The notes below the pieces were generated by a model. That model did no database searches and had not been told where the DNA came from. It saw nothing but the letters and a program-made list of their open reading frames with translations. DNA of 64,000 bases from positions 30,957,967-31,021,966 of the forward strand of contig CM120640.1 of assembly GCA_051362555.1 (NCBI GenBank), read 5' to 3'. Below, one piece after another: positions 1 through 64,000 of the stretch. The position numbers and the translations under genes were made by a program. Each line of letters begins with the position of its first letter. Position 1 is the stretch's first letter. This stretch comes from Lingula anatina (lineage: Eukaryota; Animalia; Brachiopoda).

Positions 1-145
1 TCTGTGAGTTTCAAGCTAAAAGGTAAAACAGTGTGCCACTTATCATGTTATCAGTGAAAGCGCATGGCAACGACGGTGACGGCAACAGCAACAGCAGACA
101 CAGGTGACGGTTACATGTACAGACACACCTGTGTCTGTACATAAA
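1..145 (-). mobile_element. Terminal part of a non-autonomous Helentron-like element (HINE family A), cut by the window edge
   Basis: GGCAAC/GACGGC-type microsatellite (65-110), then hairpin TGTACAGACACA-CC-TGTGTCTGTACA (116-141), then an A-run joining satellite sequence. The same end occurs at about 2655-2681. Confidence 0.65.
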
Positions 146-221
146 AATCTGAAATAAGCTGATCACTTCCCTGTTTCCAATTTAAGTGTAGTTAATTGAT
201 ATCAGAAGAGTGAGAATTAAT

Positions 222-2684
222 ACAAGTCAGCAAAGCTGTCAAATGTACAGACAAAAAAACAGGCAATAACTATGCAGAAAATAGACTACTGTCAATTCTG
301 ATGCAAAAGTAAATTATGTTAAACTGCAAATTCAACACCAAATTTAAATTATGCTCAACAGGTAATACCAATGTAAGTAAAATGTGTAACAAGTTAACAC
401 TTTGAAAATGTTTAACCTCCAGAAAAAGAAGCCAATTAGACTGCTTTTCAAATTCAGGCTGCATTTTAGTCCTGTATTTCTTTTTAGAAAGTTAGGCAAT
501 CATAAGTAACATGGTTTTCCCATAATGGTCCTCATGGCAGCAGCACGTTTTTTTCAAATTTTGATGCAATATTACATAATGTTTAACAGCATAATGACCA
601 TCAATTTTAATAATAAAATATTAGTATTATGGATATTCAGAAAATGTGACTAGCAAAGGTCTTCAGGCCCATGGAACTTCAAAGTCACAACAACAAAAAA
701 AGCATAACTACTACAATAGTTGCCCCGATCATGCTGATTTTCGAACATGACCTGCGTTTTATGAATATTCATCAGCTTTGTAAATATATAGCCAAAAAGT
801 AAAACTGCCTTCCACTTATCGTGTTTACAATGAAAGTGCATGGCGTCGGCGACAGAGACAGTGACGGCGACGACAGACGCAGGTGATGGCAATATGTACA
901 GACACATCTGTGCATATTTACTGTATTGTTTGAGACCAGTAAGTGACATGGTTTTTCTTAAATGGTCATTATGGGAGCAGTGCCCAAAATAGGTTTTTTT
1001 CAAATTTTGATGCAATATTACATAATGTTTAACAGCATAATGACCATCAATTTTTAATAATAAAATATTAGTATCATGGATATTCAGAAAATGTGACTAG
1101 CAAAGGTCTTCAGGCCCATGGAACTTCAAAGTCACAACTTGAAAATGCCAAAATGTAAACAAGACAGCACTGTTCTGAAATGGTTTTTTTTTTTTATTTA
1201 TAACAATTTTTTTAACATAAAACAAAATTAACAGGTTACTGCCATTTTTATACGATCAACTAAGAAAATTGATGACATGGGAAAAATATCAATACAACAG
1301 TGCTGAATGTCCAATTTCCTCCATTCTGAGATTCTGAACATAGTGAATGATTGAATCTGACAAACTGCAATGATATGAGTTTATTTCCATTTTTGAAACT
1401 TTATTACACAATACACGATAACAAGCTTACCATCATTTTTACAAAATCAACTAATAATGTTGTAAAGATGCAGGAAATGTCAACCAAACACTTTTACATA
1501 TCTTATTAGTTCAATAATGAGACTGTTAACATGCCTAAGAGTTGAATCTGAGGAAATGTGAAAAAACAGCATAACTTCTAAAATAATGCCCCGATTATGC
1601 TGATTTTCGAACTCAACCTACATTTTAGTAAGACTGACCACTCCTGTGAGTTTAATGACAATTGGCCTATCTGTTTTTCTTATATTGTGTTTACAGTGTT
1701 GCATATATGCTGAAAAATGAACAAGACAGCACTGTTCTGAAATGGGTTTATTTCCATTTTTAACACTATTTAAACATAAAACAAAATAAACAGTTTACTG
1801 CAATTTTTTTATGATCAACTAAGAAAATTGATGAGATGGGGAAAATATCAAAAGAACAGTGTTAAATGTCCATTTTCCTCCATTCTGAGATTCTGAACAA
1901 AGTGAATGATTGAATCTGACAAACTGCAATGATATGAGTTTATTTCCATTTTTGACACTTTATTACACAATACATGATAACAAGTTTACCATCATTTTTA
2001 CATAATCAACTAACAATGTTGTAAACATGCAGGAAATGTCAAACAAACACTTTTATGTATCTTATTAGTTCAATAATGAGACTGTTAATATGCCTAAGAG
2101 TTGAATTTGAGGAAATGTGAAAAAACAGCATAACTTCTAAAATAATGGCCCAATTATGCTGATTTTCGAACTCAACCTGTGTTTTAGTAAGATTGCCCAC
2201 TCCTGTGAGTTTAATGACAATTGGCCTATCTGTTTTTCTTATATTGTGTTTACAGTGTTGCATATATGCTGAAAAATGAAAAAACAGCATAACTACTAAA
2301 ATAGTGGCCCGATCATGCCGATTTATGTACTTGACCTGCGTTTTAGTAAGATTGATTACTCCTGTGAGTTTCAAGACAACAGGCCTAACGGATTTCCTTA
2401 AAATGTGTTTACAGTGTTGCATATATGCTGAAAAAAGAAAAAACAGCATAACTTCTACAATAATGGCCCGATCATGCTGATTTTCAAACTTGACCTGCGT
2501 TTTATGAATATTCATCAGCTCTGTAAATATAAAGCCAAAAAGTAAAACTGTCCTCCACTTATCGTGTTTACAAGGAAAGTGCACGGCATCGGCGACGGCA
2601 TCGGCATCGGCATCGGCGACGGCATCGGCGACGACAGACGCAGGTGATGGCAATATGTACAGACACATCTGTGTCTGTACATAA
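222..2684 (-). mobile_element. HINE family A composite (Helentron-associated non-autonomous element with ~159-bp internal tandem repeats)
   Basis: Left end ACAAG-TCAGCAAAGCTG (small hairpin)-TCAAATGTACAGAC (subterminal IR). Right end GGCATC/GGCGAC microsatellite plus TGTACAGACACA-TC-TGTGTCTGTACA hairpin. Repeats with 159-bp period (TCCTGTGAGT at 2201 and 2360). Interrupts the satellite unit GAGAATTAA|CAAAAACAAATATTTC without a TSD. Paralogous to 46636-49440. Confidence 0.7.
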
Positions 2685-2707
2685 AAAACAAATATTTCAA
2701 AATTGCA

Positions 2708-2966
2708 ACTAGAAAAGCACTCCAAGAGCGCAGACCTCTGCCATGGCAGCAATTTTTGATTACTTTTGATTGATTATTGATCCAGATCATCACCAATCTG
2801 TTCCTTGGCCCACCACACCACTAATCATCTGTTCCTTGGCCCACTTCTGACAGTTCCTGAAAATTTCATCAAAATCAGTCCATAACTTTTTGAGTTATGT
2901 TGATGACAGACCGACAAACAGACAAACAAACAGGGGTGAAAAGATAACCTCCTTGGCGGAGGTAAT
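2708..2966 (-). mobile_element. Short non-autonomous Helentron/DINE-1-like element (family B)
   Basis: ACTAGAAAAGCACTCCAAGAGCGC (stem-loop) followed by AGACCTCTGCCATGG subterminal IR; (ACAG/ACAA)n microsatellite; terminal hairpin ACCTCCTTGGCGGAGGT-AAT; no TSD. Confidence 0.75.
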
Positions 2967-3010
2967 AAATTTCAAATAAAGCATCAAATGTGATGACTTG
3001 TGTTTGTTTG

Positions 3011-3376
3011 GTGTGTGTGTGTGTGTGTGTGTTTGTGTCAGGGCACTTTATACAGTATATATTGGTATCTGTAAATCTCATACTACGTGAGTGATCTTTT
3101 CTTATAATAAAGATGAGAATCCTAACACACACTAAAAGCCACCTTCAACTCTGCAAGGGGCACTGCCAAAACACACATCCTCAGAGGCCCAGCTCTGAAT
3201 CATGTTATTTTGGTAAAGTGGAATTCAACTAGGGCATGAGCCGACCACCCACAACACTGCAACCAGTCCACCCTCCCCCTTATCAGACCGGCAGTGCCAC
3301 TACTATGCCTTGTCTACCACGATCAGAGGCGAGACGCCTCTATCATACCAATCACGGAATGTCCTTTTCAGGCCAC

Positions 3377-3467
<91 letters not shown>

Positions 3468-3690
3468 ATCTATAAATCTCATGCTACGTAGGCGAGACAC
3501 CTACCTCCTCATCAAAGGCAATCTTTTCTCATAATAAAGGCGAGAAGCCTAACACACTCTAAAAGTCGCCTTCAACTCTGCAAGGGGCACTGTCAAAACA
3601 CACATCCTCAACATCCTCAGAGGCCCAGCTCTGAATCGTGTTATTTTGGTAAAGTGGAATTCATCTACAGCATGAGCCGACCACCCCCAA
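3011..3690. repeat. Two-copy ~400-bp tandem duplication, each copy headed by a microsatellite, including compound (GT)n(AT)n at 3379-3463
   Basis: GGTATCT.TAAATCTCAT...CTTCAACTCTGCAAGGGGCACTG...CATGAGCCGACCACCC occurs at about 3064-3250 and 3465-3686. Confidence 0.85.
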
Positions 3691-3694
3691 CACT

Positions 3695-4542
3695 TAGGTC
3701 AAAGGTCAATTTCAAGTTCAGAGTAAGGTTGCCAGTATGTGACTTCCTATACAAGTTCAATAGTAAATATGGGCCTAATTCTGCCAGTCTTGGAGATGTA
3801 AGGGACTAAAATGGGTGTATCTTTGCTAATTTTGGAATTACAGTAATGTGCCATAAAATTTGTACAGAAGAAGTTAATTGAAATGACAAAAAGATTGTTT
3901 TGCTTGAAATTCATGAAATGGTGGGTGCTGAGAAATTCCAATTTTCGAATTTCATGGAATTCTGTCATTTTTGACCCCAAGTTGTCTGTCCCTCACTAAG
4001 CCTAATGTTATCTTTTCCTGACATTCAAAATTTATGGCATATTACTGTATTTCATATTCTATTTTCACAACACGTTGCACTTTTTGACACAGCACAACTC
4101 GTAAACCGTATGGAAAACAAAAAAATGGGCACCACTTCAAGTGTTGGGCTTGACATGCTCCACAAAATGCAAAAGAATAAGAGGTCTCTAGCATTTACGG
4201 TTCCTGAATTAGAGAGAATTTTTAGTTTTGGCATCTTATGGCGGCTACTCCCAAGAATATGCACTGATTGACCCCAAACTCAGGAGGATGAAAAATAACC
4301 TTAAGGTTAACACCTGCCCATAATATTATAGGCAAGGTCTGTGTAGTTTCTGAAAATCAGTAGCAATAAAAATTTTTTTGCAAAAAATTCGTTTTTTTAG
4401 TTTTTTAATCCAAGAGATGGGTACGCAGGCTCTTGAAGTCTAGGAGGAAAAATGGTAACGGTGACTTGGCGGCAAAGCCAGCGAAATATGAGTGTCAGGA
4501 CTAAAACTATGTGTACCGCCAGCGCCTACGCTGGTGGTACAA
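3695..4542 (-). mobile_element. Probable Helentron-like non-autonomous element (family C), truncated
   Basis: Terminal hairpin TGTACCGCCAGCG-CCTA-CGCTGGTGGTACA (4512-4541) followed by an A-rich junction into satellite. AGGTCAAAGGTCA...TGACTTCCTAT core resembles HINE-type repeats. Confidence 0.45.
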
Positions 4543-5416
4543 TGAAAATCTGAGATAAGATTATCACTTCACTGTTTCCAATTTAAGTGTAGTTAATTGG
4601 CAATTGATATCAGAAAAGTGAGAAATCACAAAAACAAATATTTCAATATTGCAATAAATCATTTTATCTCAAATGAAACATCAAATGTGATGACTTGTGC
4701 TTGTTTGTGTAGGAAGTGGCAAATTACCTATTATTGTCATCTGGAAAACAATATATATCCATTCAAGACCTCTCCTTACTACCAATACCTGGTGCAGATT
4801 CCTCCTTCAGTGGGTTTCTGGAATCAGGCTGTTAGCACAAACCATTTGACAATGTCCTAAATCTTGCCACATATCAGGTATTGTACACATGGATGAGACA
4901 GAACTGCTCTTGATGCTGTTTTTCACTGCCTGTTTTTTCTATAGGCATTAGCCATGACCAGACAGGTAGAGTCAGTCCACCAAGAAGCCTCCATGCTGCA
5001 AGGCAAGGGTTACCTGGAAAAAGGAGACAGGGTGAAGTAGTGAAGAGATGAACATTATTTTATAAAAGACAAAGCCCTGATAGGCAACCACATCAATGTT
5101 AGAAAAAAATTAAACTATGGTGTACTGTCAAGCATTCAAAAGGGTATGGCAGAGACAAGTGGTGTGTTGAATGACCTGTCATAAGAAGTCACACTTGTGA
5201 CTGCAGAGATTGATACATTTATCTATTTGCAAAGTAAAAAGTGATAATAAAATATCTATTAATGTTTCATGTGAAATGTGCAAAAAAAAATTAAACAACT
5301 GTTAAACTGCGATAAGCTTTTCTGTTGACCATGTGTATTTGATGTGTAATTTTAGACAGTATATTCAAGAAAACTAAAAATTATATTGAAAATACAAACA
5401 AATTCCATGGCTTAAA

Positions 5417-5604
5417 ACTAGAAAAGCAGACCTTCGCCAAGGCAGCAAAGTCTCCACCCAATGCCGTTTCACTCCTTAATTTTCATTCCATAATGATTTA
5501 GTTTTTTGATTTTTGATTATTGATTGATTAATGATCCGGATGACCACCATCTGTTCCTTGGCCCACTTCTGACAGTTCCAGAAAATTTCATCAAAACCGG
5601 TCCA
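5417..5604 (-). mobile_element. Truncated copy of HINE family B inserted in satellite
   Basis: ACTAGAAAAGCAGACCTTCGCCAAGGCAGC and CTGTTCCTTGGCCCACTTCTGACAGTTCC.GAAAATTTCATCAAAA are shared with 2708-2966. Confidence 0.7.
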
Positions 5605-5784
5605 TGACAAATCTGGTCCAATTTACGTGAAATTTTATAAATGATGCTTTAGAACAATAAAAATCTGAGATAAGCTTATCAGTTGCCTGCATCTAATGAA
5701 AAGCATTTTTTGGACAATGTATTTGAGAAAACTGAAAATTACATTGAAATGACTGGCAAATATGCCATGGCTTCTAATAGTTAA

Positions 5785-6081
5785 AGGGATAATAACTCTT
5801 CGTTTTAGCCAAAAAATGAATTTTCCTGGAGTAAACAACAATTTTCCCATACTAACCAATGGTTAATGAATCCATTTTTACATTCAAAGTTAGTCTCTTA
5901 AGAGATTATAACAGAGTATAGCTATCAATGGAGGTCACGTGGTCTGAAGACAAGCTCATATATCAGAATAATAGCTGTAACTGCCGTTTTTGTGGTAAAA
6001 CAGAATATATTATATTTCTATGAGTTGTTCACAATGTTTTTATTGTGAAATATAGATATCATATGAAGAGTTATTATCCCT
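5785..6081. mobile_element. 297-bp TTAA-target MITE (Kolobok/CryptonV-like)
   Basis: Perfect 17-bp TIR AGGGATAATAACTCTTC / GAAGAGTTATTATCCCT with TTAA on both sides (5781-5784, 6082-6085). Removing it restores the satellite AATAG-TTAA-ACGTTAATAATT. Confidence 0.9.
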
Positions 6082-6589
6082 TTAAACGTTAATAATTTAG
6101 ACAAATCTGGTCCAACGTTTGTGAAATTTGTATAAATGATGCTTAAGAACAATAAAAAATCTGAGATAAGCTAATGACTTCACTGTTTCTAATTTATTAA
6201 GTCTAGTTAATTGGCAATTGATATCAGAAGAGTGAGAATTAACAAAAACAAATATTTCAATATTGCAATAAATCATTTCATCTCAAATGAAACATCAAAT
6301 GTGATGACTTGTGTTTGTTTGTGTAGGAAGTGGCAAATTACCTATTACTGTCATCTGGAAAACAATATATACCCATTCAAGACTTCTCCTTACTACCAAT
6401 ACCAGATGCAGATTTCTCCTTACAGTGTGATCTGGAAACAGGCTGTTAACACACACCATTTGACAATGTCCTGAATCTTGCCACAGGGATTCCTGGAAAA
6501 AGGAGACGGGGTGAATTAGTGAAGAGGCAAAGTTAAACATAATTTTTTAAAAGACAGAGGCCTGACAAGGCACCAGCAGCAATGTAAGA

Positions 6590-7150
6590 AAACTACACAA
6601 TAAAGCTGACAAATATACAGGCACCATACAGGAAACAAGGCAGTAAAGCTGACAAATGTTCAGAGGCAGAAAAGAGTGTACCAAATAATGTTTTGGCCAA
6701 TTCTGATGCACTATCACATAATGCTTTAAAACAGCATAATCACTCCTACCCTCTTACATTATGAACTACAGGTAACATGGACACTGAAAAAAACTAGCAA
6801 GTAATTTAGTTTCATCAGCAATAAAAGCCACTGAAAATGCTAATGTGTGAAAAATAAAATATTAAAAAAAAAAAAAAAAGGAAAAAAAAAACAGAACAAT
6901 TACCATAAATGTAAATTGATCATGCTGGTTTTTGAAAACATTATTTGCCAAACAAACCTACACAGTAAATTTAATGTTAAACAAAAATACGGTTTGGCAC
7001 TTATGGGGCAAATGTCACCAAAAATGGACAAAAAAGGAACAGCATAATTACTGTAAATGATTTCTCATCGTGCCAATTTCCCAAAGCAACCTGCCTCTTT
7101 ACCAAACAAAGCCACTCAAAAAATATAATGTAAAACAAAAGATTTTTTGA
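6590..7150 (-). mobile_element. Diverged HINE family A segment
   Basis: AAAGCTGACAAATATACAGGCACCATACAGGAAACAAGGCAGTAAAGCTGACAAA and downstream sequence are colinear with 45840-46400. Confidence 0.65.
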
Positions 7151-8399
7151 CAGTAATAAAATTGTTTTCAACTGACAATATATTCCAGAAAAATGAAAAT
7201 TACATTGAAAATACTGGCAAATTCCATGGCTAGAAATAGTTCAAGGTTAATAATTTTGACAAATCTGCTGCAATGTTTTTGAAATTTGTAGAAATGATGC
7301 TTAAGAACAATAAAAATCTGAGATAAGCTTATCAGGTGACTGTGTGCAATGAAAGTGATTTTTCATACAATATATACAGAAAACTGAAAATTACATTGAA
7401 AACACTGGCAAATGCCATGGCTTAAATTAGTTAAAAGTTAATAACTTTGACAAATCTGGCCCCATAATTGTGAAATTTGAAAAATGATGCTTAAGAACAA
7501 TAAAAATTTGACATTAGCTGATCAGTTGACTGTGAGTAATGAAAGTAATTTTTCGGACAATATATTCCAGAAAACTAAAAATAACATTGAAATGACTGGC
7601 AAAAAATAGTTAAACTTTTATTATTTTGTCAAATCTAGTCCAACTTACGTGAAATTTGTACAACTTTAGCTTAAAAACTTTAATAATCTGAGATTAGCTT
7701 ATCAGATGGATCGATCTAAATCTGTGGGAACCCAGTCTAAGCCTTCAAATCCTATAGAACATTAAGGGAACACTTAATATTGTTTCTTAGTGCCCAAGAA
7801 ATAAGCGAAATGCAAATTTATAACATACAAGCCAAACTTCCCTTTCCACTATTTTTCCTCTGTCACGATGAGAAACATTTTACTTTTAAGTTCTAATCTC
7901 AAACAAGCTACTTCTATTCATCAATGTCAAAGCTTATGAATATGTAAACATTTGAGGTGGGATAGGCCAATAAAATGATATATAAAACTCATAAATAAAG
8001 TAACTACCATGTGTTTAACAAAGAGCACCTGCTATTAATATTGAACTGTGGGCTAGCTGTGGTCCATATAGTGACTAGGTTAGGTCACACAACTCTGCCT
8101 TCTGGGAACGTTTTGAAGTCAAAATGGCGACTAGCACAAATAATGATGTTCTGATATTTTAAGAATTTATATACAATTTAAAACATTCTCAACGATAGGA
8201 AATGCTTATAGGTATGTGTAACAAACTCATAAATGATTGACCAAACTAACACTTTAATATAAAAGACAAGAAACTGACAGTCCACCTGCGTCAGTTCTGA
8301 AAATTATTAAACTATGGTGCACTGCCAAGTGTCCCACCTTATATGGCAGACATCTGTGTTTTGGTAATTTAAATGTGATTGCTGAGACAGGCACAATTC

Positions 8400-9950
8400 T
8401 TGATCTAAATAAAATGATCAGAACTCTGCCAAATCTGCTTGAATTTTTGTGAAATTTACACACAAATTGCCTAACACTTTTAAAAATCTGTAATATAATA
8501 TGTCAGCTGCCTGATACTAGTTGACTTACATTTTGTGATGAGAAGTGAGAAAAAATAAAAAATTACTTATTAAAATTCTAAATTATGACAAATAATATTC
8601 ACACCCCGAGAAAATGAAACAAAAAAGGTGATAATTGGTGTTTGTTTCTCAACAAAACAAGATCAACTGTTAATTTTGTGTACCACCTGCAAGCAGTCCA
8701 GTTACTGTCATGGCAATGTATAACTGTCAAACTGTGCGTGAACTAGAATAAAGATAAACGTTAATTAAATAAAACATTCAAAACAATCATCCACTGATGA
8801 TCAGAAGCAAATGAATATCCAATATTTCAGCCCACCAAGTTACATGTCCTTCAGTCACTATATATAAATAATAAAATGCACATGAAAGATATTTTAAGAT
8901 AAGTATTCATTTTGTATAACAATGTTTTGTGCATATAAGATGAAATGGTTTAATCTAAACAATCTTTATTGTATGAAAGGTGTGGACCAAAAAAATACTT
9001 GAGACTAAAAGTACAATGCACATTACAATTTAATTAAAATAAATGAAAAAAAAAACAGTGGAATAAAAAGTAATCCACGTTTTTCAAATCACAATAAAAA
9101 CCACATGAGTCCAAAAACTGTGATAATTGGTGTTTGTTTTCTCTACAGAGGAAAAACAGAAAACCAATAACCTATTCTTACATCTAACACAAAACCAGAC
9201 GTTCATTTTATGTACTACCTGCAAGAAGTCCAGTTACCTGTTTACCATGGCTGTCATGTCTCTGGCTCTTCACAACCCATTCATCCTGAAACTTGTTGTG
9301 TCTTCCACAACTGGGTGAGATGAAAGGATATTCCTGCAGCTGCCATTTCCTGTCTATTTCACACATCGGAGTTGTGGTGATTGAAATGTGATAAGTTAAA
9401 AATGACCTTGTCTTTTGGAGGCTACTGGACACCATTGTGACTGCTGAAACTATCACAATCTCAGACTGATCACAGTTAAATCAACAGAACTCTGTCAAAT
9501 CTGCTTGGATTATTTGTGGAATTTGCAAACAAACTAACTAAACACAATAACTTTAGAAATCTGGGATAACTATACCAGGTGGCTGTGCCTTATTTTGTGA
9601 GGAGTAAGATGGGAGAAGTGCAAAAAAAATTATTAAATTTTAAAAAAACACAAAATATGATCACTGTTTTGTTGATCTATAGGGGAAGGATAAGAGACAA
9701 ATTTTGTGTTACATAGCTTGTAAAACAAAACCAAGTGTTTATTTTGTGTATTACCTGCAATCAGTTCTGTTCCCATCTTGGAAATGGGTGACCTGAGGGA
9801 AGTCATGTCACTACTCCACTTTAGGTCCAATAAATTTCATCCCAAACTGACCACATCAAGCAGGCCACTATGGAGACACATGACACTGTACAACAGCTGT
9901 CAAATTGTGTGTGTGAACTAGAAAAAAAAAGATAAACATTCATTAAATAT
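8400..9950 (-). pseudogene. Duplicated, decayed exon-like segments, possibly Ulp1-like (C48) protease remnants
   Basis: Three related donor-ended segments (plus strand TACCTGCAA/CACCTGCAA at about 8685, 9216, 9752). Minus-strand fragments read EWVVKSQRHDSHGKQ..NWTSC and DFPQVTHFQDGNRTDC, resembling the H-x-x-Q-x-D-x-x-S/D-C-G motif. Frames are broken. Confidence 0.3.
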
Positions 9951-12900
9951 TCAACAATGGCCAACAGTGATTCACAGCTTTCTGTTTAGAATATATAGCG
10001 TATTTTGCTTTATTATATTCATTAACTTGGAAAATGTAACATAAACACATTTAAATATTAATTATCAAGAAACAATACACTTAACTTCACAGAGTTGGGA
10101 AAGCATGCTGCGATCCTGAATTGGCGGTTAAACAGAAACGACATGCAATCGACACTTTTGTCCAAGCTCTCCGTTTAAAATATACATTGTATTTTGCTTC
10201 ATATTCATAAAGTTTGGAAAATGTAACATTAAACACAAAAAAATATATTATCAGGGAAGAGTACACTTAACTTTACATTGTGCACATGGATAAAACATGG
10301 TGCTGCGTTTGGTGCTGTCTTTCACTGCCTGCTTTTTCATGGTAAGGGCACTCTGAAAAAAGAACAATATAACTGAAAAAAATGATAATTACACTAAAAA
10401 CACTGGTAAATTCCATGACTTAAAATAGTTAAATGTTAATAATTTTGACCAATCTTGTCCAATGTTTCTGAAATCTGTACAAATGATGCTTAACAACAAT
10501 AAAAATCTGTGATAATCTTATCAGTTGTCTATGTCTTTTTTTAAGCATCAAGTTTATTGGAAATTGATAACGAGAAGAGTGAGAATTCACCAAAAGAAAT
10601 ATTGCAATATTGCAATGTATTATTTACTCTCAAAGAAAACAGCAAATGTGATGATTTGTGTTTGTTTGTGTAGGAGGTAGCAAAATACCTATAACTGTTA
10701 TCTGGAAAACAATGTTTACCTATACAAGACTTCTTACTATCAATGCCAGATGCAGATTACTCCTTACAATGGGTTTCCGGAATGGGTTGCTGTTAGCACA
10801 ATATTTGACAATGTCCTAAATCTTGCTACATATCATGTATTGTACACATGAATAAGATTTAGTGCTGCTCTTGGTGCTGTCTTTCACTGCCTGCTTTTTC
10901 ATGGTAAGGGTACTCTAGAAAAAGAACAATATAACTGAAAAAAAAACTGAAAATTACATTGAAAAGACTGGCGAATCCCATGACTTAAAATAGTTAAACG
11001 TTAATAATTTTGTCAAATCTTGTCCAATATTTCTGAAATTTTTACAAATGATGCTAAACAACAATAAAAATCTGTGATAAGCTGATCACTTGTCTGTGTC
11101 TATGAAAAGTATTTTCTTCGGATGATATATTTGAGAAAACTGAAAATTACACTGAAAACGCTGGCAAATTCCATGACTTAAAATAGTTAAACGTTAATAA
11201 TTTTGACAAAATGTGTCCAATATTTCTGAAATTTGTTTAAATGATGCTTAACAACAACAAAAATCTGTGATAAGCTGATCAGGTGACTGTGTCTAATGAA
11301 AAGTATGTTCTTCGGATGATATACTTGAGAAAACTGAAAATTACACTGAAAACACTGGCAAATTCCATGTCTTAAGAGGGAAATGTACCCAAATATTGCT
11401 AAAAATCATCACTTTGGGTTTTTTATGTCTAATTATTGGTTAAATGTGTATCTAACATTTAACTGAATAACCTTTTTACATTTTGAACAGAAAATATGGT
11501 GGCTTGGTCTGTGCCCAGCCTTCGTTGCCAAGGGCCGTTGGCATGGGTAAACTCGGTGGGAGGACCTTAGCAGCATCAGTACGACTCGCCAAACAATAAA
11601 AAAGGAACATGTCACACTCCCTTTTTCATAAACAGCGATTGGCAAAGCATTGCCTATTGTTCCGCTTAAGCTGTTTTGATAGTCGCTCTTGATTGTGATC
11701 ACCACTAAGGAGAATCTTTTCTGAGACATTGGATTTTCTCAAAATACACGTTTTTCCTTGAATTGTTTGTTGCTATACATGTATTTTTGATTTTCTTCTT
11801 AATATTTTGAGATACGATAAAAAGAGAAACATTCCACTGCTTGCTACCTGTGACAGCAACTGTCAAACTATCGATCAATCTTCCACAGCAGCTCTATACA
11901 GTCGTCAGATTTTATAGATCTATGCAACTTGGGCCTAGAAACGAGGTGCATGTTTATCAAATCTTTAACTTGACAACTAATGATTACTTGGCTCTACGAT
12001 GGTGATGATGGTGATAATTTGTGTTTTGGACTTTTTCTGAGCAAATCAATGTAAACATTTCGTCAAATACTGACTGGAATCATATACAAGATTGCTTTGA
12101 AAAGACTTGAGCCCATATCCTAGCGTAACCTTTCATCGAGTGGCGTAAAATTTCAGTACATGTGCAAAAAAATACTAAGCAAACAGAGCTAATGATATGG
12201 CTAGACTCCTTTTTTTGTGTGAACAACAGTAGGCTGAGATCACGTGAGGGCTGTATTATTAATAACATTTTGATTTTTCAGAATTATTCATTTCAGCTAT
12301 GAGATATGAGCTGGAGAATAAGCCCTAGCATTTTCAACCTAAATGCTGGTATACTGCGAGGTACAGTTCTAGATGCATGTATGCACTTTCAAGGCCGACA
12401 TGGTTTTTTTCTTCAATAATTATCCCAATTTCTGACAAACACAACATTACACATTTCCTCTAACAAGCCCTGCCTGCATGGTTGCATCTATTTCTTGTTG
12501 TTGATGGTCCGATCGGCGTCCTGTAACACGACCCTGTTTTTGAACCATTTTTTGCTCAGCTAATGTGGACAAGACCGCCTGCGATGATGCTATATTGTGT
12601 GCACATCCTAGAGCGCATCCCTAACACTTGCCCCAGCGTCAACTGATGTGGCCACTGATTGGTTGAGTAGTTAGAGCTTACTTGATTGCCTGTCAATCAT
12701 TCTGGCAGTGCTAGCGGTAACCCCTTGAAGTTATTAACAGAAGGTGAGATTGATACAAAAATAAGATCTTCTGACATCCAAATGCATGTAAGCAAGCTAA
12801 TTTCAACCGGCTATAGAGTACCTATCTTCGCGATCATCAGAACGATAGCAGGTAAAGCTGTCAACATTTTAATTTGCTATTTTGGACAATTAACCTCCCT

Positions 12901-13097
12901 GAAGGGTTTTTGCTTTCAAGATTGACGAAATACATGTAGCGTTATCGGAGCAAGCTTTAACTGTCTACCTGTACACTTGAGGTAGATCAAATTCACCAAG
13001 CTTAGAAAGAAAAGTATGCACTACAAGTACGTTTTAAAAATTTTTGATTGATCCTCTCTTTTCCAATTTATTGACTTTGAAAGAGAAAATTCCTTAA

Positions 13098-14088
13098 AGA
13101 CAGTCTCAGCGCGTTAAACCCTTAAAATAGCACGAAAATGAATTTTCCTGGAAATCTCACCAATTTCCCCATAATGACCAAGGTATATCCTATCCAAAAC
13201 CGTTGAGAAAATGAACCTTCCTAATACCGTTTTTAAGTTCCATTAAATAATAAAAGACGACTCGTCTTAAATACTCAGCTACCACCTCACAGTACGGCTT
13301 CAGAACGCGCAATTTCTCGCTAAGTCTCGCGGTTTACTATGAATGAAGTACTACAGCTGAGACCCGGATGTTACTATTTGGCGCCAAAACAGCAAACATG
13401 GCTCAGACGCGCGTCAAGTCTGAAGAGGAGAGCGACAAAAGGGGACGAAAGAAAATAGCCACTCCAGTTCGAAAGATACGAAAGAAAATTAGAGACAGAC
13501 GAAGAAGCACTCAGACTGTGTATGTTGGGAGGGAGGTGGGGCGGTGGAGGACACTTAAAGCTGAGTTAGGACTCACATACGAGGCAATGGCGAAACTACT
13601 CCTCGACACGTGAGTATGCGCTTCACAGGTCTCAAGTGTGTCTGATTATCATATTATCCTGTTCACAATAAATGACAATATTTGTGCTCATACAAAGTTG
13701 GTTACGTGTATAAGAGCGTTTTGGGCTTTACGTTGTCTATTTTTGATCGGTACATGTACCGAAAAGATGGACAGGCGGCACTTACATGTCTGACAAGTTT
13801 CGCTGTGTAGTCGTGACGTCTATCTCATTCTGACTGAAGCCTGCTGTGATTGGTCGTAAGCGTGGGAAAATCGAGGTCGTGACCTTGAGCCGGAAGTACT
13901 TCTGGCTGTGCTCCGAAATCATGATAAATAGTTTTCGTTTTCTAATTCTTTATTCTAGTTGTCTTAACAGGACTTTTGTGACCCAGACTTATTAATATAA
14001 TAATAAACAATCTCACAAAACACAAATCTGATCAAAGCTTTACATAGAACCTGCTTCTATACATTAATCTAACCCACTGAGACTGTCT
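13098..14088 (+). mobile_element. 991-bp nested TTAA-target element
   Basis: TIR AGACAGTCTCAG / CTGAGACTGTCT (12 bp perfect, 19 bp with 2 mismatches); TTAA at 13094-13097 and 14089-14092. Subterminal TTTTCCTGGA...TTT.CCCATA..ACCAA resembles the 5785-6081 MITE. Confidence 0.9.
13398..13609 (+). pseudogene. Orphan first coding exon of a transposon-borne protein (basic NLS-like tract plus VYVG..VGRWRTLKAELGL..EAMAKLLLD helical motif)
   Basis: AAACATGG start context, 70 open codons, GTGAGT donor at 13610. The motif recalls the R-V-x-I/L-G-x3-4-RW-x-x-L-x...A-x-F/L-LLD domain of TTAA-transposon proteins and the ZNF653/692 N-terminus (from memory, not searched). No downstream exon is evident within the element. 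Confidence 0.55.
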
Positions 14089-15244
14089 TTAATATTTTGA
14101 TGTAATTTCACATTTTTATAGATAAAATCATCAATAAGTCTCTAAAGAAAAATTCCTGACTCCCTTTTGTAGTACTTTGTTCAATTGTTATAACACCATT
14201 AAAAGCATATTTATAGCTGTCCAGGTGCCTGAGAAAATCAGGTGTTTAAAAATGGTGTTTTTGTCCCATGTCACATGATGAAGTTGGAGCTGTGTTTCAA
14301 GCATAATTAATAAGACGTTTTGAAGATACATTTAATGAATGTGATAGGAATAAAAAAAACTAAGACCTTTATTTTCAGAGAAAATCTCCAACCTACATTC
14401 CCCCTTAAAATAGTTAGAGAGTTAACCAAAACAAATATTTCAATATTGCAATGTATTATTTACTCTAAAAAAAAACAAAAAAAAAAAACAGCAAATGTGA
14501 TGATTTGAGTTTGTTTGTGTAGGAGGTTGCAAATGACCTATAACTGTTATCTGGAAAACAATATATACCCATACAAGACTTCTCCTTACTTCTCCTTAAT
14601 GCCAGATGCAGATTACTCCTTACAATGGGTTTCCGGAATGGGTTGCTGTTAGCACAATATTTGACAGTGTCCTAAATCTTGCCACACATCATGTATTGTA
14701 CACATGGATAACACTTAATGCAGCTCTTGGTGCTGTCTTTGACTGCCTGCTTTTTCATGGTAAGGGTACTCTGAAAAAAGAACAAGATAACTGAAAAAAC
14801 TGAAAATTACATTGAAAAGACTGGCAAATCCCACGACTTAAAATAGTTAAATGTTAACAATTTTGTCAAATCTAGTCCAATGTTTTTGAAAATTGTACAA
14901 ATAAAGCTTAACAACTTTTGTAATCTGAGATAAACTGATCAGTTGACTGTGTCTGATGAATAGTGTTTTTTTTTTAATGGGACAATATATTTGAAAAAAC
15001 TGAAAATTACACTGAAAACACTGGCAAATCCCATGACTTAAAATAGTTAAACATTAATTACATAATTATAATTTTGTCAAATCTAGTCCAAAATATGTTT
15101 CTGAAAATTGTACAAATTAAGCTTAACAACTTTTATAATATGAGATAAGCTATAATCAGTTGACTGTGTCTAATGAAAAGAATCTTCTTCGGACAATATA
15201 TTTGAGAAAATGAAAATTACACTGAAAACACAGGCAAATTCCAT

Positions 15245-17215
15245 GGCAACACTGGTACCTCTAGCTGCTCTCATCTTCTCCATGTACTGGCATTTGTCGC
15301 ACATCTTGATCTGCAAAATGCAATAAAATGCATATCTATTACAAGGAATGATGTAGTAGCTCATGCTGGCCACAGTGCACTAATTAATCTAGTTTGACAG
15401 CTTGTTAGAGAAGTTTGCACAAAACAACAAGTGAATAATACTATTCAACAAACCAATCAGAAACAAAATCTGTCACTTTATGTCAGTTATGGACAGATGA
15501 TAGATGGACAGTTTAATACTAAGTTAAATTTATACAAAACTGGTGATTAAAAAAATTGTTTATTTGCCTTAGTGTTTTTTCACCCAACACACCACTTTAT
15601 AGGTGTTACGATTTTCTTGTTACAAATTCATCTCATACTTGCCCTTTCTCTCTCTTTCCAAACAAAACAAAGGTATACAACAGTGTTTCCAAAAAACTAC
15701 AATACATGTACTTTCATACAGTAATGACTACAATTGCTGCATACCCATTTGTTGATGCATGTAACCATGCTTCTCCAATAGAAGAAGCTCTCAATTTGCC
15801 CCAGGGTCTTCTTCTGGCCAAATTGGCTTCCCATAGGGGAATTATGACATTCGCGAAATTTTTTCTTTTTCTCATCATTAAATACTACTAGCCTCCTTAC
15901 ACCACTCTTGATATAACACATCTCTGACCCTGAAAATATAGAAAAACAACTCAATTGTACTATTTTAAAACAAGATACATATGTAACAGACGGACTCTCT
16001 GGTTGTGTAAAATGACTTTATTGCTATAACTAAAATTTTCACCCTGTAATAAAGGTGACATATAATTAGATAAAATGACATACAACAAATAACTTATAAT
16101 TCTATAGTTTACCTCTATGATAAGGAAATAATAAATTTGATATAGATAACTACGGTTTATAAAGGCTATAACGGCTTACCCTGATCTTATTCAAGGGCGT
16201 TTAGAAAGAGTGCTGGATATACCAATACGGCTTGGTCTGAAAACTAAAGAGTAGAAAACGATGTAATACAGTATAGTATAGTGGAGTTGGATATGCAAAA
16301 GACAAGATAAAATATAACTAAAATTAACTAGATGACATCCAACTTACCATATAGAAACAGACAGAAGAACAGCAACTTCAGCACTATTTGAAAATATGGC
16401 GCCAATGCCTTTTATAATGAGAAGTCACATGACAAAGACGCGGGAAGACAGAACAAAGGGACATAGACAAAGAAACAGACAAAGGAACAATTAGAGGGCA
16501 TCAGAGTCACAGCAAGTCACAAGACAAGACGAGTGACGAGTGCATATTTACACATAGTTACACATATAATAGCAGATTTCTGGCCTATAAAAATACCAAC
16601 TAGAAAAGGTGCACATCTGTCAATACCAGTACTTTGTGGATAAACAGAAAACAGAACTATGGGATATATGAACAACCAAGCTGTTATGATAAACTTTAAT
16701 AGGTAATATTTGTTTCTGTTGCATGTTAAGAAATGAAAATTGTCTTCATTGGACACCAAATGCAGAGTGAAAATTAAACAAAAGGCACCAGTTACAAAAA
16801 GCAAAAGGCTCTCCATATTTAACTACCTACATTTTCTCTTTTCTAATTTCTTGTGCATGATTATATAACAACATATACTTTTTTCTATTTCTCACAGATT
16901 TTTCAAAATAATTTCATACCACAGGCTTAAATTGTTGAATGAATGTTAGGGAATTAGGTCATGTTTTTTACCATGTTTACCAAAATAACAGAACAGGTAC
17001 AGATTCCAAAAGAAAGTAACATTTGAATATTAAACCAAAATTCATACAAATGGAAAGAACATCATCCTCTTACCTTCACATACTACATGTAGTGTATAGT
17101 TCTTAGCCATTCTCCTAACTGATGCCTTGTGGTTGGCATTCCAACCAGCATCTCCTTTCCCTTCCTGCAGATACTGAAACACATCATCTAGGTTGACCAA
17201 ATGGCGCTCTGCCAT
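15245..17215 (-). pseudogene. Ginger/GIN-like transposase (Gypsy-type integrase), N-terminal half; exons 17215-17074, 15929-15745 and 15310-~15245
   Basis: GT-AG introns with matching phases (1, then 0) splice to MAERHLVNLDDVFQYLQEGKG...KASVRRMAKNYTL..EG/SEMCY...RRLVV...ECHNSPMGSQFGQKKTLGQIESFFYWRSM..CINKW/IKMCDKCQ. This is an integrase H2C2 zinc finger with the second His replaced by Gln. No RT or RNase H upstream. Ends in satellite after a frameshifted PVLPW. Confidence 0.8.
15982..16562 (-). mobile_element. Solo LTR (Gypsy-type), 581 bp, in the intron between the first two integrase coding exons
   Basis: TGTAAC...GTTACA termini; 4-bp TSD CATA (15978-15981, 16563-16566); AATAAA on the minus strand near 16016-16022. 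Confidence 0.75.
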
Positions 17216-17236
17216 GACTGAAAGTAGTATAAGTAT

Positions 17237-18945
17237 AGTGACAAGAAGTCTGTAAAACAGATCCTGGTACAATCCAACACTCCTGATGACAGTAGGTGAA
17301 ATAGTGACAAGAAGTCTGTAAAACAGATCCTGGTACAATCCAACACTCCTGAAGACAGTAGGAGAAGTAGTGACAAGAAGTCTGTAAACAGATCCTGGTA
17401 CAATCCAACACTCCTGAAGACAGTAGGTGAAGTAGTGACAAGAAGTCTGTAAACAGATCCTGGTACAATCCAACACTCCTGAAGACAGTAGGTGAAAGTG
17501 ACAAGAAGTCTGTAAAACAGATCCTGGTACAATCCAACACTCCTGATGACAGTAGGTGAAGTAGTGACAAGAAGTCTGTAAAACAGATCCTGGTACAATC
17601 CAACACTCCTGATGACAGTAGGAGAAGTAGTGACAAGAAGTCTGTAAAACAGATCCTGGTACAATCCAACACTCCTGAAGACAGTAGGTGAAGTAGTGAC
17701 AAGAAGTCTGTAAACAGATCCTGGTACAATCCAACACTCCTGAAGACAGTAGGTGAAGTAGTGACAAGAAGTCTGTAAACAGATCCTGGTACAATCCAAC
17801 ACTCCTGAAGACAGTAGGTGAAGTAGTGACAAGAAGTCTGTAAAACAGATCCTGGTACAATCCAACACTCCTGATGACAGTAGGTGAAGTAGTGACAAGA
17901 AGTCTGTAAAACAGATCCTGGTACAATCCAACACTCCTGAAGACAGTAGGTGAAGTAGTGACAAGAAGTCTGTAAAACAGATCCTGGTACAATCCAACAC
18001 TCCTGATGACAGTAGGTGAAATAGTGACAAGAAGTCTGTAAAACAGATCCTGGTACAATCCAACACTCCTGAAGACAGTAGGAGAAGTAGTGACAAGAAG
18101 TCTGTAAACAGATCCTGGTACAATCCAACACTCCTGAAGACAGTAGGTTAAGTAGTGACAAGAAGTCTGTAAACAGATCCTGGTACAATCCAACACTCCT
18201 GAAGACAGTAGGTGAAAGTGACAAGAAGTCTGTAAAACAGATCCTGGTACAATCCAACACTCCTGATGACAGTAGGTGAAGTAGTGACAAGAAGTCTGTA
18301 AAACAGATCCTGGTACAATCCAACACTCCTGATGACAGTAGGAGAAGTAGTGACAAGAAGTCTGTAAAACAGATCCTGGTACAATCCAACACTCCTGAAG
18401 ACAGTAGGTGAAGTAGTGACAAGAAGTCTGTAAACAGATCCTGGTACAATCCAACACTCCTGAAGACAGTAGGTGAAGTAGTGACAAGAAGTCTGTAAAC
18501 AGATCCTGGTACAATCCAACACTCCTGAAGACAGTAGGTGAAGTAGTGACAAGAAGTCTGTAAAACAGATCCTGGTACAATCCAACACTCCTGAAGACAG
18601 TAGGTGAAGTAGTGACAAGAAGTCTGTAAAACAGATCCTGGTACAATCCAACACTCCTGAAGACAGTAGGTGAAGTAGTGACAAGAAGTCTGTAAAACAG
18701 ATCCTGGTACAATCCAACACTCCTGAAGACAGTAGGTGAAGTAGTGACAAGAAGTCTGTAAACAGATCCTGGTACAATCCAACACTCCTGAAGACAGTAG
18801 GTGAAGTAGTGACAAGAAGTCTGTAAACAGATCCTGGTACAATCCAACACTCCTGAAGACAGTAGGTGAAGTAGTGACAAGAAGTCTGTAAACAGATCCT
18901 GGTACAATCCAACACTCCTGAAGACAGTAGGTGACAAAAGTCTCA
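17237..18945. repeat. Minisatellite, 65/66-bp unit, ~26 copies, with a 720-bp internal higher-order duplication
   Basis: Unit AGTGACAAGAAGTCTGTAAA(A)CAGATCCTGGTACAATCCAACACTCCTGA(A/T)GACAGTAGGTGAAGT starts at 17237, 17303, 17369 and 17434. The variant pattern from 17281 recurs at 18001. Confidence 0.95.
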
Positions 18946-18980
18946 AAATACACTCCTTACATACAGATTGAGAGCAAGTC

Positions 18981-19351
18981 CAGGCCTACTCAACTACCAG
19001 ACTCGGCACCTACGGATCCAGAATAAACCGCTATGATCAAACCTAATTGCTCCTCAAGGTCACAAAACTATAACCGGTACTGACGGCTAGGCTTGTCTTT
19101 ATCATATAAGTAGCGCGTTTCCACCCCCTGATTGAGGGAGTCGTCTGTCGTCATGTTGTTGTTTTCATACGACTCCTACTTGACGAAAACGAGGCACGAT
19201 ACCCGGATGACAGGTAGGCTTACAAAATTTGTGATGGGGTATGATACTCTGAAATGCGATCTGACACACACCTTGAAAACGGGTAGTGTGGTCTGATATA
19301 CTGGTTAATTCTGGAACCGTAGGTGCCGAGTCTGGTAGTTGGGTAGGCCTG
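18981..19351. mobile_element. 371-bp MITE with 49-bp TIRs and 5-bp TSD
   Basis: TIR CAGGCCTAC(T/C)CAACTACCAGACTCGGCACCTACGG(A/T)TCCAGAAT(A/T)AACC; AAGTC duplicated at 18976-18980 and 19352-19356. Confidence 0.9.
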
Positions 19352-19519
19352 AAGTCTTTCATCTGATAAAAATGATTGACAGTTACTGAGGACAGGGCAT
19401 AATTACAAGTAATTGAACTTAACCACTTGAACTGGACAATGCAAGAAGCCATACAGTCTTACTTATCATCACCATAAGGTATACTTCAAAATCACCTAGA
19501 AAATGTCATCTAGATTTTA

Positions 19520-19998
19520 TGAAATGAATTGAATTGAAGGAGCAATGTGGACCATATGTGGACCTTCATATATTGATATACTCCTGTAAATGACGATTTT
19601 CCCATACTTACCAATGGTTTATGAATCCGTTCCAACATTCAAAGTTAGCCCACAATTTTTTATAAAGTTTTGATTTATTTTTATAATCACTTATGTAATA
19701 ATATGACTCTCAAGCTAAAAGGTGGTATCCCTTTAAATATATTAAAAAAATAAAATAAACTTTTTAAGAAAAGCTACTGCACTAACTTTGAACAGATGTC
19801 AGAACAGATACATTTATAAATTCAATATATTGGAGAAGTAAAATTATATGCTGGGTTTAATAATTATGTCTTTATATTGGGCATTAATAGTTAACCTAAA
19901 ATTTTTTAATGTATTAACCAATGGTAATTATAGAAAACCGTCCTTTACCCCAGGAAAACTTCCTTTTAAGCCAAAATGAACAGTTCTTCTTCCTTTAA
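19520..19998. mobile_element. Two decayed relatives of the 5785-6081 TTAA MITE in opposite orientations
   Basis: ATTTTCCCATACTTACCAATGGTTTATGAATCC...CATTCAAAGTTAG (19536-19588) ending in ATCCCTTTAA (about 19736), and a reverse copy ending CAGGAAAA...GCCAAAATGAACAGTTCTTCTTCCTTTAA (19998). Confidence 0.55.
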
Positions 19999-20318
19999 GA
20001 AAACTTGAGAACACTTACCATTTACTCAGGTTATCCACAATAACATTGTCCAGTTGGAAGCCACCACCTTCCATATCAGTCATTTTAACAGACATAACTG
20101 CTAAAAATAAAGATAATTAAACTGATATATATTTCACTTTCATTTATAAGGGCATGCAAATCAATTACCAAAACTATGGAAATTATTGCATTCATAATTA
20201 AAATTTTTATTTTAAAAAGAGGTCTTTAAAAGTACTTTAAATATTAAATACCTTATAGTCATAAACATTACTGACTTGGCCATCCTGAGGTGTCAATAGC
20301 GACTTTACAGTTTCATTT

Positions 20319-22510
20319 GCTGTGGCATCTCATCAACTGAATTTTCTGTATTTGCTTCAAATCATTCTCTTGGTCTTAGTTTTCCCTAGATGTCCAACTT
20401 TGTGACCAAGTCGGATAATTTTCTCTGAAGTTTCTTCTTAGATTTTTTTTTCTCCTCAAGACAGCTATCGGCCTTCATCCTGATTACATATAAATATCTG
20501 AGATTACTTTTCTTTCAGGACAGCGATCCACCTTCATCCTGAGCACATACAAATTTTTTCAGATTACTTTTTTTTCAGGACAGCGATCTGCCGTCATCCT
20601 AAGAAAATATAAAATATCTCATATTACTTTTTCTTTCAGGACATTCATCCGCCTTCATCCTGAGTACATATAAATATCTCATATTACTTTTCTTTCAGGA
20701 CAGCGATCCGCCTTCGTCCTGAGTACATACAAATTATTTCAGATTACTTTTCTTTCAGGACAGTGATCCGCCTGCATCCTGAGTAAATATAATATATCTC
20801 ATATTACTTTTCTTTCAGGACAGCGATCCGCCTTCATCCTGATTACATATAAATATCTCATATTACTTTTCTTTCAGGACAGCGATCCGCCTTCATCCTG
20901 AGTAAATATAAAATATCTCATATCACTTTTTTCAGGACAGCGATCCGCCTTCATCCTGAGTAAATATAAAATATCTCATATCACTTTTTTCAGGATAGCG
21001 ATCCGCCTTCATCCTGAGTACATACAAATTTTCTGAGATTACTTTTCTTTCAGGACAGCGATCTGCCTTCATCCTAAGTAAATATAAAATATCTCATATC
21101 CTTTTTTTCAGGACAGCGATCCGCCTTCATCCTGATTACATACAAATTATTTCAGATTACTTTTCTTTCAGGACAGCGATCTGCCTTCATCCTGAGTAAA
21201 TATAAAATATCTCAGATTATTTTTTTTTCAAGACAGCGATCCACCTTCATCCTGATTGAACTGTCTCTTTAATAGATAATCTTTTAAGTAAGCTGGTTGT
21301 CTGATTGTTCTCTTTGGTCTGGTGTAAATTGGTTCTTCAATATGATCACCGTTTCACTTGCTGTGGCATCTCACCAACTGAATTTTCTGTATTTGCTTCA
21401 CATCATTCTCTTGGTCTTTCTTTTCCCTAGATGTCCAACTTTATGACCAAGTCGGATAACTTTTCTCTGAATTTCTTCTCAGATTATTTTTTTCTCCTCA
21501 AGACAGCAATCGGCCTTCATCCTGATTACATATAAATATCTGAGATTATTTTTCTTTCAGGACAGCGATCCGCCTTCGTCCTGAGTACATACAAATTATT
21601 TCAGATTACTTTTCTTTCAGGACAGTGATCCGCCTGCATCCTGAGTAAATATAAAATATCTCATATTACTTTTCTTTCAGGACAGCGATCCGCCTTCATC
21701 CTGATTACATATAAATATCTCAGATTACTTTTCTTTCAGGACAGCAATCCGCCTTCATCCTGAGTAAATATAACATATCTCATATCACTTTTTTCAGGAC
21801 AGCGATCCGCCTTCATCCTGATTACATATAAATATCTGAGATTATTTTTATTTCAGGACAGCAATCCGCCTTCATCCTGAGTACATACAAATTCACTCAG
21901 ATTATTTTTCTTTCAGGACAGCGATCCGCCTTCATCCTGAGTAAATATAAAATATCTCACATCACTTTTTTCAGGACAGTGATCCGCCTTCATCCTGATT
22001 ACATATCAATATCTGAGATAACATTTCTTTCAGGACAGCGATCCGCCTTCATCCTGAGTAAATATAAAATATCTCATATCACTTTTTTCAGGACAGCGAT
22101 CCGCCTTCATCCTGATTACATATAAATATCTGAGATTATTTTTCTTTCAGGACAGCGATCTGCCTTCATCCTGAGTACATACAAATTTTCTGAGATTACT
22201 TTTCTTTCAGGACAGCGATCCGCCTTCATCCTAAGTAAATATAAAATATCTCAGATTATTTTTTTTTTCAAGACAGCGATCCACCTTCATCCTGATTGAA
22301 CTGTCTCTTTAATAGATAATCTTTTAAGTAAGCTGGTTGTCTGATTGTTCTCTTGGGTCTGGTGTAAATTGGTTCTTCAATATGATCACCGTTTCACTTG
22401 CTGTGGCATCTCATCAACTGAATTTTCTGTATTTGCTTCACATCATTCTCTTGGTCTTTGTTTTACCTAGATGTCCAAGTTGGATAACTTTTCTCTGAAG
22501 TTTCTGAATC
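20319..22510. repeat. ~1040-bp tandem duplication (2 full units plus a third start), each unit containing a ~60-bp minisatellite and Gypsy integrase fragments
   Basis: GCTGTGGCATCTCA.CAACTGAATTTTCTG at 20319, 21360 and 22400. Minisatellite CAGGACAGCGATCCGCCTTCATCCTGAGTA... with about 13 copies each at 20455-21255 and 21495-22295. Confidence 0.9.
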
Positions 22511-23290
22511 CTGTCATTTCTGTAAATGAGTCCTTCAATAATACTAAATTCTTCTCTCATGTGCCAGTATGGTTCAATCTCCTCATCTTTTCTGTATAGA
22601 TTCCAATCTCTTGTTGAGATTCTCCCTCCAAGTTTGATTAGTGTTGGGTCAGTGAGGGTTTTTTCTGCTATCTCTTTGAGAATCACTGCATTTTCAGATT
22701 TTACCATCCATCTGATCATCCTCTCTGTACTATCACCACCCGTTTGTGGCTGTGGCTGTCTGGAGAGATAATCAAGAAGGTCTGCATCATTCTTTCCTGG
22801 CTCATATACCACATCATGGTCAACACCTTGGAAGTCCATCACCCATTTCTGTATTCTCGATGGTAATTTTGCTTGTACTTTGTTAAACCTGGGTGGATAC
22901 TTATGGTTTGTGTGCTGTGATAATATTGACCTTTGGAGCACCCTGTAGGTATATTCTCATCCTGTACTTTGCCCATCTTACGGCCAATGCATCTTTTTCC
23001 GTCTGTGAATATTTCTTCTCTGTATCTGTCAGTGCTCTGCTCTGCTTTGTCCATTTCTTGGAACAGTCCTGCTGACAACCCTTCGTTAAAACTGGCTTCT
23101 GTTCTCAGTATTATTAGTTTGCCTGGTTCAAAGAAGGCCATTGTTTTGCTGCTGGTGATAGTTTCTTTTAATGCATTTCTCGAAGGCTTTTTCTTCCTCA
23201 TCTCACCAACGGAATTTCACATCTTGCTTGGTCAGTTCTAATAGTGGAGCAGTCAGTGAGGCATAATCCTCTATAAAGTTGTCTAGGCAT
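22290..23290 (-). pseudogene. Degenerate Ty3/Gypsy pol fragment: RT thumb, RNase H and start of integrase, fused to the pol C-terminus
   Basis: LDNFIEDYASLTAPLLELTKQDVKFRW; MAFFEPGKLIILRTEASFNEGLSAGLFQ; LPSRIQKWVMDFQGVDHDVVYEPGKNDADLLDYLSR; PYWHMREEFSIIEGLIYRNDRI; GHLGKTKTK; then RPKRTIRQPAYLKDY (about 22310-22365). Frameshifts and stops present. Confidence 0.88.
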
Positions 23291-23816
23291 GGATGTCTTG
23301 GATCACCTATATACACGTCCTGAAAAAAAATGGGTTCATTTGAGATGTATGTTGAATAACCAATTAATAAATAACATTCATTATTATCAATTTAGCTTGG
23401 CATCCTAAGTGAATTTTTGAAGGACATTCATTGTAATTTTACATCTTCAGCAGTCCAGCATGTCTCAACATGAGAAGCAACACTATATTTGAGAATGGTG
23501 AAGCCCTATTCACAGTATACTTGGCTACGTAATGTACGAGTTCCTAACATGCAAAGCAATACTGCACTGCAGTTGGAGGACTATGGTTTAATAGAGAGTT
23601 ATAAAGATTCGAAGGACGAAGCGAACACTGCAAAAATCCCCACAAGTAACTTATATACTAGTAGTAGCTCTAAGACAAGTACATCATAGAAACCCTATTG
23701 CTACTTATTAACTCTGCTAGTGCTTTTAAAGGTTTACCTCAGATGTTTCCAGGAATCCAGATCTACTGTATAACACCTATAACACTGGGATCAGCGGATC
23801 CCTTTGTCTACCCCTT

Positions 23817-25429
23817 CAGGGTTCTCCCCAGGCCTTTATAACGTATCGGCAGCGATACGCATTTCTTTTTGCCGATACGCTTCTTTTTTTGCCGACACGT
23901 TTCTTTAAGGTAAAAATTCAGTTCGGTGAAGTTGCAAGGTTGGCTGTCTGACCAGGGAATTATATCGAATTATGACGGACAGGTCATGATTTATGAGAAA
24001 TTTGGAGCAAAAATCTTTTAAAAAATCATTTTTGATGCATACTAACGTCTTTTTCTCTTCCTAGACGGTACTGAAAAGAGTGACCTACTTTTGGCACAAA
24101 ACACATGCAGTCGCAAAATGAATTGTGAACAAACTTACCGCCAAATTATGAAAGTGAACACCCTCCAGAACTTCACAAGACAAAATTTATTCACATAACA
24201 GGCTCACTACTGAATATTTATTTGGTTAAAAATCTTCGTGCTCTAGAGATAAAGACCGTTCCAAAAACAGAAACTACACAAGTACTGTGCAACAGCCAGA
24301 TTGATCTGGATGAACTAGATATATCTAGTTCGTTGTCAAGGCAACATACTGCCTGTCAATCAAATACGTTGTATGCTATCTACTTACTATAGAACGTGAA
24401 ATCTTTGGGACTGAAGATCTTGTTGAAATATTGTTTATTTGCCAAAATAAAACATGAAATTTTGTATGATGTTTTCTTTAATGACTTTAGCATCACCTAT
24501 ATTATTTACAGTTAAAAATTTAGTGCTGGAATATGATAAATTAACATTGCTGTCATATACCCGTGTGATATTGATGTAAGTTAGATATTAGTAATAACAA
24601 ATATGAGAATTTAAATAAAAAGGGGGACTTTTTTATACTGCTTTTATTTAACTCATATATTAAAAAAATCAAACACATGATAACCCCTAAAAAGTTGAAT
24701 TGTTAACATAAATATAAGTAAAGTATTATAAAATGAATATTCTTTAATTTTTCATTGAACTTTATTCAAATATTATAAATTTTGAATATTTTAATAAAAT
24801 CAATCTGACAGTACCCCCTCCCCACCTGTATTTTTTTTAGCTTTGGTTAAACTTCATGTGAATTTATTATCAAATTGCAGATTTACAATTAGTAGACCCT
24901 GTACCCAAAATCCTAGGAGAAGCCCTGATTGAAACTATGTTAAATCATACTTATATGCAAGATTAAATCTTCAAGAGTTCACAAGTATGAAAAAAAACTT
25001 TTTATCTGAAAATGAATCCACTTTAAGGTGCATTTTCCAACTCATTTGATTGAATGTCTTGGTAATAAATGCATTAAATGTATGACTACAATTATTTATT
25101 TACAAAGTTCAATTAATAGAATGAATAGAAAAAAATATTGGTTTTGTTGGGCAGGTTGGATTGAAATTCGGACAGGTGCTCATAAAAGTTAGTGTCTAGC
25201 CCTGATTTTTCTGCAAAATTTGGTCCTGCACGTGGGCTATGTTGTAACAATTTAATGACAGCTTCAGATTGCATGGGATTGCACCCTTTTTGCATGAAAT
25301 AATAAAAATTTTACCTCCGGAGGGCACATCCCCGGACCCCCCCCCCCCCCCTTTGTACCTCGCTTCGCAAGCCTCGGTACTCTCGCGAAAAAAAATAAGG
25401 GCTATTTTCGATTCCTGGGGAGAACCCTG
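23817..25429. mobile_element. 1.6-kb non-autonomous DNA transposon with 16-bp TIR and 7-bp TSD (hAT- or P-like)
   Basis: CAGGGTTCTCCCCAGG ... CCTGGGGAGAACCCTG; ACCCCTT at 23810-23816 and 25430-25436; an extra end-like motif CCTAGGAGAAGCCCTG at about 24912-24927. Confidence 0.88.
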
Positions 25430-25448
25430 ACCCCTTGTATCTGCAGCT

Positions 25449-25478
25449 CCTTCTTCTTCTTCTTCTTCTTCTTTTCCT

Positions 25479-25512
<34 letters not shown>
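25449..25512. repeat. (CTT)n/(CT)n polypyrimidine microsatellite
   Basis: Direct reading. Confidence 0.9.
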
Positions 25513-25516
<4 letters not shown>

Positions 25517-26157
25517 GGAAAACCCCAAACTTTCCGGTACAGATAACTACAACAATGTACTCACCCTTCTGTCATCAAGAATGTCTTTGCGTGCATTAAA
25601 AAGGATGCTGGAATCGTGGAATGTCCTGCTGCTTCAGATCAAACTTTTACTGTAACCCCTAACTATATCCTTGTCCTTGGTATAACGTGTGAAAATGTTC
25701 CCGCTCCGCCGAACCAAGGAGTTATAACAGTTATAACTCCTTGGCCGAACTAAGCCCGACTTTAAATGTACATGTGGGTCAAATAAAACCCGCAGTGAAT
25801 ACTGGGTCACATCTCGGTACATTCGGGCACACGAAGCGCCGCAGTTTTTCTCTGCGTCCAAGTTATTATATATATATATATCGCTTAAATGTGATATATT
25901 ATTGATAATTGATGGAGAATATAATTACTACATAAAAGGTAATTTTAAATTCTTTTTTTACCTTTTTAACTTTTTTTATTGTTATCATATATTTTCTTTT
26001 TGCTTTAACTTTGCTCATAGACAATTAAATTATTAGCTGGATCTTAGCACTGCTAACATAACGCTCAATTTTAAGGAGGAAATGGAGCATTTACGGACCT
26101 TCGCATTAAAAGAAATTACCTTTAAAAGTATACTAAACTTACTTTAAAAGACCTTAA

Positions 26158-26321
26158 GGATCGATCCATCTCCAAGGGGTTTCTCGCTAAATTGCTTTCA
26201 GATGAAGCGGGTTAGATGTCTGTCACGCCTACTGAAGCTGCTAGGGGAATTATCGTTTAGCATCTAAACCGCTTAAGTTGATAGCAATTTACTGAGAATC
26301 TACTTGGTGATAGATCGATCC
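26158..26321. mobile_element. Small foldback MITE (GATCGATC-ended family)
   Basis: Imperfect inverted arms GGATCGATCCATCTCCAAG...TCTCGCTAAATTGCT / AGCAATTTACTGAGA...CTTGGTGATAGATCGATCC. Confidence 0.6.
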
Positions 26322-26995
26322 AAAGTTAGTACGATAGGGTCTGCGAATGATCCCTAAGTCATTTTTGTCTAAATACCCTGCAAAGCTACTAGTACACGTA
26401 CTTAAATTACTTTAATAGACTGCGCTACAGACTGCGCTAGTACTCTAATATGAGATATATTTGCACGTTTATTATTTTTTTTTAATAAAAAGGTCTACAT
26501 TTCCCTCAATTCCAAGTTTATTTTCTCAATGCCTGGTAACGAAGGTTTTGCAAATGGCTTTCTAAGAGAATGCAGCTTTGTTGTGTTTCGTGTAAACCAT
26601 TTGACTGTGCCCTGTCAACATATCGTCCAGCTAATCATGAGGGCCCGCTGGTAAAGTACTGATCTCAGTTCACGGCCGCGGAAAATAAAAATCATCAAAT
26701 CACAAATCACATAAATTAATTAAAACTTTATTCGTATCTCATTGAAAATGCTAGTCCAGCGAGCTTAAAATAACTATCATCAAGTATAATGACTTCGTTT
26801 CACTGAGGACTGGGGATAAAAACCCGCATTTCACGATTCACAGGAATGGGGTGCTTCACGGATGACGCTAATTAATAATAATAAATAAATAATTAAAAAA
26901 ATAATTTAAAAAAAACGTTGCTAGCATCTCGGGAAATGAAAAGTGGTTTTCACGGGTAACGAAAATACCCAATGAAGCCTTCAGTCATTGACCCC

Positions 26996-27198
26996 ATTCC
27001 CAGAGATTAGATCGATCTACTTTAGATCGACCTAACTCCCTGGGGGTTCACGCTAAATAGCTGTCAGCCGAGCGGACACGAAAGTTAATTACCCCCTTAC
27101 AGCTTGTAGTAGGCGGGACGGACATTTAAGCCGGATTATCTGACAGTAATCTAGTGAGACTCCCCGCAGGGATAGATCGATCTAAAAGCTCTGGGAAT
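26996..27198. mobile_element. Second copy of the GATCGATC foldback MITE, in opposite orientation
   Basis: ATTCCCAGAG...TTTAGATCGA ... TCGATCTAAAAGCTCTGGGAAT. The core CCCCTTACAGCTTGTAGTAGGCGGGACGGACA is the reverse complement of the TGTCTGTCACGCCTACTGAAGCTGCTAGGGG core at about 26217. Confidence 0.6.
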
Positions 27199-27837
27199 AC
27201 AGCCATTGTCTTAACTAAAATGTAGGTTTTATTAATTACTAAAATATTTCAAAAGCATCAAACAACTAAAATTAATTATCTTCGACAAAAATAAGCCACG
27301 GAGGAATTCTCAGTTTTTAAAAGCCGGGCGACACCTGCGAAAGTCGCTGCAAGTTATTTATTACGTTATTTAGATAAACATTCTAGACATTTTCTGAAAC
27401 ATTACACTTGCTTCCTAACAAGTTCCTAATTTTTTTTTTTACTTTATTGAAAATAAACTTAAAGGTGGATGTGAGATGGTGTTGTGAGGGACAGTAACAA
27501 AGGTTTAAATTGAGTCCGCATTTCGTGTTTTAAATATGATTAGCGCAGGTGCTGAGCTAACTTATGCAACAATTTTCGTGTGCATCGAAAGACTCGCGAG
27601 AGAAATAATTACTGCAAAATGTAATCGCTCCTCATTTCTCTTGTTGGCACTCTCTCCATGTCCAGCGGTACTTGTAGTGCCCAGTTCACCAAATACTTAT
27701 TACAAAACAGACAATAACATTGATTTCTCTTGCACATTTCGTTATCATGAATTCCCCAATAAGATTGATTAAGATTCCTTTTATCATGTCTTAGCAAATT
27801 GATTTTGAGAAGCGCGCGCACCCCCCCACACACACAG

Positions 27838-27850
27838 AGGAGAGAGAGAA

Positions 27851-27881
<31 letters not shown>

Positions 27882-28114
27882 AAGAGCAGGTTAAATTTCT
27901 TAGGTGATAGGAACAATCAACAAAGATCAACATAAACCGTCTCGAATCGGACTTCTCACAACATTTTTTTCTTTCATTAAACTTAACAAATTCAAGCCGT
28001 CAAATTATATAAGATTTTACTTCAAATAACCAAAAATATCATATCCATACATAGACATACTGTCAAAAGATACTGGTAGATCAACTTAAACAGTCTTAAG
28101 TCAGAATTCTCACA

Positions 28115-28154
<40 letters not shown>
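27838..28154. repeat. (GA)n-rich tract (27838-27885) and ~56-nt poly(T) (about 28098-28154)
   Basis: Direct reading. Confidence 0.85.
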
Positions 28155-28156
<2 letters not shown>

Positions 28157-30251
28157 TTCTTTAATTTTTAGTTGTTACATCGTCTAAGATTTAATTTAAA
28201 AAATATCATATTGCATACATGGACATACTTTATGAGCATTTCTGTAGTTGTCGTGACCTAAATTTCTTTGTCTTGGAAACTCGCTGATGAAAAGAGTATG
28301 TGTACTTATCTAAATATAAGTAATCTACAGGCCTTTTCGATATTTTGGCTATACATAAGTCTTGACGAATCTCTCCCTGATATCTTTTATTTTATAAGTT
28401 TTTTGTTATACGTGTATTTTGTGATAACCCTGTAAGAATGTTAGCATGGCTTTATTATGAATTTTCGATAAAAAACTAGTAGAATACAATAACAGAACAA
28501 GAAACAAAGATGACTGAGCTGTTTTTAGTGGTTTCTTTCGACAGGATTTACGATTTATTACGAGGCGGTCTATCTATACTACACTAAAGCTTGGACTAAA
28601 TAACGAATAACGTTATTATATCCAAGATTGAAGGCATCCGTAACTGTTTTTGGATAAAAATACTCTAGATTAAGCAGAATTATCATATCAAAAACACCAA
28701 AAAGTGATATCTCAAATCTACCGGAGCAGTGAATTTTTATTTTATTTCCGTTATCAGATTTCACAATTAACTCTTATGCCTAGATTACATTAGAAAAGCG
28801 TGTCGTGCGATGAAATTAAATACGATTTTCCGTGCGTTTTTTATTAACGACGTACGGGCTACAGCGAATACGTTTACATTACGGGTGGGTTAATGTTAAT
28901 GTTGATGTTAATCAATCACCAAAATATTTATTTTATTACGAAACAGTGTTAATTTTTACACAGATAATAAAAATCAGTCAATGGGTACACAGTGATGCTT
29001 TAAGGCCTTCTTTAAATTCTGCTGCTGCTATGCAGAGACGGAATAAATATAAAACATTGTTGCATGTATCAGACTATCTCGAAAGTAAATCATTTACTAG
29101 AATAAAATGGCGATTGTTTTATTTATCATTACTTTTACATTAGAGTGAGCTCCCGGTATTATTCCATTGCTGACGAAATCAATACTGGAGACGACGGTTA
29201 TATTGACGCGGATAAAGAAATTAAATCCTAACTTGAGCTTTAACCTTGGTCATTATTAGTAATTTTGCCCATGCTTTAACTAAAGCGTTTTACTACAGGC
29301 AAGAGATAAACCTGAAAAGATGAACAGGTCCAGCAGTGAGGTATCATCCTCACCCGCTCTTCTCTTGATGGATGACGGCGCCCTCCTCGTGAAAAAAAAT
29401 TGTATTGTTCCCACAGAAAAATGTAAAGTGCGTACTGGTGTCGCCAGACACCTTTTTTTTTCTAGAACTTCTTCATGCCATTTTCTTCATTTTTTTTTTC
29501 TTTTACAGATCTTGTATCAATGCTCCAACTTAAACATACCCGGGCCCATCATAATACGTTGATAAAAAACGAATAGAGCAATATATAAAAGATTGGTGGG
29601 GGCATTTTCTACAATAAAACACCAACACTAAAAGTAATAATAAGAGATACCTAAATTTCTGCTCACTGTCTTTTCGCCGTCATTCGTTTTTGTCTTAATC
29701 ATCATTTTGTGCATTGTCTTCAATTATTCATGAAGCCCAGATTTTGGGAGAGGGGCAACTGCCGCAATGAAGCCCACGTAATCCTCTAGCTAATTTCATT
29801 TACAAGCACACTTACCACATCGTCACCGTAACACCAATATAAGCTCTTTATGTAAAATAACAAAATTTCTATCCATAATTAACTGACTTTGTAAGAATGA
29901 AAACATCAATTGAATAACATGGGGATGAACAAGGACAGTGAGAAGTCGTTCTCTGTAATGGGTTCCTGACCACTCCTCTAGGTCCAACCTTATCAGTAAA
30001 ATACTTCAGGGGGTGTTCCATGCCAAGTAAGTGTCTCGTCTGTCAAGCTGCAGGCAAATATGACATCAGTGCAAACATTGAATCGCCGAGTAGGAGAAGG
30101 AGGGGAGGGGGGGCATCGAAAACATTACTCACTTGAAGTTGGCCATGGACTGACTGGGGTCTCGATCCTCGATGCAATATATCAAGAACTTGTTTATAAA
30201 TATGTAAGGGGTAAAGGAATGAACAGGGCCCATCATCCTCTTCTCCGCTAA

Positions 30252-30837
30252 GGCCCCTATTTCACACAGACCACGAATCCCATGAATCTCCAGGAATTGA
30301 CAAATTTCAGGATTCGGCTGGAATCGTGAGATTTTGCCAATTTTCTGGTCTAATTCGAAACGCTCTACGATTCAGTTACGATACAGGTGCGATAGTGTTA
30401 CGAATATTCGTGGCATTCGGCTGGAATCGAACGAATATTGTCCAGAAATTCACTACGATTTTTTGGAATCGGGAGTTCGTGGCCAAAACTTTGAACAGCT
30501 CAAATTTTTTGCCACGAATTCCCGATTTATCAAGAATTGCAAGGACTGACTACGATTATATACGAATCTGTTAAGAACTTCACGAACTGATTACGATTCA
30601 ACCACGAATCCTGAAATTTTCAATTCCTGGCGATTTGTGGGATTCGTGGTCTGTGTGAAATAGGGGTATCAAAGTTTTTGCCACCAATTCCTGTTGGTCA
30701 AGAAGTGCAAGAACTGACTACGAATATATACGAATCTGTTAAGAAATTCACGAACTGATTACGATTCAACCAAGAATCGTGAAATTTGTCAATTCATGGC
30801 CATTCGTGGGATTCGAGGTCTGTGTGAAATAGGGGCA
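30252..30837. mobile_element. PIF/Harbinger-like MITE with duplicated right terminus
   Basis: TAA-GGCCCCTATTTCACACAGACCACGAATCCC ... GGGATTCG(T/A)GGTCTGTGTGAAATAGGGG at both ~30667 and 30837; TAA TSD after the outer end; dense ACGAAT/ATTCGT motifs. Confidence 0.85.
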
Positions 30838-33664
30838 TAACAACTGACGTGGCTGAAAATGTAAGGGCGGGGTGGGGGAGGGGAATAAGCTCCTATCCCC
30901 CCCCCCCGCCCCTGCAAATATTTTTCTCAACCTACTGTCCTTATAGCATAGAAATAAATAAATACGGTGTTAGGTATGTGTGATGTAATCAGGGCGCTGG
31001 AAATTACTTTTATTTGATTTATTTATTTATTTGTTTTGGAAACTTTTAAAATCAGACTGAAAGAGTGCTTTCTTATGCAAGAATGATAACTTCCAAAATA
31101 TCTCTAAACCGAAATCATAAGAATGGAGATACTCATAATAAACGCGTCTGCTTTCTCTGAATTTCGTTATTTGCATCACAGTGTGGGAAACCCCCTTAAA
31201 CCATCCCGGGGCCCCCACATTACATAAAATACCCTTTAATAATAAAACCCCAGGGCTTGAAGCCCAGGCTCACATCTTTGGATAATGCTATCTGTAATAC
31301 TGCTACAGAGATTCCCAGGTTCCTTGTCTTAAAGTCTGCACACGGAAAAGAATGAAACGACTCCATGTTGTAACTTCAACAGAATATATTTTGCTACACT
31401 AAAAGTTACATGATGCAAGTATGACCTCTCTCCTCCTCTCTCTAGCTCTCCCCCCCTAGATTTAAGTTTACAGATTTTTATACAAAACTTTATCAGTTAA
31501 ACTGTCCATCACATAACTTAAAAACTGATAGGTTACTTCATACACAAGGCCACCTTCTTCCAGGTGGGCACTCCTAATAACACCCTGTAATCTAGTTCTA
31601 ACAGATTACTGGCTTCGGAACAAAGGACATTAAAATTTGAACTGCAAGGTGTGAAGCATTATCTGAACAACTTGTACAACTTGGCTTCCCATGTCTGAAT
31701 TTTATCAAACAATGGCTTCCTCTGATTGAGTTAATACAACATCATGTATGAAAGTTTTAAAAGTACTAATTACACTTTTTTTCTATACTATGGTTCCTGA
31801 CAACAGGCTGATGATTAAAAAAAGGTAGACATGAAGACATTTAACGTGAACATAAATTTGTGTTGTACTAATATGCGAATATAGAGTAGAAACTGAGTAT
31901 GTCTTTTTACTGGAAGCAACTATACTGGGTTTATTTCACAACTCAAATTTTCAGTCAATGCAGATAAGGAAATGACAGAAAAAGTCAAACTGAAATGACA
32001 CACCAAACGAAACCATTGAATATTGTCACAGAAAAGCAAAGTGTGTATAAAAAGGGCCAATACATTATCTTTAATGTGGTTTTTAATACTTCTTAATACT
32101 TATTATCTATTTTGACCTGGAATTTAACATATTATGTATTACTGCAAACTTAATTTATTATCGTGTATTTATTTATTATTTTATCTATTTTCCTCTTGTG
32201 GGTAATTAACCTGTGCTTTATTCCCCTTTTCTTTCAATCCGGGTCAACACACTCCATGCCATAGAGTTGCTGTGTACATGTAACTGAAGGATAGCCTTTG
32301 GAGTCTACAATACAAAGTAAAATGTGTCCCTCAACAAGGTGGGACTACAGAGCTATACTGGCGAAGAGCAGATTTGCAATTTCTTTTGGATTTCAAACTC
32401 TTTCCTTTGCTCTCAATCTTCTAAACATCTGAACTGAACAGTCCCCCTGCAGACAATCTCCAACCGCAAGCGTAGCTTGGACTTATTTTTAACATAACTA
32501 AAAAAACTGCCTGCTTGTATAGAAATGTAAGACTTTTTAATTTAAACATGGGCACCCTAAACTGTAAAAAATATCTGTTTATTGGACACGTCTATACACT
32601 GTATTTACTCATTAAAGACGTCCGGAGGTTGGCGCGGTAAACAAATACACTGCTTCATTTATAAATAACAACACTGACTATATTTCAAATAAGAAAAGTT
32701 AAAAAAAAAAGGAGTTGACGTTTGAGTTTTTCTATAAACAGTACCCAATGTCCGTCAAAAGAACTGTATAAGGCTTTTACTTTAAGATAATGATTTCCTG
32801 TTTATATATGAATATTTGAATATGAATATAAATTATTTTCCTGTACAGTTTTCTTTCAAAAGAACGGAAGGAAAAGTCTTTAAACTGTCTTATTTGATGA
32901 AAAAGTTTCATATCAACAGCTGAATGTAAATAAATGATATTTTGGTTCTAAGTCACCACTGTAATCATATACTCTTCGAAAATTCCCCTCTCATGTGGGA
33001 AGTTATTTCTTTTTATAGCCAAATCGAATTCTCCAAGTGGAGCGACCCATCGTGGCATATTTAACCTCGGCCTCGGGCTGATCACTTGGCATGTCGAATT
33101 CCACGAGACTTTCAGGGGAAAGGTTCTTGGTGATCGTGTACGCCACTAATTCAACCAACTCCACACAGTCTCACCACAGCGTTGTGCGGAACTCATGGCA
33201 CACTAACTAAGGGAAATAATGTAATTTAAAATCTGGTAGAACAAAATTATATAAAGAATATTTTTGGAAATAAGCAAACAAGTAAACAAAAATTAATAAA
33301 CAAAATTATAAAAAGCTAAATAAATATATAAATAATACGGTGTAGATATATTAATAAAAAAGAATGAAAGAAAGATAAAAAATGAAAAAATGAAAAGAAA
33401 AATACTGCAAATGGAGTGAAAATTATTTCCTTCCTGCAGTTTCACAAAAGTCAATTATTATAAACAGAATGCGACTATAATATGATGAATACATTGAGTC
33501 TTTAGTTTCTTATATATTGTATACCTTTTAATCACTCGACTAGCTGACGCCGGAATACATATAGTTCTTTTCCCTCCTCTCGCCTATATCTTAATTTTCT
33601 TATGTAAATAATCCTGGGGACAGTCCGGCGTTTTCATTGTTCGACAGCTATTCTTGATCACCAG

Positions 33665-33890
33665 TATGATGATTGACGTTTGTATATATAACTGCCAATC
33701 AAGCCATCCACTTTTAATAGCTTTGATTGGCACCTCTCAATCACAGGAAGTAAAAGCTCTTTCGCAGCATGATTGTGATTGACGTTTGTTTAACTAACCG
33801 TCAATCAACCTGTCAAATTTGACAGCTTTGATTGACACCTATCAATCACAGGAGATAAGAGTTCTTTGGCGGTATGGATGTGATTGACGA
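33665..33890. repeat. ~107-bp tandem repeat (about 2.2 copies) built of nested CAATCA/TGATTG inverted motifs
   Basis: TGATTGACG at about 33670, 33776 and 33881; each unit contains CAATCAA...AGCTTTGATTG.CACCT.TCAATCACAGGA. Confidence 0.7.
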
Positions 33891-35021
33891 TCGCGAGATG
33901 TTAGAGTTCTTTTATTCTACAAAGAAATTGTAGGAGCTGTCCGCAATGGACAGATTCCCCCGGAACCGGAATTTTTGAAGCAAGGTTTATACAAAGGAAA
34001 GAAAAGCAGGCAAATCTCATATAGTATTATGTGCTCTCATTGAGGGAACGACAGAAAATATATGTCATTTATACATAAGCCGGTATATACCAAAAATAGA
34101 AATAGAAACAGTCACAAGTATAGTAGCCAACCAAATAGATGAATAAAGGAACAAAGAAATATACGGAAAGAATTATTTACAGACCAAAAATGCATAAATA
34201 AAAAAATCAAAGATAATAACCATGAGGCTTTTTTTTTTGCTATTCTCAAACTTACTGGAGTAATTCGTGTTATGATAAATACAGTCCATGTTCGAATTGC
34301 AGATATATTAGGTCTTTTTCCTTAAATTACCCCGCTTTTTCACTTTTATGTTATACTTTATAATGTAAGACTTGTTAATGCAATAAATGGAAAACCCCGT
34401 GACTTATCATACTGAAATTTACAGAATCACTTTTTAGCATGAGTATTAGAATACAACGGCAAATGTCAGCTTTATCGGACCATTTTTGACGAAGGTTATC
34501 CCATGTCCCCCCTTTCCTTCGAATGGAATGTGTCGTCTCTCCTGACGCACTGCGTTCCGTAGTTGTTATAGCTACAGCTTGCTCGAGTCCGTCTTAACAC
34601 TTTCTTCAAAAATAATTTGTAATCGGATATACATACATATTTTAGCGTTAAAGAATCTAGATATGATTTGAGTCGCTACGAAAGAAAATAATAAAGCTTG
34701 ATAAAAGTATTGATCAAATAGGCCCATGATCATTATAATATAAAGCGTGTTATTATAAATAGGTAATAATTTCCAAATAATTAGCTTCAGTTGTTTCGGC
34801 TTCTGGATCACCTGCAGGGGCCTCAAGTACAGTTATCACTGTTATATGGTGAGGCCTACTCTTTTTTCATACAAACGAAATTCAAGAATTTTGGACACTT
34901 TTGAAATAAGTGCATTCAAAAAGTTTCGAGTATTAAAAAAATCCTTATATTACTCCGGAGAAATTATAAGAAAAATTATCATATCAGCGCCCTCTATCAT
35001 TTATGGCTGTCTTCACTAGCA

Positions 35022-35098
35022 CAACATGATTGTGACGGTGTCCATGAATTTCATCATATTATATGATGAAATTCATGGACACCGTCACAATCATGTTG
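35022..35098. repeat. Perfect 77-bp palindrome (38-bp arms, 1-nt centre)
   Basis: CAACATGATTGTGACGGTGTCCATGAATTTCATCATAT-T-ATATGATGAAATTCATGGACACCGTCACAATCATGTTG. Confidence 0.95.
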
Positions 35099-35229
35099 AG
35101 ATAGACTCTGAGGTCAAATACTGTAGCATTAACACTGTTGTAACTCAATTTCTTCTATTCTCCCCTACATCATCATTGACAGTTGCCAGAGAGGGAGATT
35201 CCCTCGCATGCCCTACGTCCCCCACCCCG

Positions 35230-35240
35230 ACACACAGACA

Positions 35241-35275
<35 letters not shown>
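35230..35275. repeat. (CA)n microsatellite
   Basis: Direct reading. Confidence 0.9.
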
Positions 35276-35276
<1 letters not shown>

Positions 35277-38200
35277 ACTATTTTTATGGTTTTGAAATAG
35301 TAACGCCTCGGTTAGAAATGTGTTGTTAGCAGTTTGCCATAATAAAATACTTCGACTACACAAAATGATATAGAAAAAACAAATCTGCAATTAAGAAATT
35401 CACTTAATTCCATTTCGAGTCATTCAATGTTTCAAGAATTTCATCGGCTGTTTTATAACTTGGTCATGCTAACAGTCTGTTTTAATCAATAATTAAAACA
35501 AGTCAATTTTCGCGCTCTGAAATTTCATTCTTCATTGTGTGGCGACACTCACGTCGTTAGCCTAACTTTTTATGTAACTGGATCATTTTTGAAATATTGT
35601 AGAGATTTCTTTGTAAAGTCCCAAATATCTCATTTCGTAAAAAATAATTTTTTAATTTAAAAAAATTATCATTCTGTCCTTCAAACCGCAATCTGTACTA
35701 CTCTTTTTTAGTCTATTGTCTATGGGGACAGTTCTGCAAAAGCACGAAATCTCATTCATTAGCGCTTCTGTTTTATGTTTTCTGATGTATTCTGAATAAT
35801 CGCGCAAATACAGTAGGCCCTAGTGCATATATGAAAATGTGCAATATAATATGAAGTGCAAGTAGGTAAACATACTTGATGTGATAACATTTGCTGTGAC
35901 TTATTTTAATGTGATGATCGCCGACAGTTTGTGTAGTTCAAAAATAGCAAACTTTGACTTCACGTAAATTCTGTCGGCACTTTATGTTCCATCTGTAACT
36001 GACAGTAGAACACATACTGTCACGGCGTAGGGATTTTACGTCGTTTTTCTTCACGCGCCATTCGTCGAGTTCGTTGTAAAAACGCTAATTTCAATGAAAA
36101 ATGCCGATAATTTCTTTCTTTTTTAAATTTTTAAAGTTTCAATTTAAAGACATGATAGGCGAGTATGAAAGCTTCATTTTTATTCATTGGGGCAATATTT
36201 CAGAGGAAGAAATTGATAAAGCAAATCAGCGCTTAATTATAACGCCACGGTGATTTTCTAGCATAGAAACAGCATAACAAATTATCTTAATTTTAGTTCT
36301 CTTCGTAGCGTTGACGCTTTGTCAGTTAATTTTCTAGTGCTGCGTTTTTAGTAAAGGCTCTCTTCCTCAATAGACGTCATTTTTTAATTCTAACTTCATC
36401 TTTGTGAATTACTATAGTTGAAACATACGGTAGTTATATAAGTAGAAAAGATAAATCTGTACAGGGTTTTTTTAGAGACAAAAGTTGTTAAAGTTTGTAT
36501 AACCTGGTGTGTTCAAGTTAAAGGACACTGGTAAATACCCGGAGGCACTCAAAACTCAATTTCACCGACTCTCCCAAACCTTTTATACCATCTACCATAC
36601 CTTCCCCCCTCATTTTTGTGCCGCTTTATTTCAACATATTTCCTTTTATTCCAACTTTCTCTATTGAATGGTTCGTCGACATCTAATTTTAAACTAAAAT
36701 ATCATATTGCCATTTCCAATGGCTTATTAGGTAATTTCTTTATGAACTTTTCCTCCCCCTCCCCACCTGGCGTTGTCTTCACTAACAATCATGGTTGAGA
36801 CAGCATCAGAGTCAAAACACCGCAGTCTAATGGCTCGGATCATTACTCTTATTAAAACAGATTGTTCATTTGTAAGTATACAGTATGTATACAAACTGGT
36901 TGGTGTTCTTTTCTCGAAAAATAGACTTAGTGTCTGGATTAACAAAGGCGTGAAATTGTGAACTTTGTCCGAAACTGTTCATGCGTGTTTTCAATACTAT
37001 ATAATTGTGCAGGTAAAAATATTAAATCAATGTAATCCTCTGTCCGTCCCATGTCCCTAAAACTGTAAATCTAAAGCCAGCTGCCGAGTTTCTGATCGTA
37101 GTATTTTTGTATTTTCCTCCAGATGGCGCTATCGTACGGTCTAATTGGTCAAACAGTCAAAACTGCTCAGATATTAAAATCAGTGTGCCATATTGAGTCA
37201 TATCAAGATAGCCAGTGACCTACATAATGTCGTTTCAATTTGGGTGGTTTAGGGTCTGAAGTTAATTTTCGTCTGGTATTTTTTTGAAAATATACTGAAC
37301 ACCAACTCGTCCTTTGTATTTTTAATGTTGTCTATTACAAATGAAGTTTCATCCGTAAAATATTGGTAAGAGTTGAAAAGGAAAGGCGGCCACTTCAGCC
37401 TGCCACCTCCCCCTACCATGAATGTAATGGGATGGACAGCCTGGAAGGAGACGTCACTGCCTCATTGCTGAGTGATCAGGAAGTGGAGCGAAGGCGGCTT
37501 AGATGATTAAGTATACGAATATCGTAATTTCAGCCATATCAATATAACGTTTTAAGAAACCAATGTTAGGTATTTGGTGATAAGTTACTTGTGATTTATT
37601 TTTGAAAAGTATTTTGACACCCGTTTGTTTAAAAGTGGTTTTGACTATTTCCCAACATTTTCCCCACGTAGGCCTACCATTTATTTTCTCCTTTACTTCA
37701 ACTCATCACGTCTCATAAAACAAAGGAAGATGCAGTTGCACTTCTTGTTCAGTATTTTGACCTTTTTCGGTAGAAATAGTAGTGGTGGTGGAAGTTTACC
37801 GTGAGAAATGGCCAAGGAGGGAAAAATGGTGTGAAATGTCTTGTGAGGGTCTGGCTATTGACATGTTGATATTTACACGTACCCGGTAGTGAGCGGTTGG
37901 TAGTGGAATTATAAAATTTAATGTACACTTCCATTTCGAATATTGGCAAGATTTCATAAATTAATATATAATATTTCATTGCATTAAAATGTGTGAGCTA
38001 AATTGAAGTTGTATTGATTTCTGCGTGACATATTATAAGATCAACCTTTCAAGACATAAGGAGCGAAATGCTCAAAATGCTGTTTGGAACGGATTTGAAA
38101 AGGCTTTGTCTTTTACGTGTTTTTTTTTTCAATAACATTACGAATTTACGAATGAAATGTAACATATTTAAAACGTAATGATATATCAGAATGCATGGTC

Positions 38201-38568
38201 ATCAGTTTAAAACTTGCTTTATTGTATTGAAATATGTTCTATACTATCGTAGTGTCAAGTTTGTCTCACGTGACATGTAAAATGGAACTATTTGTGGTAT
38301 TCTTCAGCAAGACGGCAGGGGATGACTTTCTAGTTTTAGATGGGAATTAAGTACGCAAAAATACACAAATTTTATTTTATCGGTTTAAAGCAAAATATTT
38401 TTCTATAATATTCAGAATTCTGTAATATTGGGTTTCACCTAAATTACCAAGGGACACATTACCGAAATCGCTGATAAATTCTACAAGTCCGTTGTCGAAT
38501 TCTTAATTTCTCTTTTTACCAGCGTGAGTGTCTTCTTCAGTCCGATTCTCAAAACTGACTGAAATCTA

Positions 38569-38570
<2 letters not shown>

Positions 38571-38616
<46 letters not shown>
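38571..38616. repeat. (AT)n microsatellite
   Basis: Direct reading. Confidence 0.95.
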
Positions 38617-38619
<3 letters not shown>

Positions 38620-39439
38620 CTGACGCTCATTGTGTGTCTCTCTGTTAATGTTCCGGTGAGAAAAAAGGATTGTCTCTTGAAATTTGCTGTCTTGTTGAGT
38701 AAGAGATGTCATTTTACGAATCAAGATCAATTATTTTGTGTCACAAGTGAAGTATGTAGAATAAAGAAATTTCCATTTGAGAAAAATTTCCATTTGAGAA
38801 ATATCCCTTCTTGAAAAGCTGATTACGTACATGTAAATGCCCTTCATATGATGGAGAAGAAACTACTTTCGTGTTTTACTTATCTCTGAACGTATAGTTC
38901 TTACAATGTAAAATATGACACGTTTTATCAAGAAAATTAACTGATATTTTTGCCATTAATCTGTTAAACAAATCCATGATCTGCGTAAAGATGAAGGGAC
39001 CATTTATGTGATTGAAAATTATTTCATTTTTCAAATTTAATTGTTTTAAGCAATTTTCTCTAACCAGCATCTTTCCTTCTATTGACCAGATGATGCAGAA
39101 ATTAGGGATATTTTTTCGTCTTTTGTTTTTGTCATTAAGAAAAAACATAAGACCATTAGTGTGGTAGATAGTTTATTTGTCAAGTCAAATATATAAGAAT
39201 GTTATATTTTTACACTTGTTGAATTTAAATACAGACATAGTAATATTATACTATAATATCATAATATTCTTTTAGTTACTAGAACGCTTTTTAACTTGTA
39301 GTAATAAAAAGACTGAAGACAATGATATTTTACAGATATGTCTTATAAACAATCGAATACTGAGTACATAAGAGCAATCTGTATTTCTCTGAATAAAAAA
39401 CTTATTAAATATACCAAACGTCATAGTGTTTTTACTGAT

Positions 39440-39645
39440 GGCTACATGACTCGGTGGTAGCCTGGGGTTGGGGTTCGATTCCTGGCTCGGGCACTTTGGA
39501 ATTACAAATGGAGTGCTATCAAAATTTTCCTTTGGTTACTATAAGAAGAAAGTCTACCCGGGGAGGGTGGGTGGGAACAGTTAGAGGAGTAGGTAACGCG
39601 CTTGCCTCTCAGACAGAAGGTCGCCAGTTCGATTCCTGGCGCTTC
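39440..39645 (+). mobile_element. Two decayed tRNA-derived (SINE head / pseudo-tRNA) sequences
   Basis: B-box GGTTCGATTCC at about 39472 and T-arm CGCCAGTTCGATTCCTGGCG at 39622-39641, preceded by GGTAACGCGCTTGCCTCTCA.ACAGAAGG. No intact acceptor stem. Confidence 0.55.
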
Positions 39646-41812
39646 TAGGTCCCAGCAAATTACCTTTTGCAAAAATAAACTCAAGTAAACAATTTAGACT
39701 ACTACAAGAGGGTCATACGAATAAGGAAAAGCAAGTTGAGGCAGTGGCTCAATAGGTAAGGCGACAGACGAAGAAGACGACTGACTAAGTTGATAACCAA
39801 AGGTTCGAGTTGAGCTGAAGAAAAGAGTCGGGAATGATGATGTGACATTTTACAAATTTTGAAACTACATCTATTACAGCTTTTATGTACGTTTATTAAA
39901 ACAAATGCAAGCAATTCCACAATACAGATCTATGCAAAACCCATACATTACGTTTTGGCTCTACATAAAAAGTAATTTTCATAACGACTTCGCATTTCGA
40001 GATGTAAATCAAGCTTAAATACAACTATCTACAACTAAATGTGTCGGAGGTTCTATGCATTTTGAAAATTGTCGTTTAAGAACAATTGTTTTGGTTTTTT
40101 AACAAGTGTCCAAGAACACTGCATACGAGACCACATAATACTGACCAGAACAAGAAATTATCAGGTTTTTTGCTGCGACTTAAAAGAGAAAGTTGAAGAT
40201 TTGAAGTGAAGTATTTTACAGCCATTGACATTGGTGTATTCGTCTTTTGACTGATCCAAAATTTCAACGAGGGACATTTTTATCCAAATTCAAAGGTGGT
40301 ATCAAATTGAAAATTCAAAATGCATATGATCTCACGTAAGCGTTACCCCCACACGCGGGTACACACTCATGACACCACAACTTCCTCTATGTCGCCATGC
40401 TGATGATCACACACAACACCAAACAGCAGTCAAACATTATTCAATTATGTAAATTTGATGAGTGCTTTTCTCATAGATAAATAAATATGTACCTCATATT
40501 TTGCGTCATCTTTAGGATTTTGCTGGCATTTCGAGTGAACACTTAAATTTATGCGTCGTGCAAATCAAGAACAGCATGAAGACATGGTCAGTTTACAACC
40601 TTATCCCAGTCATGGTCATTTTAAGAACAATATGTAAACAAAATTGAAAAGGTTATGCAAAAACAAGTCTAGTTTACTCAAAATAACTAATCACATTTAC
40701 TCAGAAAATGCTAATAAACTCAAAGATCTCTGGTGTTCAGTGATCAAAAAACACTCAGTAAAAATAACCCAACAGCATGTGCAGGACTGGCACCTAATCA
40801 GGCCTTTTGTTCTCAATCACCCCTTGATCCCGACTGAATTATAGAATTAAGAATGTGCCAAGTACAAGATCAACATTAAATAAAACGCTGACCTTCCAAT
40901 TTTGTGTAAAACTTACTCTAGCCAATCAAAGTGTCATTTTTCTGATAGTATTTTGATTTTTCATATTTGATTAGACAAAAAAATCACAAAAGAAAAGATT
41001 TTTAGACGATAAGTCAGTAAATTGGCAATTAACAGAAAAAAAATCGTGTTTTAGAGGATTGACAAAAGTTGAGTCTACAAAAGTTCGTTTAATTACTAGG
41101 AAATACCCATTACCCCCAAAACAGAGCTTGTAGTTTTTGATACGAGTTTGATAAGGATTTTTCAAAATTTCAAGTTGTAAAAGATGCGATAAATGCCAGT
41201 CCTACATATACATTTTAATTGACAAAAGACGGAAAAGGAAACACTTCCTACTAATCACCGTTTCTCTTTGTGAACAGTTCCGCTTTGTAATGAAGGTAAA
41301 AGTTAATTGTCCTTTTTTAATAACAAAAACTTATCAATTTCGAAAGGAAAAACTGACTCGACCCCTGGTTTGATTTTCTGAAAACAAAAACATCTTTACC
41401 CCCTCCCAGCAATAAAACTATGGGTCTATCACTGATCAGACATACTACTAGTATATCAAAACACCGGGATCCAAAAGAAGTTTATTCTTACCATGCGTCA
41501 TAACCGCATATTCACAATTCTAGAAAGACCCTATAAAGACGTTTTAATACGTGTGGGCAATTCTGCCAAAACTTGAGCACATTTTACAATTTTATACTGC
41601 CGTTAATTCTTAATTGCATAATTTGGATCACAACGTTTACAATTTATTGTAGATTTTTTCATTGAACCCATAATAAAATGCCTGTATGCATTTTACGTAA
41701 TGAAGTTGCGACTATTTTTTTCTAAAGTTAGCTTCATTAAAATCAATATTTGTATCCAATTTAATATGAATAAACGTGCATTTTCGTGTCTTCTTACCTA
41801 GTTGCCCACACA

Positions 41813-42307
41813 CAGGGCCGTAGCCTCCGGGGGGGGGGGGGGCGGGGGGGGGGCGGGGGGGGGGGCAGTTGCCCCCCCCCCCCCCCCTGGGATTTGAGGT
41901 GCAAAAAAATAATCGCAAAGGTGAATGAAAATAATTGCAAAATTGGTATCAATTCTGTGAGAAAATGCGCTCATGGCCACTAGACAATCATTCAACAATC
42001 TGTTTACAAAGGTGTACTGTTTTTAGACAATCTACGAAATGAAGTACAATTGGCATGTTGTGTTGAAAAATGACTGTACCTATGGCAAAATGAACCCACA
42101 ATTTCTGACTTCTGATTTAGCAATAAATAACAGTTATAATGCACCAGAATTCAGTATTATACATACAGTTTTTTAAAAATTTCCACACCGTGGGAGGGGG
42201 ACCCCCCCCCCCCCCACACACACACACACCCTCCCCCCTCGGGGGCTTCGCCCCCTTGTGTCCGCTTACTGCCCCCCCCCTGGCATTTTGCTCAGACTAC
42301 GGCCCTG
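41813..42307. mobile_element. ~495-bp hAT-like MITE with poly-G/poly-C subtermini
   Basis: TIR CAGGGCCGTAG / CTACGGCCCTG; imperfect flanking repeat GCCCACACA / ACTCACACA. Confidence 0.8.
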
Positions 42308-44624
42308 ACTCACACAAAATTTTACAATGAAATATTAAACCGGTAGTACTAGCACAGTGCTCTACCTGCACATCACTTGATGATAATTTTACAACAATTA
42401 ATTTTATTTTCATAGATCACTTAAGCAAGTCATTTTTTGTTTAAGGATAACTTCAAAAGTGTCGTTTCAGGTTCGGGAACTGGTGGGCATGAACAAAAAA
42501 TAAATAAATCACAATGAAAACATCGTGTGCGGATAGAGTACTGTACTACAACTTATTTACACATGTATAATAATAAGCGAGCGACGTGCAGGGTTGACGC
42601 TTGGATTTAGTCAATTTTATTAGAAGTTTCATGAATAAAACATTTGTTGCACGCTGCACTTCATTCGATACACGTTTTGATGCAGAAAATTACAACCCAA
42701 AGCAAACATTGCATTTCAAACCAAATCAAATGTCAGCCCTGCAAGTTGACTATACGACAAACGCAAGACAACGTTGACATGGGTGCGGGCGCTGGCGAAC
42801 ACGAATCTGACGTCTTTTCTGGGAGTGCGTCTAATCTCAACGTAGACGGTTGTTACGAGACACTGAAATTAAATGAAAAATGAAATAAATTAAACAAAAT
42901 CCATGTGAGAGAAAAATTATCTAGTGAAATACAATATTCATACCGACCCTTTTTGGTATGTATTAAGAGATATAAAAGTCACATTATATATATAAGAATA
43001 GATATATCCTCGGTATATTGAACCTACACGTTCTATACAATGACATCATTACTATTGCATACCCTGTACACACTGTTACACGTCAACATACTAATATTTA
43101 TATTTATCTATCTTTGCTAAGCCATATCCCTCCACAAGGAGTATTGTGATGGAGACTGCATATTTGCCCACATAGATAATTTTATCATAAAAACAGAAAA
43201 CCGGCCGTACAATCACGCTGCTCTGTATACCAACTATTACAAAAGATATCAGTGTTTGGACTTTATATATTTGCGGAATTAAAAGTAGATAAATGTAAAC
43301 ATTTTACAGAAAGCCTAGTTTTGATAAAGATAACTCTGGATTTTGTAAATGCGGGGATCAGGGTTACAATGTAGTAATATAAAATTGTTTCGGTTCCGTA
43401 GGATAACATAAAACACTGGTCAATGACAATTAACATGTTGTTTATAGGGCACAAGGATGCAGAAAGTGTTTGGTTTTTGTCTTGTTTTATTTATGCATTA
43501 TATTGCTTATTTTGTGAGTAGTCTGACATAAATTCAGCATTTTATTGCTACATGTGCTTATTAAAACCACTTCGCTTTTATAGACAGAAAAAGAATGATT
43601 TTACCAATTACTTGATTCCAATTCAGCCACTTAATTAATTTTGTAATCCAAACACTAGAATTTTAGCTCTATTTCTTTTAAAATCAGATACTTTGTTCGA
43701 GCATTTTATTCCCGATTGTAAAATCAAGGATGGAATGAAATTGAATCATGAAAATTGAAGTCAAGGGAGGTCGACAGTGTCTAGCAAATGTACGTTTGCT
43801 TTCCTGGTCGAGGTTAGTTCTCTAGAAAACCACTGGTTTGTTGTCAGTTTACTTTAATAAACAGGATAATTTTGTACAAACCGCTGTCGTAAGATAAAAA
43901 AAAAGGCACCCATTGGGAGCTGAGAATGCACCGATAGTTACCTGCTTTGTCGCCTTGCTTTGTTTAAGACGTATTAACGCGTTCAGACCTTTGGACGGCT
44001 GGGATAATCTTTTCACTTCTTTATGAGCAAATACTTTTTTTCTGGAAAAGGCAACATAAAAAGTTATTTAACTTTTCAAGCTCATTTCGGCATTCATGTC
44101 AATGAAATATACCCAAGAACAATTACCCCTGAAGTGGGAAATGCATACTTTTTGACAAAATATCGTCAACATAAACCGATCAGTGTTGCCTTATGTCATC
44201 TTTACAGTACTTACAACAAACTATATCAGTTCTCAGTGCCAAAATTTCAGTTTACGTGTGGAAATTGTGACAATGTGGCATATAAAGCTTCTTCCTCTTC
44301 CTCCTGACCTTGGCCCTTTCTGAATACCTCTCACCAAATGCTCACCTGGTTACATAATAGTATCACTGTCGTGGGATTGTGTTAGAGAAGACACATTGTT
44401 GTTTTCCCTCAATCTAAAACGCTACCATCAGGTTATTATACAAACAAGCCATTTTGTTTTGCCTATAGACTTTCATCCCAAATGAATGAGGTTATTTCCA
44501 ATTAAAACATGAATGAGACTGTTTTAAGACTAGAAGAATTACAAGGCACAAAACCATAGACATAAAAATTTTGCACTCTGAACTTGACCAAACGATTACC
44601 AAATCAACAGGAGGCAGAATATAA

Positions 44625-44919
44625 AGCGCCATTCAGAATATATGATCCCAGTACTATCTGATCCGCCGACTAAATATGGCCGACCACACTTCAAAAGTTT
44701 TAGAGATGTCGCTGATTCCTAATAACCTCCCCGCCTCTACAAGCGCCATGAAATGGATCAAATCTTGGCTCCGAGGTTTAATTGCTAGGCCCCTGCAGCG
44801 ACGGCGCATGTGGAGGCGGGGAGACCATCCAGAAACAGCGGCACCTCTTTTGAAGTGTTGTCGGCCATATTAAGTCGGCGGATCAGTTAGTACTCGGATC
44901 ATCTGTTTTGAATGGGGCC
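44625..44919. mobile_element. ~295-bp PIF/Harbinger-like MITE with ~75-bp TIRs
   Basis: CCATTCAGAATATATGATCCCAGTACTATCTGATCCGCCGACTAAATATGGCCGAC...CACTTCAAAAG mirrored at about 44846-44919; TAA/TTA flanks. Confidence 0.85.
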
Positions 44920-45534
44920 TTAGTGAGGAGTGAGGGTAACCACTGAGAAAGTAACAATAACGCAGGAGGGCGGGTCGACGAAAAATTACGCGCATGGAAC
45001 TGTGCATCAATTGAGTGGTGTCTCGGCCCTCGGATATAAACGGCGCAGCAAAGACGTTCTTGTTTGTCTGAATTTCATTGTGACACCAGTGAGGATAAAT
45101 GTTTATGTATCAATCTGTATGAATGTAAAGTTTATATGCACAAACGCGAAAACGACTATGAGTTTTTGTTTTCATCATCCATTTCATCCAGCTATTTTTC
45201 TTTGTGAATGCATTTTAATGAATTACAGGTTCTTAGCTCAGACGTCTCCTCAAGTTCACCTTGCCAGTTTTGTTAAATGCCGCTGCTAACGCGTTCCTGG
45301 AAAATGCTAACTTTTAGGTGACTTCCTTTTTAATCATAATCTCCAAACACCTTTTCATTTCAGAGCTTAATGATTTTAGGTTATATTTGCTTTGCATTTT
45401 TACCTCTCTATATAAGGAGGAGTTCTTCCAGCTTTTCCTCCAAATTCGTGGTTTGATATTTTGATATGAAAACCCAAAATTTAAAGTTGTTTTGCTAAAA
45501 CAGAAGTAGAAGCAGTCTACAAGCGTCTGTCTCG

Positions 45535-48500
45535 GTAGATCTTAGTTACTACAGTATTTTATTTATATGTAAAATATGGCTATGGCGTATTGTCAGATCA
45601 ATTTTACTTCTAGGTTCAAGTCAGAAGATCATATATTAATGCTGATTTCTCTTCATAAACGAGCTAAAAATAGGTATGCCACCTGCCAAAATTAGTTCTT
45701 GAACAAAGTAACCATGGTAGATCGTAATTCATTATTTAAGTTACATGTAAAATATGGCCATAATTTATTGTCAGATCAGTTTTACTTCCAGGTTTAAGTA
45801 AGAAGATCATATAATATTGGTAATTTCTATTAAACTAGACAGCAAAGCTGGCAAATATACAGACACCATACAGGAAACAAGGCAGCAAAGCTGACAAACG
45901 TTCAGACACTACACAGAAAAAAAAGTGTACCAAATAATGTTTTGGCCAATTTTGATGCACTGCTACATAATACGTAAAAGCAGCATAATCACTTACCCTC
46001 TTACATTATTTACTACAGGTAACAGGGACATTGAAAAGCTACCAAATGATTCAGTTCCATGGGATATAAAAGCCACTGAAAATGCTTATATGTGAAAAAT
46101 AAAAAAATTCACACAAAAAAATAATAATTACCATAAATGTAAACAGATCTTGGCTATTTTCAAAGTAACCTGGCTCTTTACCAAACAAAACCACTCAGTA
46201 CATCTAGAGTAAAACAAAAATACAGTTCGGCAGTTATGGGGCAAACATTACAAAAATTGTGAAAAAAAAAAAACAGAATAATTACCGTAAATGTAAACCA
46301 ATCATGCTGATTTTCCAAACCAACCTGTCTCTTTACCAAACAAAGCCACTCAGTGAAATAAAAGGAAAACAAAAATACGATTCAAGAATTATGGGTTGAA
46401 TGCCACATAAACTGTGCAAAAAAAAAAAAAAAAAAAACAGAATAATTATCATAAATGTAAAGCAACCATGGGGATTTTCAAAAGCAACCTGCCTCTTTAC
46501 CAAAAAAGCCACTCGGTTAATTAAAAGTAAAACAAAAATACAGTTTGAAAGTTATGGGGTGAACTTCAGCAACAACGACGGCACAAACAAACAGACCAAT
46601 CAGAATATATACAGACATTTACAGTGTCTGTATATAACAAGGCAGCAAAGCTGTCAAATGTACAGACAAAAAACAGGAAATAACTATGCACAAAATAGGC
46701 TACTGTCAATTCTGATGCAAAAGTACATTATGTTAAACTGCAGATTCAACATCAAATTTTAATTATGCTCAACAGGTAATACCAATGTAAGTAAAATGTT
46801 ACAAGTTCACACTTTGAAAATGTATAACTTCCAGAAAAAGAAGCCAATTAGACTGCTTTTCCAACTCAGGCTGCATTTTAGTCCTGTATTTCTTTTTTGA
46901 AAGTTAGGCAATCATAAGTAACATGGTTTTCCCATAATGGTCCCCATGGCAGCAGTGCCCAAAATACGTTTTTTTCAAAATTTGATGCAATATTACATAA
47001 TGTTTAACAGCATAATGACCATCAATTTTAATAATAAAATATTAGTATTATGGATATTCAGAAAATGTGACTAGCAAAGGTCTTCAGGCCCATGGAACTT
47101 CAAAGTCACAACTTGAAAATGCCAAAATGTAAACAAGACAGCACTGTTCTGAAATGGTTTTTTTTATTTTTAACAATTTTTAACATAACACAAAATTAAC
47201 AGTTTACTGCCGTTTTTATATGATCAACTAAGGAAATTGATGAGATGGGAAAAATATCAATAGAGCAGTGTTAAATGTCCAATTTCTTCCATTCTGAGAT
47301 TCTGAACATAGTGAATGATTGAATCTGACAAACTGCAATGATATGAGTTTATTTCCATTTTTGAAACTTTATTACACAATACATGATAACAAGTTTACCA
47401 TCATTTTTACATAATCAACTAATAATGTTGTAAAGATGCAGGAAATGCCAAACAAACACTTTTACGTATCTTATTAATTAAATAATGAAACTGTTAACAT
47501 GGCTAAGAATTGAATCTGAGGAAATGTGAAAAAACGGCATTTCTTTAAAATAATGGCCCGATTATGCTGTTTTTCTAACTCAACCTGCGTTTTAGCAGGA
47601 ATGACCACTCCTGTGAGTTTAATGACAATTGGCCTATCTGTTTTTCTTATATTGTGTTTACAGTGTTGCATATATGCTGAAAAGTGAAAAAAAAGCATAA
47701 CTACTAAGAAAATGGCCCGATCATGCCGATTTTTGAACTTGACCTGCATTTTATGAATATTCATCAGCTCTGTAAATATATAGTCAAAAAGTAAAACTGC
47801 CTTCCACTTATCGTGTTTACAATGAAAGTTCACGTCGCCGGCGCCGGCGACATGGACAGTGACGGCAACGACAGATGCAGGTGATGGCAATATGTACAGA
47901 CACATCTGTACATATTTACTGTATTGTTTGAGAACAGTAAGTGACATGGTTTTTCTTAAATGGTCATTATGGGAGCAGTGCCCAAAATAGTTTTTTTTCA
48001 AATTTTGATGCAATATTACATAATGTTTAACAGCATAATGACCATCAATTTTTAATAATAAAATATTAGTATCATGGAAATTCAGAAAATGTGACTAGCG
48101 AAGGTCTTCAGGCCCATGGAACTTCAAAGTCACAACTTGAAAATGCCAAAATGTAAACAAGTCAGCACTGTTCTGAAATGTTTTTTTTCCATTTTTAACA
48201 ATTTTTTTAACATAAAACAAAATTAACAGGTTACTGCCATTTTTATACGATCAACTAAGAAAATTGATGACATGGGAAAAATATCAATACAACAGTGTTA
48301 AATGTCCAATTTCCTCCATTCTGAGATTCTGAACATAGTGAATGATTGAATCTGACAAACTGCAATGATATGATTTTATTTCCATTTTTGACACTTTATT
48401 ACACAATACACGATAACAAGCTTACCATCATTTTGACATAATCAACTAATAATGTTGTAAAGATGCAGGAAATGTCAACCAAACACTTTTACATGTCTTA

Positions 48501-49600
48501 GTAGTTAAATAATGAGACTGTTAACATGCCTAAGAATTGAATCTGAGGAAATGTGAAACAAGACAGCACTGTTCTGACATGGGTTTATTTCCATTTTTAA
48601 CACTTTTTTTAACATAAAACAAAATTAACAGTTTACTGCAATTTTTATATGATCAACTAAGAAAATTGATGAGATGGGAAAAATATCAATAGAATAGTGT
48701 TAAATCTCCAATTTCCTTCATTCTGAGAATCTGAATATAGTGAATGATTGAATCTGACAAACTGCAATGATATGTTTATTTCCATTTTTGACACTTTATT
48801 ACACAATACATGATAACAAGTTTACCATCATTTTTACATAATCAACTAACAATGTTGTAAAGATGTAGGAAATGTCAAACAAACACTTTTACGTATCTTA
48901 TTAGTTCAATAAAGAGACTGTTAACATGCCTAAGAGTTGAATCTGAGGAAATGTGAAAAAACAGCAAAACGTCTAAAATAATGCCCCGATTATGCTGATT
49001 TTCGAACTCAACCTGCGTTTTAGTAAGACTGACCACTCCTGTGAGTTTAATGACAATTGGCCTATCTGTTTTTCTTATATTGTGTTTACAGTGTTGCATA
49101 TATGCTGAAAAATGAAAAACAGCATAACTACTAAAATATTTGCCCGATCATGCCGATTTTCGAACTTGACCTGCGTTTTAGTAAGTTTGATTACTCCTGT
49201 GAGTTTCATGACAATAGGCCTAACAGTTTTCCTTAAAATGTGTTTACAGGGTTGCATATATGCTGAAAAGTGAAAAAACAGCATAACTTCTACAATAATG
49301 GCCCGATCATGCTGATTTTTTAACTTGACCTGTGTTTTATGAATATTCATCAGCTCTGTAAATATAAAGCCAAAAAGTAAAACTGCCCTCCACTTATCGT
49401 GTTTACAAGGAAAGTGCACATCTGTGTCTGTACATAAAAATGAGCTGCAAAAATAGATAGACAATGCCACCTGCCAAAATTAGCCCTTGACTACACCTTA
49501 CTAATGTATGTAACGTCTGTCATAGTAGATCTTAGGTATTAAATTTATATGTAAAATATGCTTATGACTTGTCAGATGACAATTACTGCTATGTTTATCA
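45535..49600. repeat. ~180-bp tandem repeat (45535-45830 and 49441-49600) split by the HINE cluster
   Basis: GTAGATC...ATGTAAAATATG...TTGTCAGAT and ATGCCACCTGCCAAAATTAG occur on both sides of the 3.6-kb insertion. Confidence 0.7.
45834..49440 (-). mobile_element. 3.6-kb head-to-tail cluster of HINE family A elements
   Basis: Starts ACTAG-ACAGCAAAGCTG-GCAAATATACAGACAC. First unit ends with microsatellite plus hairpin ATATACAGACA-TTTACAG-TGTCTGTATAT (about 46608-46636). Next unit starts immediately with ACAAGGCAGCAAAGCTGTCAAATGTACAGAC. Further ends at about 47910 and 49435. ~159-bp internal repeats; no TSD. Confidence 0.72.
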
Positions 49601-50304
49601 GGTACTTAATTGTTACTACAATGTTACACAAACAAAGAACATTCCAAGATTGAAAAAATGGTTAATTTACAAAGATTTATTGTGAAACAAATTTTCCTTT
49701 GCTCAGTACAAAAACAATGTCTATTCATTAGAATTACATGTAGTTGGAATGAACAATATATGCAATTTACAGTTAAATTGAACACAAGCAATCATAGGGT
49801 ACAAACAGATAACATCCAATTTATATCAAACAAATTTGAAAACCTACTGATGCAAACTGCCTTTCCCACCTGCTAGTGTAAATTAAGTAAGATCAAAGGA
49901 AATGTTTCAGTCCTTTGATACTAGTGGTTTGTTATATTCAGTCTCTGTTTATGCTGTCCTTGGTACAGTGATAAGTCTCAAAAGATTTCCAAACAGCAGT
50001 GGTTTATAGTTTATATCCAACACCTCAAACATATTGTTCATAATATCCTTTGCACTGGTATGATTAATAAAGAGTATTCAAATTCATTTCATAAACAAAT
50101 TCCTTTCAACATTTACACTTTATCAAGGTCATAAATATACAGATAGGCATGTTCTGAATTGGATATATTTGCAGTAATTGTATCAATTATAGCTAGCATA
50201 TGATAGGCCTCTATGATAGGCCTCTAAGCAGATATAAAGTAGATACTGGAACCACAATGCAAATGGCTGAATGCACATATTACTGTTCAGAAGACATATC
50301 TTAC

Positions 50305-53300
50305 AAAGTTTGACTTTAACACTGATCCAAACTGTCTGCCACCCAAGTTATTTCTTCAGAACTTTCATTCCACCTTCTTATTGAAATACTACTACATTCT
50401 TTCCTTTCTTTGCCTCATACTATCTCTTGTACTTTGCTTGAGACTTTTCAACTTTCTTCTTGTACTGAAAATATATAGTTTATAGAAATTGTATTAAATA
50501 GGGTATGTTTCAGTATAAATGGGAGAAGCAAAGTTCAAGTTTTTGCCATATAAACTTATACTGTGCACAAAGCCAGCAGGATAAATGAAGTTAGCCCCAG
50601 AAATTACAATACTGAACCTGCTGCCATCACTATTCTGTTGACACATTTTTACAAAATTTTCTAAATGTTGCAATATTTTTATGAACAGATTACGTGTGAC
50701 ATCTTTTTTTTCTGTAAAACTTGTGTGAAACCAAATATTGCTCAATGTAAGGGGCTACTCTTTAATCTTGCATGGACCAAAATAAAATACAAAAAAAAAA
50801 TTAAGAAATTAATAGCATATTCAGAGGAAGTTGAACATGTAAGTCCCACATGCATACCTTAGCGTGTAACTCAGTAAGTTGCTGGTGTTGGAATTCCACC
50901 TGCACATTACAGTCTTCTTTGCTGGGCATTGTCACTTCCTTCTCTTTGTACCTCAACTGCAAAATCAGAAATTAATGATCAAAAATGAACAAAATCAATT
51001 ATGTTTATTAATTAATCCACATCTTAAGGTGCCAATACACTCATTATTTTTTTGATGAAATATAAGAATTTCATTTGTACATAATATGCCAGCAATGCAA
51101 TGGTAGACAAGATCAAGATTCATCATCCCTATGATCATAAAAGCAAAATGCATTTTATATTTAAGGGGCCTTGGGCTGTTTTTTATGCCAAAATATAATC
51201 AACAGTCCTTAAGGTCTGGCCAGAATATACACCTAAAAATGCTATTTTTTAGAGTATAAAATATTAGGAGTATATTACCCTTATAAACCCCCATATTCCC
51301 AAAGTAATTACTTTTGGGTCTGCTATCTTAATATGCCTTGCCATCATGCCATGATTTGAACATAGCTCTGGCCTTAGTCTGCTCAAATGATGTTTTGAAA
51401 CAAATACAGGACACCAACAGGCTCACAAGGACAGTGTTCTTGCATAATGCATCTGTATGCATACTATTTACCTTGCATGGCAGCCGAGCCTCCCTGTTGA
51501 ACATCAGGAAAAAAGAACAGTATCCAGTGGCGCAGTTTTGTGCTGTACGATATGCAAAGGTCACTACTCCAGATATACCTTTCACAGTCATTCTACCTCT
51601 CATTATAGTGACTTTTGAGAGTGACACTTTTGAGTGTTTGGTAAAACCGCTCATCTAACTCATTTGTCTGTGGGTGGTGCACAGCTATAATCTTGTGTTT
51701 GATTCCCCACTCTTTCAGAAGGTCATCTAACAGCTACAGAAATAAAATATTTGATGTTAAAATGGATAAATATGTATTTCGGCAATTCAATTTTTGCACT
51801 GGGAGACGTTATGCACATCTTTCCAAATATTTGCTTCTATTGATGCAAAGAGTAAGACTTTTCATGCACAATTGCTGCCCTCCTTGAAAGTTGTTCAGTC
51901 CACTCCATGGTTATAGGGATATCATAACTCAATAAGACAATTAAATAGTGTGGCACTCCTAGTATGAAAAGTAATAACCCTGAGATGTTACATGTCCATC
52001 TCACCTCAGCATTGCAAGCTTCAGACATCTGTCTCCGTCTGACTGCTTTATTCCATGTACACATCACTAATAGTCACTTTTGTATTGCATGTACTGACCC
52101 TATGTAAACCATTAGCATATATACATAGTTCTAAAGTATCCCATTGTATAGAGACCACAACAAAGGAGGGCCTTCCATAGCCCTTCAGTAGTAGTAATAG
52201 GAGGAGCAGTAGTAGTAGCTGTAGCAGTTGTAGGAGCAGTGACGCTGAAATAAAAATCTGGGAGAAACTAAAGGAGTGTTGTGTTCTTCACTGGCTGTGA
52301 AAGGGATATAAAAAATTCCAAAGAATTGCCCATATATGAAAATTATATTTAAAAACATAATCCTACTTAGTCATTTTCTACTGTATTAAACAGTTTACAT
52401 TGATGATAAAAATGGTTATAATTGAGCAGAGTAGGCTTCCAATATTACACATGCTCTAAACTGATTAGTACAGAAATAGATATCACTGGTAATCAGTTAC
52501 ACATTCACAGGCATGCCAACAAAATTGAAGCCAATATTCTCCGTGAAACCTTTATCATATTTGGCATAAATAAAGGGGTGGTGATTGTATCCTTTCCAGT
52601 TTCCAATTTATGCCAAAGACTTACTAATTCTTAATTCATATTACAAATTTTGAGACATTTAACTCATTACAAAATTCTGATCCCTGGTCAGTCAGCAATT
52701 TTTTGGGGGCACCCATTCTGAGAAAAAAAGAAAACATCACTTTAACTTTACCACATAAATATAGGTTAAACAACAAACATTGTATGAAGCATATATTTGT
52801 CTAGCGACAGGTGTGGCAGGTATTGAATTAATTAAGTTTAATACCACCTATTAAACTAATTTCATTATTACCATCTGTACTACAGTATCTTCCACAGACT
52901 TCCAATCCATGAGACAAATATGTGATTCATCCAAAAAATTTCCAACCTATTTAATGTTTTCACACATTTTCTTCAACCTAACAATATAACATATGCACAG
53001 AGCTATTCATTTTCAAAAAAGCATGTGTTATTTAGGATGGAGTAAACAGACACTTGTCACTTGAAAGAATGTCAACGGCATAGTGATACAAATTACTTTT
53101 AAATACATAGTCTTTCAAATGAATTATATTTGACTTACAATTATAAATGTATAATTATTTACTGCTTTCACAATGAATCCTCCAGATTACATTTCAGTGA
53201 AATGAACATAACTGTCAACTATAGAGGAAAGGACCTTGGCAACACTTGCTGCATCCTTAGAAAGAATTGGGAATGTCTCCGTCCACTCAAGGTGTAGTAG

Positions 53301-53365
53301 TCCGACAGAGTGAGGATGTATCTATTGCCATTCTCTGATAACAACACAGGGCCTATCAGGTCAAT
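50305..53365 (-). pseudogene. Ginger/GIN-like transposase, C-terminal half with DD35E core; exons about 53365-53212, 52717-52663, 51733-51472, 50956-50858 and 50464-50305
   Basis: IDLIGPVLLSENGNRYILTLSDYYT/(fs)WTETFPILSKDAASVAKVL; RMGAPKKLLTDQGSEFCNE; LLDDLLKEWGIKHKIIAVHHPQTNELDERFYQTLKS/(fs)FAYRTAQNCATGYCSFFLMFNREARLPCK; 99-bp in-phase exon; YKKKVEKSQAKYKR*Y. Exactly 35 residues separate the second D from E after splicing. Frameshifts, stops and two decayed donors. Confidence 0.85.
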
Positions 53366-56300
53366 TAAGCTTAACAACTTTAATAACTTAATAACTTTTA
53401 GAATCTGAGGTAAGCTGATCAGTTGAATGTGTCTAATGAAAAGTGTTTTTTGAGACAATATATTTGAGAAAACTGAAAATTACATTAAAAAGACTGGCAA
53501 ATCGAATTGCTTAAAATAGTTAAACATTAATAATTTTGTCAAATCTTGTCAGATATTTCTGAAATTTGTACAAATAATGCTTAGCAACAGTAAAAATCTG
53601 TAATGAGCTGATCACTTGTCTGTGTCTAATGAAAAGTATTTTCTTTGGATGATATATTTGAGAAATCTAATAATTATATAAAGATTATTTTTTCCTTCAC
53701 AAATGGCTAGGCAACATAATACTAACTAGAGAAATGGTAATGCACTAATTGTATTGTATCGTCATTAGTATATCATATTGTACAAGGTCATGACAACCTA
53801 TGTACCAGTACAGAAATAAATTGATATTGAATTGAATAATTACACTGAAAACACTGTGACTTAATATAGTTAAACATTAATAATTTTGACAAATTTTGTC
53901 CAGTGTTTCTGAAATCTGTACAAATGATGCTTAACAATAATAAAAATCTGTGATAAGCTGACCAGTTGTCTGTTTCTAATGAAAAGTTTTTTAGGACAAT
54001 ATATTTGCGAAAACCAAAAATTACATTGATAAGACTGGAAAATCACAGGCCTTAAAATAGTTAAACGTTAATAATTTTTTCAAATTTTGTGCAATATTTC
54101 TGAAATTTGTACAAATGATGCTTAACAATAATAAAAATCTGTGATAAGCTGATCAGTTATCCGTGTCTAATGAAGTGTTTGTTTGGGACAACATATTTGG
54201 GAAAACTGAAAATTACATAGAAAAGACTGGCAAAACCCAGACCTTAAAATAGTTAAACGTTAATAATTTTTTCAAATTTTGTGCAATATTTCTGAAATTT
54301 GTACAAATGATGCTTAACAATAATAAAAATCTGTGATAAGCTGATCAGTTATCTGAGTCTTTTTTTTAAGTGTCAAGTGTATGGGAAATTGATCATCAGA
54401 AGAGTGAGAATTAAACAAAACAAATATTTCAATATTGCAATGTATTATTTACTCTGAAAGTAAACAGCAAATGTGATGATTTGAGGTTGTTTGTGTAAGA
54501 GGTTTCAAATTACCTATAACTGTCATCTGGAAAACAATATATACCCATACAAGAGTTCTCCTTACTACCTCTGCAAGATGCAGATTACTCCTTTCTGGAA
54601 GGGGTTGTTGTTATCACAATACTCAACAAGGCCCTAAATCTTGCCAAATATCATGTATTGTACACATGGAGAAGACACAGTGCTGCTCTTGGTGGTATCT
54701 TTCACTAACTGCTTTTTCAGCTTTTTCATGGTGAGGGTACTCTGAAACAAGAACAATATAACTGAAAGGACTGAAAATTACATTTGAAAAAAATTACAAA
54801 TTCGGTGACTTAATTAAAATAGTTAAATGTTAATAATTTTTGTCAAATCTAGTCCAATATTTCTGAAATTTGTACAAATGATGCTTAACAACAATAAAAA
54901 TCTGTGATAAGCTGATCAGTTGTCTGTGTCTAATGAAAAGTGTTTTTGGGGACAACATATTTGGGAAAACTGAAAATTACATTGAAAAGACTGGGAATTT
55001 GCAGGACTTGAAATAGTTAAACGTTAATAATTTTGTCTAATCTAGTCCAATATTTCTGAAATTTGTACAAATGATGCTTAACAACAATAAAAACCTGTGA
55101 TAAGCTGATCAGTTGTCTGTGTCTAATGAAAAGTGTTTTTGGGGACAACATATTTGGGAAAACTGAAAATTACATTGAAAAGACTGGGAATTTGCAGGAC
55201 TTGAAATAGTTAAACGTTAATAATTTTGTCTAATCTAGTCCAATATTTCTGAAATTTGTACAAATGATGCTTAACAACAATAAAAACCTGTGATAAGCTG
55301 ATCAGTTGTCTGTGTCTAATGAAAAGTGTTTTTTGGGACAACATATTTGGGAAAACTGAAAATTACATTGAAAAGACTGGCAAATCCCAGGCCTTAAAAT
55401 AGTTAAACGTTAATAATTTTGTCAAATCTAGTCCAGTATTTCTGAAATTTGCACAAATGATGCTTAACAACAATAAAAATCTGTGATAAGCTGATCAGTT
55501 GTCTGTGTCTAATGAAGAGTGCTTTTTGGGACAACATATTTGGGAAAACTGAAAATTACATTGAAAAGACTGGCAAAACCCAGACCTTAAAATAGTTAAA
55601 CGTTAATAATTTTGTCAAATCTTGTCCTATATTTCTGAAATCTGTACAAATGATGCTTAACAACAATAAAAATCTGTGATAAGCTGATCAGTTGTCTGTG
55701 TCTAATGAAAAGTGCTTTTTGGGACAACATATTTGGGAAAAATGAAAATTACATTGAAAAGACTGGCAAAACCCAGACCTTAAAATAGTTAAACGTTAAT
55801 AATTTTGTCAAATCTTGTCCTATATTTCTGAAATCTGTACAAATGATGCTTACGGAACAACAATAAAAATCTGTGATAAGCTGATCAGCTGTCTGTATCT
55901 AATGAAAAGTGTTTTTTGGGGCAACATATTTGGGAAAACTGAAAATTACATTGAAAAGACTGGCAAAACCCAGGCCTTAAAATAGTTAAACGTTAATAAT
56001 TTTGTTAAATTTTGTGGAATATTTCTGAAATTTGTACGAATGATGCTTAACAATAATAAAAATTTGTGATAAGCTGATCAGTTATATGAGTCTTTTTTTA
56101 AGTGTCAAGTGTATGGGAAATTGATCATCAGAAGAGTGAGAATTAAACAGAACAAATATTTCAATATTGCAATGTATTATTTACTCTGAAAGTAAACAGA
56201 AAATGTGATGATTTGAGGTTGTTTGTGTAAGAGGTTGCAAATTACCTATAACTGTCATCTGGAAAACAATATATACCCATAAAAGAGTTCTCCTTACTAC

Positions 56301-59300
56301 CTCTGCAAGATGCAGATTACTCCTTTCTGGAAGCGGTTGTTGTTATCACAATACTCAACAAGGCCCTAAATCTTGCCAAATATCATGTATTGTACACATG
56401 GAGAAGACACAGTGCTGCTCTTGGTGGTATCTTTCACTAACTGCTTTTTCAGCTTTTTCATGGTGAGGGTACTCTGAAACAAGAACAATATAACTGAAAG
56501 GACTGAAAATTACATTTGAAAAGAATGACAAATTCGGTGACTTAATTAAAATAGTTAAACGTTAATAATTTTTGTCAAATCTAGTCCAATATTTCTGAAA
56601 TTTGTACAAATGATGCTTAACAACAATAAAATCCGTGATAAGCTGATCAGCTGTCTGTATCGAATGAAAAGTGTTTTTTGGGACATTATATTTGCGAAAA
56701 CCAAAAATTACATTGAAAAGACTGGGAATTCACAGGACTTGAAATAGTTAAATGTTAATACTTTTGTCAAATCTAGTCCAATATTTCTGAATTTGTACAA
56801 ATGATGCTTAACAACAATAAAAATCTGTGATAAGCTGATCAGTTGTTTGTATTGAATGAAAAGTGTTTTTTGGGACAACATATTTAGGAAAACTGAAAAT
56901 TACATTGAAAAGACCAAACCAAGGCCTTAAAATAGTTAAACGTTAATAATTTTGTCAAATCTTGTCCTATATTTCTGAAATTAGTACAAATGATGCTTAA
57001 CAATAATAAAAATCTGTGATAAGCTGATCAGTTGTCCGTGTCTAATGAAGTGTTTTTTTGGGACAACATATTTGGGAAAACTGAAAATTACATAGAAAAG
57101 ACTGGCAAAACCCAGACCTTAAAATAGTTAAACGTTAATAATTTTTTCAAATTTTGTGCAATATTTCTGAAATTTGTACAAATGATGCTTAACAATAATA
57201 AAAATCTGTGATAAGCTGATCAGTTATCTGAGTCTTTTTTTTTTAAGTGTCAAGTGTATGGGAAATTGATCATCAGAAGAGTGAGAATTAAACAAAACAA
57301 ATATTTCAATATTGCAATGTATTATTTACTCTGAAAGTAAACAGCAAATGTGATGATTTGAGGTTGTTTGTGTAAAATAGGCCTTAAAATAGTTAAACGT
57401 TAATAATTTAATAATAATTTGTGTAAGAGGTTGCAAATTACCTATAACTGTCATCTGGAAAACAATATATACCCATACAATTGTTCTCCTTACTACCTCT
57501 GCAAGATGCAGATTACTCCTTTCTGGAAGGGGTTGTTGTTATCACAATACTCAACAAGGCCCTAAATCTTGCCAAATATCATGTATTGTACACATGGAGA
57601 AGACACAGTGCTGCTCTTGGTGGTATCTTTCACTAACTGCTTTTTCAGCTTTTTCATGGTGAGGGTACTCTGAAACAAGAACAATATAACTGAAAGGACT
57701 GAAAATTACATTTGAAAAGAATGACAAATTCGGTGACTTAATTAAAATAGTTAAACGTTAATAATTTTGTCAAATCTTGTCCAATATTTCTGAAATTTGT
57801 ACAAATGATGCTTAACAACAATAAAAATCTGTGATAAGCTGATCAGTTGTCTGTGTCTAATGAAAAGTGTTTTTGGGGACAACATATTTGGGAAAACTGA
57901 AAATTACATTGAAAAGACTGGGAATTTGCAGGACTTGAAATAGTTAAACGTTAATAATTTTGTCTAATCTTGTCCAATATTTCTGAAATTTGTACAAATG
58001 ATGCTTAACAACAATAAAAACCTGTGATAAGCTGATCAGTTGTCTGTGTCTAATGAAAAGTGTTTTTTGGGACAACATATTTGGGAAAACTGAAAATTAC
58101 ATTGAAAAGACTGGGAATTCACAGGACTTGAAATAGTTAAATGTTAATAATTTTGTCAAATCTAGTCCAATATTTCTGAAATTTGTACAAATGATGCTTA
58201 ACAACAATAAAAATCTGTGATAAGCTGATCAGCTGTCTGTATCGAATGAAAAGTCTTTTTTGGGACAACATATTTGGGAAAACTGAAAATTACATTGAAA
58301 AGACCAAACCAAGGCCTTAAAATAGTTAAACGTTAATAATTTTGTCAAATCTTGTCCTATATTTCTGAAATTTGTACAAATGATGCTTAACAATAATAAA
58401 AATCTGTGATAAGCTGATCAGTTGTCCGTGTCTAATGAAGTGTTTTTTTGGGACAACATATTTGGGAAAACTGAAAATTACATAGAAAAGACTGGCAAAA
58501 CCCAGACCTTAAAATAGTTAAACGTTAATAATTTTGTTAAATTTTGTGGAATATTTCTGAAATTTGTATGAATGATGCTTAACAATAATAAAAATCTGTG
58601 ATAAGCTGATCAGTTATCTGAGTCTTTTTTTTAAGTGTCAAGTGTATGGGAAATAGATCATCAGAAGAGTGAGAATTAAACAGAACAAATATTTCAATAT
58701 TGCAATGTATTATTTACTCTGAAAGTAAACAGAAAATGTGATGATTTGAAGTTGTTTGTGTAAGAGGTTGCAAATTACCTATAACTGTCATCTGGAAAAC
58801 AATATATACCCATACAAGAGTTCTCCTTACTACCTCTGCAAGATGCAGATTACTCCTTTCTGGAAGAGGTTGTTGTTATCACAATACTCAACAAGGCCCT
58901 AAATCTTGCCAAATATCATGTATTGTACACATGGAGAAGACACAGTGCTGCTCTTGGTGGTATCTTTCACTAACTGCTTTTTCAGCTTTTTCATGGTGAG
59001 GGTACTCTGAAACAAGAACAATATAACTGAAAGGACTGAAAATTACATTTGAAAAGAATGACAAATTCGGTGACTTAATTAAAATAGTTAAATGTTAATA
59101 ATTTTTGTCAAATCTAGTCCAATATATCTGAAATTTGTACAAATGATGCTTAACAACAATAAAATCCGTGATAAGCTGATCAGCTGTCTGTATCGAATGA
59201 AAAGTGTTTTTTGGGACATTATATTTGCGAAAACCAAAAATTACATTGAAAAGACTGGGAATTCACAGGACTTGAAATAGTTAAATGTTAATAATTTTGT

Positions 59301-62300
59301 CAAATCTAGTCCAATATTTCTGAAATTTGTACAAATGATGCTTAACAACAATAAAAATCTGTGATAAGCTGATCAGTTGTTTGTATTGAATGAAAAGTGT
59401 TTTTTGGGACAACATATTTGGGAAAACTGAAAATTACATTGAAAAGACCAAACCAAGGCCTTAAAATAGTTAAACGTTAATAATTTTGTCAAATCTTGTC
59501 CTATATTTCTGAAATTTGTACAAATGATGCTTAACAATAATAAAAATCTGTGATAAGCTGATCAGTTGTCCGTGTCTAATGAAGTGTTTTTTTGGGACAA
59601 CATATTTGGGAAAACTGAAAATTACATAGAAAAGACTGGCAAAACCCAGACCTTAAAATAGTTAAACGTTAATAATTTTTTCAAATTTTGTGCAATATTT
59701 CTGAAATTTGTACAAATGATGCTTAACAATAATAAAAATCTGTGATAAGCTGATCAGTTATCTGAGTCTTTTTTTTAAGTGTCAAGTGTATGGGAAATTG
59801 ATCATCAGAAGAGTGAGAATTAAACAAAACAAATATTTCAATATTGCAATGTATTATTTACTCTGAAAGTAAACAGCAAATGTGATGATTTGAGGTTGTT
59901 TGTGTAAAATAGGCCTTAAAATAGTTAAACGTTAATAATTTAATAATAATTTGTGTAAGAGGTTGCAAATTACCTATAACTGTCATCTGGAAAACAATAT
60001 ATACCCATACAATTGTTCTCCTTACTACCTCTGCAAGATGCAGATTACTCCTTTCTGGAAGGGGTTGTTGTTATCACAATACTCAACAAGGCCCTAAATC
60101 TTGCCAAATATCATGTATTGTACACATGGAGAAGACACAGTGCTGCTCTTGGTGGTATCTTTCACTAACTGCTTTTTCAGCTTTTTCATGGTGAGGGTAC
60201 TCTGAAACAAGAACAATATAACTGAAAGGACTGAAAATTACATTTGAAAAGAATGACAAATTCGGTGACTTAATTAAAATAGTTAAATGTTAATAATTTT
60301 TGTCAAATCTAGTCCAATATTTCTGAAATTTGTACAAATGATGCTTAACAACAATAAAAACCTGTGATAAGCTGATCAGTTGTCTGTGTCTAATGAAAAG
60401 TGTTTTTGGGGACAACATATTTGGGAAAACTGAAAATTACATTGAAAAGACTGGGAATTTGCAGGACTTGAAATAGTTAAACGTTAATAATTTTGTCTAA
60501 TCTAGTCCAATATTTCTGAAATTTGTACAAATGATGCTTAACAACAATAAAAACCTGTGATAAGCTGATCAGTTGTCTGTGTCTAATGAAAAGTGTTTTT
60601 TGGGACAACATATTTGGGAAAACTGAAAATTACATTGAAAAGACTGGCAAATCCCAGGCCTTAAAATAGTTAAACGTTAATAATTTTGTCAAATCTAGTC
60701 CAGTATTTCTGAAATTTGCACAAATGATGCTTAACAACAATAAAAATCTGTGATAAGCTGATCAGTTGTCTGTGTCTAATGAAGAGTGCTTTTTGGGACA
60801 ACATATTTGGGAAAACTGAAAATTACATTGAAAAGACTGGCAAAACCCAGACCTTAAAATAGTTAAACGTTAATAATTTTGTCAAATCTTGTCCTATATT
60901 TCTGAAATCTGTACAAATGATGCTTAACAACAATAAAAATCTGTGATAAGCTGATCAGTTGTCTGTGTCTAATGAAAAGTGCTTTTTGGGGCAAAACCCA
61001 GGCCTTAAAATAGTTAAACGTTAATAATTTTGTTAAATTTTGTGGAATATTTCTGAAATTTGTACGAATGATGCTTAACAATAATAAAAATTTGTGATAA
61101 GCTGATCAGTTATATGAGTCTTTTTTTAAGTGTCAAGTGTATGGGAAATTGATCATCAGAAGAGTGAGAATTAAACAGAACAAATATTTCAATATTGCAA
61201 TGTATTATTTACTCTGAAAGTAAACAGAAAATGTGATGATTTGAGGTTGTTTGTGTAAGAGGTTGCAAATTACCTATAACTGTCATCTGGAAAACAATAT
61301 ATACCCATAAAAGAGTTCTCCTTACTACCTCTGCAAGATGCAGATTACTCCTTTCTGGAAGGGGTTGTTGTTATCACAATACTCAACAAGGCCCTAAATC
61401 TTGCCAAATATCATGTATTGTACACATGGAGAAGACACAGTGCTGCTCTTGGTGGTATCTTTCACTAACTGCTTTTTCAGCTTTTTCATGGTGAGGGTAC
61501 TCTGAAACAAGAACAATATAACTGAAAGGACTGAAAATTACATTTGAAAAGAATGACAAATTCGGTGACTTAATTAAAATAGTTAAACGTTAATAATTTT
61601 TGTCAAATCTAGTCCAATATTTCTGAAATTTGTACAAATGATGCTTAACAACAATAAAATCCGTGATAAGCTGATCAGCTGTCTGTATCGAATGAAAAGT
61701 GTTTTTTGGGACATTATATTTGCGAAAACCAAAAATTACATTGAAAAGACTGGGAATTCACAGGACTTGAAATAGTTAAATGTTAATACTTTTGTCAAAT
61801 CTAGTCCAATATTTCTGAATTTGTACAAATGATGCTTAACAACAATAAAAATCTGTGATAAGCTGATCAGTTGTTTGTATTGAATGAAAAGTGTTTTTTG
61901 GGACAACATATTTAGGAAAACTGAAAATTACATTGAAAAGACCAAACCAAGGCCTTAAAATAGTTAAACGTTAATAATTTTGTCAAATCTTGTCCTATAT
62001 TTCTGAAATTAGTACAAATGATGCTTAACAATAATAAAAATCTGTGATAAGCTGATCAGTTGTCCGTGTCTAATGAAGTGTTTTTTTGGGACAACATATT
62101 TGGGAAAACTGAAAATTACATAGAAAAGACTGGCAAAACCCAGACCTTAAAATAGTTAAACGTTAATAATTTTTTCAAATTTTGTGCAATATTTCTGAAA
62201 TTTGTACAAATGATGCTTAACAATAATAAAAATCTGTGATAAGCTGATCAGTTATCTGAGTCTTTTTTTTTTAGTGTCAAGTGTATGGGAAATTGATCAT

Positions 62301-64000
62301 CAGAAGAGTGAGAATTAAACAAAACAAATATTTCAATATTGCAATGTATTATTTACTCTGAAAGTAAACAGCAAATGTGATGATTTGAGGTTGTTTGTGT
62401 AAAATAGGCCTTAAAATAGTTAAACGTTAATAATTTAATAATAATTTGTGTAAGAGGTTGCAAATTACCTATAACTGTCATCTGGAAAACAATATATACC
62501 CATACAATTGTTCTCCTTACTACCTCTGCAAGATGCAGATTACTCCTTTCTGGAAGGGGTTGTTGTTATCACAATACTCAACAAGGCCCTAAATCTTGCC
62601 AAATATCATGTATTGTACACATGGAGAAGACACAGTGCTGCTCTTGGTGGTATCTTTCACTAACTGCTTTTTCAGCTTTTTCATGGTGAGGGTACTCTGA
62701 AACAAGAACAATATAACTGAAAGGACTGAAAATTACATTTGAAAAGAATGACAAATTCGGTGACTTAATTAAAATAGTTAAACGTTAATAATTTTGTCAA
62801 ATCTTGTCCAATATTTCTGAAATTTGTACAAATGATGCTTAACAACAATAAAAATCTGTGATAAGCTGATCAGTTGTCTGTGTCTAATGAAAAGTGTTTT
62901 TGGGGACAACATATTTGGGAAAACTGAAAATTACATTGAAAAGACTGGGAATTTGCAGGACTTGAAATAGTTAAACGTTAATAATTTTGTCTAATCTTGT
63001 CCAATATTTCTGAAATTTGTACAAATGATGCTTAACAACAATAAAAACCTGTGATAAGCTGATCAGTTGTCTGTGTCTAATGAAAAGTGTTTTTTGGGAC
63101 AACATATTTGGGAAAACTGAAAATTACATTGAAAAGACTGGGAATTCACAGGACTTGAAATAGTTAAATGTTAATAATTTTGTCAAATCTAGTCCAATAT
63201 TTCTGAAATTTGTACAAATGATGCTTAACAACAATAAAAATCTGTGATAAGCTGATCAGCTGTCTGTATCGAATGAAAAGTCTTTTTTGGGACAACATAT
63301 TTGGGAAAACTGAAAATTACATTGAAAAGACCAAACCAAGGCCTTAAAATAGTTAAACGTTAATAATTTTGTCAAATCTTGTCCTATATTTCTGAAATTT
63401 GTACAAATGATGCTTAACAATAATAAAAATCTGTGATAAGCTGATCAGTTGTCCGTGTCTAATGAAGTGTTTTTTTGGGACAACATATTTGGGAAAACTG
63501 AAAATTACATAGAAAAGACTGGCAAAACCCAGACCTTAAAATAGTTAAACGTTAATAATTTTGTTAAATTTTGTGGAATATTTCTGAAATTTGTATGAAT
63601 GATGCTTAACAATAATAAAAATCTGTGATAAGCTGATCAGTTATCTGAGTCTTTTTTTTAAGTGTCAAGTGTATGGGAAATAGATCATCAGAAGAGTGAG
63701 AATTAAACAGAACAAATATTTCAATATTGCAATGTATTATTTACTCTGAAAGTAAACAGAAAATGTGATGATTTGAAGTTGTTTGTGTAAGAGGTTGCAA
63801 ATTACCTATAACTGTCATCTGGAAAACAATATATACCCATACAAGAGTTCTCCTTACTACCTCTGCAAGATGCAGATTACTCCTTTCTGGAAGAGGTTGT
63901 TGTTATCACAATACTCAACAAGGCCCTAAATCTTGCCAAATATCATGTATTGTACACATGGAGAAGACACAGTGCTGCTCTTGGTGGTATCTTTCACTAA
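53366..64000. repeat. Homogeneous satellite array: 193-bp A monomers interleaved with a ~430-bp B unit, with ~2.5-kb and ~5.03-kb higher-order repeats; runs off the window
   Basis: AAATAGTTAA at 55011, 55204 and 55397 (193-bp period). B units start at about 54360, 56090, 57235, 58625, 59765, 61120, 62265 and 63655. Diagnostic variant AAAAGAGTTC at 56281 and 61309 (5028 bp apart). Confidence 0.95.

What the first reader, a model, noticed from the sequence alone, without database searches (positions are those of the whole stretch)
15245..53365. Intron-containing integrase (Ginger/GIN-like) gene cut inside one exon by a satellite array, with its halves in permuted order
Seen: the minus-strand N-half ends at ...CDKCQ...PVLPW and runs directly into the 193-bp satellite at about 15245; CCATGG is shared by the Pro-Trp codons and the satellite. 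The minus-strand C-half begins at IDLIGP directly out of the same satellite at about 53365. Known: in Gypsy-type integrases PW and IDL are only about 4 codons apart, and RT-less intron-bearing integrases define Ginger DNA transposons and the domesticated GIN genes. Inference: both junctions mark one ancestral satellite insertion into one exon. The C-half lies upstream of the N-half, so the window probably spans the junction of two large tandem macro-units, each [N-half]-[10+ kb satellite]-[C-half]. That would be a satellite-loaded giant Ginger, or a macrosatellite that spreads the satellite. The ORF track does not show this gene as a unit.
Basis: partly seen in the sequence, partly recalled or inferred. 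Interest (0 to 1): 0.8.

Follow-up and report, generated by a model that had tools for sequence, protein, structure and literature searches.

The report
Integrase pseudogene split, halves swapped
A dead transposon-type integrase gene in an invertebrate genome is cut in two with its halves in swapped order, each fused to the same satellite DNA, likely because a DNA circle opened inside the gene and inserted into the satellite; this is a known kind of rearrangement, and no giant transposon is evident.

Summary
The core observation holds. A decayed, intron-rich GIN2-like (Ginger1-type) integrase lies as C-half (53365-50340) upstream of N-half (17215-15249) on the minus strand, each fused to the same 193-bp satellite. 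Contigs of public runs bridge the N junction in 3 of 3 DNA runs and the C junction in at least 1 of 3. The monomers beside the two junctions are each other's nearest match, so one exchange likely made both. Corrections: the 'PW' is probably satellite-made (11-13 codons lost, not 4); only 2.4 monomers follow the N-half, not 10+ kb; no TIRs, TSDs or partner halves were found. Rough depth ratios suggest several near-identical copies, with N junctions 1.5-1.9 times as deep as C junctions, which argues against uniform [N-satellite-C] units. Best reading (0.48): the block passed through a circle, opened in the exon, inserted into an old satellite domain and was later copied. The mirror model (satellite circle into the gene, then tandem amplification; 0.30) cannot be excluded without flanking sequence. 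It is a known kind of event (tilapia vasa, human cSDPs); the scan noted similar permuted blocks in other genomes.

The parts
17074..17215 (-). N-half exon A, from the ATG; region of the YPYY motif (decayed); canonical phase-1 donor
   Evidence: weak profile match (E 2; tblastn E 0.04-0.05 to P0014)
15745..15929 (-). N-half exon B, H2C2 zinc-finger region (second His reads Q/F); intron after W as in GIN and fish Ginger relatives
   Evidence: Pfam Integrase_H2C2 E 2.8e-8
15249..15310 (-). 5' part of the cut exon (IKMCDKCQ..., frameshifted near its end)
15241..15248 (-). N junction; the letters reading Pro-Trp are satellite-compatible
   Evidence: bridged in 3 of 3 DNA runs
14417..15248 (-). about 2.4 old 193-bp monomers plus a 3'-truncated 410-bp spacer
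11376..14404 (.). Kolobok-like insertion in a monomer: short TIRs, RR...YY ends, TTAA on both sides
   Evidence: Kolobok features from passages of PMC9587614
10274..11375 (-). further old monomers and spacers
141..9358 (-). old satellite domain: scattered monomer and spacer relics (spacers 67-81% alike) with nested insertions; no C-half
17236..50340 (.). 33-kb interior between the halves, free of the 193-bp repeat; no Ginger TIR pair
45156..45903 (.). sharp CpG change point (0.147 to 0.043 CpG per C); candidate only for the circle-closing or tandem junction
   Evidence: inference
50340..50464 (-). C-half exon G (two stops; ends about 20 codons before where GPY/F would lie)
50858..50956 (-). 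C-half exon F
   Evidence: boundaries match GIN2 isoform gaps
51472..51733 (-). C-half exon E with the catalytic Glu region; frameshift and stop
   Evidence: Pfam rve_3 E 1.6e-5
52663..52717 (-). C-half exon D with the second Asp (TDQG); donor not canonical
53212..53365 (-). 3' part of the cut exon, first catalytic Asp (IDLIGP); frameshift in the window copy
53362..53368 (-). C junction, 3-4 shared letters (ATT/AATT)
   Evidence: bridged in X1
53366..54020 (-). old monomers (with a ~150-bp insert) of the same variants as those beside the N junction
54020..64000 (-). young higher-order array: several 193-bp monomers plus a 410-bp spacer; spacers 98-100% alike, ~5-kb super-period 97%

Best explanation
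A dead GIN2-like integrase gene is cut at one point, its halves lie in swapped order and each is fused to the same 193-bp satellite; the block likely passed through a DNA circle that opened inside the gene and inserted into an old satellite monomer, and the region was probably copied several times afterwards. Shown: both junctions, the order in this assembly, one lineage for both halves as far as the trees resolve it, and the decay of the gene. Inferred: one reciprocal exchange (about 11-13 codons and about 62 bp of monomer lost, a few shared letters, as in end-joining); the circle; the closing junction somewhere in the 33-kb interior; later segmental copying. The integrase is a passenger and marker, not the motor.
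For: Reciprocal joints: two breaks within about 40 bp of coding sequence, both into the same repeat in the same orientation. The monomer before the C junction is closest to the two monomers after the N junction among 50 others (88% and 87% over 76 columns); the 130-150 bp beside it and the second N-side monomer are reciprocal best hits among 40 and 41. The block is a satellite-free island with satellite on both sides, and the left side is an old domain with relics down to 67% identity. A circle gives C-before-N in one step and needs no partner halves; none are in the window. No TIR pair. The same B-A/D-C signature with short losses and microhomology is described for human duplications of 22-3918 kb (PMC7450558, abstract and Results) and a circle for tilapia vasa (PMC3245284, abstract). 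The break predates amplification: the junction contig carries 405 of 501, 570 of 570 and 48 of 48 depth units at 15259.
Against: The window cannot tell which partner was the circle; the mirror model gives the same two junctions. Monomer margins are small (1.5-4 points), and the first monomer after the N junction matches its neighbour best (88%) and the C-side monomer only at 82%. The 62-bp gap in monomer phase is not unusual by chance (about 1 in 3). No donor locus, empty site or closing junction was seen. The losses here (33-39 bp and 62 bp) exceed the 1-27 bp reported in PMC7450558. Satellites form circles readily (PMC7403614, passages), which favours the mirror model. Copy numbers rest on contig depth without a single-copy baseline. 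Linkage of the two junctions over 38 kb rests on this assembly alone.
Confidence: 0.48

Rival explanations
1. Mirror model (the first reader's, refined): a piece of the satellite domain, likely a circle, inserted into the integrase exon, giving N-satellite-C; a unit longer than 64 kb was then duplicated in tandem and the window spans two units.
For: Gives the same two junctions and the same monomer kinship. The split form seems to be present in several near-identical copies. Satellite circles and microhomology-mediated satellite insertion are described in Drosophila (PMC7403614, passages).
Against: Needs an insert of at least 26 kb already holding old relics, and a further step. No long array or C-half in 1-15245. 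N and C junction depths differ 1.5-1.9-fold in 3 of 3 runs, where uniform units predict about 1.
Confidence: 0.3
2. A local rearrangement without a foreign circle: gene and satellite were already linked; a loop from the exon to the satellite was excised and re-inserted upstream, or replication template switches made the same joints.
For: Same reciprocal joints. Repeat families are shared by the C-half's 3' flank and the left domain (159-bp element 94%, 155-bp element 77%).
Against: Those shared repeats have different flanks and look like independent HINE-type insertions (structure as in PMC7492417, passages). Needs an extra junction.
Confidence: 0.11
3. Both junctions are real but the assembly joined two different copies, so the swapped order is an artefact.
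For: Near-identical multi-copy blocks invite mis-joins; no listed contig spans either laid stretch; the window differs from all three runs at several C-half positions (tables 3-4).
Against: The interior holds no long array of the satellite in which to mis-join, and no Ns.
Confidence: 0.07
4. A giant non-autonomous Ginger element loaded with satellite, moved by intact relatives.
For: Diverged relatives of the gene exist in the same runs (contigs about 87-96% alike); the copies are near-identical.
Against: No TIR pair between the region 3' of the C-half and 5' of the N-half; four TSD+TGTNR motif hits, none paired. Known Ginger1 elements are 2.6-7 kb (PMC2836005).
Confidence: 0.04

Closest known systems
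Circle-mediated permuted duplications: human cSDPs (PMC7450558; abstract and Results read) and Nile tilapia vasa (PMC3245284; abstract read)
   Same: Block order swapped around one opening point, short losses and microhomology at the joints, size of tens of kb, no transposon ends.
   Different: Here the acceptor is a satellite monomer, the marker is a dead integrase gene, the losses are larger, the product seems to be multi-copy, and donor and empty site were not seen.
Vertebrate GIN2 and Ginger1/GIN transposases (PMC2836005, parts 1-3 of 5 read; PMC3424704, passages)
   Same: H2C2 region, DDE core, many introns; C-half sister to GIN2 (98/95); exon boundaries match gaps in GIN2 isoforms.
   Different: Frameshifts and stops, split in two, several diverged relatives in the genome; no TIRs, GPY/F, Ulp1 or OTU found.
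Satellite spread by microhomology and eccDNA: Rsp-like in 1.688 of Drosophila (PMC7403614, passages)
   Same: Satellite joints with short shared letters; truncated end monomers that nearly complement each other.
   Different: There small satellite clusters are the insert; here the insert is more likely the gene block, and about 62 bp of monomer is missing.
HINE (non-autonomous Helentron) satellite-like arrays of the Pacific oyster (PMC7492417, passages)
   Same: The window's 159/155-bp elements show a terminal hairpin, a microsatellite, central tandem repeats and T-rich insertion sites.
   Different: No such termini were identified for the 193-bp family; a HINE origin for it is only a lead.

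Membership tests
Ginger1 DNA transposon | Gypsy-like integrase with H2C2 finger and DDE core, no reverse transcriptase | tested here: met
   D, D and E positions present. The Gypsy RT/RNase H piece at 22.3-23.3 kb is a separate intronless fragment.
Ginger1 DNA transposon | YPYY motif upstream of the finger | tested here: inconclusive
   Exon A aligns weakly to that region (E 2); the YP pair is absent.
Ginger1 DNA transposon | GPY/F motif; C-terminal Ulp1 or OTU domain | tested here: not met
   No match in the window with 230 proteins or the 24-protein profile; the gene is decayed, so loss is possible.
Ginger1 DNA transposon | 40-270 bp TIRs starting TGTNR, with CCGG/CCGT TSDs | tested here: not met
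   No long-range inverted pair in 15245-53365; four unpaired motif hits. Ends outside the window not testable.
Ginger1 DNA transposon | Dispersed family of copies | tested here: inconclusive
   Several diverged contigs lie on exon B; transposed copies and segmental duplicates cannot be told apart.
GIN1/GIN2-type domesticated gene | Phylogeny and shared introns with GIN genes | tested here: met
   C-half sister to GIN2 98/95, flagged as a long branch; N-half unresolved, nearest rows GIN2. At least 6 introns; boundaries match GIN2 isoform gaps. Few invertebrate rows were available.
GIN1/GIN2-type domesticated gene | Single copy, open frame, expressed | tested here: not met
   Frameshifts, stops and the split; near-zero RNA depth on the exons in X11 and X14, about 6% of each run read.
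Ginger2/Tdd | Separate clade lacking YPYY and GPY/F; AT-rich target | not tested
   No Ginger2 reference was among the fetched proteins.
Circle-mediated permuted insertion | Two reciprocal junctions with swapped block order, short indels or microhomology | tested here: met
Circle-mediated permuted insertion | Uninterrupted donor locus, empty acceptor site and an internal closing junction | not testable with these tools
   No genome held; only a CpG change point as candidate.
Tandem macrosatellite | Head-to-tail units with equal numbers of both junctions | tested here: inconclusive
   N/C depth ratio 1.48, 1.79, 1.89; no second unit in the window; flanks unavailable.

The most novel reading that the evidence does not exclude
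The split integrase block and its satellite flanks form a recently amplifying, copy-number-variable unit of more than 60 kb, a macrosatellite or a giant non-autonomous Ginger moved by intact relatives, that carries a major satellite to new sites.
Probability: 0.1. Interest if true: 0.7.

Novelty: new member of a known kind. Interest (0 to 1): 0.34.

Why it matters
It is a clean footprint of a large germline rearrangement in an invertebrate: a gene cut at a readable codon, reciprocal joints into one satellite monomer type, fixed across studies and apparently amplified since. Once the flanks are known it could show whether circles feed sequence into satellite domains or carry satellites out. It also records a GIN2-like integrase lineage with GIN2-like introns outside vertebrates. 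It reveals no new mechanism and no working gene.

Tried and rejected
Whole genome: none held, so flanks, copy boundaries and a genome-wide tBLASTn could not be run. Word-index protein search with exon B found nothing (8 candidates); the full HMMER search found 40. No RNA holder listed (no evidence either way). The continuation of uninterrupted relatives across the break was not visible: the loose-end tables were truncated (789 and 71 rows hidden). The shared 159-bp blocks (222-2687 and 46637-49430) looked like macro-unit copies but have different flanks and were rejected as such. The 410-bp spacer as a tandem coding exon was rejected: stops in all three frames over the first 270 bp of the 13 copies translated. 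The 44-bp hairpin at 35016-35104 is not a TGT/ACA end-to-end joint. Rfam: no match at gathering score. In one search the last six residues of the N-half read-through were out of frame; they were left out of the trees (1 row dropped from the C tree, 5 from the N tree for low score or short length). A Pfam scan of other ORFs failed on a coordinate error and was not repeated. Nine paper searches (listings only for most hits) showed no report of a Ginger/GIN gene split in swapped order by a satellite; supplements were not read, and Marin 2010 was seen only as cited in PMC3424704.
Full report
What is there. The window is repeat-rich animal DNA without Ns; an earlier, unchecked note on the same genome calls it a brachiopod. 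No whole genome is held. On the minus strand lie seven exons of one decayed integrase gene in two blocks. The N-half is exon A (17215-17074), exon B (15929-15745; Pfam Integrase_H2C2, E 2.8e-8) and the start of a third exon (15310-15249). The C-half is 53365-53212, 52717-52663, 51733-51472 (rve_3, E 1.6e-5), 50956-50858 and 50464 to about 50340. Most splice sites are canonical; two donors are not. A profile from 24 GIN and Ginger proteins, run over 2943 six-frame pieces, finds these exons and no second N- or C-half. The C-half lies 33 kb upstream of the N-half.

What the gene is. HMMER returned 40 relatives of exon B; the named ones include GIN1, GIN2 (zgc:113436), fish Ginger-like and Gypsy proteins. 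Among 230 proteins, GIN2 rows score best against the N-half (12 of the top 12) and a GIN2 row best against the C-half, mixed with fish Gingers. In separate trees the C-half is sister to GIN2 (98/95, long branch) and the N-half is unresolved with GIN2 rows nearest. Ginger1 is defined by 40-270 bp TIRs, CCGG/CCGT TSDs, YPYY, GPY/F and a Ulp1 or OTU tail, at 2.6-7 kb (PMC2836005). No TIR pair, GPY/F or tail was found. It is a dead GIN2-like, Ginger1-type gene; transposon versus host-gene origin is open.

The junctions are real. Contigs bridge the N junction with 0, 0 and 1 differences in X1, X2 and X5, three studies. A 386-bp X1 contig bridges the C junction; for X2 and X5 no bridging piece is among those listed. 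One of these runs could be the source of the assembly, but not all three. At 15259 the junction contig holds 405 of 501, 570 of 570 and 48 of 48 depth units, so no near-identical uninterrupted copy shows. RNA depth on the exons is near zero in X11 and X14 (about 6% of each run read).

Corrections to the observation. PW to xDL is 4 residues in 84 of 84 matches, but the window's PW sits 13.3 codons after CxxCQ against 19-21 residues in 91 of 94 matches, and satellite contigs match through 15247/15248. The Trp, and perhaps the Pro, is probably satellite sequence, so about 11-13 codons are missing. Five fish Ginger loci (L001-L004, L006) start an aligned block inside that stretch, and a GT-AG intron is visible there in L003; none of 121 GIN2 rows shows an isoform gap there. 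'One exon' is therefore plausible but unproven. After the N junction come about 2.4 monomers, a 410-bp spacer, a 3-kb TTAA-flanked insertion, about 1.1 kb more repeat and then old relics down to position 141. Only the right end is a long array, built of monomer runs plus the spacer, 98-100% alike among spacers and 80-88% to the two nearest left spacers.

One exchange. The satellite stops near monomer position 44 at the C junction and resumes near 107 at the N junction (read), about 62 bp lost. The C-side monomer is closest to the two N-side monomers among 50, and is a reciprocal best hit with the second of them; margins are small and 28-37 of the compared copies belong to one homogenised array. 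Two independent breaks into the same repeat, in the same orientation, within about 40 coding bases are unlikely (inference). Two reciprocal products in direct orientation on one molecule are what a circle leaves when it integrates.

Copy number. Against one diverged relative's contig used as a yardstick (depth 83.7, 62.6 and 8.7; I matched these across runs by shared variants), the N junction is 4.8, 9.1 and 5.5 times as deep and the first C exon 3.3, 5.1 and 2.9 times. This is rough: the tool warns that depth is no copy number and no single-copy baseline was laid. It suggests several copies, near-identical because they collapse into single contigs (985 bp with 1 difference in X5), hence amplified long after the break. 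The N/C ratio of 1.5-1.9 does not depend on the yardstick and speaks against uniform units.

How it most likely arose. Step 1 (inferred): a segment holding the gene closed into a circle. Step 2 (joints shown, route inferred): it opened in the exon between finger and first Asp and joined a broken old monomer, with small losses on both partners. Step 3 (shown in part): insertions and decay accumulated and a young array grew on one side. Step 4 (inferred from depth): the region was copied several times, some copies partial. The mirror model, satellite domain into the gene and then tandem amplification, makes identical joints; it costs one more step and predicts partner halves and equal junction counts. 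A CpG change point at 45156-45903 may mark the internal junction that both models need, or only the end of a methylated domain.

Comparison and verdict. Swapped block order with microhomology is the published signature of circle-mediated duplication (PMC7450558, abstract and Results; PMC3245284, abstract), and satellite insertion by microhomology and circles is proposed in Drosophila (PMC7403614, passages). The scan holds notes on similar permuted blocks in other genomes, unchecked by me; my circle reading was written down before that. Nothing near this place or like this sequence was noted before. This is a real, well-marked instance of a known kind of rearrangement, with an unresolved direction and a possible recent amplification. 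Interest 0.34.

Noticed in passing
window 17236-18934: 66-bp tandem array (26 copies, 97%) directly upstream of the integrase ATG; it produces long spurious ORFs.
   Followed up: no
window 20100-20020, 19495-19463, about 25700-25565 (minus): Candidate upstream exons with AG/GT signals; CpG rises upstream of about 25 kb, as at a promoter. They could make the gene host-like rather than transposon-like.
   Followed up: partly
window 22300-23320 (minus) and 20448-22295: Intronless Gypsy RT/RNase H fragment (Pfam RT_RNaseH_2, E 4e-4) running into a 60-bp tandem array with duplicated pieces of the fragment.
   Followed up: partly
window 11376-14404; also about 5795-6080: TTAA-flanked TIR insertions in satellite monomers (Kolobok-like ends); the 3-kb one is CpG-rich relative to its flanks.
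   Followed up: partly
window 222-2687, 46637-49430, 45832-46637, 6590-7140: HINE-like elements with 159- and 155-bp repeats; the left 159-bp element is inserted in an old copy of the 410-bp spacer.
   Followed up: partly
window 410-bp spacer copies, e.g. 10531-10944: The spacer carries acceptor- and donor-like signals and older versions at 4589-4939 and 6198-6486; it looks like a captured or decayed exon, with stops in all frames.
   Followed up: partly
window 35016-35104: Near-perfect 44-bp hairpin with a 1-base loop.
   Followed up: no
window 18981-19351, 30253-30836, 44622-44922, 26158-27186: Several MITE-like inverted-repeat elements.
   Followed up: no
window about 39480-39660 (minus): tRNA-like box sequences by eye, possibly a SINE; no Rfam match at gathering score.
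   Followed up: no
window 53289, 51604: Small indels in the C-half differ between the window and the public runs, and between runs, so the copies are polymorphic or the assembly has base errors.
   Followed up: no
L001-L004, L006: Fish-type Ginger loci in metagenome contigs with at least four to five introns, more than the 0-4 tabulated for Ginger1 in PMC2836005.
   Followed up: partly
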